Under the pieces are notes generated by a model. It was not told the DNA's origin. It made no database searches and saw nothing but the letters and a program-made list of their open reading frames with translations. A DNA stretch of 64,000 nucleotides, taken from positions 37,030-101,029 of the forward strand of contig NZ_CBFIBE010000003.1 in the NCBI RefSeq assembly GCF_965660805.1. The letters run 5' to 3'. The stretch comes from Nonlabens sp. (GTDB lineage: Bacteria; Bacteroidota; Bacteroidia; Flavobacteriales; Flavobacteriaceae). Shown one piece after another: positions 1-64,000 of the stretch (the first letter of the stretch is position 1; every line of letters starts with the position of its first letter). Position numbers and translations under genes: made by a program.

Positions 1-661
1 TACTTTTAGAATAAGGAAGTGGAAAACCACCATCGGTCATTTTCCAGTCGTTCCATTCTGCTTTAATCCCATCAAAAGGGATGATGCTCACCCACATTTT
101 AAATGCAATGGGTTTATTATTTTCATCAACTTCCCATAAATAGACATCTCCTGGAGTGGTTCCTCCAGTGGTGTATCTCACGAGTAATTTATTTTTCCCT
201 TCTTCTTCAATGAGCTCTCGTTCAGTTCCTATATCCATTATTTTATGAGGTGCTACTACCCAGAAACTATCATTGTTAAAATTTTTACCAGCATACTCTA
301 TCGCCTTTTGTAATTCTTCACCTTTTAACTTTTTTCCATCCTTCCAGGCAAAACTAATTTGAGGATACGTAGTCACATATGCCACTTTATAATCATCCCA
401 AAAAACATCTACGGCATTTTGTTGCAACTTCCATACATAACGATTTACTCCTCTAAAGGTCCAGTGAATTTCTTTTACCTCAGTAAACTCTTTATGGTTG
501 ATTGCTTCTAGAATGGCATAGCCTAGTTCATCAGCTTTGGCGCCTTTTTCTCCTTGCGGTATATCTTCATTAAAAACTAACTTTAAAACTATAAAACCGA
601 TCAAAAGAAAGGCAAGAAGTCCTAGAACGATTTTTAATAAAAATTTAAATATTTTTTTCAA
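1..661 (-). CDS. Hypothetical membrane-anchored protein, 3' end runs off the window
   Basis: Hand translation from TTG at 661: MKKIFKFLLKIVLGLLAFLLIGFIVLKLVFNEDIPQGEKG... stays open to position 2. It has an N-terminal hydrophobic anchor and a TATCTTTG -7 box at 690-697 (minus). Not in the ORF track. Confidence 0.8.
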   Translation of the reverse strand, partial: MKKIFKFLLKIVLGLLAFLLIGFIVLKLVFNEDIPQGEKGAKADELGYAILEAINHKEFTEVKEIHWTFRGVNRYVWKLQQNAVDVFWDDYKVAYVTTYPQISFAWKDGKKLKGEELQKAIEYAGKNFNNDSFWVVAPHKIMDIGTERELIEEEGKNKLLVRYTTGGTTPGDVYLWEVDENNKPIAFKMWVSIIPFDGIKAEWNDWKMTDGGFPLPYSKS

Positions 662-689
662 AGCTCAATGTATTTATAGAAATTATGCT

Positions 690-697
690 CAAAGATA
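690..697 (-). promoter_or_regulatory. Bacteroidota -7 promoter box for the leftward gene starting at 661
   Basis: TATCTTTG on the minus strand matches TAnnTTTG. Confidence 0.55.
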
Positions 698-717
698 ATC
701 AAGCAAAAAAAGAATAC

Positions 718-1239
718 ATGAAAATATTAGGAATAGGCTCTAGAATTAATCATGCCACTTATGGTTTTGGAGTAGTGACCAATGTTACTGCAAAACATTA
801 CTGGGTAACCTTTCAAAAAGATGGCCTAGAAACCATAGATGTAGATGAAGAATTTGAAGTGATTGAAGCCTGCGAAGATGATGTCGATACCGTGAGTTTT
901 TATGAAGTAGAAAAAAGCCTGAGAGAAATCCTGCAACGCTTTTCTGATGTTTCTCAAATCGTGCCGATAGCCGATAAGTATAAAAATGGAACTTTAGTGC
1001 TCAAACCCGCAGACCCTAATCTCTCTGTAAAAGAAATACCTATTAATACATTCTGGCATAAAATAGTGATGTTGCGTGATAGACTGCGCGTTATGGAACA
1101 AAAAATCAACAGCTCTGATTTAGATGATCAATCAAAGGTAGATTTACAGCAATACATCACCAGGATTTATGGAAGTCTTACAACTTTTAATGTGCTTTTT
1201 GCCAGTAAGGACCAGCAGTTTAAAGGAAGTGGGAAATAG
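718..1239 (+). CDS. Conserved hypothetical protein
   Basis: The ORF track gives 685-1239. ATG at 718 (MKILGIGSRINH) is preferred because the 685 start overlaps the divergent promoter. Confidence 0.75.
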   Translation: MKILGIGSRINHATYGFGVVTNVTAKHYWVTFQKDGLETIDVDEEFEVIEACEDDVDTVSFYEVEKSLREILQRFSDVSQIVPIADKYKNGTLVLKPADPNLSVKEIPINTFWHKIVMLRDRLRVMEQKINSSDLDDQSKVDLQQYITRIYGSLTTFNVLFASKDQQFKGSGK

Positions 1240-1260
1240 TAGGTGTCAGGTAGTTGTAAC

Positions 1261-1298
1261 TATCCATAGATGCGGACTTAAGTCCGCATCTATGGATA
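1261..1298. repeat. 38-bp perfect palindrome, REP-like
   Basis: TATCCATAGATGCGGACTTAAGTCCGCATCTATGGATA equals its own reverse complement. Confidence 0.9.
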
Positions 1299-1315
1299 TG
1301 AATCAATAGGAAGCA

Positions 1316-1344
1316 AAAAATCCAGCTCACCGAGTTGGATTTTT
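1316..1344. terminator. Hairpin, terminator-like
   Basis: AAAAATCCAGCTC-acc-GAGTTGGATTTTT, one G.U pair, between convergent genes. Confidence 0.6.
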
Positions 1345-1369
1345 CAGAGTGATATTTTATTTGGCAAAA

Positions 1370-1401
1370 AAAAATCAGCTCTTTAAAAAGAGCTGATTTT
1401 T
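1370..1401. terminator. Bidirectional intrinsic terminator
   Basis: AAAAATCAGCTCTTT-aa-AAAGAGCTGATTTTT with A and T runs, between convergent genes. Confidence 0.75.
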
Positions 1402-1412
1402 ATATTTACATG

Positions 1413-1447
1413 AACTGATAACTAATAACAGTTAACTGATAACTAAT
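1413..1447. repeat. Five imperfect tandem heptamers
   Basis: AACTGAT AACTAAT AACAGTT AACTGAT AACTAAT, overlapping the ppa stop codon. Confidence 0.7.
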
Positions 1448-1982
1448 TCTTTGGAAACTTCTTCCTATAATCTACAATAGACTGTTTAACGATTTCCATA
1501 GCTTTTTCACGACCTTGGAACTCTTCAACTTCTACGGTTTTGTTTTCTAGTTTTTTATAATCTTGGAAGAAATTGCGCATTTCTTTTTTCCAGTATTCTG
1601 GTAACTCGCTCACATCATTAAAGTGCGCTACTGACATATCATTGGCAGCTACGGCTATGATTTTATCATCCATCTCACCACCATCCAGCATTTGCATCAC
1701 ACCTATAACTTTACAGTCCACTAGGCACATAGGTACGATCTCGATTTGAGAAAGCACAAGAATATCTAGTGGATCCTGATCATCACAATAAGTCTGCGGT
1801 ATAAAACCATAGTTAGTAGGGTAGTACATAGAGGAGTAAATAACACGATCTAGAATCAACATTCCAGAATCTTTATCCAGCTCATATTTTGCTCTTGTGT
1901 TCTTTGGGATCTCTATAATGCCCGTTACTTTCTCTGGCGCATTGTCGCCATAACTTACATCATGCCATGGATGTTGTCTCAT
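1443..1982 (-). CDS. ppa: Family I inorganic pyrophosphatase
   Basis: Motifs [41 protein letters not shown]. Confidence 0.97.
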
Positions 1983-2005
1983 AATTCCTTGTTTTTTAAG
2001 GATTG

Positions 2006-2013
2006 CAAAAATA
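2006..2013 (-). promoter_or_regulatory. -7 promoter box of ppa
   Basis: TATTTTTG on the minus strand, 23 nt upstream of the ATG. Confidence 0.65.
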
Positions 2014-2023
2014 GTATGGTTTA

Positions 2024-2039
2024 CGCTTTCGCGAAAGCG
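2024..2039. repeat. 16-bp palindrome copy 1, perfect, intergenic
   Basis: CGCTTTCGCGAAAGCG between divergent ppa and the VWA gene. Confidence 0.97.
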
Positions 2040-2174
2040 AATTCACAATAATCTCCATGATAAACATACTTAAACCGTTTATAAAGAACCTTAAAGCAAC
2101 TTTTATGTTTTAAAGCCATGTTAAATTGATGGTTCAAGGAAGGAATTATCATTTATCACGACTATCTTTAACCT

Positions 2175-3320
2175 ATGATGCAAGAAAGAGCTGGTTATAA
2201 ATTTGAATTCTTTAATCCTAAAGATGTTGATCCATTTGATAAGTTATTTGGGATATTTAAAGAATTAATTACGCATACATCAGGAGATTTTGACGAGGCT
2301 ATAGACTGGTTACGCGAGCTGGATAAAGAATATAAACTCACAACTCCAGAATACACTATTGATGATTTTATAAATGATTTACTAGAACGTGGTTATATTA
2401 AGCAGGAAATAGATCCTACTACTGGTGGCGATGGAACTGGTGATGAAGCAGGTTCAGGAGCTTTCTCAATTACTGCCAAAACTGAGCAACTCCTGCGGCA
2501 GCATGCCCTAGAACAAATCTTTGGTAACATGCGTAAAGGGAATAGCGGTAATCACAAAACAGGTAAATTAGGAACTGGAGATGAACATAGCGGTGATTAT
2601 AGATCTTATCGTTTTGGAGATGGGCTAGACCGTATTTCTATGACAGAGAGCTTGCGTAACGCACAGATTAATCATGGTATGGGAAACTTTAATCTTACTG
2701 AAGATGATCTGGTGGTAGAAGACACGCAGTTTAAGGCTCAAATGTCTACCGTACTAATGATTGATATCTCACACTCCATGATTCTCTATGGAGAAGATCG
2801 TATCACACCTGCTAAAAAGGTAGCTATGGCACTAGCAGAGTTGATCACGACTCGTTATCCTAAAGATACCTTAGACATTATCGTCTTCGGTAATGATTCC
2901 TGGCCCATTAAAATTGCTGATTTGCCATATTTAAAAGTAGGTCCATATCATACTAATACTGTAGCTGGTTTACAGCTTGCTATGGATATACTGCGTCGCA
3001 AGCGCAATACTAATAAGCAAATTTTTATGATTACTGACGGTAAACCTAGCTGTTTGCGATTAAAGGATGGTCGTTATTATAAAAATAGTAACGGTTTAGA
3101 CGAGTACATTGTTGATAAATGCTACACTATGGCAGCACAAGCACGCAGGTTACATATTCCCATTACTACCTTTATGATTGCAAATGACCCTTATTTACAA
3201 CGATTTGTAGATGAATTTACAGAGGCTAATCAGGGAAAAGCTTTCTTCACCGGTCTGCAAGGTCTAGGCGAAATGATTTTTACAGACTATGAAGCTAATA
3301 GAAAAAAAAGATTAAAGTGA
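2175..3320 (+). CDS. von Willebrand factor A (VWA) domain protein
   Basis: MIDAS motif DISHSM, plus T (HTNTVAGL) and ITDG elements. Confidence 0.85.
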   Translation: MMQERAGYKFEFFNPKDVDPFDKLFGIFKELITHTSGDFDEAIDWLRELDKEYKLTTPEYTIDDFINDLLERGYIKQEIDPTTGGDGTGDEAGSGAFSITAKTEQLLRQHALEQIFGNMRKGNSGNHKTGKLGTGDEHSGDYRSYRFGDGLDRISMTESLRNAQINHGMGNFNLTEDDLVVEDTQFKAQMSTVLMIDISHSMILYGEDRITPAKKVAMALAELITTRYPKDTLDIIVFGNDSWPIKIADLPYLKVGPYHTNTVAGLQLAMDILRRKRNTNKQIFMITDGKPSCLRLKDGRYYKNSNGLDEYIVDKCYTMAAQARRLHIPITTFMIANDPYLQRFVDEFTEANQGKAFFTGLQGLGEMIFTDYEANRKKRLK

Positions 3321-3400
3321 TAGTTAAAAGTATGATATTACGTTTAACGTTATATTGTTTGTTTTATTTATATACCCGACTAGGAATTTGAAATTCGGTA

Positions 3401-4060
3401 TTACTTCTTTAACTTTTTATAATATTCATCCAGCACTTTTTTTCTTCCTACAGTCTTAGTAATGATATCTTTTTCTAGATCCCAGCCACGTGCCGGACTG
3501 TATTCACGACCGTACCAGATGATTTGTAAATGTAAATCGTTCCACTTTTCTTCTGGAAACAAGCGTTTAGCATCTTTTTCTGTTTGAACTACGTTTTTAC
3601 CGGTAGTAAGGTTCCAGCGGTACATTAATCTGTGAATATGAGTGTCTACAGGAAATGCTGGAATGCCAAAAGCTTGTGACATTACCACCGCAGCCGTTTT
3701 ATGACCTACAGCAGGCATAGCCTCTAGTTCTGCATAGGTTTGTGGTACCTTTCCATCATGTAAGTCTAGAATCATTTGTGATAGACCGTGAATTCCTTTA
3801 GCTTTCATAGGTGATAGTCCTACTGGTTTAATAATTTCACGTATCTCATCTACAGACATGCGCACCATATCATAAGGGTTATCAGCACGTTTAAAGAGTA
3901 GAGGTGTGATTTGATTCACTCTTACATCAGTACTTTGAGCACTCATTAATACGGCTATTAATAAAGTGTATGGATCTTTATGATCTAGAGGTATCGGTAT
4001 TTCTGGATAGAGTTCTTCCAGTTTATTTATGATAAAATTTACTCTTTCCTCTTTATTCAT
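3401..4060 (-). CDS. nth: Endonuclease III, HhH-GPD glycosylase; no C-terminal 4Fe-4S cysteine cluster seen
   Basis: LIAVLMSAQSTD, HhH PAVGHKTA, FPVDTHIHR. Confidence 0.93.
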   Translation of the reverse strand: MNKEERVNFIINKLEELYPEIPIPLDHKDPYTLLIAVLMSAQSTDVRVNQITPLLFKRADNPYDMVRMSVDEIREIIKPVGLSPMKAKGIHGLSQMILDLHDGKVPQTYAELEAMPAVGHKTAAVVMSQAFGIPAFPVDTHIHRLMYRWNLTTGKNVVQTEKDAKRLFPEEKWNDLHLQIIWYGREYSPARGWDLEKDIITKTVGRKKVLDEYYKKLKK

Positions 4061-4081
4061 GTTATAAATTTATGCTTTCAA

Positions 4082-4089
4082 CAAAAATA
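4082..4089 (-). promoter_or_regulatory. -7 promoter box of nth
   Basis: TATTTTTG on the minus strand in the 34-bp divergent gap. Confidence 0.6.
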
Positions 4090-4094
4090 CAATT

Positions 4095-4544
4095 ATGACC
4101 ACATTAAAAGCAGGAGATCAAGCACCAGATTTTTCAGTAGTGAATCAAGATGGAAATGCCGTGTCTCTAGCCGATTTTAAAGGCAAAAAGTTAGTTTTAT
4201 TTTTCTATCCTAAAGCAAGTACTCCTGGCTGCACGGCCGAGGCTTGTAACCTGAGAGATAATGTAGATCGCTTTCGCGAAAGCGGATACGAGATTCTAGG
4301 TGCTAGTGCAGATAGTCCTAAAAGACAATTGAATTTTAAAAACAAGTATGAATTACCTTATGACCTGCTCGCTGATGAAGATCACAGGTTATTAAATGCT
4401 TATAAAGTTTGGGGTCCTAAGAAGTTTATGGGTAAAGAGTATGATGGTATTCATAGAACTACTTTTGTGATCGATGAAAATGGTGTTATTACTGATGTGA
4501 TTACTAAGGTAAAAACCAAAGATCATACTGCTCAAATTCTATAA
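4095..4544 (+). CDS. bcp: Thioredoxin-dependent thiol peroxidase (BCP/PrxQ)
   Basis: FFYPKASTPGCTAEAC, RTTFVIDENG. Confidence 0.95.
   Translation: MTTLKAGDQAPDFSVVNQDGNAVSLADFKGKKLVLFFYPKASTPGCTAEACNLRDNVDRFRESGYEILGASADSPKRQLNFKNKYELPYDLLADEDHRLLNAYKVWGPKKFMGKEYDGIHRTTFVIDENGVITDVITKVKTKDHTAQIL
4269..4284. repeat. 16-bp palindrome copy 2, perfect, in bcp, read as RFRES
   Basis: ...DNVD-RFRES-GYEILG... Confidence 0.97.
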
Positions 4545-4563
4545 AAGAGCAATTTATGAGATT

Positions 4564-4596
4564 AAAAAAGACCGCTATTATTGCGGTCTTTTTTTT
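4564..4596. terminator. Bidirectional intrinsic terminator
   Basis: AAAAAAGACCGC-tattatt-GCGGTCTTTTTTTT between convergent genes. Confidence 0.8.
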
Positions 4597-4617
4597 ATGC
4601 TTGATGAGCTTATTAAA

Positions 4618-6072
4618 TTAAGATGTCTCGATCAAACCATTAGTATTACAGCCAAATAGATTTTGCTCATCAATCAAATCAGCAATTCCAGCTGGCAACA
4701 TCTCGCGCCATCCTTCTTCACCTGCAGCAATCATGCGCAAAACTTCTCTAGAAAAAATATGCATGATTTCTTCATCATATTCTTCTATATCTATCACACG
4801 ACCATTGTACTTAAAGAACTTATAAAGTTCTTTCATACGAGGATGAACTTTAATGTTTTCACTTGTGATTAATTCACCTGTTTCTTTATCAAACATAGGG
4901 TAGAGATAGACTCTTAAGTCTTTAAAGAATAGTTTTCCGAAGGCTTCTAGAATCCCACCACTTAAATGAGTATAATACTTAGTATCAAATATATCTACCA
5001 GGTTATTCACACCCATAACTAATCCTATACGCTCCTTAGTATAGTTGTTAAAATACTCTACAAGTCTATAGTATTCTTTGAAATTAGAAATCATAACTGT
5101 TTGACCTAGAGAGCATAAAAGCTCTGCGCGGTGCATAAAATCTTCTTCGTCTATTTCTCCTTGAGCCTTTAAGTTAGAAAGTGTAATTTCAAAAATAGTC
5201 TCTAGTTTATCTTCTTGAACTTTACCAGACTTAATGAACATGGTTTTTGCCTTTTCATACATGTCCATGTTAACCTTAGTCACTGGCCTGAAACTACCTC
5301 TTAAGGCTAGTACATTTTTCTTGTAAAGGATACGCGCGCTTAAAATATTTTTTCCATCAGGACCGAACATAACAGCTTCAGTCATTTCATTGCGTAACAA
5401 CTGTAGAGACATGAGGCGATTATCAACTTGTTTAAATCGCGGACCGTCAAAGTTGATCATGTCTATCTCAATTTTATCCTTATCGATATGATCATAAAGG
5501 TATTTGAGTAGTTTTTTAGGCTGGTCATGTTTGTAAAAAGCACCATAAATTAAATTCACACCTAAAATTCCTAGGGTGATTTGCTGTAAACGAGCATCAG
5601 TTTCTTTGAATCTTACATGTAAGACTATTTCTGAATATTCTTCTAGTGGTGCAGCTTGGAATTTAATACCTACCCAACCGTGGCCTTTATATTTTTTTGC
5701 AAAATCAATAGTAGCAACTGTGTTTGCATAAGTAAAGAACATCTTTTCAGGATGTTTATCTCTAGCAATACGTTCTTCTATAAGATCAGACTCATATTTT
5801 AACATGCGGCGCAAGCGAGCCTCGGTCACATAACGTCCATCATCTTGAATACCATAAACAGCGTCTGAAAAATCTTTATCATAGGCACTCATAGCCTTTG
5901 CTATAGTACCAGATGCTCCACCTGCTCTAAAGAAATGACGTACCGTTTCTTGTCCAGCGCCTATCTCTGCAAACGTACCGTAGATATTACGGTTCAAGTT
6001 GATTCTTAAAGACTTATTTTTAATCGACGGGACAGATTCAAAATCTTTATCTCCAGGTAAGGTAACTCCCAT
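4618..6072 (-). CDS. Conserved Bacteroidota protein with a nucleotidyltransferase (NMN/NaMN adenylyltransferase)-like C-terminal part
   Basis: GSFRPVTKVN resembles a degenerate GSFNP-HxGH motif. Start moved from 6111 to 6072 because a TACCTTTG -7 box lies at 6100-6107. Confidence 0.6.
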   Translation of the reverse strand: MGVTLPGDKDFESVPSIKNKSLRINLNRNIYGTFAEIGAGQETVRHFFRAGGASGTIAKAMSAYDKDFSDAVYGIQDDGRYVTEARLRRMLKYESDLIEERIARDKHPEKMFFTYANTVATIDFAKKYKGHGWVGIKFQAAPLEEYSEIVLHVRFKETDARLQQITLGILGVNLIYGAFYKHDQPKKLLKYLYDHIDKDKIEIDMINFDGPRFKQVDNRLMSLQLLRNEMTEAVMFGPDGKNILSARILYKKNVLALRGSFRPVTKVNMDMYEKAKTMFIKSGKVQEDKLETIFEITLSNLKAQGEIDEEDFMHRAELLCSLGQTVMISNFKEYYRLVEYFNNYTKERIGLVMGVNNLVDIFDTKYYTHLSGGILEAFGKLFFKDLRVYLYPMFDKETGELITSENIKVHPRMKELYKFFKYNGRVIDIEEYDEEIMHIFSREVLRMIAAGEEGWREMLPAGIADLIDEQNLFGCNTNGLIETS

Positions 6073-6163
6073 TATGGTATGGCTATTAAAAGGTTTACAC
6101 AAAGGTAGCAAACCACAGCGTAGAACAAAAAATATTAAGTATTTTTAACCTAAATTCTACAAA

Positions 6164-6925
6164 GTGAAAATCACCATTTTAGGTACTGGTACCTCTCAAG
6201 GAATTCCCGTTATAGGTAGTGAACATCCTGTATGTTTAAGCGATGATTCTCGTGATAAAAGACTGAGAGTTAGTGCTATGATAGAGGTTGATGGGAAACG
6301 CCTCGTTATAGATTGTGGACCAGACTTTAGACAGCAAATGTTAAAGCATGATGTGAAAAAAATCGACGGTGTACTTTTTACTCATGAGCACGCAGACCAT
6401 ACTGCAGGTTTAGACGATTTGAGACCTTTTTTCTTTAGACAAGGTGAGATTAATTGCCACATGACCTCAAGAGTTCACCTTGCTTTACAAGAGCGTTTTA
6501 GTTATATGTTTGCCACAGAAAATAAGTATCCTGGTGTGGCAGACTTAACGGTGCATGAATTTAATACTGATAATTTCATGGCGGCTGGAATAGAAGTGAT
6601 TCCTGTGCTTGCAGATCATGGTTTTATTCCGGTACATGGATTCAGAATAGGTGATTTTGCATACATGACTGATGTTAAGACAATTGCAGTAAGGGAACAA
6701 TTAAAGCTTAAAAATTTAGAGGTGCTTGTTCTTAATATGTTAAGAGAAGAAGAGCATAAAACACATTTAAACCTAGATGAAGCGCTAGAATTAGTAAGGG
6801 AACTGAATCCTAAACGTACTTACTTCACACACATAAGTCATCATTTAGGTTTCCATGAAGATGTTGAAAAAAAATTACCAGAAGGAGTTTTTCTGGCTTA
6901 TGATAACTTAAAAATCCATATTTAA
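6164..6925 (+). CDS. MBL-fold metallohydrolase, PhnP-like
   Basis: LGTGTSQGIPVIG, THEHADHTAGLDDLR, THISH; GTG start. Confidence 0.9.
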   Translation: MKITILGTGTSQGIPVIGSEHPVCLSDDSRDKRLRVSAMIEVDGKRLVIDCGPDFRQQMLKHDVKKIDGVLFTHEHADHTAGLDDLRPFFFRQGEINCHMTSRVHLALQERFSYMFATENKYPGVADLTVHEFNTDNFMAAGIEVIPVLADHGFIPVHGFRIGDFAYMTDVKTIAVREQLKLKNLEVLVLNMLREEEHKTHLNLDEALELVRELNPKRTYFTHISHHLGFHEDVEKKLPEGVFLAYDNLKIHI

Positions 6926-6926
6926 T

Positions 6927-7418
6927 ATGAAACGTAACCTTTATTTATATTTATTCATTTTTGCTTCGTTAATAGCCTTAATCCTGTATGTAAATGCAAG
7001 AAAGATCCAGGAGTCACAAGATGCTGCTTACATTCAACTGGAAGATAAACTTAAAGCAGCCGAAGAAAAATTACAAGAAACTAACACGTTAGGTAGTTCT
7101 ACCAGTTTATTTACTTTAAAAAATAACGAAGAGGCTTATGACTATTTTGCAGCTAGTGGTCTAGATAGAGATCGTGTTGAGGCTTTGCTTATGGATTATC
7201 TTCTAGAAAAAAACCTTGTTAAAGGTGGAAATCCTTTAGTGGAATATATAGGAGAAGGTAGAGGTTATCAAATTAATGATATGCAGGTACTTAATCATAA
7301 GTGGTTAATCGCAAATTTTGCCGATGGAGAAAACTGGGGAGAAGTGCTAATTCAATATAATTTTAATGAAAATAATGAATTATCTATGGAGACTCTAAAG
7401 TCATTACTGTATAATTAG
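6927..7418 (+). CDS. Hypothetical protein with N-terminal membrane anchor and short coiled coil
   Basis: ORF track; hydrophobic residues about 5-23; begins 1 bp after the upstream stop. Confidence 0.75.
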   Translation: MKRNLYLYLFIFASLIALILYVNARKIQESQDAAYIQLEDKLKAAEEKLQETNTLGSSTSLFTLKNNEEAYDYFAASGLDRDRVEALLMDYLLEKNLVKGGNPLVEYIGEGRGYQINDMQVLNHKWLIANFADGENWGEVLIQYNFNENNELSMETLKSLLYN

Positions 7419-8089
7419 TTAGAGTTTTTTTCCAGCCAGGCTTTCATATCATAAAAATTATCCCTAGCCACGCCGTGACCTATAGGATAATCTTTAAAAA
7501 CATAATCGAGTTCTAGGTTTTTTAAGATGTCTGGAGCAAGTTTAGCCCATGCATAGGGTACTACTTGATCTACGGTCCCGTGTGAAATGAAATAGGATGG
7601 TTTTGTTACGCTTTCGCGAAAGCGTGCTTCTAACTCCTCCCGATTATAAATCATTTCTTCATTTAAATAACCACTCATACACACTACTTTATCAAATAAT
7701 TGTGGATAGGATAGACTTAATCCATATGATAAGATAGCTCCTTGACTAAAGCCTAGAATATTAATTTGCTCTTGAGAAATAGAGTAACTGTTTTTAAGTT
7801 CTTCTATAAATTTGAGAAGTAATGTCATGCTCTGTTTTGCTTGATTCACATCACTGAATTTACCGCCAGTAGCGTCAAAGTTAATCGCATACCATGCTGC
7901 TCCATAAGGAGGTAAATCATATGGAGCACGTGCAGAAACGATAAAGAATTCTTGTGATAATTCTGGTGTAAAAGAGAATAAATCCTCCTCATTACTGCCA
8001 TAACCATGAAGTAATAGGAGTAATGGAGCGTTTTCTTTAAGTGCAGGTCTTATAACATGCTTAAGGGATAGATCTGAACGAGCTTTCAT
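7415..8089 (-). CDS. Phospholipase/carboxylesterase, alpha/beta hydrolase
   Basis: LLLHGYGSNE, nucleophile GFSQG, HGTVDQVVP, GHGV. Confidence 0.92.
   Translation of the reverse strand: MKARSDLSLKHVIRPALKENAPLLLLLHGYGSNEEDLFSFTPELSQEFFIVSARAPYDLPPYGAAWYAINFDATGGKFSDVNQAKQSMTLLLKFIEELKNSYSISQEQINILGFSQGAILSYGLSLSYPQLFDKVVCMSGYLNEEMIYNREELEARFRESVTKPSYFISHGTVDQVVPYAWAKLAPDILKNLELDYVFKDYPIGHGVARDNFYDMKAWLEKNSN
7609..7624. repeat. 16-bp palindrome copy 3, perfect, in the esterase, read as RFRES
   Basis: ...ELEA-RFRES-VTKPSY... Confidence 0.97.
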
Positions 8090-8445
8090 TATTTAATAAA
8101 ATTGAACCATTTCTGGAAAAGTGGACCTACTAATGGAAGTGCATCTGTTTGATTTTTTAAAGTACTCACCAGTCCTAGTGCCGCAAGTACTACAAAAAAA
8201 CAGGTCATTAAAAGAGGGATGATTCCGGTAGGTAAATTATCTGCAAAAACACTGACTACGATTGCTGCGAGAAGGATACCAAACATTTGTCGCAAATGAA
8301 ATGCCGCAAAGGGTTGGTTCTTACCATTATTTAATATGAGTGCCATTCCAAAAATAGCAATACACACAACTAAATGAAAAAATAGAAAGAGAGCACTAGC
8401 ATATCCTATGAGCGCTAAGTTTTTTCCTGCTGGTTGCTTATCCAT
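8089..8445 (-). CDS. Small membrane protein, about 3 TM, DUF4870-like
   Basis: Hydrophobic segments, FHLRQ motif, C-terminal LPLVG. Confidence 0.7.
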   Translation of the reverse strand: MDKQPAGKNLALIGYASALFLFFHLVVCIAIFGMALILNNGKNQPFAAFHLRQMFGILLAAIVVSVFADNLPTGIIPLLMTCFFVVLAALGLVSTLKNQTDALPLVGPLFQKWFNFIK

Positions 8446-9688
8446 TCCACACTAATTTTTTGTTATTGATAATACCATAAGCTCTACCTACTAACTTTTT
8501 ACCTAATACCGCACTATTTTTAGAACTGGATATGATATGTTCTTTTTCAAAAGTATATTTTTCATCAGGTACAAAGAGGCTTAAATTAGCAATTTCGCCT
8601 ACTTTTATTTGTGGTTTTTCTTTCCCAAAAACTTCATAACTAGAAGTTAATGCTTGTATCGTTTTCTCTGTATGTAGTAAATTTTGTAAAACTCCATAGG
8701 TGCTTTCTAGTCCTATGCTACCGTAACTGGCCTGATCAAACTCCACAGCTTTGTGCTCTACATTAAGTGGTATGTGATCTGATGTTACAGTGTCTATAAC
8801 ACCATTTTTAAGGCCGCTAAGAAGAGCGTTTCTATTTTTCTCATCTCGCAAAGGCGGCTGTATTTTAGAATGTGTATTAAAATCAGTTAGGGAAGAGGTG
8901 TTTAGAAATAAATGATTTGTAGAAACACTACAAGTTATGTTTGAGTACTTCTTTTTAGCCTCTTTAATAAGTAAAACGCTCGCGGCTGTTGTTATGGTAG
9001 GAATGTGTAATCTCGCTCCTGTGTATGCTGCGACTTGAATATCTCGCGCTATTTGGACTTCCTCTGCTATAGCTGGTGAGGTTTTGAGGCCTAAGTGTAT
9101 GGTTGTATCATCTTCATTAACCATTCCTTTTCCAGCTAGATGATTATCTTGTGGATAGGACTGGATGATTCCTCCAAATGACTTTACATATTGCAATCCT
9201 ACTTTTAAAAGGTTTGTATTGTTGATGGATTTTTTAAAATCATAAAAAGAAATGGCACCAGCTTTTTGCATGTCATATAATTCTGCTAGATGTTCACCTT
9301 CTTGATTAATTGTGAAGTTCCCTACAGGCAGGACTGTGACAGCCTCATTACTTGCTTTTCCCTTTAAGTAATTGATGCCAGAGGCGTCTTGAGGATTAGG
9401 TTGATTATTAGGGTTGAGCATAATAGTCGTAAAACCACTTTTTGCTGCAGTATCTATTCCATTTTTTAAAGTTTGTCTTTCTTCAAATCCTGGCTCACCA
9501 AAACACACACTACTATCCATCCAGCCTATTGAAACGTGAAGATTTTCTTTAGAGATTACTTGCGCATCTTCATTTGTAAGGTTTGAGGCAATTTGATGAA
9601 TCTTACCGTTTTTTATTAGAAGATCTCTTTTTTTAAGGTGTAAACTCGAGCCTTCATTTACGATTGTAACGTTCTTTAATAATATCAT
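8438..9688 (-). CDS. Dihydroorotase-like amidohydrolase, probably non-catalytic
   Basis: EPGFEERQTL, AAKSGFTT, PPLR, SDH. The first metal motif reads DSSVCFG instead of DxHxHxR. Start 9688 forms an ATGA overlap with the upstream stop. Confidence 0.85.
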   Translation of the reverse strand: MILLKNVTIVNEGSSLHLKKRDLLIKNGKIHQIASNLTNEDAQVISKENLHVSIGWMDSSVCFGEPGFEERQTLKNGIDTAAKSGFTTIMLNPNNQPNPQDASGINYLKGKASNEAVTVLPVGNFTINQEGEHLAELYDMQKAGAISFYDFKKSINNTNLLKVGLQYVKSFGGIIQSYPQDNHLAGKGMVNEDDTTIHLGLKTSPAIAEEVQIARDIQVAAYTGARLHIPTITTAASVLLIKEAKKKYSNITCSVSTNHLFLNTSSLTDFNTHSKIQPPLRDEKNRNALLSGLKNGVIDTVTSDHIPLNVEHKAVEFDQASYGSIGLESTYGVLQNLLHTEKTIQALTSSYEVFGKEKPQIKVGEIANLSLFVPDEKYTFEKEHIISSSKNSAVLGKKLVGRAYGIINNKKLVWNG

Positions 9689-11589
9689 TTCAAAAACTTT
9701 AAAATCAATAATTCGCAAAATAAAAAGAACAAAGCACCTAGAACAAAGTATTTCCAGAGACTTAATATTCCTTCTTCTTCACTTAATTTATATACTAAGT
9801 CCTCGATGGAGTTATAAATGTTTTTATCTCCTAACTCTGCCGTAGTGAAATATTCTAGCTTATTTTCTATACGGTTTGCATTAAAACTAAGGTTAGTAAT
9901 AACTTCTTCTTTTTTAATAACTTGATAATTACCAGTGTGTTTTAACTCATCATTTACTTCGAGAAGTACGTAGGAGTTAAAAGCACGCTGTTGCGGTATT
10001 AATGATTGTGATGTGTGTTTAAGTTGTAGAATTTCATCACTTTTAATAGCAACCGGAACACTAACCTTGTTACTTACACCAGTGTAATAGTATAATTGTG
10101 AAATAGGTAAACTATTTCTAGCCATGTTATAAAGTACGGGAACTATTAAAGGTGAGTTCTTAAAATTTGAATTTTCATCATTTAATGGAGCTGTAAATTG
10201 GAATACCTTATCTTTTTGAAATAAAAAACTGGAGCCATCTTCATATTTAAGTATGGGATTTAAAGCTGTAATAGTATTTGTACGAGCGTTAACTTTAGGA
10301 TACTGAAAGTTAGAAACTCGCTCGTTAAAAACTCCTTTTAATATGGGGTGATTAAAGTTAATTTCAGTGATACGCTTTTTGTTTTCACTAATTTCTTGTG
10401 CGCCTTGAACATTGTTAATGAATTCGTATCCAGATTGTCCTAACGACGGGATTACTAACAGTGAGCCGCCATTTTTTAAATAATCGTTCAGCTCTTGAGC
10501 CAGATTAGTAGATATGTTTTGTACTTCATTTAGGATTATAAAATTCTGATTCTTTAGAAGGTTAAAGTTGAGATCTCTCGCTCTAACTGCGGTGAAATCA
10601 AATTCATTATTTTTATATATACGATGGAGAAAATCACCTTCAACATCATTAATGGCTAGAACTTTAATTTTGTGCTGGTTATTATTTGTAATAAAAAGTT
10701 CGTTATCAAAAGAAAGGCCGCTGTCATCTAGGTAGATACGTCCATTAAGAGTCTCTTCACTATTATAATTAAATATAGCACTACCGCTGCTAGAACTTAG
10801 GTCTACACTAGTCTTAGATACTAAAATCCCGTTATTTTCTAAACTTAATGTTACCGGATTAGTAATACTTTCATTACTAGATATATCAACGTTTATTTCT
10901 ATAGAGTTTGTATCCCGTGATTTAATAAACGCAGTGTCTATGGATATATTAATGTTTGTTTGAGGTTGAAGATTAACAAGCTTTCTTTTTAAACCATTAA
11001 TGGTGTCAGGAAATTCAGAAGTAGACTTTTGAAAATCTGATATTATAATGAGCTCTTTTCTTTTATTTTTATGAGTTAATAAGGAGTTTGCTTTAAGCTG
11101 TACTTGCTCATAACTCAGAGATTGAGCACTATAACCCGAGTTAAGAAGATCATTTGCGATCTCTTTTTTAGTGACGTTTTTATAAGTATTATCGTTTGTA
11201 AAAAGATTAATATTTTGTTCATTAGGCAAGCGCTCTAGCAGGTCTGTTATTGCCATTTTATAGAGTTCTCCTTGAGAACCTGTGCTTTGCATAGAATAAG
11301 AGTTATCTAGGTAAATAGCGGTCTCTTTTTCACGGATCGCAATGTCACTTCCCGGAACAAAAGGTTGGGTAAATGCTAGCACTATACATGCTATTGCGGC
11401 CATTCTAGCGATTAAGGTGAGCCACTTTTTAAGCTGGCGGCTTTTACGAGTTTGTGTAATAAGTGGTTTGAGAAAAGCTACGTTTGTAAAAGAAACTTTA
11501 GTAAAACGTCTTAACTGGAATAAATGAACAATAATAGGGACTATAAGAAATAGGAGTCCGTAAAGTAGTAATGGGTTTTTAAATATCAT
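9685..11589 (-). CDS. BatA-type N-terminal double-TM (TIGR02226-like) and VWA domain protein
   Basis: MIFKNPLLLYGLLFLIVPIIVHLF, AFTQPF, MIDAS DNSYS, C-terminal TM LWKYF. Confidence 0.85.
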   Translation of the reverse strand: MIFKNPLLLYGLLFLIVPIIVHLFQLRRFTKVSFTNVAFLKPLITQTRKSRQLKKWLTLIARMAAIACIVLAFTQPFVPGSDIAIREKETAIYLDNSYSMQSTGSQGELYKMAITDLLERLPNEQNINLFTNDNTYKNVTKKEIANDLLNSGYSAQSLSYEQVQLKANSLLTHKNKRKELIIISDFQKSTSEFPDTINGLKRKLVNLQPQTNINISIDTAFIKSRDTNSIEINVDISSNESITNPVTLSLENNGILVSKTSVDLSSSSGSAIFNYNSEETLNGRIYLDDSGLSFDNELFITNNNQHKIKVLAINDVEGDFLHRIYKNNEFDFTAVRARDLNFNLLKNQNFIILNEVQNISTNLAQELNDYLKNGGSLLVIPSLGQSGYEFINNVQGAQEISENKKRITEINFNHPILKGVFNERVSNFQYPKVNARTNTITALNPILKYEDGSSFLFQKDKVFQFTAPLNDENSNFKNSPLIVPVLYNMARNSLPISQLYYYTGVSNKVSVPVAIKSDEILQLKHTSQSLIPQQRAFNSYVLLEVNDELKHTGNYQVIKKEEVITNLSFNANRIENKLEYFTTAELGDKNIYNSIEDLVYKLSEEEGILSLWKYFVLGALFFLFCELLILKFLK

Positions 11590-11639
11590 TAATTCCTTAG
11601 ATTAGTCAAAGATAATATCTTATATCAGATTGACCTACT

Positions 11640-12842
11640 TTATTTTGATAGAGTCACGATGAATTCTGTTCCTTTACCTAATTCAGACTTGACATCTATA
11701 GATCCATTTAGTTTTTCTACTAGTTTTAAAACAGTATTAAGGCCTATTCCGTTTCCTTTTTTACCTAAACGATCAGAAATATTTAGTGTGCTGAACATTT
11801 TAAAAATTTCTTCTTTTTTGTCTTCGGGAATTCCCATACCGTTATCCCTTACACTTATTTTATATGAATCTAAACTCTCACCAGCACTAATACTGATCTT
11901 AATTTTTTCTTTATCATTATACTTTTGAGCATTACCTATAAGATTGATTAGAATTTGCTCCATTGCACTTTTATTAATATTTAATTCCATATTATCCTCT
12001 GGTAATATGAAATTAACTTCATCGGGTAAGGCAAGCATTTCTTGAATGTGTTCTAAAAGAGTATATATATCAAATACTTCTTTTTCTTCAATCATATAAG
12101 AATCACTTTCATAATGAGAAAGGATTTGGGTCACATAATCAGAAAGACCAAAGGCGGCGTCTTTAATATATTTGAGATAGTCTTTACCAGATTGATCTAT
12201 AGTATCTCCATATTTCTTTGCGACTAAATCTGTAGTAAGGACCATGTTTGCCAGTGGCATTTTCATGTCATGTGAAACCGTACGGGCAAACTCCTTGAGC
12301 AACTCGTTATTTTCTTTTAATCGTTCTTGAGACTCTTTAAGCTCTTCATTTACTTTGTAAAGCGTTAAATGTCTCATTACGAGATCTGCAATAAGTTCAA
12401 GGGCTTGCTGATCATCTTTAGTAAATTGATGAGGTTTATAATCCAGTACACAAATGGTTCCTAGTGGTAAGTTGTTTTTATCTTTAAGCGGCACTCCAGC
12501 ATAGGAACGAATAGGTTTTTCATCAATCACATAAGGGTGATTTTCAAAATCAGGATGCTCTAGCGTATCATTAATACTATAGAAACCCTTATCATGATTA
12601 ATGGCGTGTGCGCAAAATGACAACTCTCGTGGAGTATCATTTAATTCTATCCCATTTTGAGATTTAAACCATACAGTATTTACATCTACTATGGATATGA
12701 AGCTATTAGGAACATTAGTTAGTTTACATGCTAACTCTGTAAGTTCCTCTAAATCCTTGCGCCTGCGATCATCTGTTTTAAATGATTTAAGTAAGTCCAG
12801 TCTTTTTTGTTCATTAATGTGCAACGTCGCCTTTTTCATCAC
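11640..12842 (-). CDS. Cytoplasmic GAF-domain sensor histidine kinase
   Basis: GAF (RELSFCAHAI, YAGVPL), H-box SHDMKMPL, N-box NLIGNAQKY, DNGMGI, GNGIGL. Start is GTG 12842 or ATG 12839. Confidence 0.92.
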   Translation of the reverse strand: MMKKATLHINEQKRLDLLKSFKTDDRRRKDLEELTELACKLTNVPNSFISIVDVNTVWFKSQNGIELNDTPRELSFCAHAINHDKGFYSINDTLEHPDFENHPYVIDEKPIRSYAGVPLKDKNNLPLGTICVLDYKPHQFTKDDQQALELIADLVMRHLTLYKVNEELKESQERLKENNELLKEFARTVSHDMKMPLANMVLTTDLVAKKYGDTIDQSGKDYLKYIKDAAFGLSDYVTQILSHYESDSYMIEEKEVFDIYTLLEHIQEMLALPDEVNFILPEDNMELNINKSAMEQILINLIGNAQKYNDKEKIKISISAGESLDSYKISVRDNGMGIPEDKKEEIFKMFSTLNISDRLGKKGNGIGLNTVLKLVEKLNGSIDVKSELGKGTEFIVTLSK

Positions 12843-12876
12843 TTACAAAGGTAAAGTTAAAACTATGATATTTAAT

Positions 12877-13647
12877 TTACCCTAATTCTTTAAAAGCTCC
12901 TAAACCAAATAACGCAAAATCATATTTCACTGGATCGATGGGATCTAGTTTACGCAAAATAGTGTCTAGCTCAGTAACTGTTTTTGCATCATTCTGTTTG
13001 CGCTTGATCATTTTTAACTTGCGAGCTATAGTTCCAGTATGTACGTCAAGTGGAAGAGATAAGGCGCTCATAGGAATGGTATTCCAGATTCCAAAATCTA
13101 CACCAGCCTTATCATTGCGTACCATCCATCTTAAGTACATGTTGATTCTTTTGGCACTACTGTTTTTCATAGGGTCACTGACATGCTTTTGGGTACGTGG
13201 CATGTGTTCTATCTCAAAAAAGAGTTGTTTAAACATAGAGATAGCATGTTGAAGATGAGATGTTTCTTGATACGCTTTTGCAAAAGCGTGTTCTAAACCA
13301 CCATAACGCAGTTCTATATGTTTTAAAGAACGCATAAAGGTCTTGCAATCCTCATTATTAAAGGTACGATGCACAAAACCGTCAAATCGATCCAGGTCAG
13401 ACGCTGTATGATTCCTTATAAAATCTGCAGGTGCATGTTCCATTAATTCCATAAGTTTATGGGAATTATTAATAATGGATTTACGGTTTCCCCATGCTAT
13501 AGTAGCTACTAGAAAGCCCGCGATTTCTATATCTTTTTTATTTGTAAAAAGGTGCGGAATCTGAATAGGGTCATGAGGTATAAAGTCTGGAACGTTGTAT
13601 TGTTCCACTTTTGCATCAAGAAATTCTTTGAGCTGTGCCCTAGTCAT
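12877..13647 (-). CDS. TIGR02757/DUF2400 family protein
   Basis: [37 protein letters not shown]. Confidence 0.88.
13273..13288. repeat. 16-bp palindrome copy 4, two symmetric mismatches, still a perfect palindrome, read as AFAKA
   Basis: CGCTTTTGCAAAAGCG; protein ...[11 protein letters not shown]... Confidence 0.8.
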
Positions 13648-14308
13648 TACTTAAAAATCTACCATCTTGCATTACTAGTTTGCGGTCTGCAAGATTTGCA
13701 AGTTCTTCATTATGGGTAACGATAACAAAAGTCTGGTTAAACTCTTCTCGTAATTTAAAAATTAGTTCATGTAAGTCTTGTGCAGTCGCACTGTCTAGAT
13801 TCCCTGTAGGCTCGTCTGCATAGATCACTTTTGGGTTATTAATAAGTGCTCGAGCTACTGCTACTCTTTGTTGCTCACCACCGCTCAGTGCTCCAGGTTT
13901 GTGATTAAAACGATCTGATAATTTTAAGTAATCAAGTAATTCCTTTGCCCTTTTTATAGCTACTTCTTTAGGTGTGTTTTTAATAAAAGCAGGTAGGCAT
14001 ACATTTTCAAGAGCACTAAACTCTGGTAACAACTGGTGAAACTGAAAAATAAAGCCTAAGGATTCATTTCTAAATTTACTTAAAGCTTTAGCGTTTAATT
14101 GAGTAACATCAGTCCCATCTATGAGTAGAGAGGTTTCTGATTTTAAATCTGGTTGTTCTAAAGTTCCTAGAATATGTAAAAGAGTGGTTTTTCCGGCACC
14201 AGAACTTCCCACTACACTCACGATCTCACCAGCCTGTATGCTTAAATCTACACCTTTAAGTACCTGTAAATCGCCGAAGCTTTTATAAATATGTTGCGCT
14301 TGTATCAT
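13640..14308 (-). CDS. lolD: ABC transporter ATP-binding protein, LolD-like
   Basis: Walker [29 protein letters not shown]-loop VTH. Confidence 0.75.
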
Positions 14309-14355
14309 AGCTACAAATGTAGAAATTTTATCTAGGTGACTTTATGAATTTTCAA

Positions 14356-16812
14356 TTAAGTCTTAAACCATTGCGGTCCTTCATTAAAGTCTATAAAATA
14401 ATTAATGCGGATTGAGAAATTGTGCCTTACTGGTTGTTCAAAAAGAGTTCCTAAACTTTCTTCAAATCTTATCGTACCTTGATTATCAAAGTTGTTCATA
14501 CTATTGCGATAGAGTAGTGTCATTTCACTGCCAGGAGCAAAACGCCAGCGATAAGAGAGATCTAGATTCCATATATTAAAATTTGCATCAGGATTAAAAT
14601 CATCTTCTAATGTGTAATCACTATCAGCTACAGTTCCGTCTCTTTGTAGTTCTTTAAAATCCTTACTAAAGGTAGCTCTAGACCAGAAATTCCTAAAACT
14701 GATGCTTAAAGCATTGCGATTATTAAAGTTATAAGTTCCAGTAACTCTGTTTTCTACACTGTGAGTATCTCTTTCACTAAGGATAGAGGTAGTGTCATTA
14801 TTAGATAGAGTTACATAACTCATTCTATCATTGCTTTTTCTCCAATTGATACTGTGGATCAACAAGAACTGATCACTAAACCTATAACGCGGACTTATGC
14901 GATAATTATAATTATGTTCCTTTTCATTAAATCTCTTATATCTTCCAGCTCTAGCGTCAATAGCAAATCTTTTACGATAGTCACTTGAGATAAAGCCACC
15001 TGTAAAAAAGCCTGCACCATATCGCACAATAGCATCTTCAATACGAGATTCAAATTGATCTTTAAATTCAGTATTATAATTAATATCTAAACCAAATGCG
15101 AAACGCTCTTTTGTTATAAAAAACGGATTAAAACTTACTTCTGTACCCGTGTGAAAAGCAGGAGTAGCAGCTCTCCTATGTCTTACATTTAACCGGAGCT
15201 CATAACGATTAAAAATTCCTTGTTGTGTTAATTGTACATAATCTAGGTCAGCGACAAAGGTGTGACGGTTAGTTCTAAAATTGCGACCTAAATCATTAGG
15301 GTTGTAACCACGATCTACAAAAAAGTGACCCAAGCGTGGTCTCCATTTACCTGCGGTAACACGCCAGTCCAGCTCTGTCGCATAACCTGTTTCAGTTCCT
15401 GTAATTGTAAAACGGTTAGACATTTTTGCCTGAGCTCTTAAGTTCTGTGTTGCCCGTTTATTATTGTGATTTAAGGCCATAGCACTAACATTTGCATCTG
15501 TGAACGCTCCATTGCGCAGGACATTTGTATTTACCAGTGCTATAGAGCTGTTATTGCCATATTGTTGATCAAGTACGAGAACATTATAATTTGTAAGAGG
15601 TTCAGTAATTAGATTTCTTTTAGTTCCTGTATTATTATCTCTTATCACGGCTTCTGTTTTCTCAGTAATAGAATTAAGAAATCCTATTCCTAGGCCACTA
15701 TTTGTACGGCCTGTAATTTTTACAGCATTTAGTAATTGAGCACTAGAAGGGTTCTCTAGAATTTCCTCGCTTTCTAGTGTATCTATATCACTAGCGCCAG
15801 TAGGCGTTTGACCTATTCTTCTAGAGAAAAAAATATTACCTTTATTAAATAGGTCTACACCTTCAGTAAAAAAGGCTCGATTCTCTGCAAACAATTGTTC
15901 AAATGGGCCTAAATTTAAAACTACCTGATCAAAAGCTACCTGACCAAAATCAGGAATCAAGGTAGCATCTAGTGTAAAGGCATCACTTAAACCATATTTA
16001 ATATCTAGTCCTGCTGCAAAGTTTGTGGAGTTGTTTCCATCAAGTCTATCATGTATGGTAGTGAGATAAGGATATAAGTTTAATCTTAATGGCGGGTTTA
16101 TATCTTCAATACCAGTAAGTAAAGCGTCATACTGCGTGTTTACACCTTTTGTAATATCTATGTAGTTATAACTATATTCTTCATTTAAGTGACGTATTCT
16201 ACGGAACACTTGAAAGGACCAGTCTTGAACCTTCTTTTCAGGAAATCTTAATGTTCTATACGGAATGCGCATTTCCACATACCATCCTTTCTGATCAAAA
16301 CTTACTTCAGAAAGAAAAACGACATTAAAGGAAAAGTCCTGACGATTTCCTTCCACAACAGCGTCTCCTAAGGAATTACCAGCAGTTGCAAAAAAACGAG
16401 TCTGATTGATCTGGTTATTATAGGTATTAATATAAAGGCCAAAAAGGTCTGCTTGTGCATCTATGTCATCTCTTTGAGAGAACTGTCTTAAGACTTTTTC
16501 GGGTTCATTGTCATATAAATATGCAGCAACGTATATTGCATTATCATCATAAGCGATTTTAAACTCTGTAGGGTGTGTTTTTCTTTCAGCCTGACCATTT
16601 ATGGGTTCAGTCATAATAAAATCACCACCGGTAGGAATTTGATCCCAGATTTTTTCAAATGGTTTTCCATCTATTTGAGGCGGCGTGGAAATACGGGTTG
16701 CCTCATAAGATTTCCTCTTAATGATAGTTGTATCTTGTTGTATTGTCGTGGTATTCGCTTTCGCGAAAGCGTAACAACATAACATTATCAGTAAAATAGC
16801 AAGACGATTCAT
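14356..16812 (-). CDS. DUF5916 family outer-membrane protein (N-terminal CBM9/DOMON-like part plus beta-barrel)
   Basis: Signal peptide, PQIDGK..W, EMRIPYRTLRF, PDFGQV, ENRAFFTEG, FFSRRIG. Confidence 0.8.
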   Translation of the reverse strand: MNRLAILLIMLCCYAFAKANTTTIQQDTTIIKRKSYEATRISTPPQIDGKPFEKIWDQIPTGGDFIMTEPINGQAERKTHPTEFKIAYDDNAIYVAAYLYDNEPEKVLRQFSQRDDIDAQADLFGLYINTYNNQINQTRFFATAGNSLGDAVVEGNRQDFSFNVVFLSEVSFDQKGWYVEMRIPYRTLRFPEKKVQDWSFQVFRRIRHLNEEYSYNYIDITKGVNTQYDALLTGIEDINPPLRLNLYPYLTTIHDRLDGNNSTNFAAGLDIKYGLSDAFTLDATLIPDFGQVAFDQVVLNLGPFEQLFAENRAFFTEGVDLFNKGNIFFSRRIGQTPTGASDIDTLESEEILENPSSAQLLNAVKITGRTNSGLGIGFLNSITEKTEAVIRDNNTGTKRNLITEPLTNYNVLVLDQQYGNNSSIALVNTNVLRNGAFTDANVSAMALNHNNKRATQNLRAQAKMSNRFTITGTETGYATELDWRVTAGKWRPRLGHFFVDRGYNPNDLGRNFRTNRHTFVADLDYVQLTQQGIFNRYELRLNVRHRRAATPAFHTGTEVSFNPFFITKERFAFGLDINYNTEFKDQFESRIEDAIVRYGAGFFTGGFISSDYRKRFAIDARAGRYKRFNEKEHNYNYRISPRYRFSDQFLLIHSINWRKSNDRMSYVTLSNNDTTSILSERDTHSVENRVTGTYNFNNRNALSISFRNFWSRATFSKDFKELQRDGTVADSDYTLEDDFNPDANFNIWNLDLSYRWRFAPGSEMTLLYRNSMNNFDNQGTIRFEESLGTLFEQPVRHNFSIRINYFIDFNEGPQWFKT
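16756..16771. repeat. 16-bp palindrome copy 5, perfect, in the signal peptide, read as AFAKA
   Basis: MNRLAILLIMLCCY-AFAKA-NTTT. Confidence 0.97.
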
Positions 16813-16926
16813 AGATTATAATAGAATTTCAAAACTAAAAGCTATGTTTTCTATAATCTTTAAAGTGGTGTTAATTTAATACAGTTACTAAATGTAATAG
16901 TTACCAGTATGTTTTTAAACCAGTGA

Positions 16927-17226
16927 TTAAACCTCTTCTACATCTATAACCTGGGTAGGGTTTTCTTTTTTAATTAAGTATGTGTAAACCCACATTATTG
17001 TGAATGATGGGATGATATCTAATCCTGGTACTAATTCTTCAATTGTGGTAATAATACCAGCGGCAACACCAGCTTTTCCAGGATATAGTCTAGTCATTAA
17101 ATAACCAGCAACCGGTGCCCATCCTATATCTGTAAATTCACCTATTCCTGGAATAAGATAAGACGCAATTCCCACTAGATCAAAGATGATCCCGAAAAAT
17201 AGTTTTGAGCGTTTTGATTCAAACAT
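16927..17226 (-). CDS. Small hypothetical membrane protein
   Basis: ORF track; DxxWAP and EELxPGLDxIPSFT motifs; hydrophobic. Confidence 0.75.
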   Translation of the reverse strand: MFESKRSKLFFGIIFDLVGIASYLIPGIGEFTDIGWAPVAGYLMTRLYPGKAGVAAGIITTIEELVPGLDIIPSFTIMWVYTYLIKKENPTQVIDVEEV

Positions 17227-17280
17227 GTAATTGTAATTTTAACTAAATAAATATAGTCAAAAAACGTTCCATAAGTGATT

Positions 17281-17877
17281 TTAGTGCAATTTAGACGATA
17301 TCAGTTTAAGGAACTCGGCACGTGTTTCACCTTTTTCAAACTGTCCTCTGAAACCACTGGTTGTGGTGGAACTGTTTTGTTTTTGTACGCCACGCATCAT
17401 CATGCACATGTGAGACGCTTCTATGACTACTGCGACACCTTTAGGTTTAAGTGTTTCATCGATACATTCTAGGATATCATGTGTTAAACGCTCTTGTACT
17501 TGTAACCTGCGAGCAAAAACGTCTACGATACGAGGTATTTTAGAAAGTCCTACGATATGTCCATTAGGGATGTAAGCTATGTGTGCTTTACCAAAGAAAG
17601 GTAACATGTGGTGCTCACAAAGTGAATAAAGCTCAATATCTTTAATAATTACCATATCATTATAATCCTCAGCAAACATGGCTCCTTTGAGTATGGCTGC
17701 AGGATCTTGCTCATAACCAGAGGTAAGGAACTGCATTGCTTTGGCGGCACGTTCAGGAGTTTTTAATAACCCTTCTCTTTGAACATCTTCACCTATTTGT
17801 TCTATGACTCCTTTATATTGGTCTTTTATTTCTTCAGTAGTTTCAATATGGTACTCTTCAAAAACTCTATAAGACAT
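17281..17877 (-). CDS. folE: GTP cyclohydrolase I
   Basis: [36 protein letters not shown]. Confidence 0.97.
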
Positions 17878-18269
17878 TATTCTAATTTTTTAGTAAAATT
17901 ACACTTATTACGTTTAATAAAATAAATATTTTGTTAAACAATTTAAGATAGGTGTTCACATTATTAATGTAGCTTCTAACTTTAAGTAAAAAGGAAATAT
18001 AAAATAGTAGGAGTGTGGCTGGGCTTAACACTAGTTTATTTCCTCACTTTATACCTATAACCGATGTTTTTAAATAGTTACGTTTATCTTTTATGCACAG
18101 CTATTATTACCTGTAATAATGGACTAATTATATCGCTTAGACCTTATTATATATAGGAGTTATTGTCTACTGCTTTTTTTACATCTACTGATTTACAGAT
18201 GTCTATGCTTAAATACAATTATTTCTTCTCAAATTTTTAAATATTGTTTTTCTCAAAACAAAATAATGG

Positions 18270-18277
18270 TATATTTG
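18270..18277 (+). promoter_or_regulatory. -7 promoter box of tRNA-Arg
   Basis: TATATTTG 18 nt upstream of the tRNA. Confidence 0.7.
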
Positions 18278-18295
18278 CAACCGCTTTAAAAATTA

Positions 18296-18369
18296 GGTCG
18301 CGTAGCTCAGCTGGATAGAGCATCTGCCTTCTAAGCAGACGGTCACAGGTTCGAATCCTGTCGCGATCA
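18296..18369 (+). tRNA. tRNA-Arg(TCT); CCA not encoded
   Basis: Acceptor GGTCGCG/CGCGATC, anticodon arm TCTGC-CTTCTAA-GCAGA, T-loop TTCGAAT. Confidence 0.97.
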
Positions 18370-18378
18370 CAAGTAATT

Positions 18379-18410
18379 TAAAAAACCACTCTGTACAGAG
18401 TGGTTTTTTA
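18379..18410 (+). terminator. Intrinsic terminator after tRNA-Arg
   Basis: Perfect 32-bp palindrome TAAAAAACCACTCTGTACAGAGTGGTTTTTTA. Confidence 0.85.
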
Positions 18411-18624
18411 TTTTAGGTACAGTTTTACCAAAACAACAATTAAGTGTTCCGATATTTCTGTTTTAATTCCAGGTTGCTTCGTTAAAAAATATACACGACG
18501 TTTTTATTTCCTATGGTGTTCATCTGTTAGCTTTGCTCGAGTCTCTTCGTAGCTGCCTGATATGCCCGGTTTTTTTGCCTTTCACCTCTCTAAGATTTAA
18601 ATTAAAAATCTTTAGACTGTTTCA

Positions 18625-18673
18625 TTATACCAATTTGTGCTTATTAAGACTTTATAAATTCAATTTGGTATTA
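18625..18673. mobile_element. Inverted-repeat-bounded mini-element, copy A (49 bp), putative MITE or IS-end remnant
   Basis: TTATACCAATTTG...CAATTTGGTATTA, 11/13 inverted match; 18641-18673 is identical to 49373-49405. Confidence 0.6.
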
Positions 18674-18712
18674 TTCCTTTTGGTATGAGTTATGATGAAA
18701 CGCTTTTAAGTT

Positions 18713-19216
18713 TTACAGCTTTAAGCCAAATCGTGCCAGCATCTTTTTTTCAAACCACCAGAAAAATTTAAACTGTCCAAAGATCCATCCATTTACCACT
18801 AGCAATACTTGATAAATAGGGAAGATGATGAGTAAGCGTAGTGGCCAGAAAGTCCATGCCGACATAGAATCCTGATCAATTCCTAAAAATTCCAGTAGAG
18901 GTGAAGAGAGTCGTGCAGCCGCAGATCCTGTAATGGCAAACACTATAAATATGGCTATCATTTCCCAGCGCTGTTTAATATTCCATTTAGTGATCAAGCG
19001 TGGAAAAACCCACATACAAAACCTATAGAAAATGTAAGCTAGGAATACTGTCACTCCATAAATAAAGAGATATTCATAAGTTACATCTTCAAAATGAGAA
19101 GGCATTACTCGTGAAGCTATAAAATAACCACAAGCAAGTAAGCTTAATACACCTAATACAATGAATATAAGTTGCCAATTACTAGAAATGTCCCAGTTTT
19201 TTTTGATTTTTTGCAT
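18713..19216 (-). CDS. Membrane protein, DUF6787-like C-terminal half
   Basis: FIVFAITGS, YQVLL..GW.FGQFKFFW.FEKKM. ATG 19216 is preferred over the track start at 19231. Confidence 0.75.
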   Translation of the reverse strand: MQKIKKNWDISSNWQLIFIVLGVLSLLACGYFIASRVMPSHFEDVTYEYLFIYGVTVFLAYIFYRFCMWVFPRLITKWNIKQRWEMIAIFIVFAITGSAAARLSSPLLEFLGIDQDSMSAWTFWPLRLLIIFPIYQVLLVVNGWIFGQFKFFWWFEKKMLARFGLKL

Positions 19217-19230
19217 GGTGCAAAAATACA

Positions 19231-19641
19231 CTACCGCAGCCGTTGATTATATCGTTTTTCAAAGAAAAGAAAGTAATTATAGAGCAAGTAATTTACTTCA
19301 TAGCCATAATCTACGTCATTTTCATAATCTATGCGCCATTGATACAAACTAGGATCGTAACTTAAGGCATTATTTACACGCAAGTTGTATTCATTAACGT
19401 AGAGTTTGTTGCGCATCTCTAGAGTGCTTTGTGCATAATAACCTCTGGGCGGTTGAGTAACGAGCCAGGCATTAAAACCAGGTTCTATGACGATGAGTTC
19501 ATACTCTAAACTATCATTAGCAATACGCAAAGTGTCAGATTTAGTCTGTATAGCAAGTGAACCATTTCTAGTACTAGGCCTGTAACTATTACAACTCACG
19601 ATAAGGGCAAGAAGGGCTATAAAATAAAAGGTTGTTTTCAT
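19231..19641 (-). CDS. Lipoprotein, DUF6146-like
   Basis: Lipobox LLALIVSC, EYELIVIEPGF, DYGYEVNYLLYNYF. Start 19641 gives a canonical lipoprotein signal (track start 19725). Confidence 0.78.
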   Translation of the reverse strand: MKTTFYFIALLALIVSCNSYRPSTRNGSLAIQTKSDTLRIANDSLEYELIVIEPGFNAWLVTQPPRGYYAQSTLEMRNKLYVNEYNLRVNNALSYDPSLYQWRIDYENDVDYGYEVNYLLYNYFLFFEKRYNQRLR

Positions 19642-19733
19642 GGGGTAAATATAACGCCACAAAAACAACCTTACACGCCATAACTCGTATATACTATATA
19701 TGAACGAGTAAAAGGCGGTTTTCATTGAGTTAT

Positions 19734-20372
19734 TTACTTTCCAAAAAGCCCACCTAGTAATCCTCCTAGACCACCTTTTTTCTTGTCGCCACCTAGTACC
19801 ATTCCTGCTACATTATCAACGATGCTACCATCACCGTCTGCATCGAGGATTTGTTCGATAAATGATTGATCTTTTGCTCCAGACTGTCCTAGGACAGATC
19901 CTAAAAGATCTCCTATTCCGTTTTGGTCTACATTTTCAGCCTGTTTTTGTTTTCCTAGCATACCCATAAGAATAGGAGCAGCCATTTTAATAATTTCACT
20001 CACGTTACTAGCATCCATACCACTAGATTGAGAAAGAGCACTTTCTACTTGCGGTTGTTTAGCTCCTAGTACATGACCTAAAATACCAGCACCATCATTA
20101 ACTAAATCATCCGGGCTACCTGCGCCATCGCCAAAAAGCCCGCCTAACATATCCAGTACTCCACCGCCGTGACGCTGATCGCTTAAGGCACTGTTTAAAG
20201 CACTCGCACCTTCTGGTGTAGCTGCATTACGTTGCATAGCTCCTAGTATTAAAGGCATAGCCTGTGATAATACATTTGCTGTTTTATCTGCTGGTTGACC
20301 TGTCTTTTGAGCAGCACCATTGATAAGTGTCTGTCCTAAATCTGATTGTAAAAGGTTTAATATAGAATCCAT
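19734..20372 (-). CDS. DUF937 family protein
   Basis: Gly/Leu-rich helical repeats, LGHVLG, DADGDGS, GLGGLLGGLFG tail. Confidence 0.82.
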   Translation of the reverse strand: MDSILNLLQSDLGQTLINGAAQKTGQPADKTANVLSQAMPLILGAMQRNAATPEGASALNSALSDQRHGGGVLDMLGGLFGDGAGSPDDLVNDGAGILGHVLGAKQPQVESALSQSSGMDASNVSEIIKMAAPILMGMLGKQKQAENVDQNGIGDLLGSVLGQSGAKDQSFIEQILDADGDGSIVDNVAGMVLGGDKKKGGLGGLLGGLFGK

Positions 20373-20454
20373 TGTGATACATTATAATGTTTAATGAATT
20401 GTAAATTAAAGTATCCTAAGGTTTAATTATCCTTTTAGATTTCTCTTTTAAGTT

Positions 20455-20470
20455 CGCTTTCGCGAAAGCG
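20455..20470. repeat. 16-bp palindrome copy 6, perfect, intergenic
   Basis: CGCTTTCGCGAAAGCG upstream of the DUF937 gene. Confidence 0.97.
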
Positions 20471-20609
20471 TAATTTTAAACGATAAAATACCATAATCCA
20501 GCATGATCATGCTTCATAAAGAAGTGCCCTTTATTCTTAAAAATGGCTACGTATTTTTTATTTACAGTTTTTGAAGTCCAGTGAGCTAACTAGACTTGTA
20601 GCTCAGGGC

Positions 20610-20630
20610 TATAAACGCAATTTGGTATAA
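20610..20630 (-). mobile_element. Mini-element single end, copy D
   Basis: Minus strand TTATACCAAATTGCGTTTATA is 18/21 identical to 34957-34977. Confidence 0.5.
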
Positions 20631-20667
20631 AGTTATTTTAGCTTGTTTTTTAGTAATTTATGTAAAG

Positions 20668-20692
20668 AAAAAGCGCCCTGAAAAGGGCGCTT
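20668..20692 (-). terminator. Intrinsic terminator of the sigma factor gene
   Basis: AAGCGCCCT-gaaa-AGGGCGCTT with a U-run on the minus strand. Confidence 0.75.
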
Positions 20693-20715
20693 GAATAAAA
20701 AAATGTAGGGACTGA

Positions 20716-21579
20716 TTACCCTAAATATGACTTAAGGATTTTACTTCTTGAGTTTTGACGCAATCTTTTGATTCCTTTTTCTTTAATCTGGCGCACGCGC
20801 TCACGAGTTAAATCAAAGGTTTCACCGATCTCTTCTAAGCTCATAGGTTGTTGATTCCCTATACCGAAGTAAAGAGAAATAACGTCTGCCTCTTTTTGTG
20901 ATAAAGTCTCAAGTGCGCGAGTGATCTCAAGTGTAAGTGACTCATGCAATAATTCTCTATCTGGATTAGGAGACTCACCACTACGCACTACGTCATAGAG
21001 GTTAGAGGTTTCTCCTTCTTTAAGAGGTGCGTCCATCGATACGTGACGACCTGCGTTTTTAAGAGACTGCTTAACGTCGCTTACCGTCATGTCTAGCTCT
21101 TTTGCTAGCTCTTCTGGTGATGGTGGGCGCTCGTGTAATTGCTCAAGGTGTGAAAATGCCTTATTAATCTTGTTTATAGATCCGATTTTGTTCAAAGGTA
21201 AACGCACGATACGGGACTGCTCTGCTAGTGCTTGAAGAATCGACTGGCGTATCCACCATACTGCGTATGAGATGAATTTAAATCCACGAGTTTCATCAAA
21301 TCTTTTGGCAGCCTTTACAAGACCTGCATTACCTTCATTAATAAGATCTGGAAGTTTAAGCCCTTGATTCTGATACTGTTTTGCAACAGAAACCACAAAA
21401 CGTAAGTTTGCAGTAGTCAGTTTCTCTAGAGCTCTCTGATCACCCTTTTTAATACGCTGTGCCAGTTCCACTTCTTCCTCTGCCGTGATTAGATCAATTT
21501 TAGAGATGTCCTGTAGGTACTTATCCAGCGATTTAGACTCACGGTTGGTAACCTGCTTGGTGATTTTGAGTTGTCTCAT
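20716..21579 (-). CDS. RNA polymerase sigma-70 factor, RpoD/SigA family, Bacteroidota type without region 1.1; may be a second paralogue
   Basis: [47 protein letters not shown]. Confidence 0.93.
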
Positions 21580-21763
21580 TTAATGTATAAAGATTAAAAA
21601 GTTTATAGTACCTGACAGCTTTTGTCAGGCTTTGTTATATTAGCAAAAATCATACCAAAACAGTTGTTTATGACACTTATTCAGACCAGTAATAGTGCGA
21701 GATGTGCTACTATTTATGAGTCGTAAGATGATGCTTTTTGTTACAGATATGGTTTTGGTTTTA

Positions 21764-21779
21764 CGCTTTCGCGAAAGCG
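21764..21779. repeat. 16-bp palindrome copy 7, perfect, intergenic
   Basis: CGCTTTCGCGAAAGCG upstream of the sigma factor gene. Confidence 0.97.
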
Positions 21780-21886
21780 TATTCTTTACAACCATAACGT
21801 TAATAGGCCTTTATTTGAATCCTTATCTTTAATTTTATTTTTAAACTAATGAACAAAACCTGAATAAGAGGACCATTTAAGTCTTG

Positions 21887-22300
21887 TTAAAAAATTAAGA
21901 AAAAATCTAGAATTACTATTGCGGTCCATAATATGACACGTAACCAGTTGTATTGTGTCAGTTTGTGAAGATTTTGTTCAGTTGGGTTTTTATCTATGGC
22001 GGCATGCATGGGAATAAATATAAATACTGTTGATATCCATGTAAGTGCTACCAAAATAGCATAAACAAGATTAGGCGCAAACATTAAGTGATAATACAAC
22101 CAGAAATAAATTACTAACCCTATTTGTAGAAACATTAACGGTGCTACGATAAATGTAATGTTTCTCGTATAGATTTTGTGCCATCTACTCAACCCATCTT
22201 TTCCAAAGTACTTAAAACCTGGATAAATTAACAATTGTACCATCCATATTAATACCATAAGACCAAAGTCTATAGCGAGTCTAAATATTTCTATTTTCAT
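21887..22300 (-). CDS. Hypothetical 4-TM membrane protein
   Basis: ORF track; QLLIYP, PMH and NWLRVILW motifs; hydrophobic. Confidence 0.78.
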   Translation of the reverse strand: MKIEIFRLAIDFGLMVLIWMVQLLIYPGFKYFGKDGLSRWHKIYTRNITFIVAPLMFLQIGLVIYFWLYYHLMFAPNLVYAILVALTWISTVFIFIPMHAAIDKNPTEQNLHKLTQYNWLRVILWTAIVILDFFLIF

Positions 22301-22336
22301 ATAATTGATTTTCTAGGTTGGAGTAAGGTCTATCTG

Positions 22337-22717
22337 TTATGCTTTTCTAATTTTCCATGCCCACCAAATTAATAATGGATGAATAACTATTAATCGTATC
22401 CAAGCTATCCATTCAGGGATACAAAAATCTCCAGCACAACTGCCCATTTGTATAAAATAGATATGTGAAATGGTAAAGGCTAGTAGCATAGCTATGGTTA
22501 TATAACTAGTTAACTGTTGCGAGAGTTTAAAACACGCCATTACCGCTACTAATAGTTCTACAAATCCTGCTGTGTAATTGATTAATGATTTATAACACAT
22601 CCAGTCAGGAATCACTTCCAGATAAACATCTGGCTGGATGAAGTGCATGATGCCGGCAACGGTATAAAAAACTACAAAAGAGTAGCGTAGCAGGTTGCGT
22701 TTCATGTGAGTTTCCAA
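22337..22717 (-). CDS. DoxX-like membrane protein
   Basis: FY.VAGIMHF..P..Y, C-terminal W.RL...PLLI.WAW. Confidence 0.72.
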   Translation of the reverse strand: METHMKRNLLRYSFVVFYTVAGIMHFIQPDVYLEVIPDWMCYKSLINYTAGFVELLVAVMACFKLSQQLTSYITIAMLLAFTISHIYFIQMGSCAGDFCIPEWIAWIRLIVIHPLLIWWAWKIRKA

Positions 22718-23085
22718 TTATGATCTGTATGAACCTTCTTGAGAATTAAAAAAAACGGTATCCACCAAATGAAGTCGTTTGTGATTAAGGTATAGATGAA
22801 TTCCAATGGAACAACGTCTTGTAAATAATTAAAAATAAATCCTAATGGTCCAAAAATCTTACCCAAAAAGCCGACTGCGACGATAGGCCAGTGGCGCATG
22901 GGATCATTACTTGCCCACCAATAACCGAGACCATAAACGCCTATAACCATTCCCATGCCTTGCCATACCATAGGGTGATTTAAGGGTTCCATACCTACTA
23001 ATTCAAAGAAATGATTAGGGAATAACACCACCCAAGCGCCCCAAATCAAATTATATATTGCAGCAAGTTGAAGTGTAAGTTTCAT
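22702..23085 (-). CDS. Hypothetical 4-TM membrane protein
   Basis: AAIYNLIWGAWVV, WQGMGMVIGVYG, NDFIWWIPF. Confidence 0.75.
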   Translation of the reverse strand: MKLTLQLAAIYNLIWGAWVVLFPNHFFELVGMEPLNHPMVWQGMGMVIGVYGLGYWWASNDPMRHWPIVAVGFLGKIFGPLGFIFNYLQDVVPLEFIYTLITNDFIWWIPFFLILKKVHTDHNWKLT

Positions 23086-23135
23086 AAAATGTTTTAAGCT
23101 TAGGTCTAGGTGAGCTTGTTTAAATTACAACCATA

Positions 23136-24260
23136 CTAAGATTTTATATCTTTTCTGTAAGTACGTCTTCTTTTGTGAAGTATAGGGTCATAGTTTTTCC
23201 AAGAGGCCTGAACGGCTAAGTTATCTTCAAGTTCTGGATTAGTTTCACACAGTGTAACGCCGTAATTCATAAAGTTTTGCGTGACGTTTCTAAACATCAT
23301 TGCGGTAACTCCTTTTCCCTGATATTCTGGATCTATTCCTATAAGGTAGAAAGCTGCTCTATCGTTTTTCTTTTTGGCTTTTAATAAATGCATAAAACCA
23401 AGCGGCCATAATTTACCTTTTGCTTTTTGTAAGGCACGAGAAAATGAAGGCATGGTTATGGCAAAACCTATTAGTTTTTCATGCTCATCAACCACGAGTT
23501 CTAAAAAATCTGGATTTATAAAAGGAAGATATTTTTCTTTGTAAAGATCAATCTGGTATTGCTGGATAGGAACAAAGGTTACTAAGTTGCTATATGTCTT
23601 ATTTAGAAGATCAAACATATCATCTACGTAAGGCAGTATTTCTTTGGTAGACTTGAACTTGAGAGTTTTAAGCTTGTATCTTTTTCCTATTATATCTGCA
23701 AATTTGTTGATCTTTTCAGGAATAGGATTAGGTGGTTCAAATTTGAATTCTACCCATTCTGCGGCTTTTTCATAGCCTAATTGCTCTAAATGTTGTTTAT
23801 AATATGGAGCGTTATACCATGTAATCATGGTACTTAATTCTTCAAAACCTTTTATGAGTAAGCCTGCCTTATCCATGTTTGAAAACCCTACAGGACCTTC
23901 CACATATTCTAGGTTCTTGTCTTTTCCTATTTGGTGAACTTCTTTAAGAAGTGCTTTAGTGACCTCTATGTCATCAATCATGTCTAGCCATCCGAAACGC
24001 ATTTTAGGTTTCTTTTGTTCATTAACCTCGATATAATTAATAATAGCAGCAATACGTCCTACTATTTTTTTATCTCGATAAGCTAGAAACATCCAGCAGT
24101 CTGCATTTTTAAATACTTGATTCTTCTCAGGATCAAAATTTGCCATCTCATCTTTTATGATGGGTGGCACGTAGTATTTATTATCTTTATATAGTTCTTG
24201 CTGGAAGGCTACAAACTTCTTCACATCAGCCTTAGAACTTATTTGCTTGATTTCAATCAT
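23136..24260 (-). CDS. YghO-like protein with a C-terminal GNAT-like fold
   Basis: YVPP...E, GRIAAIIN, N.PYY..H.E.LGY, ELEDN, K.RRTY.K. Confidence 0.7.
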   Translation of the reverse strand: MIEIKQISSKADVKKFVAFQQELYKDNKYYVPPIIKDEMANFDPEKNQVFKNADCWMFLAYRDKKIVGRIAAIINYIEVNEQKKPKMRFGWLDMIDDIEVTKALLKEVHQIGKDKNLEYVEGPVGFSNMDKAGLLIKGFEELSTMITWYNAPYYKQHLEQLGYEKAAEWVEFKFEPPNPIPEKINKFADIIGKRYKLKTLKFKSTKEILPYVDDMFDLLNKTYSNLVTFVPIQQYQIDLYKEKYLPFINPDFLELVVDEHEKLIGFAITMPSFSRALQKAKGKLWPLGFMHLLKAKKKNDRAAFYLIGIDPEYQGKGVTAMMFRNVTQNFMNYGVTLCETNPELEDNLAVQASWKNYDPILHKRRRTYRKDIKS

Positions 24261-24269
24261 AGGAGATTC

Positions 24270-25232
24270 TTAGAAATCTATTTTTTTCTTTTTCTTGTTT
24301 TTCTTTCCTTTATCATCGCCAGTACCTTTTAGGTTTTTTTTCTGACTGATGGCTTCATCATCTTTATGAAAATCAAAACGGTAAGACATCCCTACATTTG
24401 CTTGAAAAACACTAGGTGTATCTTTAAAGTTTATAGTAGCACTAGCATCAACCTGCCAGTCTTTACTAATTAAGTATGCAATACCACCACGACCTAAATC
24501 ATCACTATAAAAGTCTGATTTGAATCCTTGATACTCGCCAAAAACAGCCCATTTTCTATTAATACTATGTGTCATGGTAAGAATCCATTCATAAGAAGGG
24601 TAATCTGTAGAAATACGGTCTACAATAAAGTTAGTCACAAAAACCCATTGTCCCCAGTTGTTTTGCGTGATTAATTCAAATCGAGGAGAAAATGAAGGGT
24701 CATTAGGAGGCGTGAGAGAATTAGTCTCAGATAAATCTATGTTTGCTCCAGCATAAATGGAAACCGCAGGAACTAAATCTTTCCAGTTCAATCTTCTATT
24801 TGCTTTCCAGCTTAACAGATTTACCTTTTTCTCACCCCAAAATTTCAAAGGATCAAATACTAAATATTTAGCACCGATCGTACTACGTGAAAAATTTGAA
24901 AATTTACTGTCCACATTACCGAAACCACGATTATCTGATTGTTTCACACTAGCAAATGTCCCTATGTATGAGAATTCTAAACGTTCCATAAATGCTCCAT
25001 AGCGCAGTTGCATACTTAATCCTGTATAGTCGCGTTCATAGCGCTGTAAATGATGCTCTTCTGTGCGATAAAATAAATTTCCCTCAACTTGAGCAACACC
25101 TTTCCCTACAGCAAAGGCACCTTGAGATAGCCCAGGATTGTTAGTATTAACGGTTTCTGTATACTGAGCAGCGGTAGACATGCTGATGAAACACACTATA
25201 GCAAATAATATTTTTTGAGTCCAAGCCTTCAT
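24270..25232 (-). CDS. Outer-membrane beta-barrel transporter, Phenol_MetA-like
   Basis: Signal peptide, NTNNPG.S.GAFAVGKG..QVE, amphipathic strands, C-terminal G.SYRFD. Confidence 0.7.
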   Translation of the reverse strand: MKAWTQKILFAIVCFISMSTAAQYTETVNTNNPGLSQGAFAVGKGVAQVEGNLFYRTEEHHLQRYERDYTGLSMQLRYGAFMERLEFSYIGTFASVKQSDNRGFGNVDSKFSNFSRSTIGAKYLVFDPLKFWGEKKVNLLSWKANRRLNWKDLVPAVSIYAGANIDLSETNSLTPPNDPSFSPRFELITQNNWGQWVFVTNFIVDRISTDYPSYEWILTMTHSINRKWAVFGEYQGFKSDFYSDDLGRGGIAYLISKDWQVDASATINFKDTPSVFQANVGMSYRFDFHKDDEAISQKKNLKGTGDDKGKKNKKKKKIDF

Positions 25233-25321
25233 AAAATGATATTCTATAAGGCTTCAAATTTAAGATATATTAAAGAGTAATGATTAAATGAGTTTTTAAT
25301 TTTACCTAAAATTATAATCTA

Positions 25322-25588
25322 TTGAAATTTTTACAAGCTTTACTTATAGTTCTCGTGGTTTATGTAACCTTACGTTTAATATTTAAGTATTATGGAAAGA
25401 GTATTTTGGCATGGTTAGGAAAAAAGGCGATGCAGCGCATGGCTCGTAGTTTTGAAAAACGCAGCGGTATGAATATGTCAGATATTAAAAACTCTCAAAC
25501 TAATAGAACTTCTAACCATAAAAAAGTTAACAAACCTACCGAAAAGAAAGTAGTAGGTGAGTACGTGGACTTTGAGGAAATTGATTAA
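25322..25588 (+). CDS. DUF4834 family small membrane protein
   Basis: N-terminal TM, C-terminal GEYVDFEEID; TTG start. Confidence 0.78.
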   Translation: MKFLQALLIVLVVYVTLRLIFKYYGKSILAWLGKKAMQRMARSFEKRSGMNMSDIKNSQTNRTSNHKKVNKPTEKKVVGEYVDFEEID

Positions 25589-25618
25589 TTTTCAACCTTA
25601 ATAGATTGCCTTTAATTC

Positions 25619-28087
25619 ATGACTTTTAATTTTAAGAAAATCCTTCCGCATCTCGCAGTTATTGCAGTATTTATTATTGCTGCATTAGCTTACTTTAATC
25701 CAGTATTAAGCGGTAAAAAACTATACCAAAATGATATTGTTCAGTATAAAGGTAATGCGAGACAGTTAATAGAACACCGCGCTGCCACAGGAGAAGAACT
25801 CTACTGGACAGATTCTGTTTTTGGAGGTATGCCCACATATCAACTCGGTGCGCGCTATCCTTATGATTTTATAGATGGACTTGATAGAGTGCTGAGATTC
25901 CTGCCACGTCCTGCAGACTATCTTTTCCTTTATTTCTTTTCCTTTTACATGCTCATGCTGGTGATGCGTGTCAACTGGAAAATAGGTTTACTAGGAGCAC
26001 TGGCTTTTGGGTTTTCTACCTATTTGATTATCATTCTAGGAGTAGGGCACAATGCCAAAGCTCATGCCATAGCTTACTTTCCTCTTGTACTTAGTGGCAT
26101 ATTATTAGTGTTTCAAAAACGATATTTACTAGGTTTTATAGTTACAGCGGTTGCCATGGCACTAGAGCTGCAGGCTAACCATCCTCAAATGACTTATTAT
26201 TTATTGCTGGCTGTGATTATTTTAGGCGTCGCTTATCTGGTAGATGCTGCTCGTAAAAAAGTTTTACCGCACTACTTTAAATCTATAGGTATTATGACCG
26301 CTGCAGTATTACTGGCACTAGGAACTAATGCCGGTAATTTACTAGCAACTAGTGAGTACTCTCAAGAAAGTACCCGTGGTAAATCTTCTCTAACTATTAA
26401 CGCTCAAGGCGAAAAAATAGTTCCTCAAACAGGTCTCGACTATGACTACATCACGCAGTATTCTTATGGATTAAGTGAAAGTTTAAATTTGTTAGTTCCT
26501 AGATTTGCCGGTGGTGGAAGTGCTGCCAGACCTGACGAAGATTCAAATGCTGTACAATTCCTTACGGATCAAGGTTTGCCTAAAAGAGAAGTTTTAGGAT
26601 TTATTAATGAAAGTGTACCGCTTTATTGGGGTGATCAAATTATTGTAGAAGCACCACCATACCTAGGAATAGGAGTTGTGTTTCTGGCGATTCTTGCATT
26701 ATTTTTAATAAAAGGAAGGCTGCGCTGGTGGACTAGTGCTGTTATTATTTTAGCTTTATTACTGTCCTACGGTAAAAATGCAGACTGGCTCACAAGTTTC
26801 TTTATAGATGTGGTACCGTTGTACAATAAATTCCGTGCAGTGACATCTATTCAGGTACTAATAGAGCTATGTGTTCCTATTCTTGCTGTTATAGGGTTAT
26901 GGCAGTTTTTTAACGAAAAGAATACACAGGAAACAAAAGCCAAAGCACTCAAATATGCCGGTATTACTTTGGGTGGTTTGCTAGTTATACTGGTAGCATT
27001 TGGTGGTCAATTATTTGATTTTGCCAGTCCTATGGATCGGTATTACTTAGAAAGTGAACAATTAGGAGTAGGTTTTGTGGACGCTTTAAGAGATGATCGT
27101 TTTGAAGTCATGCGAGCAGATGTTTTTAGAGCACTGTTAATAGTTGGGATTATTTCGGCAGCATTATTTTTATTACTCAAAAAGAAGGTTTCAGAGAACC
27201 TGGTTTTACTAGTCGCTGGAGTGGTTATCTTATTTGACTTAGTAAGTTTCAACCTGAACTATGTAAACAGCGATGATTATGTAAAAGCCAGTGAGTATGA
27301 TAACGCACACACTAAGACTCAAGCAGATGAAATCGCTATGCAAGATGCTAAGAATGGCGATCATTACAGAGTTTATGATAAATTAGTGAATCCATTTAAT
27401 TCAGGTCGTGCGCCTTACTTCCATAAATCTATAGGTGGTTATCATGGTGCAAAGCCTAGACGTATTCAAGAGATATCAGAATTTTATCTTTATGATGAAA
27501 ACGGAATAGCTCCTGTGAATAGAGAAAATATAGAAATCTTGAGCATGTTTAATGTGAGATACATTATAGATGTTGAAGAAACCGGTTATGTAGCTCAAAA
27601 AAATCCTATGACCTTAGGAAATGGCTGGTTTGTAAACGAACTTAAGGTGGTAGAAAATGATAATGAAGAGATAATGAGTCTAGCTGAACTTAACGGAACA
27701 CAACGCGCCATTATCCAGAAGAATCAAAAAGATCTTCTCCAGCTCAAAACTACCCATGCAGATTCCACTTCAAGCATTCAACTAGTAGATTATGACACTC
27801 AAAGACTGGTTTATAAAAGTAATAACATTCAAGAAGGTCTAGCAGTTTTCTCTGAAATGTATTATCCGCATGGATGGAAAGCTACTGTTGATGGGCAGGA
27901 AACTCCTATAGCTAGAGTAAACTATGCGTTAAGAGGAATTAAGGTTCCAGCAGGTTCTCATGAAATAGTCATGAGTTTTGAACCTCAAGTAGTAAAAACA
28001 GGTAGTTCTATAATGCTAGGAAGTAATATCCTTTTATTTTTAATCATTATAGGTGGAGCGTTTTACAGGTTTAAGAATAAGTCTTAA
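25619..28087 (+). CDS. YfhO family polytopic membrane protein, GT-C-like
   Basis: Many TM helices, WT.S.FGGMPTY, YNKFRA, SIGGYHGAK, FSEMYYP.GWKA, NYALRG. Confidence 0.85.
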   Translation: MTFNFKKILPHLAVIAVFIIAALAYFNPVLSGKKLYQNDIVQYKGNARQLIEHRAATGEELYWTDSVFGGMPTYQLGARYPYDFIDGLDRVLRFLPRPADYLFLYFFSFYMLMLVMRVNWKIGLLGALAFGFSTYLIIILGVGHNAKAHAIAYFPLVLSGILLVFQKRYLLGFIVTAVAMALELQANHPQMTYYLLLAVIILGVAYLVDAARKKVLPHYFKSIGIMTAAVLLALGTNAGNLLATSEYSQESTRGKSSLTINAQGEKIVPQTGLDYDYITQYSYGLSESLNLLVPRFAGGGSAARPDEDSNAVQFLTDQGLPKREVLGFINESVPLYWGDQIIVEAPPYLGIGVVFLAILALFLIKGRLRWWTSAVIILALLLSYGKNADWLTSFFIDVVPLYNKFRAVTSIQVLIELCVPILAVIGLWQFFNEKNTQETKAKALKYAGITLGGLLVILVAFGGQLFDFASPMDRYYLESEQLGVGFVDALRDDRFEVMRADVFRALLIVGIISAALFLLLKKKVSENLVLLVAGVVILFDLVSFNLNYVNSDDYVKASEYDNAHTKTQADEIAMQDAKNGDHYRVYDKLVNPFNSGRAPYFHKSIGGYHGAKPRRIQEISEFYLYDENGIAPVNRENIEILSMFNVRYIIDVEETGYVAQKNPMTLGNGWFVNELKVVENDNEEIMSLAELNGTQRAIIQKNQKDLLQLKTTHADSTSSIQLVDYDTQRLVYKSNNIQEGLAVFSEMYYPHGWKATVDGQETPIARVNYALRGIKVPAGSHEIVMSFEPQVVKTGSSIMLGSNILLFLIIIGGAFYRFKNKS

Positions 28088-29383
28088 ATGAAGAAGCCAG
28101 TTCTTATCATTGCTTATTACTGGCCGCCAGCAGGTGGACCTGGTGTGCAACGATGGTTAAAATTTGCTACTTATTTACCGCAGCACGGCTTTGAGGTGAC
28201 CGTTGTAGTTCCAGAAAACCCAGATTATCCTGTAATTGATGAATCACTCCTAGAACAAGTTCCTGAAGATGTTTCTATCATTAAGGTGCCTATAAATGAA
28301 CCTAGTAGATGGTCTAGTGCGCTTTCGCGAAAGCGAACTAAAAATCTTCAAAAAGGAATACTGCCTAAAAATGCAGGTATGTTACAACGCGCCATGATAT
28401 GGATGCGCGGTAACTTATTTGTTCCTGATGCACGAGTAGGATGGAAGTCTCGAGTTTTAAAAGCTATACATCCCTATTTGCTAGAGCATAAAAATCCTAC
28501 TGTAATAACCACAGGACCACCGCATTCTATTCATTTAATAGGCTTAGAATTAAAGAAAAAATACAAGGGTTTTAAGTGGCTTGCAGATTTTAGAGACCCG
28601 TGGACTACTATAGGTTATCATAAACATTTGAAAATAGGAGCTAGTGCTCAAAAAAAGCACGAGCGTTTAGAACAAGAGGTTTTAGATCATGCAGATTTAA
28701 TAATCGTTACTAGTCCACATACAGGAAAGGAGTTTGCTAGCAAGACTACAACACCTCTTCAGGTTATTACAAATGGGTATGATATTGAAGCGGCACAAAC
28801 TACCCGTCAACCAGATAGTGTTTTTACACTGGCTCATGTAGGAACCTTATTATCAGATCGTGATCCGGTTATTTTATGGGAATGTCTATCTGAGCTTTGT
28901 AAGGAAAGGGAAGATTTTAATACAGATTTTAAATTACAACTGGCCGGTAGCATAAGTGATGAAGTCATTGCCTCTATAAAAAAATCTGGATTAGAAAATA
29001 AGTCAGAATTGCTAGGTTATGTAGATCATCAACAAGCTGTTGAGCTCATGTTTAAGGCGCAATGCTTATTACTCATAGAGGTAGATAGTAAAGATACACA
29101 GGCCATTATACCAGGAAAGATTTTTGAATATCTCGCCAGCCGCAGACCTATTATAGCCATAGGACCTTCTCAGGCAGATATCGAGCAATTCATCAAGCAT
29201 ACTCATTCTGGTCACTATTTTAATTATCAAGAAAAAATAGCTCTTAAAAAACACATTCTTGAAAAATATGAGCTTTTTAAAAATAGCAATAATGAAGGGA
29301 ACAGTCACCCGAGTATCTCAAGTTATAAGAGAGAATTATTAACAGGAACACTTGCTAAAACCATTGCCTACACATGGGAATAG
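28088..29383 (+). CDS. Glycosyltransferase family 4 (GT-B)
   Basis: YYWPPAGGPGVQRW, TTGPPHS, DFRDPW, PGKIFEYLA. Confidence 0.88.
   Translation: MKKPVLIIAYYWPPAGGPGVQRWLKFATYLPQHGFEVTVVVPENPDYPVIDESLLEQVPEDVSIIKVPINEPSRWSSALSRKRTKNLQKGILPKNAGMLQRAMIWMRGNLFVPDARVGWKSRVLKAIHPYLLEHKNPTVITTGPPHSIHLIGLELKKKYKGFKWLADFRDPWTTIGYHKHLKIGASAQKKHERLEQEVLDHADLIIVTSPHTGKEFASKTTTPLQVITNGYDIEAAQTTRQPDSVFTLAHVGTLLSDRDPVILWECLSELCKEREDFNTDFKLQLAGSISDEVIASIKKSGLENKSELLGYVDHQQAVELMFKAQCLLLIEVDSKDTQAIIPGKIFEYLASRRPIIAIGPSQADIEQFIKHTHSGHYFNYQEKIALKKHILEKYELFKNSNNEGNSHPSISSYKRELLTGTLAKTIAYTWE
28320..28335. repeat. 16-bp palindrome copy 8, perfect, in the GT4 gene, read as LSRKR
   Basis: ...WSSA-LSRKR-TKNL... Confidence 0.97.
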
Positions 29384-30825
29384 TGATCAAACAATCGGGA
29401 TGGAATATAGGTGTTACTGTACTGGGTTTCATATTTGGTGCAGTTAATACGGTTTTACTAGGGCCTACTTTCCTGGGCGATGACTATTTTGGGTTAATGG
29501 GCTATGTGCTTTCGGCAGCGTTTTTATTCTTTCCTTTAATGAGTTTTGGGATTAATAACACGCTGGTTAAGTTTTACTCTAAGTATGATGATAAAAATGA
29601 ACGTGATGCCTTTTTAACACAAATGTTATTGTGGCCACTTATCATTATTATTCCGGCTTTTTTAATCATTTATGCTTTTTATGACCCCATTAGATTGTAC
29701 ATAGCAAATACGAATGAGATTACGAGAGACTTTGTGTGGCACATAGCAATCATCGCTGTTTTTCAAGCTTATTTTGAGATTTTTTATGCATGGACTAAGG
29801 TTCACATGAAAACCGTAGGAGGAAACTTTTTAAAAGAGGTATTCTACAGAGCAAGTTCTACAGTTATGTTGCTCCTGGTCATGATAGAAGTGATAACACC
29901 TGTTCAGTTTATACACAGTCTAGTTATTATTTATGCACTGCGTGTTTTTATCATGAAAATAGTAGCACTTAAAACTTATACACCGCGATGGCAACTGGGA
30001 AAAATAAAGGCAAGTGGTGACCTACTTCATTATTCTTTTTTAATGATCCTTGCCGGATCAGTAGGCACAGCATTGCTAGATCTTGATAAATTTATGATTA
30101 ACGATCTTATGATCATAGATAATATAGCATGGTATAATGTAGGTGTTTTTATAGCCACAGTTATAGCTGTTCCTGCACGCGGAATGGCTCAAATCATGCA
30201 TCCCTTAACAGCAGGGCATTTTAATAGAGGTGAAATGGTAGAGGTAGAGCGACTGTATAAACGCAGCTCACTCAATTTAAGTATTATAGCTGGTTTTTTA
30301 GTCTTGATCATCGTTTGTAATGTAAATGAGTTTTATGAACTCATGCGTCCAGAATATCGAGTAGGTGTTCCAGTGGTTATACTCATAGCTGTTGTAAAAT
30401 ATTCAGAAAGTCTTCTGGGTAGTAATAATGCTATTTTATATAATTCTGACTTGTATCGGGTAACACTCTGGTTAGGATTATTGCTCGCTGTTGTAGCGAT
30501 CCTTCTTAATATGTGGCTCATTCCTATATATGGTTTAATGGGCGCGGCTATTTCTACTTGTGTGGCTTATGTGATGTACGCTTTCGCGAAAGCGTACTAT
30601 GTGTATCATAAATTAAAAATCCATCCATGGACTTCACAAACGACACTGTCGGTAGGTTTAATTCTGATTTTTATAGTGGTGTTTTATTTTTGGGATTTTA
30701 ACTGGCATCCAGTAGTTAACATAGCGCTTAAAAGCTTGATTCTCTCGCTTACTTATTTATATGTGGTAAGAAATCTAAGGCTCTCAAAAGAGATCAACAC
30801 TTTGCTTAAAAAGTATCTCCCATAA
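29374..30825 (+). CDS. Polysaccharide/oligosaccharide flippase, Wzx/MOP family
   Basis: About 12-14 TM helices, DKFMI, IP.YG.MGAA.ST. Confidence 0.85.
   Translation: MGIVIKQSGWNIGVTVLGFIFGAVNTVLLGPTFLGDDYFGLMGYVLSAAFLFFPLMSFGINNTLVKFYSKYDDKNERDAFLTQMLLWPLIIIIPAFLIIYAFYDPIRLYIANTNEITRDFVWHIAIIAVFQAYFEIFYAWTKVHMKTVGGNFLKEVFYRASSTVMLLLVMIEVITPVQFIHSLVIIYALRVFIMKIVALKTYTPRWQLGKIKASGDLLHYSFLMILAGSVGTALLDLDKFMINDLMIIDNIAWYNVGVFIATVIAVPARGMAQIMHPLTAGHFNRGEMVEVERLYKRSSLNLSIIAGFLVLIIVCNVNEFYELMRPEYRVGVPVVILIAVVKYSESLLGSNNAILYNSDLYRVTLWLGLLLAVVAILLNMWLIPIYGLMGAAISTCVAYVMYAFAKAYYVYHKLKIHPWTSQTTLSVGLILIFIVVFYFWDFNWHPVVNIALKSLILSLTYLYVVRNLRLSKEINTLLKKYLP
30579..30594. repeat. 16-bp palindrome copy 9, perfect, extends to 22 bp, in the flippase, read as AFAKA
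   Basis: GTA-CGCTTTCGCGAAAGCG-TAC; ...VMY-AFAKA-YYV... Confidence 0.97.
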
Positions 30826-30856
30826 AAAAGCCGACTCAGTTAAGAATCGGCTTTTT
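30825..30856. terminator. Bidirectional terminator
   Basis: AAAAAGCCGACTC...GAATCGGCTTTTT between convergent genes. Confidence 0.7.
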
Positions 30857-30880
30857 AGGGCTATTTCAATGTAATCTAAA

Positions 30881-32044
30881 TTACCTTCTTTTTGCACTTC
30901 TTGAAGATTTGGAGCGCTTAATACTTACAGAAGTATTACGACTCTTAGAGCTCGTACTTATGGCTCTACTATTACTACGGCTTCTAGAAGGTGCTGTAGT
31001 AGCAGTTGACCTTCTACTTGTTCTAGAATTACTTACTGCTGGTGCAGTCCTTCTCGTGTTTGCGCGGTTTGAAATCGCTGGAGTAATATTTCTGTTACTA
31101 CTAGATGTCGTAGCGCTGTTATTTCTATTTCTAGAAGTTCTAGTGTTACTCACCGCACGAGGAGCTCTTGTTGTTCTTTGAGTAGCGACCGTATTTCTCC
31201 TTGTTGAACGAGAATTTACATTATTATCACTACGTCTACTAGTCGTTACACGACTATCATTTCTAGATAACGTTCTATGACCTGTTGCGATGGCATTACG
31301 GTCTCTTCTTGCTGCTCTAGTTGCGATAGCGCGTCCATTGCTATCTCTACGACCTCTTTCAAAACTGCGGTAGTTTACTCGATCTGATGGTCTATAGAAA
31401 TTACGTCTCACATTTGCTCTTAAGAATCTACCATTATAATAGTTAGGTCTGTTCCAGTGAACTCTGTGGTAATCCCACCCAAAACGGAATGGATTGTAAT
31501 TCAATCTATATGGATTGTTCCATACTATGCAGTGGTTTGCTAATGGAACTCCATAGAATCTATGCCATGGCTGGTAAACATAATATCTATTAAAGCTATT
31601 AATAAATCCAGTGGTTCTGAATATTACTCCAGGTCTATTGTAGAAAACATTTAAGTTTCCTATTCTGTTTACATATCCATTACGGTAGTTTATGAAAATA
31701 TTTCCAGCTTGTATAATACGACCATAACCGTCATAAAATATAGGAGTGTTTTCTATTTGAATTACAGCACCATAAGAATCATACTGAACAAAAGGGTCAT
31801 AATTAAATCCTGTATTAAAGGATACATTTACATTAGAATTATGGAATCCTGCACTAAATTGTGGTCCAGCGTTTAAAAAGTTAAAGTCAAACTGTCCGTC
31901 TGGAAAGATCGCAAACTCGATTCCGCCCTCTGTGAAGATGAAATTATTATTGTTTCCTCTAAAACGGTCCTCTTCAGTAACGTTTGCATAGCTCATCCCG
32001 ATTCCCATCAGGAAAACTAAAAGTAGGGTAGGTAGCTTTTTCAT
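30881..32044 (-). CDS. Secreted hypothetical protein with a long Arg/Ser/Thr/Asn-rich basic tail
   Basis: Signal peptide ending SYA, YD.YG repeats, low-complexity last ~150 aa. Confidence 0.8.
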   Translation of the reverse strand: MKKLPTLLLVFLMGIGMSYANVTEEDRFRGNNNNFIFTEGGIEFAIFPDGQFDFNFLNAGPQFSAGFHNSNVNVSFNTGFNYDPFVQYDSYGAVIQIENTPIFYDGYGRIIQAGNIFINYRNGYVNRIGNLNVFYNRPGVIFRTTGFINSFNRYYVYQPWHRFYGVPLANHCIVWNNPYRLNYNPFRFGWDYHRVHWNRPNYYNGRFLRANVRRNFYRPSDRVNYRSFERGRRDSNGRAIATRAARRDRNAIATGHRTLSRNDSRVTTSRRSDNNVNSRSTRRNTVATQRTTRAPRAVSNTRTSRNRNNSATTSSSNRNITPAISNRANTRRTAPAVSNSRTSRRSTATTAPSRSRSNSRAISTSSKSRNTSVSIKRSKSSRSAKRR

Positions 32045-32165
32045 AATTACTAAATTTAATGAGATGACTTCATTGTCATTCTCATAATATTAGTAACAAC
32101 CAGCGTGCCAAAGTGTGAAAAGGTTTGTATAAGGATTTAAAGGTGTTGATTATCAATGGAATAAA

Positions 32166-32191
32166 AAAAGCCGCTATTTCTAGTGGCTTTT
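32166..32191 (-). terminator. Terminator after the LytTR regulator
   Basis: AAAAGCCGCTA-tttc-TAGTGGCTTTT with an A-run on the plus strand. Confidence 0.7.
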
Positions 32192-32214
32192 CTATATATA
32201 TTATGTGTTAGCAT

Positions 32215-32919
32215 TTAGGATTGCGATAATGCCTCTACTAAGTCTGTTTTTCTATTTCTACTTAATGGAAGTACTTCTGAATTTAGCTCCACAGTTTTGG
32301 AATTGAATTTTTCTATTTTGTGTAAGTTGACGATATAAGATTTGTGAATACGTAAAAAGTCTGACTTAGGTAGTTCTTGCTCAAAACTCTTCATAGTAGA
32401 AAGTACGACAAAACTATCTTCTTCAGTGATAAGTTTTACATAATCACCTAGGGCTTGAATATATTTTAATTCTTTTAAGTAAACTTTACGTTTTTTGAGA
32501 TTACTCTTTACAAAAATGAACTCACCACGATCTTCAGTTAATTCTGTACGTAGTTTGTGAGCCTGTAAAGCACGTTTAATTGCAGTCAAAAAGCGCTCCT
32601 TATTAATAGGTTTTTGGAGGTAATCAATTGCTCCGTACTCAAATGCTTTAAAAGCGTATGTAGTTTGGGCAGCAACAAATATAACTCCTGGATCTGCTGA
32701 AATATCATCTAAAAGGTCAAAACCAGTCAATATGGGCATTTCTACATCTAGAAAGATTAAATCTACTTCTTGATCCTTAATTGCTGCTTTAGTTTCTATT
32801 GCATTGCTGAACTCACCTAATAGATTCAAGTTAGGATGATTCTCGATCATCTTAACAATAGCAAGTCGTTGAATACTTGAGTCATCTACAACGTAGCAAT
32901 TTAAAACAGTCTTATTCAT
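32215..32919 (-). CDS. LytR/AlgR family response regulator (REC plus LytTR)
   Basis: VVDD, FLDVEMP, YLQKP, FLRIHKSYIVN. Confidence 0.93.
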   Translation of the reverse strand: MNKTVLNCYVVDDSSIQRLAIVKMIENHPNLNLLGEFSNAIETKAAIKDQEVDLIFLDVEMPILTGFDLLDDISADPGVIFVAAQTTYAFKAFEYGAIDYLQKPINKERFLTAIKRALQAHKLRTELTEDRGEFIFVKSNLKKRKVYLKELKYIQALGDYVKLITEEDSFVVLSTMKSFEQELPKSDFLRIHKSYIVNLHKIEKFNSKTVELNSEVLPLSRNRKTDLVEALSQS

Positions 32920-33093
32920 CGTTTAAGAGTTATTTTTACGTGACAATGTTAGATTATTATCTGTTGTAATGCAAATAAATCTGTTGTTTAAACGATATTT
33001 TATTGTTTTTAGTCGAATGATTACTAAAGGTTAATTTATGTAAATATTTTTTTTAGTGCCTATATAAGTATTGCAGGAACTAAAGAAAAGGAC

Positions 33094-33101
33094 TATTTTT
33101 G
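33094..33101 (+). promoter_or_regulatory. -7 promoter box of rpsF-rpsR-rplI
   Basis: TATTTTTG 22 nt upstream of the rpsF ATG. Confidence 0.7.
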
Positions 33102-33123
33102 CAAACGTTTTAAACAATATATT

Positions 33124-33468
33124 ATGAATCAATACGAAACTGTTTTCATTTTGAATCCCGTTTTATCTGATGATCAGGTAAAGGAAGCAGTAAAGAAGTT
33201 TGAAGATTTCCTTACTGGCCGTGGTGCAAAAATGGTAGCCAAAGAAGATTGGGGCTTGAAAAAACTAGCCTACACAATCGAAAACAAAAAAAGTGGTTTT
33301 TATACCCTTTTTCAATTTGAAGTTCCTGGTGAGGTAATTAACGACTTTGAAGTAGAATTCCGTCGTGATGAACGTGTAATGCGTTACCTTACTGTAAAGC
33401 TTGATAAATATGCTATCGAGTGGGCAGAGAAGAGAAGAAAAAAATTGTCTAACAAAGCTAAAGCGTAA
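33124..33468 (+). CDS. rpsF: 30S ribosomal protein S6
   Basis: YETVFILNP, WGLKKLAY, RRDERVMRYL. Confidence 0.98.
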   Translation: MNQYETVFILNPVLSDDQVKEAVKKFEDFLTGRGAKMVAKEDWGLKKLAYTIENKKSGFYTLFQFEVPGEVINDFEVEFRRDERVMRYLTVKLDKYAIEWAEKRRKKLSNKAKA

Positions 33469-33471
33469 CAC

Positions 33472-33768
33472 ATGGCATCTTTACAACAACAAGCTAAAGG
33501 AAAAAAAGATGGTGACATCCGTTACTTATCTCCTTTAAAAATTGAAACTCAACAAAGAAAAAAGTACTGCCGTTTTAAACGTAGTGGTATTAAATATATA
33601 GACTATAAAGATCCTGATTTTTTAATGGGCTTTGTAAACGAGCAAGGTAAATTGTTACCACGTCGTCTTACAGGAACATCATTAAAGTATCAACGTAAAG
33701 TGGCTGTCGCTGTAAAAAGAGGACGTCACATCGCTATCATGCCTTACGTAGGTGATTTATTAAAATAA
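33472..33768 (+). CDS. rpsR: 30S ribosomal protein S18
   Basis: [26 protein letters not shown]. Confidence 0.98.
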
Positions 33769-33783
33769 AACCAGACTAACGAT

Positions 33784-34236
33784 ATGGAACTTATATTAAA
33801 GAAAGACGTAGAACACTTAGGTTTTACTGATGACATAGTAACTGTTAAGCCTGGATATGGTCGTAATTTCTTAATTCCTAATGGTGCTGCTATAATGGCT
33901 ACTCCAGGTGCTAAGAAAGATCTAGCAGAAACGATTAAGCAACGTGCTCACAAAGAGGCAAATAACATTAAACTTGCTCAAGAGCAAGCTGATAAGTTAA
34001 ATGGTCTAGAAGTTAAAATCGCTGCCAAAACTGGTGATGGTGATAAACTTTTTGGGTCTATAACTACTCAAGATGTTGCAGATGCTCTTGCTAAGCAAGG
34101 TGTTGAACTAGAAAAGAAATTTATTTCTGTTGCTGGTGGTAACATTAAGCGTTTAGGTCAGTATGAGGCAACGTTACGTTTCCACAGAGAGGTGACAACT
34201 GCACTTAACTTTGACGTAGTTGCTGCAAAGAACTAA
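33784..34236 (+). CDS. rplI: 50S ribosomal protein L9
   Basis: VKPGYGRNFLIP.G.A, KLFGSIT. Confidence 0.98.
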   Translation: MELILKKDVEHLGFTDDIVTVKPGYGRNFLIPNGAAIMATPGAKKDLAETIKQRAHKEANNIKLAQEQADKLNGLEVKIAAKTGDGDKLFGSITTQDVADALAKQGVELEKKFISVAGGNIKRLGQYEATLRFHREVTTALNFDVVAAKN

Positions 34237-34260
34237 GCAATTCAAATAAGAATACTAACT

Positions 34261-34290
34261 AAGCCGTTCCTTTACTGGAACGGCTTTTTT
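34261..34290 (+). terminator. Terminator of rpsF-rpsR-rplI
   Basis: AAGCCGTTCC-tttact-GGAACGGCTT followed by a T-run. Confidence 0.85.
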
Positions 34291-34300
34291 ACATTAGATT

Positions 34301-34795
34301 ATGAAGTATAGAAGATTAACAAAAGAACAACTAGAAGAATTACATCCAGAATTCATCAACTTTCTAGCTACTCAAACTATTACTGCCGCAGAGTGGGAAG
34401 ATATAAAAGCTAGCAAGCCAGAAGTTGCTGAGCAGGAACTCGATGTTTTCTCTGATTTAGTATGGGAAGGTGTGTTAACTCAAGCAGCATATCTAGAGCA
34501 CATTTCTCCACAAACCATGAACCTTTTTCACCTCGAAGAGGAACAAATGAACCTTATATCGGTAATGATAGGTGATGAGCTAATCGATATAACCACTAAG
34601 GAAGGTTATGCCTGGTTACAAAAGAATTTAATGGATGATACTGTAAAATTATTTACAGCTACTAAGAAATATAGTGATGACCCTAACGGCGATAAATTTA
34701 AGCTTATAGAACAAGGTGCTGTGATCACAAAAGGTAATCTGTATAATTATTTTGAAGACTTAATGGAGCTAGGAAAAGAGAAAAACGGTTTTTAA
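34301..34795 (+). CDS. DUF6495-like conserved hypothetical protein
   Basis: MKYRRLTKEQLEELHPEFINFLA, LDVFSDLVWE. Confidence 0.8.
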   Translation: MKYRRLTKEQLEELHPEFINFLATQTITAAEWEDIKASKPEVAEQELDVFSDLVWEGVLTQAAYLEHISPQTMNLFHLEEEQMNLISVMIGDELIDITTKEGYAWLQKNLMDDTVKLFTATKKYSDDPNGDKFKLIEQGAVITKGNLYNYFEDLMELGKEKNGF

Positions 34796-34819
34796 AATAG
34801 CTCATATTAATTTTTATGT

Positions 34820-34850
34820 AAAGCTCCTTCATTTTGTTGGAGCTTTTTTT
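34820..34850 (+). terminator. Intrinsic terminator
   Basis: AAAGCTCC...GGAGCTTT followed by a T-run. Confidence 0.7.
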
Positions 34851-34956
34851 TATTGCTAATCTGCCAGTATAATGAGTTGAATCAAATAATAATTTGAGGC
34901 AATAACTCCATGTTTTGTACGAGCTATAGATGTGAAATTTATTTCATTTTTACTTG

Positions 34957-35094
34957 TTATACCCATTTGGGTTTATAATGTCGTTAAAATAATTTGAATT
35001 ATTCTTTGCATAGCTGTAGCCAAGGAAATAATTTTAAGTGAAAGGTAAGTAGAAAAGAAACTATTTATTAAGACTTAAAGTCAATTTGGTATTA
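34957..35094. mobile_element. Inverted-repeat-bounded mini-element, copy B (138 bp), putative MITE
   Basis: Left end TTATACCCATTTG; right end TTATTAAGACTT-aaag-TCAATTTGGTATTA shared with copies A and C. Confidence 0.55.
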
Positions 35095-35121
35095 CTGCAC
35101 GAAACTCTTTTTTCATTGTTC

Positions 35122-35137
35122 AGCTTTCGCGAAATCG
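35122..35137. repeat. 16-bp palindrome copy 10, two mismatches, intergenic
   Basis: AGCTTTCGCGAAATCG. Confidence 0.8.
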
Positions 35138-35288
35138 TGATATAACTAACTATTTAATAATACGGATCTCCTAGTAACGCTAGGATAAACTGTGTAAGAT
35201 TAATGGTGATTTGTACTGATTGCGATACCGGCATTCCAGTAAACATGATTGATTTTTACAACCATATTATTCATAACAAAGGGCTATG

Positions 35289-36530
35289 TTACTCATAGCG
35301 CAGTGCCTCGATAGGATCTAATTTTGCAGCCTTAATTGCGGGAATAACACCAGAGAATATGGCGATGATGATGGAAATGATGGTGGCTAGAATAACGGGC
35401 ATCCACGGCATGCTAAATTCTACTTCAAGAACATTTGACACTATATAGCCTATTAAAAGACCTAAAAGAATACCTAGAATACTACCATACTGACTGATGA
35501 GTACTGTTTCTATAAAGAATTGCCATGATATGGTGGAACGTTTTGCGCCTAGTGCTTTTCGCACGCCTATTTCGCGAGTACGTTCTGTAACAGAAACAAG
35601 CATGATATTCATAAGTGCTATGGAGCTACCAAAAATGGTGATACCACTTATTATAAAAGCTGCTATATATAGTATTCCTTTAATTTCATTTGCGGTGCCT
35701 AAAAGTTGATCACTTTGAATAAGACCAAAATTATCACTTTCTACAGGACTTAGACCTCTTATGTTTCTAAATAATACGGTTGCTCGATCTTTTGCACCGT
35801 CCATAAACTGTTCATCTTTTACCTTAACGCTTAAATCATAATTGATATAAGGACTTGTGTAAATACTGCGTGCAACATCTATAGGGATAAGAACTCTTAA
35901 ATCTATGTTATTACCAAAGGTTGAGCCTTTTTCTTCTAGTAAACCTATCACCGTAAATTTACTGCCTCTTATGCTTAACGTTTGACCTATAGGGTTGAGG
36001 CCTTGAAATAACTCATCTTCCATATCACTACCTATGATACATACACGAGCATTATTCTTAATATCAAAACTAGAAAAACCTCTACCTTCACCTATGTTTA
36101 AACCTGCATTTTCTGTATAATTTGCATTTACACCTGCTATGATAACCTTAGGTTTAGTCTTGCGATCTTCACTTTTAACTTCTGCCTGTGACGTAGCTTG
36201 AAATGAAACACCTACTTGCGTGAAAGGAAAATCCCATTGCTCTTCAAACTCCTTCACCTCGCGATAACTTATTACAGGATTAACTTTATTACGCTCGCCA
36301 CCACCACGGCGTTTCATGGTAAAAGCATAACGCTGTATGTTAAAGGTATTTGCGCCTATTCCAGAAAGCCCACCACCTATGGTGCCTTCAAGTGCTTTTA
36401 CAGAACTTAAAATACCTACTAGAGCAGTGATTCCTATTGCGATAATCACTACGGTGAGAGCGGTTCTTAAGAACTGACCTTTAATGCTCTGTTGAGCGAT
36501 ATTAATGTTTTGACTTAGTAAACCTGCCAT
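35289..36530 (-). CDS. ABC transporter permease, MacB/FtsX family
   Basis: RTALT..IIAIGI, NIMLVSVTERTREIGVRKALGA, PA.KAAKLDPIEALRYE. Confidence 0.93.
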   Translation of the reverse strand: MAGLLSQNINIAQQSIKGQFLRTALTVVIIAIGITALVGILSSVKALEGTIGGGLSGIGANTFNIQRYAFTMKRRGGGERNKVNPVISYREVKEFEEQWDFPFTQVGVSFQATSQAEVKSEDRKTKPKVIIAGVNANYTENAGLNIGEGRGFSSFDIKNNARVCIIGSDMEDELFQGLNPIGQTLSIRGSKFTVIGLLEEKGSTFGNNIDLRVLIPIDVARSIYTSPYINYDLSVKVKDEQFMDGAKDRATVLFRNIRGLSPVESDNFGLIQSDQLLGTANEIKGILYIAAFIISGITIFGSSIALMNIMLVSVTERTREIGVRKALGAKRSTISWQFFIETVLISQYGSILGILLGLLIGYIVSNVLEVEFSMPWMPVILATIISIIIAIFSGVIPAIKAAKLDPIEALRYE

Positions 36531-36630
36531 GTAGTATAAGACTAAAAATAGATTACAATGTTACAAGTTCTAGTAAGTTTTTCCAGTTACTTTAATTTTT
36601 AATTATGAAGCATAGCCTTAATGATGTCAT

Positions 36631-36638
36631 TATATTTG
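36631..36638 (+). promoter_or_regulatory. -7 promoter box of hisS
   Basis: TATATTTG; places the start at ATG 36656. Confidence 0.7.
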
Positions 36639-36655
36639 CAGTAATAAACAAAGTT

Positions 36656-38026
36656 ATGGCACAAAAACCTTCTATACCTAAAGGAACTAGAGATTTCAGT
36701 CCTGTTGAAGTACAGCGACGTCAGTTTATAATGAATACTATCAAGCATCATTTTGAGCACTATGGTTTCATGCCTATAGAAACACCTAGCTTTGAAAACA
36801 GCGATACCTTATTAGGAAAATATGGAGAAGAAGGCGACCGATTAATTTTTAAGATATTGAATAATGGTCAGTACTTAAAAAAAGTAAATGAGACAGACTT
36901 AGGTGCTAAAAATGAGTCTAAAGTATCTCCTCAAATCAGTAAAAGAGCCTTGCGTTATGACTTAACAGTACCATTTGCTCGTTATGTAGTACAACACCAG
37001 AATGATATTACTTTCCCTTTTAAGCGTTATCAGATTCAGCCGGTATGGAGAGCAGACCGACCGCAGCATGGACGTTTTCAAGAATTCTATCAGTGCGATG
37101 CAGATGTGGTGGGAAGTGATTCCCTATTACAAGAAGTAGAGCTGGTAAAGTTATATGATGCTGTTTTTACAGATTTAAAATTAGAAAATTGTACTATAAA
37201 AATTAATAATAGAAAGATTCTTGCTGGTATAGCTCAAATGATAGGAGCACAAGATCAGCTTATAGACTTTACGGTAGCACTTGATAAACTGGATAAAATA
37301 GGAGTCGATAAGGTAAAGGAAGAAATGATCCTAAAAGGAATCAGTCCTATTGCTATAGAAAAACTCAATCCTGTTTTTAGTCTTCAAGGCGACTTTACTG
37401 AAAAACTAGAGGTTATGAAAGACTTACTTTCTGATTCTGAAATAGGGCAGAAGGGAATCCAGGAGTTAACCTTTATTAATAATGCTATCAAGAAACTAGG
37501 CTTAAAGAGCGCTTTATTAGACTTAGATATCACACTTGCTCGTGGCTTAAATTATTACACAGGATGTATTTTTGAGGTTGCAGCACCAGCAGGAGTAAAG
37601 ATGGGAAGTATAGGTGGCGGTGGTCGTTATGATGACCTGACCAGCATGTTTGGTTTAAAAGCTGTAAGTGGAGTAGGAATCAGTTTTGGACTTGATCGCA
37701 TTTATCTTGTCATTGAAGAATTAGGTTTGTTTCCAGATTCTGTAAGAGCAGGAGTAGATGTGCTGTTTGTTAATTTTGGTGATAAAGAGAGTGAATATGC
37801 GATGGATTTGGTATTTCGCTTTCGCGAAAGCGGAATAAAATCTGAACTCTACCCAGAACAGGTAAAGACTCAAAAGCAAATGAAATATGCAGACCGAAAT
37901 GAAATACCTTATGTTATTTTAATAGGTGAGGATGAAATGAAACTCGGGTCTATTTTACTTAAAAATATGGTGAGTGGTGAACAAGAACTGCTTAAACCAG
38001 AAGAAGTAATTACACGATTAAAATAA
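36656..38026 (+). CDS. hisS: Histidine--tRNA ligase
   Basis: PKGTRDF, LRYDLTVPFAR, GRFQEFYQCDAD, ARGLNYYTG, GGGRYD. Confidence 0.98.
   Translation: MAQKPSIPKGTRDFSPVEVQRRQFIMNTIKHHFEHYGFMPIETPSFENSDTLLGKYGEEGDRLIFKILNNGQYLKKVNETDLGAKNESKVSPQISKRALRYDLTVPFARYVVQHQNDITFPFKRYQIQPVWRADRPQHGRFQEFYQCDADVVGSDSLLQEVELVKLYDAVFTDLKLENCTIKINNRKILAGIAQMIGAQDQLIDFTVALDKLDKIGVDKVKEEMILKGISPIAIEKLNPVFSLQGDFTEKLEVMKDLLSDSEIGQKGIQELTFINNAIKKLGLKSALLDLDITLARGLNYYTGCIFEVAAPAGVKMGSIGGGGRYDDLTSMFGLKAVSGVGISFGLDRIYLVIEELGLFPDSVRAGVDVLFVNFGDKESEYAMDLVFRFRESGIKSELYPEQVKTQKQMKYADRNEIPYVILIGEDEMKLGSILLKNMVSGEQELLKPEEVITRLK
37817..37832. repeat. 16-bp palindrome copy 11, perfect, in hisS, read as RFRES
   Basis: ...MDLVF-RFRES-GIKSELYP... 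in the anticodon-binding domain. Confidence 0.97.
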
Positions 38027-38262
38027 GTAGATTCTATTTATAGAGTAGCAATTTCACTGATTTCCATTTTTAATATTTTTGGACGTTCACTTCTTTTAGA
38101 AGTTTTATGAATTTGCATATTAGTGCGATACATCATTGTATATTTTTTTTAGAATTATTTTAATACGTCTAGTGAATGTTATAGTTTGACAGGTTTTTGT
38201 GCAAGCGAAATATTTAATAATCCTTAACTAAAAGCTATATTTACCTCATAGAAAGATAAAAG

Positions 38263-39276
38263 ATGAATCCAAAGCCTACTTTAAAACAACTCGCCGAAAA
38301 ACTTCAACTGTCTACTTCTACCGTTTCCAAAGCACTTAAGGATAGTTCTGAAATAAGTGAAGACACTAAAACTAGAGTGAAGGAGCTGGCAAAGTTAATG
38401 GGTTATAGGCCTAATATTGCCGCTGCGTCTCTTAGAAATAGAGAAACTAGAACTATAGCTGTAGTGTTACCAGAGATTGTAAATGACTTCTTTGGCCAGG
38501 TTTTAATGGGGATAGAAGAAGAGGCTTCTTTACACAATTATAAAATTGTGATTTGTATTTCAAATGAGTCCTATAAAAAAGAAAGGGAATACATGGAAAT
38601 GTTTTCAAATGGTGCGGTAGATGGTTTTATTATCGCCGCTGCTATGGAGACTCAAGAACTAGGAGAATCAGATCATTATAATGATATTTTAAATTCTGGC
38701 TTAAAGCTAGTAATGTTTGACAGAGTTATAGAATCTGTAGATTGTGATAAAATTATAGTAGATGATGCCGCTTCAGGTGCTCGACTTGTAGATTTTTTAA
38801 AATATAGAGGCGATCGACATATATGTATAGCAACTACCATAGATAAATTAAGTGTAGGTAAATTAAGAGCGCAAGGGATAAATGAGCGCATAAAAAAGTT
38901 TGAAGAATTACAATCAACTATTGTTTCTCAAGAGGAAGATGCTGATTTCTCAAAGAATATAGAAGAGGTTTTAAAAAAGAAAACCATACAATCTGTCATA
39001 GCATTAGATCAGCGTGCTGGAATTATGACTTTAAACAAAGCACATGAGTTAGGGATTCAAGTTCCTAAAGAGCTACAAATTATATCATATTCTAATAGTA
39101 CTCTTGCAAAATACTCTTTCCCTCAATTAACTATAGTAGATCAGCACTCACGTGATCTAGGTAAAAAAACATTTACTAGAATACTGAATCTTTTAAAAAA
39201 TAAAGATGAAGTTCAGGTAACACGAGTACACACTTTAAAAACATCACTCGTGGAGCGAGGAACTACTAGAAAATAA
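38263..39276 (+). CDS. LacI family transcriptional regulator
   Basis: TLKQLAEKLQLSTSTVSKAL HTH, YRPN, VMFDR, LTIVDQ. Confidence 0.93.
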   Translation: MNPKPTLKQLAEKLQLSTSTVSKALKDSSEISEDTKTRVKELAKLMGYRPNIAAASLRNRETRTIAVVLPEIVNDFFGQVLMGIEEEASLHNYKIVICISNESYKKEREYMEMFSNGAVDGFIIAAAMETQELGESDHYNDILNSGLKLVMFDRVIESVDCDKIIVDDAASGARLVDFLKYRGDRHICIATTIDKLSVGKLRAQGINERIKKFEELQSTIVSQEEDADFSKNIEEVLKKKTIQSVIALDQRAGIMTLNKAHELGIQVPKELQIISYSNSTLAKYSFPQLTIVDQHSRDLGKKTFTRILNLLKNKDEVQVTRVHTLKTSLVERGTTRK

Positions 39277-39306
39277 AAAAGTCTCCTAGAAAACTAAGAG
39301 ACTTTT
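39277..39306. terminator. Bidirectional terminator between lacI and tRNA-Met
   Basis: AAAAGTCTC-ctagaaaactaa-GAGACTTTT. Confidence 0.7.
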
Positions 39307-39308
39307 AG

Positions 39309-39382
39309 TAGCGTGGGGCGGGCACGATCCGCCGACCTCAGCATTATGAATGCTGCGCTCTAACCAGCTGAGCTACCACGCC
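39309..39382 (-). tRNA. tRNA-Met(CAT), elongator type (Ile2 not excluded), non-canonical T-loop; CCA not encoded
   Basis: GGCGTGG/CCACGCT acceptor, CAGCA-TTCATAA-TGCTG anticodon arm, GGCGG-ATCGTGC-CCGCC T-arm. It lacks the initiator C1:A72 and GGG/CCC features. Confidence 0.9.
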
Positions 39383-39411
39383 GTTTTTAAGCACATATAC
39401 TTAAGCGGCTG

Positions 39412-39419
39412 CAAATATA
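39412..39419 (-). promoter_or_regulatory. -7 promoter box of tRNA-Met
   Basis: TATATTTG on the minus strand. Confidence 0.7.
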
Positions 39420-39526
39420 TACTTATTTCTAGATTTAAACCAAATGAATTTCTCTTAATATTTTTATCTTTTTCATTTTTCCTTTTAACAATTAATCTAC
39501 TATATTGCCATCAAAGTTAATTTACC

Positions 39527-39916
39527 ATGCAAGAACCTATTAAATTTAACCTGGAGTTTCCTATTCACGTATCACCAGCTTTACTGTATCAATACATAGC
39601 AACTCCTTCTGGAATGTCTGAGTGGTTTGCAGAAAACGTAAATAGTAGAGGTGAATACTTTAGATTTATCTGGGATGGTTCAGAAGAAAAAGCAAAAATA
39701 GTGAAGCGAGTTAGTGGCGAGCGTGCGCGTTTTCAATGGGATTATGATGAGGACACTAAAAAGTTTTTTGAAATGAATATCCAGGTAGATGAAATTACTA
39801 AAGATGTTTCTTTAATCATTACAGATTTTGGTGATGATGATGATGAAGTAGAGGATCAAAAAATGTTTTGGGAAAACCAAATTAGTGAGTTAAAAAAAGT
39901 ACTAGGTTCTAGTTAA
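39527..39916 (+). CDS. START-like (SRPBCC) domain protein
   Basis: TPSGMSEWFAENV, F.FIWDGSEE.A, L.ITDF, W..QI..LKK.LG. Confidence 0.85.
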   Translation: MQEPIKFNLEFPIHVSPALLYQYIATPSGMSEWFAENVNSRGEYFRFIWDGSEEKAKIVKRVSGERARFQWDYDEDTKKFFEMNIQVDEITKDVSLIITDFGDDDDEVEDQKMFWENQISELKKVLGSS

Positions 39917-39940
39917 ACCTAATTTCTATACCTAATTTTG

Positions 39941-39967
39941 AGCCCTGAACTAAACAGGGCTTTTTTT
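39941..39967 (+). terminator. Terminator-like hairpin directly before the aminotransferase start
   Basis: AGCCCTG-aactaaa-CAGGGCT followed by a T-run. Confidence 0.6.
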
Positions 39968-40804
39968 ATGGTAAATATTGATGGAGTTTTAAAAAAAAGT
40001 GATCATGCTGTTATCGCTTATGATAACAGAGGAACTTTTTATGGAGATGGTATTTTTGAAACATTGAGATGTTTTAATGGAAAACCGCTGCTATTTGAAG
40101 CGCATTACTTCAGACTCATGGCAGGAATGCGCATTTTAAGAATGAATATTCCTGATTCTTTTACTCCTGAGTTCATAGAGCAATCTATGATAGATTTACT
40201 CGCTCAAAATAATTTAGATCACCACCATGCTAGAATAAGATTTACGGTATGGCGCAGTTCTGGTGGTTTTTATTCACCATTAGATAATAATGTTCATTAT
40301 AGTATTCAGGCTACTAAGGTGGAGGACCATTTCATAAATGAAAACATAAGAGAAGCAGAATTATTCAAAGATCATTATGTTTTATCTGGTTTATTAAGTA
40401 TTATTAAGTCTAATAATAAAATCGTTAATGTTCTTGCCGGTAGGTTTGCGCTAGATAATGGCTACCAAGAAATGTTTTTGATAAATGAAAATAAAATGAT
40501 AGCCGAAGGTATTTCTGGCAACCTTTTTATAAGAACTGGAGATAAAGTAAAAACGCCACCTGTACTTGATGGGTGTCTTAATGGTATCATGAGGGAACAA
40601 GTTATCCAGCAATTAAAACGTATGCTTAATTATGAAATTGTAGAAGAGACCGTTACTCCTTTTGAATTACAGCGTGCTGATGAAATCTTTACCACTAACG
40701 TAATTAAAGGAATTCAAAGTATTTCTAAATATAGAAAAAAGGAATTTACAAAAGAACTAGCTACTGAATTACTAGAAATATTTAATGATAAATTTTTCAA
40801 CTAA
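39968..40804 (+). CDS. Class IV aminotransferase, aminodeoxychorismate lyase-like
   Basis: NRG..YGDGIFETLR, HYFRL, EG.SGNLF, GCLNGIMR. ATG 39968 is preferred over the track start at 39938. Confidence 0.88.
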   Translation: MVNIDGVLKKSDHAVIAYDNRGTFYGDGIFETLRCFNGKPLLFEAHYFRLMAGMRILRMNIPDSFTPEFIEQSMIDLLAQNNLDHHHARIRFTVWRSSGGFYSPLDNNVHYSIQATKVEDHFINENIREAELFKDHYVLSGLLSIIKSNNKIVNVLAGRFALDNGYQEMFLINENKMIAEGISGNLFIRTGDKVKTPPVLDGCLNGIMREQVIQQLKRMLNYEIVEETVTPFELQRADEIFTTNVIKGIQSISKYRKKEFTKELATELLEIFNDKFFN

Positions 40805-41361
40805 TTATCAGATGGGTTTTCGGGAGCGTTAGACCATAGTTTATAATTTCCGCCTAGTTTTATCATTTCATTTTTCCACAAGTCTTTAATTTTTTCAGTT
40901 AACACAAATTCAGGACTTGGGCTCTTCTTAATTACCCATGAATTTTCTTTAATTTCCTGACTTAGCTGATTTTTGTGCCATCCAGAATACCCTAAAAAGA
41001 ATTTTATGCCTTTACCAGTGATGATTTCCTTTTGTATCAATTCATGAACTGTATAAAAATCACCGCCCCAATAAATATCATTTACAATTAAATGAGAGTC
41101 TGGAATTAAATCAGGAATGGAGTGCAGGAAGTAAAGGTTATCCATATCTACAGGACCACCTTGATAAATAGGTATTTCTAGTTCTATTTCTGGAATGAGG
41201 TCTTTAAGTGTGTATTCTAAAGGTTTGTTTAAAATAAACCCTACAACACCATCTTCATTATATTCTGTGAGTAATACAACAGATCTAGAGAACGATTGAT
41301 CTCCTATAATATTAGGTTCTGAGATTAATAAGTCTCCTTTATGTATATCAAGAGATTTCAT
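40801..41361 (-). CDS. YqgE/AlgH family protein
   Basis: F.RSVVLL, GFILNKP, YQGGPV, FFLGYSGW...QL..E. Confidence 0.92.
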   Translation of the reverse strand: MKSLDIHKGDLLISEPNIIGDQSFSRSVVLLTEYNEDGVVGFILNKPLEYTLKDLIPEIELEIPIYQGGPVDMDNLYFLHSIPDLIPDSHLIVNDIYWGGDFYTVHELIQKEIITGKGIKFFLGYSGWHKNQLSQEIKENSWVIKKSPSPEFVLTEKIKDLWKNEMIKLGGNYKLWSNAPENPSDN

Positions 41362-41466
41362 GTATTTAATTAACTCATTAAACTTATAAAATTTAATTTA
41401 TTAATTACTGAATTTGTTGAAATAAACCTACAAAATATTAGTATTCCTAAAATAGGAGTAATAAAA

Positions 41467-41492
41467 AACCCGATTCTTTAAAGAATCGGGTT
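41467..41492 (-). terminator. Terminator of the HU gene
   Basis: Perfect 26-bp palindrome AACCCGATTCTTTAAAGAATCGGGTT with a U-run on the minus strand. Confidence 0.82.
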
Positions 41493-41516
41493 CAATACTT
41501 TACTTAAATACAGTAA

Positions 41517-41789
41517 TTAGTTTACAGCTTTTTGTAAATCACTACCTGCTTTAAATTTCACTACATTTTTAGCAGCGATTTTGATAGTTTTACCAGTCTG
41601 TGGGTTTCTACCTTCACGAGCAGCTCTTTTAGATACTGAGAAAGATCCAAATCCTACAAGAGAAATTCTATCTCCTTTTTTAAGACTACCTTCTACGTTA
41701 CCTAAGAAAGATTCTAGCGCTTTTTTTGCTGCTGCTTTTGAAATACCAGCATGCTCTGCCATTCCTTCGATTAAATCTGTTTTGTTCAT
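41517..41789 (-). CDS. hup: DNA-binding protein HU
   Basis: MNKTDLI, LVGFGSF, AAREGRNPQTG, KFKAG. Confidence 0.97.
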   Translation of the reverse strand: MNKTDLIEGMAEHAGISKAAAKKALESFLGNVEGSLKKGDRISLVGFGSFSVSKRAAREGRNPQTGKTIKIAAKNVVKFKAGSDLQKAVN

Positions 41790-41942
41790 AATTGAAATTA
41801 AATTAATGTTGGTTAAACTAAAACGTTGAACAAATTTATAAGGAATATGCTACCACGCAAGGATTAGAGCCATAAATGAAGAAATTTGTTTATAACAATA
41901 CAGGATTGTTAATAACTTGATCTGTTTCGATTCATTTTTGCC

Positions 41943-42896
41943 TTATCCTTTGTCAAATCTGGCGTTGTCATGGAATTTAAAACCGTTCAAAAGACTTTTT
42001 GCCTCCATACGTTTTTTATTGGGTAACTGTAATTCTATAATTTGTATAAAACCGTTAAGGCCGGCTACTTTTATAGTATCATCTTCTATAATAATGGAAC
42101 CAGGTTGCATAGTGTGTTTTTTTATCTCTATGGCAGTTTTATAGATTTTAATAGTTTCAGGTTGCTCTTGAATCAGTACCGCTTTTGCCACGGGATAAGG
42201 ATATAAGCCTCTTACTAGTGCGTCTATATGTTCTACTTTATTGTTCCACTTAATGGTCGTATTAGAACTATTTAGTTTAGGAGCTTCTTTTAATGTAGAG
42301 CTATGGGGTTGTTTTTTTGTACTTATTATCCCTGCGGCAATGTCATTTACCGTTTTTAATGATAACTCGCTACCTAGTAACATGAGCTTACCATATAAAC
42401 TACCCACGTTTTCATCCTTGTCTATAGGACAATTCAGTTGGTCTATAATTGCGCCTGTGTCAATTTTATCATCTATAAAAAAAGTAGTTACTCCTGTTTG
42501 TGTTTCTCTATTAATAATAGCCCAATTAATAGGAGCTGCACCTCTATATTCTGGCAGTAAGCTTGCATGTAAATTAAACGTTCCTAGTTCAGGCATGTTC
42601 CATACTACTTTAGGTAACATTCTGAATGCCACGATTACCTGTAAGTCTGCTCCATAGCTTTTTAATTCTTCAAGAAACTCTGGAGCTTTTAAATTAGGTG
42701 GTTGTAAAACAGGAATATTTTGTGCTAGCGCATATTTCTTTACGTGACTTTCATTAATTTTTCTACCACGTCCAGCTGGTTTATCAACTGCTGTAACTAC
42801 AGCTACTACCTCATGTTGAGAATGATGTAATTTTTCTAATACACCTGTTGCAAACTCAGGTGTGCCAAAGAATATGATTTTTAATATTCTATTCAT
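41943..42896 (-). CDS. fmt: Methionyl-tRNA formyltransferase
   Basis: FFGTPEFA, DKPAGRG, NLHASLLPEYRGAAPINWA. Confidence 0.97.
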   Translation of the reverse strand: MNRILKIIFFGTPEFATGVLEKLHHSQHEVVAVVTAVDKPAGRGRKINESHVKKYALAQNIPVLQPPNLKAPEFLEELKSYGADLQVIVAFRMLPKVVWNMPELGTFNLHASLLPEYRGAAPINWAIINRETQTGVTTFFIDDKIDTGAIIDQLNCPIDKDENVGSLYGKLMLLGSELSLKTVNDIAAGIISTKKQPHSSTLKEAPKLNSSNTTIKWNNKVEHIDALVRGLYPYPVAKAVLIQEQPETIKIYKTAIEIKKHTMQPGSIIIEDDTIKVAGLNGFIQIIELQLPNKKRMEAKSLLNGFKFHDNARFDKG

Positions 42897-44775
42897 TCCA
42901 TGTATATTTTTGATTAGGCATTAATCTCACTAGTCCACGGTCTAGTAAATCTTTAAGAGTATTAATGACTTGTGATTGTTCCTTTTCAGGATGTAAAGAT
43001 GCAATTTCCTTAACGCTTAAGTCTGAATCCTGTAGTGCATTTTTTATTATTAAACTTAAGTTTCCTCTCTTTGTTGTTTTATTGCAATGTGTACATTTCC
43101 CGCAAGGATTAGATTCCTCTCCAAAGTATTTTAAAATCAGCACGTTAATACACTCTTCTTTTTGAGAGATAAGATCGCATATCAACTTGAGCTTCTCTTT
43201 TTTTACTTGATTTTGTTGTTTTAATGTTTTAGCAAAACGGTTGATTGTTCGATCATCATCACGCGGTTCGAGAAAAGTAATTTGAGTATCAGCATTAACG
43301 ATCTGTGCGTCTATAAGTTCCTTTTCTTCAAGGAATTTAAGAGTCTCCAGTACTTCGTTTTCTGTGGTATTACTGCGCAAAGCGATGATAGAACTATTAA
43401 TCTCTAAGTTTTGGTATGTACTACTGCCATAGGTGCGCAGTATAGATTGTATGATGGAGTTCATAGCAGGACGATTGTGTATGAACTCGAGAATTTTTTT
43501 TCCGCTTTCGCGAAAGCGTATACTTGATTTCCTGTGGTAATTTTGCGATAAGCTTATGATACTAAATCGGTCTAGCGTGAGTAGCACATTATAACAAAGA
43601 ACACCATTAATAGAGTAGGTGCTGGCAAAACTGGCAAAACTCAACTGATGGCTTGTGTTTTCTCCTTCACCCATTGCTATGCGTAAATAATTATTCAATT
43701 TACGGTACACATATTTAACTTGCTCAGTAGTGGCAAGAGATTTAATAAACTGATTTTGAGCATGTATAATATCGTTTATGTTATAGAAAAACTGAGCAAT
43801 ACTTTCTTTACCATCTCTACCAGCACGGCCTGTTTCTTGATAATAACTCTCTATACTGTCGGGCAGTTGTAAATGAGTAACTGTGCGCACATCAGGTTTA
43901 TCTATTCCCATACCAAATGCGTTTGTAGCTACCATCACCTGAGTATCATTTTCCATCCATGATTGAGCGGCTTTTACTTTAGTCTTGTGAGGTAAGCCTC
44001 CATGGTAAAAGTTAGAGGAAATACCATTTACCGTTAGTAACCTTGAATAGTTAACAGCATTCTTACGACTTCTTACATACGTGATTGAACTGCCTGTATG
44101 TTTTTTATAGAACTCTGTATAACTGCTGTTTTTATCTTCTGTATCTGTGATGTAATAGCTTATATTAGGTCTCAAATAACTGTTTTTAAAAACTTGATGA
44201 TTTACCAGCTCCAGATTTTCTATCATATCTTTTTGAACATCAAGTGTTGCAGTAGCAGTAACTGCAATTATAGGTGTAGCTTTATGAATTTTGCGTAGTA
44301 CTTTAATATCTCTGTATGCCGGTCTGAAATCATGTCCCCACTGGCTCACACAGTGTGCCTCATCTACAGCTATTAAGGACACCTTCATTCTAGCGATACG
44401 TTCTTGAACAAGACTTTGTTGTAGTCGTTCTGGACTTAGGTATAAGAATTGATACTGACCATAAATACAATTATCCAGTATATCATCGAGTTCTTGATAA
44501 GTGATACCACCAGTGATGCCTGTTGCTTTTATTCCTTTAGATTTTAAAGTGTTTACTTGATCTTTTATAAGCGCAACTAGTGGAGAAACAACAACGCAAA
44601 TTCCTTCTCGTACTAAACCTGGAATTTGATAACACAAGGATTTACCACCACCTGTAGGTAATAGAGCAAGAACATCATTACCTTCTATAACAGCATCTAT
44701 AATGGCTTCTTGCTGCGGTCTAAACGCGTTATAGCCAAAGGTGTTTTGTAATATATGTTTTGCTCCTGGATTCAA
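42889..44775 (-). CDS. recQ: RecQ family ATP-dependent DNA helicase
   Basis: PTGGGKSLCYQ, DEAHCVSQWGHDFRP, ATNAFGMGIDK, YYQETGRAGRDG, C-terminal Zn-binding cysteines. Confidence 0.92.
   Translation of the reverse strand: MNPGAKHILQNTFGYNAFRPQQEAIIDAVIEGNDVLALLPTGGGKSLCYQIPGLVREGICVVVSPLVALIKDQVNTLKSKGIKATGITGGITYQELDDILDNCIYGQYQFLYLSPERLQQSLVQERIARMKVSLIAVDEAHCVSQWGHDFRPAYRDIKVLRKIHKATPIIAVTATATLDVQKDMIENLELVNHQVFKNSYLRPNISYYITDTEDKNSSYTEFYKKHTGSSITYVRSRKNAVNYSRLLTVNGISSNFYHGGLPHKTKVKAAQSWMENDTQVMVATNAFGMGIDKPDVRTVTHLQLPDSIESYYQETGRAGRDGKESIAQFFYNINDIIHAQNQFIKSLATTEQVKYVYRKLNNYLRIAMGEGENTSHQLSFASFASTYSINGVLCYNVLLTLDRFSIISLSQNYHRKSSIRFRESGKKILEFIHNRPAMNSIIQSILRTYGSSTYQNLEINSSIIALRSNTTENEVLETLKFLEEKELIDAQIVNADTQITFLEPRDDDRTINRFAKTLKQQNQVKKEKLKLICDLISQKEECINVLILKYFGEESNPCGKCTHCNKTTKRGNLSLIIKNALQDSDLSVKEIASLHPEKEQSQVINTLKDLLDRGLVRLMPNQKYTWNE
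43503..43518. repeat. 16-bp palindrome copy 12, perfect, in recQ, read as RFRES
   Basis: ...RKSSI-RFRES-GKKIL... Confidence 0.97.
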
Positions 44776-45305
44776 TCTTTTATTTGATTATTTAAAAAAG
44801 TAAATCGCTCTTCTATGGCGCCTACTGGTATTTCAATAGGGTTGTAATTAAATTTACGATAGTAGTTAATAAGAATATCACTTATTTGAACAGCCTGCTC
44901 AAAAGTTTCATACCGTTCATTATCAGATTCATATATTTCCTTCCATGGTGGTAAATAAAATACCATATCATATTCATGTTCCTGGCAAGCAGTGATATAT
45001 TCAGCAGGGATAGGGTCACCCGTAAATAAGTGATATGCCGGTACATCTGGAATACCACGATCATAAAAATTCAAGCCGTTAATGGCATTTTTAAACTGTG
45101 CTATTCTTCCAGCAAGTAAATTATTGCTAAACGCCATAGGGTCTGTAAGGAATAGTTGATCGATTCCTTTTTCTTGAGCCTCTTTAATAACCTCTCTTGA
45201 GATTTCATGATGAACTAGTAATCCTTGTGATTCTATATATTTGATAAGGGTAGTTTTACCTGATCCAGGTCCACCTATTAATAAAATTCTTTTTATACCT
45301 TTCAT
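44772..45305 (-). CDS. AAA_28 (NadR/Ttd14-like) P-loop NTPase/kinase
   Basis: GGPGSGKTT, YDRGIPD, PW.EIY..D.ER.E. Confidence 0.82.
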   Translation of the reverse strand: MKGIKRILLIGGPGSGKTTLIKYIESQGLLVHHEISREVIKEAQEKGIDQLFLTDPMAFSNNLLAGRIAQFKNAINGLNFYDRGIPDVPAYHLFTGDPIPAEYITACQEHEYDMVFYLPPWKEIYESDNERYETFEQAVQISDILINYYRKFNYNPIEIPVGAIEERFTFLNNQIKD

Positions 45306-45357
45306 AACAGTTACAAAATAACTAAAATCAAATGTAGTTCAAGCTTAATTCATGACT

Positions 45358-45365
45358 TATATTTG
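45358..45365 (+). promoter_or_regulatory. -7 promoter box of the DUF493 gene
   Basis: TATATTTG 14 nt upstream of the ATG. Confidence 0.6.
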
Positions 45366-45379
45366 TATTCTTTTATTTT

Positions 45380-45667
45380 ATGGATCCAAAAAAATCTCAG
45401 GACTTTTATAAAAAGCTTAAATCACAGCTGGAGGAAACTAGTACGTGGCCTAGTAAGTATTTATATAAATTTATAGTACCATCACAGCCACAAAAAATAG
45501 CACAAATAGAGACTATATTTAATGGTTTAGGTGCTGTTATTGTTACTAAGGAATCAAGTAAAGGTACATATACTAGTGTTTCTATAACGGTAATTATGAA
45601 ATCACCAGATGCCGTTATTGAAAAGTATAAAGAGGTAGGTACTATAGAAGGAGTGATCTCGCTATAA
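45380..45667 (+). CDS. DUF493 (YbeD-like) protein
   Basis: WPSKYLYKFIVP, SSKGTYTSVS. Confidence 0.85.
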   Translation: MDPKKSQDFYKKLKSQLEETSTWPSKYLYKFIVPSQPQKIAQIETIFNGLGAVIVTKESSKGTYTSVSITVIMKSPDAVIEKYKEVGTIEGVISL

Positions 45668-45904
45668 ACGTTACCTAGATGGGCTTACTAAAATTAATGA
45701 TTCTATATGAAAAAAGATGTCAGTGAGTTAGTATAAATACTGCTCTTTTAACGAGATGTCACATTAAAGCGTCGATAAACTCTCGATTATTATAAGGAAA
45801 AAATAGGTGCAAAGAAATAACACTTATACAAGTAAAATTTAAAATAGATTGTTTGCTGTAAATTGTTTAATTTGCAGCTCTTCACAAGTAATTAAAAAAT
45901 CATA

Positions 45905-46573
45905 TTGGTACCATCATTAGAATATAACACAGAGCGTAATCATCTCAACATTCCTGAATATGGAAGGCATATTCAAAAATTAGTAGAGCACTGTAAAGAA
46001 CTCAAAACTAAAGAAGAACGTAATCGCATGGCCACTGCTATAGTAGGAGTTATGGGAAACCTTAATCCACACTTACGTGATGTGGCAGATTTCCAGCACA
46101 AGCTATGGGATCAGTTGTTTATCATTGCAGATTTTGACCTAGATGTAGATTCTCCTTATCCTATGCCAGATAAGGAACTACTTGCAGCAGCGCCAGAACG
46201 CATGCCTTACCCACAAAAACGACCTAAATACCGTTTTTATGGAAATAATATTCAAAATATGATTAATGTGGCATTGAGCTGGGAAAAAGGCGAGAAACGA
46301 GAAGCTCTTACTTTTATCATAGCAAATCACATGAAAAAATCCTTCCTCAATTGGAACAAAGATTCAGTAGATGATAATGTGATTTTTAAGCACCTGTTTG
46401 AGATGAGTGGTGGAGAGATTAATCTCGCTGCAAAAGATGAGGACTTACTAGATTCAAAATCATTAATCCATAGAACAATAGGTCGTCGAGATCATAGTAC
46501 AAACCCTAGACGTAATAATAATAATAAGCGCCATTATAAATCTAATAATCGCAACCATAAACGCTCTAGGTAG
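45905..46573 (+). CDS. DUF4290 family protein
   Basis: LEYNTER..L.IPEYGR.IQ, KLWD.LFI, ANHMKK; TTG start. Confidence 0.85.
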   Translation: MVPSLEYNTERNHLNIPEYGRHIQKLVEHCKELKTKEERNRMATAIVGVMGNLNPHLRDVADFQHKLWDQLFIIADFDLDVDSPYPMPDKELLAAAPERMPYPQKRPKYRFYGNNIQNMINVALSWEKGEKREALTFIIANHMKKSFLNWNKDSVDDNVIFKHLFEMSGGEINLAAKDEDLLDSKSLIHRTIGRRDHSTNPRRNNNNKRHYKSNNRNHKRSR

Positions 46574-46589
46574 TGATTACTTTACTAAG

Positions 46590-46620
46590 AAAAAAAGCAG
46601 TCTTTCAGGCTGCTTTTTTT
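46590..46620 (+). terminator. Intrinsic terminator
   Basis: AAAAAAAGCAGTCT-ttc-AGGCTGCTTTTTTT. Confidence 0.8.
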
Positions 46621-46722
46621 AGTTAACAGTTTTTGTTAATTAATTATGAATAGATATTTAGATAATATTATAATGGCTGCGTTCTTAACTCTTACTTTTA
46701 GAGTTGTAATTATTATTTAGAA

Positions 46723-48033
46723 ATGGGAACATTTATTATAGAAGGTGGACATCAATTAAAAGGTGAAATTCAACCACAAGGAGCTAAGAATGAGGCATTA
46801 CAAATATTGTGTGCCGTATTATTAACAGAGGAACCTGTTACCATTAATAACGTTCCAGACATTATAGACGTTAATAAACTTATAGCTTTATTAAACAATC
46901 TAGGTGTAAAGGTCACAAAAAATGGTCCAGAGTCCTATACTTTTCAGGCAGACCAAGTAGATCTTGATTTTCTTCAATCCGAAGATTATAAAGTACAAGG
47001 TCGTGGTTTAAGAGGATCTATTATGTTAGTAGGACCATTATTAGCCCGGTTTGGTAAAGGTTATATCCCACGTCCTGGTGGAGATAAAATAGGTCGTAGA
47101 AGATTAGATACACACTTTGAAGGATTTATTAAACTAGGAGCAAATTTTAGATATAACAAAGAAGAGTATTTCTATGGTGTTGAAGCAGATGAACTCCATG
47201 GAACTTACATGTTACTGGATGAGGCATCTGTTACTGGAACGGCAAACATAGTTATGGCTGCGGTCATGGCTACTGGAGAAACCACCATTTATAATGCCGC
47301 CTGTGAACCTTATTTACAGCAATTATGTAAAATGCTCGTGCGCATGGGAGCTGACATTAAAGGAATAGGTTCTAATATGTTAACCATTAATGGAGTAAAA
47401 AAATTAGGTGGAACAACTCATACCATCTTACCAGATATGATTGAGATAGGTAGCTGGATAGGTCTTGCTGCCATGACTAAAAGTGAGGTGACTATTAAAA
47501 ATGTAGCTTATGATGAGCTAGGAGTTATACCAGATACTTTTAGAAAATTAGGAATTTCCATAGAACGTAAAGGAGATGATATTTTCATTCCTGCCCATAA
47601 AGATGGGTACGAGATTCAAAACTATATAGACGGTTCCATACTCACCATTGCCGATGCGCCATGGCCTGGATTCACTCCTGATTTATTAAGTATTATTCTA
47701 GTAGTAGCTACTCAAGCTAGAGGTAGTGTGCTTATTCATCAAAAAATGTTTGAAAGCCGCCTTTTCTTTGTAGATAAACTTATCGATATGGGAGCAAAAA
47801 TTATACTTTGTGATCCTCATAGAGCAAGTGTCATAGGTCACGATTTCCAGTCTATTTTAAAAGCTACTACCATGACTTCTCCAGACATACGTGCTGGGAT
47901 CTCATTATTAATCGCTGCTTTAAGTGCCAAAGGAACTAGCACAATACACAATATAGAACAGATCGATCGTGGTTACCAAAATATAGACACACGATTAAAA
48001 AAAATAGGGGCAAAGATCGAGCGACTGGCTTAA
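46723..48033 (+). CDS. murA: UDP-N-acetylglucosamine 1-carboxyvinyltransferase, Asp-type active site
   Basis: GAKNE, PGGDKIGRRRLDTH (Cys replaced by Asp), ASVTGTAN, SPDIRAG, IDRGY. Confidence 0.97.
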   Translation: MGTFIIEGGHQLKGEIQPQGAKNEALQILCAVLLTEEPVTINNVPDIIDVNKLIALLNNLGVKVTKNGPESYTFQADQVDLDFLQSEDYKVQGRGLRGSIMLVGPLLARFGKGYIPRPGGDKIGRRRLDTHFEGFIKLGANFRYNKEEYFYGVEADELHGTYMLLDEASVTGTANIVMAAVMATGETTIYNAACEPYLQQLCKMLVRMGADIKGIGSNMLTINGVKKLGGTTHTILPDMIEIGSWIGLAAMTKSEVTIKNVAYDELGVIPDTFRKLGISIERKGDDIFIPAHKDGYEIQNYIDGSILTIADAPWPGFTPDLLSIILVVATQARGSVLIHQKMFESRLFFVDKLIDMGAKIILCDPHRASVIGHDFQSILKATTMTSPDIRAGISLLIAALSAKGTSTIHNIEQIDRGYQNIDTRLKKIGAKIERLA

Positions 48034-48054
48034 ATTTGTTGGTCTGTTAAAACT

Positions 48055-48097
48055 GGTTTAATTACGCTTTCGCATAAGCATAATTAAACCTTTTTTT
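48055..48097 (+). terminator. murA terminator hairpin containing a degenerate palindrome copy
   Basis: GGTTTAATTACGCTT-tcgcat-AAGCATAATTAAACC followed by T7. Confidence 0.7.
48065..48080. repeat. 16-bp palindrome copy 13, three mismatches, intergenic
   Basis: CGCTTTCGCATAAGCA. Confidence 0.6.
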
Positions 48098-48163
48098 ATG
48101 AATAAAGTCTTAATTAAGTCTAAAAACCATTGATTTAGGCAAGACTTTTGCTAGTTTTAAACT

Positions 48164-48775
48164 ATGAACAAGATTTTATTAACTCTTACTTTATCATTAT
48201 TATATGGTATTGCTACTGCTCAGGATATCCCTAGAAGCAGTAATCGTACTTTAGAACCAGTGTCATCTGGTAATAATATAAAAGGTTCTGTATTATTCCC
48301 TAGAACTAACGAGACTAAAAAGTATGTAAGACCTAGTGAAAAACCTACCATAGATCTCACTCAAAAAACAGATTTACTTGATCCAGGAATACGTTTTCAA
48401 GGGCAAAAGTTTAAAAGTGACACTCCTGCAATCGATTTTGTAAATGACACCTACCTAGGCGAGTACAGGACAGGAAAGGATATTTTAAAAATGACTTTAT
48501 GGGATCCTAGATTAGAAGATGGAGATCGTGTGCGTATATGGCTTAATGATGAGATACTAATTACAGACATGACCCTTTTAAATGCTGCGCAAGGATTTCC
48601 ACTTGCTCTGCAACAAGGTTTTAATAAAATAGAGATTGAGGCTTTAAATCAGGGATACTCTGCACCTAATACTTCTGGAATAGTTATAAGAGATGATGAA
48701 GGAGCCGTTATGGAACAAAAAATATGTATGATTAATGCAGGCGTGAAGTCACTCCTTATTGTCATTAAGGAGTAG
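48164..48775 (+). CDS. Secreted hypothetical protein
   Basis: Signal peptide ending ATA-Q; C-terminal DGDRV.I.LN and GFN.I...ALN.G...PNT. Confidence 0.75.
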   Translation: MNKILLTLTLSLLYGIATAQDIPRSSNRTLEPVSSGNNIKGSVLFPRTNETKKYVRPSEKPTIDLTQKTDLLDPGIRFQGQKFKSDTPAIDFVNDTYLGEYRTGKDILKMTLWDPRLEDGDRVRIWLNDEILITDMTLLNAAQGFPLALQQGFNKIEIEALNQGYSAPNTSGIVIRDDEGAVMEQKICMINAGVKSLLIVIKE

Positions 48776-49354
48776 CGCTCTAATGTCTTGATCCATGATC
48801 TCAATTACCGTTTTATTTTGCATAGTCGCTATAGAGTATGGACCTATTCTGATACGAGCCAGTCGCAAAGTAGGAAAACCTACAGCGCTGGTCATTTTGC
48901 GTACTTGTCTAAACTTACCTTCGTTTAAAGTAACGCTTACCCAAGAAGTCGGGCCGTGACGGTCATCTCTTATCCTTTGAGTAGTTTCTGGCAAGTCGGG
49001 TTGATGCTCTAGCAACTTCACTTTACAAGGCTTAGTCTGGTAATAAGAGCCATTAATACTTATTCTTATACCATCTTGTAGTTTATGAACCACTTGACTG
49101 GTCATGATTCCATCCACTAGTGCCGCATATTCTTTATCTACTTTACCAGATTTGTTAATGTGGTGACTCAACGTACCGTCTGTTGTAATTAATAATAGAC
49201 CTTCTGATAGTTCATCTAATCTACCTACTGCCATTGCATTTTCTGGAAAATCATAAAGCTCACCTAGAAATCTTTTGTTTTTTTGGTGTCTATCATTAGT
49301 CATAAACTGACTTAACATGCGGTAAGGTTTATAAATAAGAAAATGTCTATGCAT
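48749..49354 (-). CDS. rRNA pseudouridine synthase, RsuA/RluE family
   Basis: YKPY..LSQF, GRLD..SEGLLL.T, EGKFRQVRKMT.AVG.PTLRL.R. Confidence 0.92.
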   Translation of the reverse strand: MHRHFLIYKPYRMLSQFMTNDRHQKNKRFLGELYDFPENAMAVGRLDELSEGLLLITTDGTLSHHINKSGKVDKEYAALVDGIMTSQVVHKLQDGIRISINGSYYQTKPCKVKLLEHQPDLPETTQRIRDDRHGPTSWVSVTLNEGKFRQVRKMTSAVGFPTLRLARIRIGPYSIATMQNKTVIEIMDQDIRALLLNDNKE

Positions 49355-49366
49355 GTTGCAAAAATG

Positions 49367-49405
49367 ACCAATTTATTAAGACTTTATAAATTCAATTTGG
49401 TATTA
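49367..49405. mobile_element. Mini-element copy C, left end eroded
   Basis: ACCAATTT-ATTAAGACTTTATAAATTCAATTTGGTATTA equals copy A without GTGCTT. Confidence 0.6.
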
Positions 49406-49617
49406 AATTTTTAGAGCCAGTTTTTTATCTTTTTCACTTGTCTATGATTCAACCATCGGGATCTTAAATATTTTAATTGTTTCAAGGTTCCCTTTATGTA
49501 AGTCTCCATTTCGGTGTTTTTAAACTTCTTCTTTTTCATAGTGTGATCTTTTATCCAAAATTATAATGATTATCACATATGTATCTGTGTATTTTAATAA
49601 AGTAGTATCTTTATTTT

Positions 49618-50589
49618 GTGAAAATCACAAACTATATGGAAGTACAAGAATTAATTATTGCACGCTTTCGCGAAAGCGTTTCTCACACGAACTCCTTCAT
49701 CCAGTACTTTGCAGATGTTCTAGATCTGAGTTACGATGCCGCTTATCGTAGGATTCAAGGAAAAGCTAAACTAGAAATACATGAAGCCATGAAGCTTGCT
49801 AGATTAGGTGAGTTTTCTCTAGATCATATTATGACTGCGCATCAAGACCTAACGGCGCTAGGTACTGCCACTAAGAAGATTCATTCTATGGAATCACTTG
49901 AGTTCTATTTTAAGGAAATGGAAAATAACCTTAAAGCTGCTGGCAAGAAAGGAGTAGAGTGGATTTATAGCGCTAAGGATATTCCTGTTTTTCATCATTT
50001 TAATGATACGCATTTAGCTCGTTTTAAGATTTATGTCTGGATGCAATTACTGGATGATTCTATGGAAGGAAAACGTTTTTCAGATTTTCACTTGCCGCTG
50101 TCCATGAAAGAACAAATTAAAAAGAATAAGGCACTTTTTGAACAGTATAATAGGGTGGAGATCTGGAATGATACGACTATCTCTAGTAGTTTACAGCAAA
50201 TTCATTTTTATCATGAGGCTGGTTATATAGATCAAGATATGGCTGTTATTTTATGTGAGGATTTAAGGAGTCTTCTTAAAAAAACCGCTGCAGATTTGCT
50301 TACAACCTCATATAATATTTATTACCACGAGCTCTTATTAATGAGTAATAACGCTATCGTTAAAAAAAATGGAAAGGCTATTGCTGGTTTTGTAACCATG
50401 ACTTTGCTAGGTTATATAAGATTTAGTGGTAGTAATATTTTAAACCGAATGGATGATTTTTTCAAGTATCAAATAAGGCAAGCCACATCTATAAAAGATT
50501 GCTCTTTAAAAGAACGCTCCATATTTTTTAATAAAATGGAACAAAAAATTAACGCTCTAGAAAAATCTCTAGAGCGTTTTAGTCTGTAA
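49618..50589 (+). CDS. Hypothetical protein with an N-terminal HTH-like domain
   Basis: FADVLDLSYDAAYRRIQGK resembles an XRE/BetR-type HTH. Start may be ATG 49636. Confidence 0.7.
   Translation: MKITNYMEVQELIIARFRESVSHTNSFIQYFADVLDLSYDAAYRRIQGKAKLEIHEAMKLARLGEFSLDHIMTAHQDLTALGTATKKIHSMESLEFYFKEMENNLKAAGKKGVEWIYSAKDIPVFHHFNDTHLARFKIYVWMQLLDDSMEGKRFSDFHLPLSMKEQIKKNKALFEQYNRVEIWNDTTISSSLQQIHFYHEAGYIDQDMAVILCEDLRSLLKKTAADLLTTSYNIYYHELLLMSNNAIVKKNGKAIAGFVTMTLLGYIRFSGSNILNRMDDFFKYQIRQATSIKDCSLKERSIFFNKMEQKINALEKSLERFSL
49663..49678. repeat. 16-bp palindrome copy 14, perfect, read as RFRES
   Basis: ...LIIA-RFRES-VSHT... Confidence 0.97.
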
Positions 50590-50665
50590 TGTGTTTATAG
50601 TACAAGTACACTAGCTAAAGTTCAAGGACTTTTTATTTGTAGTGCTTTAGTATTAATTGCTATAA

Positions 50666-50989
50666 TTAATCTTTGTTTTTAGAATCATCCATGTCTTGTG
50701 GTAGATTAGGATCCATCTCTGGAAGTGCATCTGGATCATTCATTTCTCCTGCATCATAATCATCTTCATCAAAGGCTTCCATTTGCATGGAAAGACGTTT
50801 AGATATCTTTACTAGATACTTTGTGTCTTCAGTGGTTACCTCTACAGCTTCAATAAGTTCATTTTTATGATTTCTAAACGAGATGATATCATCATCACCA
50901 TAACCATCTGGATAGCGCTCTACGAGCATGGATAACACATCAGGTGTTAGCTTTTTATAATCTACAATTACATTTTTCATAAACCTCAT
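50666..50989 (-). CDS. Small acidic conserved hypothetical protein
   Basis: VIVDYKKLTP, YPDGY, YLVKIS, Asp-rich tail. Confidence 0.78.
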   Translation of the reverse strand: MRFMKNVIVDYKKLTPDVLSMLVERYPDGYGDDDIISFRNHKNELIEAVEVTTEDTKYLVKISKRLSMQMEAFDEDDYDAGEMNDPDALPEMDPNLPQDMDDSKNKD

Positions 50990-51052
50990 TTAGGGTAAAA
51001 CTAAAGTATATAAAAAACTTAATGTAGCAAATACCTTGAGATAAACTATGCT

Positions 51053-52120
51053 TTAATTTATTAATTCTTGAAAAGCTTCCATAATCATTTCATTACTAAC
51101 TTCTTGATTAGTAACAAATGAGCCTATGGTTTCAAGCAGGACAAATTTTATAGCACCGTTAGTGTTTTTCTTATCATATTTCATTAACTCGATCATTTCT
51201 AGTACTTCTTTATCTGTAAAGGAAAGATTTAATTGTAGTGTATTGTACCATTCTTTAATCTCTTTATAAGAATCTAGAGCAAGATCAGCATACTGAACAC
51301 TTAAATAGGACTCTACAACTATTCCTGCAGCAATAGCTTCTCCATGTAGTACAGCAGCTCGATCTGGATGTTCCATTAAATAGGACTCTATGGCATGACC
51401 AGCAGTGTGTCCATAGTTTAAAGCCTTGCGAGCACCTTTTTCAAATGGATCCATAGTGACTATATCACTTTTAATAAGGGCGCTTTGATAAATTAAAGAG
51501 TTAAAATGGTCTGAATGAAAATTATGTGATGCCTTCATGTCGTTCCAGTAAACACGATCACTTATTAATCCGTGTTTAAACATTTCTATGCTACCATTTA
51601 CTAGGTGCTGCTGTGGTAAAGTTTTTAAAAATTCTGGATCTATAATGGTCATTACCGGCCCATTTATAACACCTATCTGGTTTTTGAGGTTCCCTAGATC
51701 TACTCCGTTTTTTCCACCTATTGCAGCGTCTACCATACCTAGTAAACTGGTAGGGATGTGCATAAAAGGAATGCCTCTTTTAATAGTAGATGCTATAAAA
51801 CCACCCAAATCTGTAATCACGCCACCACCTAAATTAATCATTAAGCTATTACGATCACAGCCCAGTTCTACCATCGCACTCCAAACACCACCACAGGTGT
51901 CTATATTTTTAAATTCTTCACCATGATCTATTTCTATGACTTCAATTCTTGCGGTTGTTTCTATTTTAGGCATCAAGTAAGGATAGCAGTTTTCCATCGT
52001 CTTATCATCGACTAGAATAAATATGGTTCCTGGCTGGTGTTCCTTGATCCATTTATTCAGGGTTTTAAATCCTTGATTTTCAAAGTAAATAGTAAAGTTG
52101 TTTATAGTAATAGGTTCCAT
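51053..52120 (-). CDS. aroB: 3-dehydroquinate synthase
   Basis: GE..K, LGGGVITDLGGF, PTSLLGMVDAAIGGKNG, LNYGHT.GHAIE, HGEAIA.G. Confidence 0.96.
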   Translation of the reverse strand: MEPITINNFTIYFENQGFKTLNKWIKEHQPGTIFILVDDKTMENCYPYLMPKIETTARIEVIEIDHGEEFKNIDTCGGVWSAMVELGCDRNSLMINLGGGVITDLGGFIASTIKRGIPFMHIPTSLLGMVDAAIGGKNGVDLGNLKNQIGVINGPVMTIIDPEFLKTLPQQHLVNGSIEMFKHGLISDRVYWNDMKASHNFHSDHFNSLIYQSALIKSDIVTMDPFEKGARKALNYGHTAGHAIESYLMEHPDRAAVLHGEAIAAGIVVESYLSVQYADLALDSYKEIKEWYNTLQLNLSFTDKEVLEMIELMKYDKKNTNGAIKFVLLETIGSFVTNQEVSNEMIMEAFQELIN

Positions 52121-52128
52121 GTGTAGTA

Positions 52129-52144
52129 AGCTTTCGCGAAAGCG
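52129..52144. repeat. 16-bp palindrome copy 15, one mismatch, intergenic
   Basis: AGCTTTCGCGAAAGCG, 8 nt upstream of the aroB ATG. Confidence 0.92.
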
Positions 52145-52187
52145 TTAAAAGTACAATCTATACCGCTATTAATAATAGCTTTGCTAC

Positions 52188-52195
52188 TATATTTG
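52188..52195 (+). promoter_or_regulatory. -7 promoter box of the proline dehydrogenase gene
   Basis: TATATTTG 4 nt before ATG 52200. Confidence 0.65.
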
Positions 52196-52199
52196 TAAC

Positions 52200-53372
52200 A
52201 TGAATATGGAAAATCCTTTTAATAATACTGAGGTCGCTTTTTCACTTAAAAGCAATCGTGAGTTGCGTAAAGCACATTTTCTTTTTAAGATGATGGGCTA
52301 TCCTTTTTTTGTGAACTTCGGTTCTAAGGTGATGATGAAGTCCTTAACATGGGGACTGCCCGTAAAGGGAATTATTAAAAATACTGTTTTTGAACATTTT
52401 TGTGGTGGTACAACGTCAGAAGAGTGCCAGCCAGTGGTTCAAAAAATGTATGATAAAGGTGTGAGCAGCATACTGGATTACTCTGTAGAAGGTAAAGAAG
52501 ATGAGGCTGATTTTAACGCGGTGGTAAGTAAGAAAATAAAGCTCATTAAACACGCTAACACTATAGATGCTTTACCATTTGAAGTGGTAAAACCTACTGG
52601 TATAGGAAGATTTTACATCTGGCAAAAGGTTACAGAAAAGCAAGAGCTTTCTATTGCTGAGCAAGAGGAATGGCAGCGCATAAAGGATCGTGTAGTGTTA
52701 TTATCGCAAACGGCTTATGATTATGATGTGGCGCTACTATTTGATGGAGAAGAAACCTGGATGCAGGATGCCGCAGATGAGCTAGTAAGAGATATGATGG
52801 CTCAGTTTAATAAGGAAAAGGCCGTTATTTATAATACCATACAATGTTATAGAAATGATCGCTTAGATTATATTCAAGAACTCTATAAAGATGCTCGAGA
52901 AAATGGTTTTATAGTAGGTGCAAAAATTGTGCGTGGTGCGTATATGGAAAAAGAACGTGATCGAGCTGTAAAATATGGTTATCCTTCTCCTATTTGTAAT
53001 TCTAAAACGGCAACTGATGATATGTTTAACAGTGTTATGCGGTTTATACTTGATCGTCTAGATGTAATTAAATTATGTGTAGGTACTCATAACGAGTATA
53101 GCACATTACTAGCAATGGAGATACTCAGTGAAAAGGGAATTGCTACAAATCATAAAGATGTATGGTTCGGGCAACTTTATGGTATGAGTGATAATCTAAC
53201 TTTCAACTTAGCGGAGTTGAATTATAATACGTTTAAGATATTACCCTTCGGACCTATAAAAGATGTGATGCCATACTTGATACGTAGAGCACAGGAAAAC
53301 ACCTCTGTCGCAGGTCAAATGGGTAGAGAACTGCTACTTATTAAACAAGAATTGAAACGTAGGAAATTTTAA
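52200..53372 (+). CDS. Monofunctional proline dehydrogenase
   Basis: HFCGG, LDYSVEG, D.EETW, K.VRGAY, GTHN, GQLYGMSD, YLIRRAQEN. Confidence 0.93.
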   Translation: MNMENPFNNTEVAFSLKSNRELRKAHFLFKMMGYPFFVNFGSKVMMKSLTWGLPVKGIIKNTVFEHFCGGTTSEECQPVVQKMYDKGVSSILDYSVEGKEDEADFNAVVSKKIKLIKHANTIDALPFEVVKPTGIGRFYIWQKVTEKQELSIAEQEEWQRIKDRVVLLSQTAYDYDVALLFDGEETWMQDAADELVRDMMAQFNKEKAVIYNTIQCYRNDRLDYIQELYKDARENGFIVGAKIVRGAYMEKERDRAVKYGYPSPICNSKTATDDMFNSVMRFILDRLDVIKLCVGTHNEYSTLLAMEILSEKGIATNHKDVWFGQLYGMSDNLTFNLAELNYNTFKILPFGPIKDVMPYLIRRAQENTSVAGQMGRELLLIKQELKRRKF

Positions 53373-53749
53373 TCGTTATCATTATAGATAACTTTTTCTA
53401 CCACGGCATAGCGCTCACAATTCTTTACCCAAAGGGTCGTATTTGCTAATTCCTCACGTCCTGAAATATGGTAAAACCTACATGGGTTTGAGTCTGTAAG
53501 TGATTTAGAAAAGTTTACATCACCATATTTTAATATAAGTTGAATACTTAAGGTGTCTATTTCTTTAGATTCTAGATTTTCACGTATTTCAGGAGATAGT
53601 CTAATAGATTTTTTTCCTATATCTGCAAGAACTCTAGATTCTGGAAACCAGGTACATTGCGTGCGCTTACCTGTTAAGAAAAATACTAGAAATATAAGTC
53701 CTATAGAAACACCGCCTAGATAAAAACTTAATCGTTGAATAAACTTCAT
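53369..53749 (-). CDS. DUF4258-like membrane-anchored protein
   Basis: RL.FYLGG..IG, C.WFPE.RVL, GDVNFSKS. Confidence 0.7.
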   Translation of the reverse strand: MKFIQRLSFYLGGVSIGLIFLVFFLTGKRTQCTWFPESRVLADIGKKSIRLSPEIRENLESKEIDTLSIQLILKYGDVNFSKSLTDSNPCRFYHISGREELANTTLWVKNCERYAVVEKVIYNDND

Positions 53750-53758
53750 GTGAGACCT

Positions 53759-54958
53759 TTAAAAGATGAGCAAATTTACATCGCTACTAGGTAAGTCATA
53801 CCATGATCCTACAGATTTATTTGTAATAATACCATGATACATGTAGATACCACATTTTAACCCTTTATCCATACGTATAGCATGTTCTATGCCGCCATCA
53901 TCGGCTATATTAAGTAAGTAAGGTGTAAAAATATTACTTAATGATATGGATGCCGTTTTTGAATATCGTGATGGAATATTAGGAACGCAATAGTGAGTGA
54001 CACCATATTTAACAAAAGTAGGTTTATCGTGAGTAGTTACTTCACTTGTTTCAAAACAGCCGCCCATGTCTATACTTACATCCATAACTACAGATCCTTG
54101 TTTCATATTCTCCACCATGGTTTGAGTAACCACAACTGGTGTGCGATTATTACCTGCTAGAGCTCCTACTACAACGTCACATCTTCTTAGAGCTTTTAAT
54201 AAATATTTAGGTTGTAGGGTAGAGGTGTACACTTGCTGTCCTACTTTATCTTGAAGGTTACGTAATTTAGTTATAGAGTTATCAAATACTTTAACGTTTG
54301 CCCCTAATCCTAGTGCGGTTCTGGCAGCAAATTCACCTACCACACCAGCACCCATAATTACTACATCTACTGGAGGAACACCTGTTATATTCCCAAATAA
54401 CTGACCTGTTCTATTAGCACCACTGCTTAATAACTCACTCGCAATTAACACTGAAGCAACTCCAGAGATTTCACTTAGTGCGCTTACTACAGGATAGTTT
54501 CTAGAATCATCTTGTATAAACTCATAGGCTAGAGCTGTGATTTTTTTGGCGGTAAGTTTTTCAAAATATTCTTTATCACGTGTTTTTATTTGTAGAGCAG
54601 ATATTAAAACCGTTTGTGGTTTGAGAAGTTCAATTTCTTCTTTAGATGGTGGCGCAATTTTTAAAATGGTAGGACAGGAGTATACTTTGTTTTTATCGGC
54701 TGTTAACTCTGCACCGGCATCATTATATTGAGAATCTGTAAAGTTAGAGCCATTACCAGCACCTTTTTCCATGATTATGCGGTGACCATGTGCTGTAATT
54801 GCAGCAACAGCATCAGGTGTAAGAACGATACGTTTTTCTTGCTGTTGATTTTCCTTAGGAATCCCTATAAGTAACTCCTGTTTTGAACGTTGAATTTCTA
54901 AACGCTCTTCCTGTGGTAGTAATTGTTCTTTAGTAAAAGGAGATAGTTGCTGGCTCAT
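53759..54958 (-). CDS. ald: Alanine dehydrogenase family protein
   Basis: GIPKE, E.R.VLTP, GAGVVG Rossmann motif, DVSIDMGGCFETS, HYCVPNIP. Confidence 0.88.
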   Translation of the reverse strand: MSQQLSPFTKEQLLPQEERLEIQRSKQELLIGIPKENQQQEKRIVLTPDAVAAITAHGHRIIMEKGAGNGSNFTDSQYNDAGAELTADKNKVYSCPTILKIAPPSKEEIELLKPQTVLISALQIKTRDKEYFEKLTAKKITALAYEFIQDDSRNYPVVSALSEISGVASVLIASELLSSGANRTGQLFGNITGVPPVDVVIMGAGVVGEFAARTALGLGANVKVFDNSITKLRNLQDKVGQQVYTSTLQPKYLLKALRRCDVVVGALAGNNRTPVVVTQTMVENMKQGSVVMDVSIDMGGCFETSEVTTHDKPTFVKYGVTHYCVPNIPSRYSKTASISLSNIFTPYLLNIADDGGIEHAIRMDKGLKCGIYMYHGIITNKSVGSWYDLPSSDVNLLIF

Positions 54959-55129
54959 GAAAAAACATTAATTACTCTAAAATTAAACATTTTATTTTAA
55001 GTAATGATCATTAGTTTTCTTATTCCTAGCCCTATTTTAAAATTGCCTATTCTTAGCAATTGTATTCTTTAGAGAATTTTTTAAAATGTACACTATGCTA
55101 GATGTTAGGTTTTAAAGGGTTAGTAGCTT

Positions 55130-55531
55130 TTAGATCAATTCTATAGTTCTTGTAGAGTGATCGATAATACTAATTTTTAATCTGGTAAAATTTTCTAGAT
55201 ATGGCATTACTAGGTCAGGCCATTCTATAAAAAATATGGCATTACGGCTCAAGTAATCTTCTATCCCTATGTTAAATAATTCTTCCTCTTGTTCTATTCT
55301 GTATAAATCAAAGTGTAATACAGTTTTATGATTAGCTTTATATTCATTAACGATTGAAAAGGTAGGAGAGGAAATAGATTCTTGAACACCTAACTCTTTG
55401 CAGATAGCGGTAATTAAAGTCGTTTTACCAGCTCCCATAGGAGCATCAAGTATAAAAATATTTGACTGAGTATAGGCTAGAATTTGTTTTGCTACTTTCT
55501 CTATGTCATCTATATGATAGGTAATATTCAT
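55130..55531 (-). CDS. tsaE: tRNA threonylcarbamoyladenosine biosynthesis ATPase
   Basis: MGAGKTT, SSPTFSIVNEY, HFDLYR, FIEWP. Confidence 0.95.
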   Translation of the reverse strand: MNITYHIDDIEKVAKQILAYTQSNIFILDAPMGAGKTTLITAICKELGVQESISSPTFSIVNEYKANHKTVLHFDLYRIEQEEELFNIGIEDYLSRNAIFFIEWPDLVMPYLENFTRLKISIIDHSTRTIELI

Positions 55532-57082
55532 TTATCTAGGATTAAAAACAGCAAAAGGAATTAACATTTCTTCTAGTGAAACTCCACCATGTTGATAAGT
55601 GTTTCTATAATAACTTACATAATGATTATAATTGTTAGGATATGCAAAGAATAAGTCTCCTTTAGCAAAAATAAAGCTGCTGCTCATATTTATTTTGGGC
55701 AGCTTGATGGTGCTAGGATCTTTTGCAGCTAGAACGTCTTTATCTTCATAAGATAAACTTCTACCTGTTTTATATCTTAAATTAAGACTAGTATCGCGAT
55801 CGCCTATTACCTTACTAGGATTAGTGACATTAATAGTCCCATGATCAGTAGTTAGAATTAATTTCATACCTAAGTCCTGCGCACGATGAATCATTTCTAG
55901 TAAAGGTGAGTTTTTAAACCAGCTTAAAGTTAGCGATCGATAAGACTTATCATTACTTGCTAGATCCTTAATAACCTTCATTTCAGTTTTAGAATGTGAT
56001 AACATATCTACAAAATTGTAGACTACGACAGTTAAGTCGTTATCTTTTTGGGATTTAAAATTCTCTGCCAGTTTTCTACCTTGTTGTTCGCTAGTTATTT
56101 TATGATATTGATGGGTAAGTCCTAATCCTAGTCTTTTAAGTTGAGCGGTTAGGAAAGCGTCTTCATGCATATTTTTTCCACCTTCATCAGTATCATTAAG
56201 CCACAAATCAGGATGTCTTTTTTCCATATCATCAGGCATTAATCCTGAGAATAATGAATTACGTGCATACTGAGTAGCGGTAGGTAAGATGGAACAGTAG
56301 GTTTCTTCAACTTCCTTTTTAAAGTGAAGATTAATTATGTTTTCAAATACTTTAAATTGATCGTAGCGCAAATTATCTACAACTACTAGAAGCACCGGTT
56401 GATCTTTTTTTAAATGAGGAGCTATGCGCATTTTAAAAAGATTATGAGACATGATAGGCGCATCATCTGGATTCTTAAACCACTCTGGATAGTTGCGATC
56501 TATGAATTTACAGAATTGATTATTAGCCTCATTTTTTTGAGTAGTTAGAATTTCTAGCATTCCACTATCGTCTATGTTTTCTAGCTCTAGTTCCCAGTAA
56601 ATGAGTTTTTGATATAATTGAACCCATTCTTCATAAGAGTTGACCATAGAAAGGTCCATAGAAATTTTTCTAAACTCTCGCTGGTAGTCAGAGGTTGTTT
56701 TATTAGAAATTAATCTGGAGTGGTCTAAGTTTTTTTTAAGTGATAAAAGAATTTGATTAGGGTTAACGGGTTTAATAAGGTAATCAGCAATCTTAGAGCC
56801 TATTGCTTCTTCCATAATGTACTCTTCCTCGCTCTTAGTAATCATTATTACAGGTAGTTGTGCCTGTTTTTCCTTAATTTCATTAAGAGTTTCGAGTCCT
56901 GTAAGGCCAGGCATGTTCTCATCCAGAAAAACGATATCATAATGAACCTCTTCAATCGCTTCAAGTGCCTCAGTACCACTTATTCTTGTGTCCACTTTAT
57001 ATCCTTTATTCTCCAGAAAAATAATGTGAGGTTTTAATAAATCTACTTCATCATCTACCCAAAGGATTTTTATGTCGGTCAT
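55532..57082 (-). CDS. porX: T9SS response regulator PorX (REC plus PglZ)
   Basis: ILWVDDE, FLDENMPG, MITKSEEE, LPTATQYARN, TTDHG, YQHGG; adjacent to tsaE as in other Bacteroidota. Confidence 0.93.
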   Translation of the reverse strand: MTDIKILWVDDEVDLLKPHIIFLENKGYKVDTRISGTEALEAIEEVHYDIVFLDENMPGLTGLETLNEIKEKQAQLPVIMITKSEEEYIMEEAIGSKIADYLIKPVNPNQILLSLKKNLDHSRLISNKTTSDYQREFRKISMDLSMVNSYEEWVQLYQKLIYWELELENIDDSGMLEILTTQKNEANNQFCKFIDRNYPEWFKNPDDAPIMSHNLFKMRIAPHLKKDQPVLLVVVDNLRYDQFKVFENIINLHFKKEVEETYCSILPTATQYARNSLFSGLMPDDMEKRHPDLWLNDTDEGGKNMHEDAFLTAQLKRLGLGLTHQYHKITSEQQGRKLAENFKSQKDNDLTVVVYNFVDMLSHSKTEMKVIKDLASNDKSYRSLTLSWFKNSPLLEMIHRAQDLGMKLILTTDHGTINVTNPSKVIGDRDTSLNLRYKTGRSLSYEDKDVLAAKDPSTIKLPKINMSSSFIFAKGDLFFAYPNNYNHYVSYYRNTYQHGGVSLEEMLIPFAVFNPR

Positions 57083-57087
57083 ATCAG

Positions 57088-57095
57088 TATCTTTG
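57088..57095 (+). promoter_or_regulatory. -7 promoter box of the HD gene
   Basis: TATCTTTG 5 nt from the porX start codon. Confidence 0.6.
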
Positions 57096-57103
57096 TAATT
57101 AAA

Positions 57104-58339
57104 TTGTTCCTTTTGAATCTACAGAACAAACATAAAATATTAAACGATCCCATTTATGGTTTTATTACCATTCCTAATGAGGACTTATTTACAATTATAG
57201 AACATCCATACTTTCAGAGGTTGCGGCGTGTTACACAAATGGGCTTGAGTTATCTAGTATATCCTGGAGCACATCATACCAGATTTCACCACGCACTAGG
57301 TTGTTTGCATTTAATGCAAAAAGCAGTACAAGTACTTCGTTCTAAGAATGTTGACATCTCTTATGAAGAAGAAGATGCTCTTTATAAAGCTATTCTATTA
57401 CATGATATAGGTCATGGACCTTTTTCTCATGCTATGGAGCATAGTATCATTAATAATGTAAGTCACGAGGATATTTCTATCCTTTTTATGGAATCTTTGA
57501 ATAAGGAGTTTAACGGTAGTTTAACGCTTGCAATTCAAATTTTCAAAGGAGCATATCACCGACCTTTTATGATGCAATTGATCTCAAGCCAGCTGGATAT
57601 GGATCGATTAGATTACTTGAAACGAGATAGTTTTTATACAGGTGTTGCAGAAGGGAACATTAATAGCCAGCGATTAATCGCTATGCTTAATGTTAAAAAT
57701 GATGAACTCGTTATCGAGGAAAAAGGGATTTACTCTGTAGAGCATTTTCTAAGCAGCCGCAGGCTCATGTATTGGCAAGTCTATTTGCACAAAACAGGTA
57801 TAGGTGCTGAGCATTTACTACAATCTGTTTTTGTACGCATTAAGGAGCTTATAGGTAAAGGGATAGAAGTGGATTTACCATCAGACTTAAAATATTTTTT
57901 AACACATGGTATTACTTTAGCTCATTTTACTCAAGAAAACTTAAACAGATTTGCTAGGTTAGATGACACTGACTTAATCACCACGCTTAAATTAGGATCA
58001 CAGCATGAGGACTTTGTGTTACAGGAACTATGTAATATGATTTTAAATAGGCAATTACTTAAAATCAAATTTTCAAAAGAGCCTATCAGTGATAAAAAAC
58101 TTCAGAAAAAAAAGCATCAATTAATAAAAGCGAGGAGTTTATCTGATCATGAAGCGCAATATTTTGTGTTCTCTGGAGCTGTTCATAATCTCGCTTACGC
58201 GAAAGCGAAACCTATAAAAATATTATTAAAAAATGGTAAACTTGTAGAACTCATAAAGGCTGGCGAGGAAGCAAGTTTTAAGGCACTGACCAAAAAGGTG
58301 ACAAAATATTACTATTGCTATCCAAAGATTCAGGATTAA
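57104..58339 (+). CDS. HD-domain phosphohydrolase, dNTP triphosphohydrolase-like
   Basis: DPIYG, FQRLRR, YPGAHHTRFHH, LLHDIGHGPFSH, D.DRLDYL.RD, MYWQVY.HK. Start is TTG 57104 or 57113. Confidence 0.9.
   Translation: MFLLNLQNKHKILNDPIYGFITIPNEDLFTIIEHPYFQRLRRVTQMGLSYLVYPGAHHTRFHHALGCLHLMQKAVQVLRSKNVDISYEEEDALYKAILLHDIGHGPFSHAMEHSIINNVSHEDISILFMESLNKEFNGSLTLAIQIFKGAYHRPFMMQLISSQLDMDRLDYLKRDSFYTGVAEGNINSQRLIAMLNVKNDELVIEEKGIYSVEHFLSSRRLMYWQVYLHKTGIGAEHLLQSVFVRIKELIGKGIEVDLPSDLKYFLTHGITLAHFTQENLNRFARLDDTDLITTLKLGSQHEDFVLQELCNMILNRQLLKIKFSKEPISDKKLQKKKHQLIKARSLSDHEAQYFVFSGAVHNLAYAKAKPIKILLKNGKLVELIKAGEEASFKALTKKVTKYYYCYPKIQD
57127..57134 (-). promoter_or_regulatory. Candidate -7 box of porX inside the HD coding sequence
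   Basis: TATGTTTG on the minus strand. Confidence 0.5.
58192..58207. repeat. 16-bp palindrome copy 16, one mismatch, in the HD gene, read as AYAKA
   Basis: CGCTTACGCGAAAGCG; ...HNL-AYAKA-KPI... Confidence 0.9.
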
Positions 58340-58349
58340 CTAAAATTAC

Positions 58350-58357
58350 TATTTTTG
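58350..58357 (+). promoter_or_regulatory. -7 promoter box of the lpx operon
   Basis: TATTTTTG 5 nt before ATG 58363. Confidence 0.65.
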
Positions 58358-58362
58358 CGAGA

Positions 58363-59382
58363 ATGAAATTTACGATCCAACAAATTGCTGATATTTTAGA
58401 AGGAACCATTGAAGGAGACTCTACTATTGAAGTATCTAAATTATCTAAAATTGAAGAAGGCGAGACAGGAAGTGTTAGTTTCTTATCTAATGTGAAGTAC
58501 ACTCCTTATGTCTATTCTACTAAAGCAAGTGCGGTTATCGTAAATGCTGACTTTATTCCAGAGCAAGAGGTTACCACTACATTAATTAAAGTAGAAGACT
58601 CTTATAGTGCATTTACTAAACTACTTGAGTATTACCAGATGGTAAAACTTAATAAGAATGGAATAGAACAACCTAGTTTTATCCACGATTCAGCTATAAT
58701 AGGAAATGGTTTCTATCTAGCTGCATTTGGATATATTTCACAAAATGTGAAAATAGGTGAGAACGTAAAGATTTTTTCCCAAGTTCACATTGCAGATAAT
58801 GTTACCATAGGTGATAATTGTGTGATACACTCAGGTGCAAAAATAATGTCAGATTCTATCATAGGAAATAATGTAACCATACACGCAGGAGCCATAGTAG
58901 GAGCAGACGGGTTTGGTTTTGCACCTAATGCTGATGGCAGCTATAGTAAAATACCACAAACAGGAATTGTTATTATAGAAGATCATGTAGATATAGGAGC
59001 CTTAACTACTATAGATAGAGCAACTTTAGGAGCAACCATTATTAAAAAAGGTGCTAAATTAGATAACCAGATTCAAATAGGGCATAATGCTGAGGTAGGT
59101 GAAAATACCGTTATAGCAGCTCAAACAGGAATAGCAGGATCTGCCAAAATAGGAAAGAATTGTAGAATAGGTGGACAAGTAGGTGTGGCAGGACATATTA
59201 CTATAGGTGATAATGTAGGTATTCAAGCGCAAAGTGGTGTAGCTAGGGATATAAAAAATGGCGAGACCATTCAAGGCTCGCCAGCATTTAATTATGCAGA
59301 CTGGAGTCGTTCTTATGTGTATTTTAAAAATTTAAAAAAATTAAACAGCAGAGTTGCTGACTTAGAAAAAAAGAAACTATAA
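58363..59382 (+). CDS. lpxD: UDP-3-O-(3-hydroxyacyl)glucosamine N-acyltransferase
   Basis: LpxD N-terminal domain, hexapeptide repeats, GADGFGF, DRAT, LDNQIQIGHN. Confidence 0.95.
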   Translation: MKFTIQQIADILEGTIEGDSTIEVSKLSKIEEGETGSVSFLSNVKYTPYVYSTKASAVIVNADFIPEQEVTTTLIKVEDSYSAFTKLLEYYQMVKLNKNGIEQPSFIHDSAIIGNGFYLAAFGYISQNVKIGENVKIFSQVHIADNVTIGDNCVIHSGAKIMSDSIIGNNVTIHAGAIVGADGFGFAPNADGSYSKIPQTGIVIIEDHVDIGALTTIDRATLGATIIKKGAKLDNQIQIGHNAEVGENTVIAAQTGIAGSAKIGKNCRIGGQVGVAGHITIGDNVGIQAQSGVARDIKNGETIQGSPAFNYADWSRSYVYFKNLKKLNSRVADLEKKKL

Positions 59383-60783
59383 ATGACAATTACAGATTTT
59401 AAGCAAACCACTATTGCTCAAGACAGTTCACTATCAGGCGTAGGGCTTCATACAGGTAATGAGGTGACCATCGTATTTAAGCCAGCACCAGCAAACCATG
59501 GCTATAAATTCCAGCGCGTGGATTTAGAAGGACAGCCCATCATCGAGGCAGATGCTAATTACGTAACTGATACCCAACGTGGAACTACCCTTGATAAAAA
59601 CGGTGTTCATATTAATACCTGTGAACACGTACTTGCTGCTCTTGTAGGTCTAGAGATAGATAACTGTTTAATAGAAATGGACAGTAGTGAACCACCTATT
59701 ATGGATGGTTCCTCAAAATATTTTATAGAAGCCTTAGAGAAAGCGGGAATTAAAACTTTAGACGTAGATCGTAAAGAGTATGTCGTTAAAGATGTCATCT
59801 CATATCGTGATGAAGAAACGGGTAGTGAAATTATTCTTATGCCTGCAGACTCTTATCAAGTAACGACGATGGTTGATTTTGGCACTAAGGTATTAGGAAC
59901 TCAAAATGCTACTTTAGAAAATCTAGCTGACTTTAAAGATGAAATCTCGAACTGTAGGACATTCAGTTTTTTACACGAGATTGAAATGTTACTTGAACAT
60001 GGATTAATTAAAGGAGGCGATTTAAATAACGCTATTGTTTATGTAGATAAAGAACTATCTCCTAAAACAATGGAAAACCTTAAAAAAGCCTTTAATAAAG
60101 ATTTAGTATCTGTTAAACCTAATGGTATTCTAGATAACCTAAACTTGCATTACCCTAACGAAGCTGCTAGACATAAATTGCTAGACGTCATAGGTGACCT
60201 TGCACTAGTAGGAACTAGAATAAGAGGTAAAATAATAGCAAACAAGCCAGGTCACTTTGTAAACACTCAGTTTGCAAAAAAGCTCTCTAAGCTCATTAAA
60301 CTAGAAGCACGTAACAATGTTCCTAAAATAGATATTAATCAAGAGCCATTAATGGATACGGTTAAGATCATGGAAGTATTACCTCATAGACCTCCATTTT
60401 TACTCGTTGATAAAATTTTTGAACTATCATCCAGTCATGTTATAGGGTTAAAAAACGTGACTATGAATGAGGAGTTCTTTAATGGTCACTTTCCGGGCGC
60501 ACCAGTAATGCCTGGCGTTCTCATAGTAGAAGCAATGGCGCAAACTGGTGGTATTCTAGTATTAAGTACTGTTCCAGATCCAGAAAACTATCTTACATTT
60601 TTCATGAAAATGGACAATGTTAAATTTAAACGCAAAGTCTCTCCAGGAGATACGCTTATTTTTAAATGTGATTTAATAAGTCCTATAAGAAGAGGAATTT
60701 GTCACATGCAGGCTTATGCTTATGCAAATGGTGTACTTTGCGCCGAAGCTGAGTTAATGGCTCAAATCTCAAAAGTTAAATAA
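59383..60783 (+). CDS. lpxC: Bifunctional LpxC deacetylase / FabZ dehydratase
   Basis: GVGLHTG, EH.LAAL, HKLLD..GDL; FabZ LPHRPPFLLVD, FNGHFP..PVMPGVL.VEAMAQ. Confidence 0.97.
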   Translation: MTITDFKQTTIAQDSSLSGVGLHTGNEVTIVFKPAPANHGYKFQRVDLEGQPIIEADANYVTDTQRGTTLDKNGVHINTCEHVLAALVGLEIDNCLIEMDSSEPPIMDGSSKYFIEALEKAGIKTLDVDRKEYVVKDVISYRDEETGSEIILMPADSYQVTTMVDFGTKVLGTQNATLENLADFKDEISNCRTFSFLHEIEMLLEHGLIKGGDLNNAIVYVDKELSPKTMENLKKAFNKDLVSVKPNGILDNLNLHYPNEAARHKLLDVIGDLALVGTRIRGKIIANKPGHFVNTQFAKKLSKLIKLEARNNVPKIDINQEPLMDTVKIMEVLPHRPPFLLVDKIFELSSSHVIGLKNVTMNEEFFNGHFPGAPVMPGVLIVEAMAQTGGILVLSTVPDPENYLTFFMKMDNVKFKRKVSPGDTLIFKCDLISPIRRGICHMQAYAYANGVLCAEAELMAQISKVK

Positions 60784-61568
60784 TGAATCAACCACTAGCA
60801 TACGTACATCCAGGAGCAAAAATCGCTAAGAATGTCGTTATAGAACCGTTTACAACCATCCATAATGATGTAATCATAGGTGAAGGAACCTGGATAGGTT
60901 CTAATGTCACGATTATGGAAGGTGCACGCATAGGGAAGAACGTGAGTATCTTTCCCGGTGCAGTAATAAGTGCAATTCCACAAGATAAAAAATTTGAAGA
61001 TGAGGATACAACTACCGTAATAGGTGATAACACAACTATTAGGGAATGTGTAACTATTAATAGAGGTACCTCTGATCGCATGAAAACTGTTATAGGTAAG
61101 AACTGTTGGATCATGGCTTACTGCCATATCGCACATGACTGTATAGTAGGTGATAATTGTATTTTTTCAAATAACAGCACACTTGCAGGTCACATTACAG
61201 TAGGTGATCATGTAGTACTAGCAGGAATGGCTGCGGTACAACAGTTTTGTCAAATAGGTAGTCACTCCTTTGTAACAGGAGGATCACTGGTTAGAAAAGA
61301 TGTTCCACCTTTTGTAAAAGCAGGACGTGAACCGTTAAGCTATGTAGGGATCAATTCTGTAGGATTAAGAAGAAGAGGTTTTGAATTAGAGAAAATAAGA
61401 GAAATTCAAGATATTTACAGAATACTTTATCAAAAAAATTATAACGTATCTCAAGCCGTTCAAATTATTGAAGCAGAAATGAGTGCGACTAATGAAAGGG
61501 ATGAAATTATAGAATTTATAAAAAACTCAAAACGAGGTATCATGAGAGGATACGTCGGTAGTAACTAA
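60783..61568 (+). CDS. lpxA: Acyl-ACP--UDP-N-acetylglucosamine O-acyltransferase
   Basis: Hexapeptide repeats, PQD.KF, IRECVTINRGT, HIAHDC, GINSVGLRRRG. Confidence 0.97.
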   Translation: MNQPLAYVHPGAKIAKNVVIEPFTTIHNDVIIGEGTWIGSNVTIMEGARIGKNVSIFPGAVISAIPQDKKFEDEDTTTVIGDNTTIRECVTINRGTSDRMKTVIGKNCWIMAYCHIAHDCIVGDNCIFSNNSTLAGHITVGDHVVLAGMAAVQQFCQIGSHSFVTGGSLVRKDVPPFVKAGREPLSYVGINSVGLRRRGFELEKIREIQDIYRILYQKNYNVSQAVQIIEAEMSATNERDEIIEFIKNSKRGIMRGYVGSN

Positions 61569-61574
61569 AATATT

Positions 61575-62141
61575 ATGGCAAGTACAAGCGACATTAGAAA
61601 AGGATTGTGTATAAGATACAATCATGACATTTATAAAATTGTTGAATTCTTACACGTTAAACCTGGTAAAGGTCCAGCATTTGTAAGAACTAAACTAAAA
61701 AGTGTCACAAACGGTAAGGTGATAGATAATACCTTCTCTGCAGGACATAAGATCGAGGATATACGTGTAGAAACACAATCATTCCAGTTCCTTTATCAAG
61801 ATCCAGAAGGTTATCATTTTATGAATACAGAGACCTACGAGCAAATCCTTTTGCAAGAAACTGTTCTTGATGCTCCAGGACTTTTAAAAGAAGGTGAAAT
61901 TGTTAAAATACAGATCAATACTGAGGACGACTCACCATTATCTGTAGACATGCCACAATATGTAGTACTAGAAGTTACTGCCACAGAGCCAGGACTTAAA
62001 GGAAATACAGCTACTAACGCGACTAAACCTGCAACTGTAGAAACAGGCGCACAGGTTAATGTGCCTTTATTTATTAATGAAGGCGATAAAATACGAATCG
62101 ATACAGAAAAAGGTGCTTATCACGAGCGCATGAAAGAGTAA
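61575..62141 (+). CDS. efp: Elongation factor P
   Basis: HVKPGKGPAFVRTKLK, PG.KGNTA, KPATVETG, VPLFI. Confidence 0.98.
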   Translation: MASTSDIRKGLCIRYNHDIYKIVEFLHVKPGKGPAFVRTKLKSVTNGKVIDNTFSAGHKIEDIRVETQSFQFLYQDPEGYHFMNTETYEQILLQETVLDAPGLLKEGEIVKIQINTEDDSPLSVDMPQYVVLEVTATEPGLKGNTATNATKPATVETGAQVNVPLFINEGDKIRIDTEKGAYHERMKE

Positions 62142-63068
62142 ATGAAATTCTCTCAAACACATCGTTTAAAAGATATTGCTGCGCTCATTAATTGTGAGTA
62201 TGTAGGCGATGATCTGTTTCCAGTGACCGGTATGAATGAAATCCATGTGGTAACACCTGGAGATATAGTGTTTGTAGATCATCCTAAGTATTATGATAAA
62301 GCATTACATAGTGATGCTACCGTTGTACTTATTAATAAAAAAGTAGAAGCACCGGCAGGGAAAGCACTACTCATATCAGATGATCCTTTTAGGGACTTTA
62401 ATAAATTAACCCAGCATTTTGCTCCTTTTCACGCTTTCGCGGAAGCGAATACAACACCACCACAAGTAGGTGAAGGAACCGTTGTGCAACCTAATGTATT
62501 TTTAGGGAATGATGTTGTGGTAGGATCAAATTGTGTGATCCATAGTAATGTGTCCATTAATGATAGGTGCATTTTAGGTGATAACGTCATTATACATTCT
62601 GGAACCGTTCTAGGAGCCGATGCTTTTTATTACAAACGTAGACCTGAAGGTTACGATAAGTTATTAAGTAATGGTCGCGTTGTTATTGAAGATCATGTAG
62701 AGATAGGTAGTTTATGTACCATAGATCGTGGCGTGAGTGGTGATACAACTATAGGTCATGGAAGTAAACTCGATAATCAAGTCCATATAGGACATGATAC
62801 CACTTTAGGAAAACATGTTCTTATTGCTAGTCAAACAGGAATTTCTGGCTGTGTCGTTATAGAAGACGAAGTGAAAATATGGGGACAGGTAGGAATACGT
62901 AGTGATGTACGACTAGGTAAAGGATGTGAAATTATGGCACAAAGTGGTGTCTCAAAAGATGTAAAACCAGGAGATGTACTCTTCGGTTCACCGGCTTCAA
63001 ATGCTAAAGAAAAGTTTAGAGAGCTTGCAGCTATAAGAATGTTACCTAACTTTATAAAAAATAAATAA
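62142..63068 (+). CDS. Second LpxD-family acyltransferase (paralogue)
   Basis: LpxD-like N-terminus, hexapeptide repeats, LGADAF, IDRG, LDNQVHIGHD. Confidence 0.85.
   Translation: MKFSQTHRLKDIAALINCEYVGDDLFPVTGMNEIHVVTPGDIVFVDHPKYYDKALHSDATVVLINKKVEAPAGKALLISDDPFRDFNKLTQHFAPFHAFAEANTTPPQVGEGTVVQPNVFLGNDVVVGSNCVIHSNVSINDRCILGDNVIIHSGTVLGADAFYYKRRPEGYDKLLSNGRVVIEDHVEIGSLCTIDRGVSGDTTIGHGSKLDNQVHIGHDTTLGKHVLIASQTGISGCVVIEDEVKIWGQVGIRSDVRLGKGCEIMAQSGVSKDVKPGDVLFGSPASNAKEKFRELAAIRMLPNFIKNK
62432..62447. repeat. 16-bp palindrome copy 17, one mismatch, in the LpxD paralogue, read as AFAEA
   Basis: CGCTTTCGCGGAAGCG; ...APFH-AFAEA-NTT... Confidence 0.9.
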
Positions 63069-63443
63069 ATGTCAGCAGCGGCAAAAAAAGTAGTAAGAAA
63101 TTTTCTAGATTCAGATGTGTTTGTAGACCCAGAAGATTTTAGCTCACATTTTCATAAAGATTTTAAAATGCACTGGCATGCGAGTTCAGGCTATAGAGAA
63201 TTTAACTATGAAGATTATGAACGATTTACTCAAGCCATATCTGTTGCTTATGAGAGTATGCGTAGTGAGATTACTCACATGATAAGCGATAAAGATGAAG
63301 TAGCTGCTCGTTTCACAGTGTTTGTAAGAACGGTAGAAAATCCTCGAGAAGAAGTTCCTGTAGGATATTTTATTTCTATCTTTAAGGTTTCAGAAAATAA
63401 AATTATAGAGGTGCATCAAACCAGTCACCCAAGTGAAGGATAA
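63069..63443 (+). CDS. SnoaL/NTF2-like protein
   Basis: About 124 aa, H.DF..HW, strands ending KI. Confidence 0.72.
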   Translation: MSAAAKKVVRNFLDSDVFVDPEDFSSHFHKDFKMHWHASSGYREFNYEDYERFTQAISVAYESMRSEITHMISDKDEVAARFTVFVRTVENPREEVPVGYFISIFKVSENKIIEVHQTSHPSEG

Positions 63444-63473
63444 ATTGTAAAAACTCAACTTAAATATATATAA

Positions 63474-64000
63474 ATGAGCGTTTTAGTAAACAAAGATTCT
63501 AATATTATAGTACAAGGTTTCACAGGTAGTGAGGGAACATTCCACGCTAGCCAGATGATTGAATATGGTACAAATGTAGTAGGTGGAGTAACTCCAGGTA
63601 AAGGAGGACAGACTCATCTAGATAAACCTGTTTTTAACACAGTTTCTGAGGCTGTAGAAAAAGTAGGTGCAAACGTAACCATTATTTTTGTGCCACCAGC
63701 ATTTGCTGCCGATGCTATTATGGAAGCTGCAGATGCAGGAATAGAAGTAATTATCACAATTACAGAAGGTATTCCAGTTGCAGATATGGTAAAAGCCGCA
63801 GATTATATTAAAAATAAAAACTGCCGTCTTGTGGGACCTAACTGTCCAGGTGTTATTACACCAGGTGAAGCAAAAGTGGGAATCATGCCAGGTTTTGTAT
63901 TCAAAAAAGGTAAAGTAGGAATCGTTTCTAAATCAGGAACGCTTACCTATGAAGCCTCTGATCAAGTGGTGAAACAAGGTTATGGTATTTCTACCGCTAT
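63474..64000 (+). CDS. sucD: Succinyl-CoA synthetase alpha subunit, truncated by the window end
   Basis: Hand translation: [24 protein letters not shown]...GGVTPGKGG...[10 protein letters not shown]...ITEGIPV...GPNCPG...SKSGTLTYE. Confidence 0.97.

Follow-up and report, generated by a model that had tools for sequence, protein, structure and literature searches.

A lineage-specific family of hairpin MITEs with IS630-type ends and 3-bp TWA target duplications in a Nonlabens genome

The repeat unit of pneumococcus (RUP) in Streptococcus pneumoniae is a short repeat whose proposed driver is the insertion sequence IS630-Spn1. RUP and other IS630-derived bacterial MITEs are about 100-160 bp long, non-coding and hairpin-forming, and lie in many intergenic copies; the terminal inverted repeats (TIRs) of RUP match those of IS630-family insertion sequences (ISs), and it is mobilised in trans. 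The family that we describe here, from a marine member of the Flavobacteriaceae, resembles RUP in these respects, mobilisation in trans being the predicted part, but has no sequence similarity to it. It is also like the Correia elements (CREE/NEMIS) of Neisseria, which measure 100-155 bp, carry inverted ends of about 26 bp, number about 100 or more, and are near-palindromic, mostly intergenic and internally deleted into length classes, in a host genome without a transposase. Correia elements make TA duplications and are, to our knowledge, without an assigned parent IS, whereas the present family has a parent IS family in related genomes and a target-site duplication (TSD) of the form TWA. RUP and canonical IS630 elements likewise duplicate TA (PMC2170065), the defining duplication of IS630/Tc1-mariner, and differ in this from the MITEs here, with their TWA and a single TGA case. 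The same target rule, TTA or TAA with a middle T or A that matches on both sides, is found in the Tourist/mPing elements of PIF/Harbinger (PMC4561436), but there the ends are unrelated, the host here is prokaryotic, and the transposase implicated here is of the IS630 type (DDE_3) rather than PIF/Harbinger or IS5. A 2024 review of prokaryotic MITEs does not mention Bacteroidota or Flavobacteriaceae (PMC10969869), and our literature search on Flavobacteriaceae MITEs, or on IS630 elements with 3-bp duplications, found nothing specific.

Our starting point was a window of 64 kb, the whole stretch of DNA analysed, in which short repeats with inverted ends had been annotated from the sequence. We consider it very probable that these repeats are a family of non-autonomous DNA transposons (MITEs) that was moved by an IS630-family transposase into TWA targets and has been decaying since. 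On re-reading the sequence, the 33-mer TTATTAAGACTTTATAAATTCAATTTGGTATTA is the same letter for letter at 18641-18673 and 49373-49405, and a third copy at 35065-35094 ends likewise but is 3 nt shorter in the middle. The left ends read TTATACCAATTTG at 18625 and TTATACCCATTTG at 34957, and the one at 49367 is eroded to ACCAATTT. These ends delimit three elements, all on the plus strand. Mini-MITE 1 (43 bp, 18628-18670, listed genome-wide as C3:55657-55699 with flanks TTA/TTA) lies between TTA duplicates that can be read directly at 18625-18627 and 18671-18673; compared with the consensus, it fuses positions 1-13 of subfamily A to positions ~131-160, with the internal deletion at a TTTAT microhomology. 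A subfamily A copy of 132 bp (34960-35091; nhmmer E 1.5e-25) is 77% identical to the 160-bp consensus, from which about 26 bp are deleted, and is flanked by TTA at 34957-34959 and 35092-35094. Mini-MITE 2 (36 bp, 49367-49402; nhmmer E 2.6e-4 for 49360-49404) joins the eroded left end to a subfamily A right end; its right TTA is kept at 49403-49405 and the left duplicate is lost (flanks AAT/TTA). A right end on its own, GCTATAAACGCAATTTGGTA with TAA after it, remains at 20608-20630 on the plus strand. Reverse-complemented, 20610-20630 agrees with 34957-34977 in 18 of the 21 letters by our count, and a search for a partner left end found none. The initial annotation had called the repeats non-autonomous MITEs or internally deleted remnants of 39, 49 and 138 bp with no transposase in the window; this description holds, internally deleted forms included, with the three lengths counting the duplications.

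Genome-wide, nhmmer detected at least 102 loci of the family, which make up 0.45% of the genome and are spread over most contigs. Searched for with at most 2 mismatches, the 24-nt end pattern TACCAATTTRYRTTYMTAATGYCG has 94 matches in this genome and its reversed control has 0, an abundance far beyond chance. The same pattern is found 0-7 times per genome in 400 other Flavobacteriaceae genomes, and other genomes of the genus hold at most 9 MITE termini each. Two subfamilies, A and B, can be distinguished, each with a full-length consensus of about 160 bp and imperfect TIRs of ~27-30 bp (TACCAATTT...AAATTGGTA). Subfamily B has the left end TACCAATTTATGTTTCTAATGCCGTAT and, as reverse complement, the right end TACCAATTTACATTCCTAATGTCGCAT, and subfamily A is similar. 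The full element has no coding capacity and is nearly palindromic from end to end, folding into a single long hairpin (-47.5 kcal/mol, z -6.8 for subfamily B; -42.7 kcal/mol, z -6.5 for subfamily A). Copies are 70-99% identical and include truncated ones, with shortened forms of 32-128 bp against the ~160 bp of the full element. A plasmid DNA search with the subfamily B consensus gave no match. The repeats have the features by which MITEs are recognised: small non-coding units, TIRs, TSDs, many dispersed copies, and ends in common with an autonomous IS, here from other genomes.

The TSD is 3 bp long. Full-length copies carry TTA..TTA or TAA..TAA, and of 31 pairs with TWA at both flanks all but one agree in the middle base (30 of 31, binomial P ~1.5e-8); one further case, in L060, has TGA/TGA. 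A nested insertion of a B copy within an A copy (C36:844-1032) leaves ACTAT[TAA]...[TAA]GAC, whereas TAA stands there only once in an A consensus without the insertion. The initial annotation had taken TA-like termini as a sign of IS630/Tc1-mariner ancestry, and here the ancestry stands while the rationale was imprecise, since what flanks the elements is a 3-bp TWA duplication. We examined the flanks and the nested insertion and rejected a model with a TA target and a 2-bp duplication because the extra terminal base would have to switch ends between copies in the same orientation; neither the MITEs nor the full-length ISs described below fit it, their flanks being TTA/TTA or TAA/TAA, with the one TGA/TGA.

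Comparison with orthologous regions, which had been proposed as a check, provided an empty site. In an alignment with six congeneric species, the 132-bp copy is seen to interrupt a remnant of ogt (34796-35288, minus strand), which encodes methylated-DNA-protein-cysteine methyltransferase (MGMT). The congeners have an uninterrupted ogt that lacks exactly the element plus 3 bp and shows a single trinucleotide at the site, in agreement with the 3-bp TSD. L117 carries an intact ogt, a 176-aa ORF with the motif IVPCHRV; the gene is intact in the congeners and decayed here, with the codons of the PCHRV active site destroyed. All copies had been called intergenic, and this is true with respect to present-day ORFs, but the 132-bp copy sits within a gene that has decayed into a pseudogene. 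Deletion in place can also be seen directly: at one locus a metagenome strain that is 99.7% identical has a full 162-bp B copy, and this genome has a 94-bp deleted form. Against a metagenome population (99.6-99.9% identical), we found no presence/absence polymorphism over ~280 kb, and so nothing that points directly to recent transposition.

We then sought a full-length element with a transposase. Within this genome, no length recurred among terminus pairs with a spacing of 0.7-4 kb, and there is no multicopy ORF. Several candidates were discarded: a 1015-bp terminus pair at the metagenome locus L046 proved to be two separate elements around a GatB/YqeY gene and a tRNA, a 5.9-kb pair in Psychroserpens (L014) was a chance match within a gene, and those contig gaps of this genome that metagenome contigs bridge contain ordinary genes. 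A parent of the IS3 or IS30 type, which make 3-bp duplications, was also set aside, as the rve domain is absent from this genome and from G016.

Full-length elements were found in other Flavobacteriaceae. They are ISs of ~1.12 kb (1119-1124 bp, plus one copy of 1276 bp with a scaffolding gap), located in L076, L079, L081, L091 and L093 and in three copies, 99% identical, in the congener G451. Their ends read TACCAWTT or TACGATTT, their flanks are TWA, and 20-24 of the first 30 nt (67-80%) agree between the MITE ends and the ends of the ISs in G110 and G055; similarity is confined to the ends, with no detectable homology between the MITE interior and the ISs. The MITE may have arisen by deletion within an IS or, alternatively, by ends coming together de novo. 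The IS ORFs match PF13358 DDE_3 (E 6.8e-24) and HTH_33, and the transposase scores 118.7 bits against the NCBIfam model NF033545 "IS630 family transposase" (cut-off 100). It is weakly similar to the catalytic domains of Sleeping Beauty and Mos1, and plasmid-borne homologues carry an IS630 family annotation. The IS630/Tc1-mariner ancestry suggested at the outset is borne out by these matches of ends and profiles. Two N-terminal HTH regions are followed by a C-terminal DDE_3 domain with a PPY(A/S)PELNP(C/I)E motif, an architecture shared with ISY100/IS630 (PMC2170065), as are the length of ~1.1 kb and the short inverted repeats. The parent ISs differ from ISY100/IS630 in being flanked by 3-bp TWA instead of TA and, in several copies, in a transposase split into two overlapping ORFs that needs a frameshift; one G451 copy encodes it as a single 371-aa frame. 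Judged by these profile matches, the cognate transposase of the MITEs would belong to the IS630 family. This genome, a draft that is 94.6% complete, has no intact transposase but keeps a C-terminal transposase fossil together with its right end (C2:22328-22553). With no intact copy in the genome, the proposed mobilisation by an IS630-like enzyme is argued from homology with the ends of ISs in other genomes.

These observations suggest the following course. An element of ~160 bp would have been mobilised in trans by an IS630-family DDE transposase that recognised the MITE ends, moving by cut-and-paste into T-W-A sites of which all three bases were duplicated. It would have amplified to ~100 copies specifically in this lineage, with copies surviving almost solely outside genes and preferentially between convergent genes. 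The source of transposase has probably since been lost, or is absent from the assembly, leaving the pseudogenised C-terminal fragment and right end. The copies therefore now decay, through point mutations and through internal deletions between short direct repeats, and such deletions give the 36-49 bp mini-elements of the window. The MITEs are probably immobile at present.

An alternative is that the repeats did not spread by transposition and that selection keeps them in place for a primary function in the host, for instance as a small RNA gene, as a palindrome bound by a regulator, or as a hairpin that stabilises RNA or terminates transcription. The copies do form long, stable hairpins and are enriched downstream of convergent genes (31 of 86 loci in convergent gaps, ~15 expected), and mini-MITE 2 precedes, by 13 bp, the start codon (ATG) of a minus-strand pseudouridine synthase ORF (48749-49354). 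Only 0.7% of MITE bases fall within ORFs, counting those of 120 aa or more, against 85% coding genome-wide. An operator, however, would be present in few copies, at fixed promoter positions and kept in relatives, whereas here there are ~100 copies, enriched in convergent gaps, from a lineage-specific burst that is absent from 38 congeners. The initial annotation had named a lack of further copies, with positions fixed relative to TSSs, as the mark of a regulator-binding site; the 102 loci and 94 termini are clearly at odds with that, and positions relative to gene starts are not fixed. Selection for a host function also fails to account for the TSDs, the nested insertion, the empty orthologous site inside a gene, the homology of MITE ends to IS ends and the decay of copies by divergence and truncation, and an Rfam search with the MITE returned no matching family. 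We regard a primary host function as very improbable, although individual copies may have been exapted secondarily. An exact-protein look-up of the neighbouring permease gave no record.

An IS5-family or PIF/Harbinger-like driver was our initial hypothesis because of the TWA duplication, a hallmark of PIF/Harbinger and mPing (PMC4561436). Profile searches of this genome found neither DDE_Tnp_1 (PF01609) nor DDE_Tnp_4 (PF13359), DDE_Tnp_1_2 (PF13586) had no match above cut-off in this genome or the genus, and the full-length elements found with such ends and with TWA on either side all encode IS630-family (DDE_3) proteins. Such a parent is largely refuted and, in our estimate, slightly less probable still than a primary host function. 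Least credible, to the point of being negligible, is that these are REP/BIME-like elements that owe their dispersal to a RAYT (Y1) transposase, or remnants of another repeat class: the copies are short, palindromic, intergenic and at gene 3' ends as REPs are, but REPs have no terminal inverted repeats or target duplications, the copies here have 3-bp TSDs and IS630-type ends, and no ORF in the genome is multicopy.

Read as IS630-driven MITEs, the repeats are ordinary selfish DNA of a known kind, notable only for a 3-bp TWA (TTA/TAA) duplication in an IS630 lineage, for which TA would be expected. We tentatively raise the possibility, at somewhat less than even chances, that the parent elements form an IS630/Tc1-mariner branch with TACC...GGTA ends that integrates with a 3-nt stagger at T-W-A rather than a 2-nt stagger at TA, perhaps undescribed together with its ~160-bp hairpin MITEs. 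Throughout the superfamily, the 2-nt stagger at TA is regarded as the rule without exception. Should experiments confirm the consistent TWA duplication, the "TA rule" of Tc1/mariner/IS630 would need qualification, and the branch, if real, would be a natural experiment on what sets stagger and target specificity in Tc1-mariner-type enzymes. For annotation, a single selfish element accounts for ~100 loci and for several of the breaks between contigs in this draft, and MITE loci should not be mistaken for RNA genes or sites of regulation. At 2.37 Mb, this genome is smaller than any other of its genus (~3 Mb), and a lineage-specific MITE burst, a probably lost transposase and a MITE in the decayed repair gene ogt fit, together with that size, with genome reduction.

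The repeats seen in the window proved to be as first described: the 33-mers at 18641-18673 and 49373-49405 match exactly, the copy at 35065-35094 shares their end but has 3 nt fewer in the middle, left ends lie at 18625 and 34957 with an eroded one at 49367, and the lone end at 20610-20630 is, as its reverse complement, identical to 34957-34977 at 18 of 21 positions. Within the window the 11-mer CAATTTGGTAT occurs 7 times with up to one mismatch versus 2.5 expected, but the real test of a repeat family is the genome-wide count rather than this excess. We searched the Nonlabens sp. draft assembly (2.37 Mb, 81 contigs, 36% G+C, 94.6% complete), in which the window spans C3:37030-101029, taking the 138-bp copy (34960-35091 plus both TTA duplications) as query for BLAST and nhmmer. 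At least 102 dispersed loci were found, which together make up 10.7 kb (0.45% of the genome).

These loci include two subfamilies, each about 160 bp long. The window copies belong to A, which has 12 near-full copies at 88-98% identity to its consensus; B has 17 full copies at 93-99% identity. Both start TACCAATTT and end AAATTGGTA, carry imperfect inverted repeats of about 27-30 bp, and are near-palindromic across their full length; B folds into a single hairpin of -47.5 kcal/mol (z -6.8) and A reaches -42.7 kcal/mol (z -6.5). An Rfam search with the MITE gave no match. About 12 contig ends terminate inside a B copy, 39-133 bp in and mostly at about 75 bp, so that B is one cause of the assembly breaks. 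The repeats form a genuine and clearly delimited MITE family that derives from an insertion sequence of the IS630 family. The non-autonomous reading of the initial annotation, including internally deleted forms, is upheld by the ends, target duplications, multicopy family and deletion forms.

All well-preserved copies have TTA..TTA or TAA..TAA as flanks. TWA (W, T or A) stands on both sides in 31 of 54 end pairs, and W is identical in 30 of these 31 (P ~1.5e-8 at p = 0.5); as the two sides match directly instead of as complements, W belongs to a duplicated target rather than to the inverted repeat. On contig 36 (C36:844-1032) a B copy is nested in an A copy, reading ACTAT-TAA-[B]-TAA-GACTTT, and intact A copies have one TAA only at that site. 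The site of the 132-bp window copy is an uninterrupted gene in six congeneric genomes, which lack exactly the element plus three bases, giving both the empty site and a 3-bp duplication. We also considered a 2-bp TA duplication and rejected it, as it needs an extra base whose position changes from the left to the right end between copies of one orientation.

That gene is an intact ogt/MGMT of 176 aa with an IVPCHRV active site in the congeners. In Nonlabens sp. it is a decayed remnant with many mutations (methylated-DNA-protein-cysteine methyltransferase, 34796-35288, between a 164-aa gene and a MacB-like permease), so the 132-bp copy sits in a pseudogene and not in a true spacer, which qualifies the statement that all copies are intergenic; with respect to present-day ORFs that statement holds. 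The decay of ogt fits a genome about 0.8 Mb smaller than others of the genus.

No transposase had been noticed in the window, and the whole genome likewise has zero matches to DDE_3, DDE_Tnp_1, DDE_Tnp_4, DDE_Tnp_1_2 and rve; one transposase remnant is kept, at C2:22328-22553, where about 70 residues of the transposase C-terminus, interrupted by a stop and 46-49% identical, are followed by ...AACTAAATGGGTA-TAA. We scanned 400 genomes of the same family, from more than 300 genera, with the end pattern. Related ends were few, mostly in ~160-bp MITEs with TTA, TAA or TGA flanks, and one genome (G055; L069/L076) contains a full IS flanked TTA..TTA. Its protein carries the motifs DESRF...VIDNAGFH...PPYAPELNPCEQVW, and the IS belongs to the IS630 family because its ORFs match Pfam DDE_3 (6.8e-24) and HTH_33, and NCBIfam "IS630 family transposase" above cut-off, and plasmid homologues are so annotated. 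A protein search found the transposase in 15 of 401 family genomes and 3 of 39 genus genomes. Full copies of 1119-1124 bp with TWA on both sides occur in four records (L079, L081, L091, L093); the congener G451 has three (ends TACGATTT...AAACCGTA; flanks TTA/TTA, TTA/TTA and TAA/TAA), which are recent, being 99% identical to each other. Over their first 30 nt, MITE and IS ends agree at 20-24 positions, and the A right end GACTTTATAAATTCAATTTGGTA resembles that of the G055 IS, GACTTTATGAATTTAAATTGGTA, in which the transposase stop codon lies. MITE and IS interiors are unrelated.

In most copies of the parent IS, including L091, L079, L093 and L104, the transposase is two overlapping ORFs (HTH, ~170 aa; DDE, ~190 aa) that would need a programmed frameshift, unlike L106 of G451, with a single 371-aa open frame.

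The parent transposases bear out the IS630/Tc1-mariner ancestry proposed from TA-like termini, but the TA itself does not hold. Tc1/mariner/IS630 elements are described as inserting only into TA, which is duplicated as 2 bp (PMC2170065), and PIF/Harbinger and mPing are marked by TTA/TAA duplication (PMC4561436). The present elements combine an IS630-type enzyme with a Harbinger-type duplication. The transposase evidence contradicts an IS5/Harbinger enzyme as driver. The 3-bp TWA duplication, common to the MITEs and their parent ISs, is the single unusual feature; we found no description in the literature, ISfinder being outside the search, of an IS630-type enzyme with TTA/TAA duplication.

The 43-bp mini-element at 18628-18670 is A positions 1-13 fused to ~131-160 across a TTTAT microhomology, and the 36-bp one at 49367-49402 is built alike, with an eroded left end. 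Deleted forms of 32-128 bp are numerous in the genome, several with matching target duplications. The same species is present in the JGI metagenome P_2C_Liq_1 (99.6-99.9% identity), and at one common locus the full 162-bp B copy of that population corresponds to a 94-bp form in Nonlabens sp., whose deletion is bounded by two short direct repeats, ATTCAAATTAAG and ATTCAAGTTAAG. Minis thus form through internal deletion of copies where they stand; some copies may also have transposed after being shortened. Over ~280 kb compared there was no MITE presence/absence difference. The family has probably ceased to move in this genome.

The end pattern finds 94 termini in Nonlabens sp. versus 0-7 across the 400 family genomes, and a looser pattern 69 versus at most 9 in each of 30 other genus genomes: the burst is specific to this genome. 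These results run clearly against the regulator-binding site that a lack of further copies and fixed positions relative to TSSs would have indicated. Only 0.7% of repeat bases fall within ORFs of at least 120 aa, the coding share of the genome being 85%. Of 86 classifiable loci, 31 lie between convergent genes versus ~15 expected by gap length and 10 between divergent genes versus ~21 (chi-square ~22.7, 2 degrees of freedom), the pattern expected if gene and promoter insertions are purged. A purely host-functional element (operator, terminator or sRNA) is contradicted by the target duplications, by the nested insertion and the empty site, by the restriction to one lineage and by the decay of copies. 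A candidate for single-copy exaptation is the mini that lies 13 bp upstream of the start of the pseudouridine synthase (49354). A REP/RAYT element does not fit, the ends and duplications being unlike.

Metagenome contigs (L015-L047) bridge several contig breaks (C18-C54, C73-C31, C78-C50, C74-C47 and C21-C56, for example). One 2.7-kb stretch of L027 is only 94.7% identical to C54, which suggests recombination or strain mixing. At C6:30049-30444 an A copy is split by a ~250-bp insert, part of which (CTTATGAAGC.ATGCTATCAGTAGGTTTTA) recurs beside a B copy at C73:1-150, a hint of another repeat family or of segmental duplication. Elsewhere, a related 160-bp MITE with TAA flanks (TARA scaffold L026, 8514-8673) interrupts an apparent LytTR-domain regulator gene (FIESDGNYVTFKTV, MITE, ...MRIHRSYIIAFKHIE), and the single related MITE of Psychroserpens sp. 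AS72 (L014, 1200-1572) lies immediately upstream of an ORF with an N-terminus (MEATGYYHYRLAQFF) resembling that of a putative IS110-family transposase. MITEs of a second type, which have TACCAATTAYAAC.TAAAA ends and likewise TTA/TAA flanks, occur in other Flavobacteriaceae (L064 454-545, L073 2214-2374, L074 2258-2417), and these sequences suggest that the IS630 branch may serve several MITE lineages.
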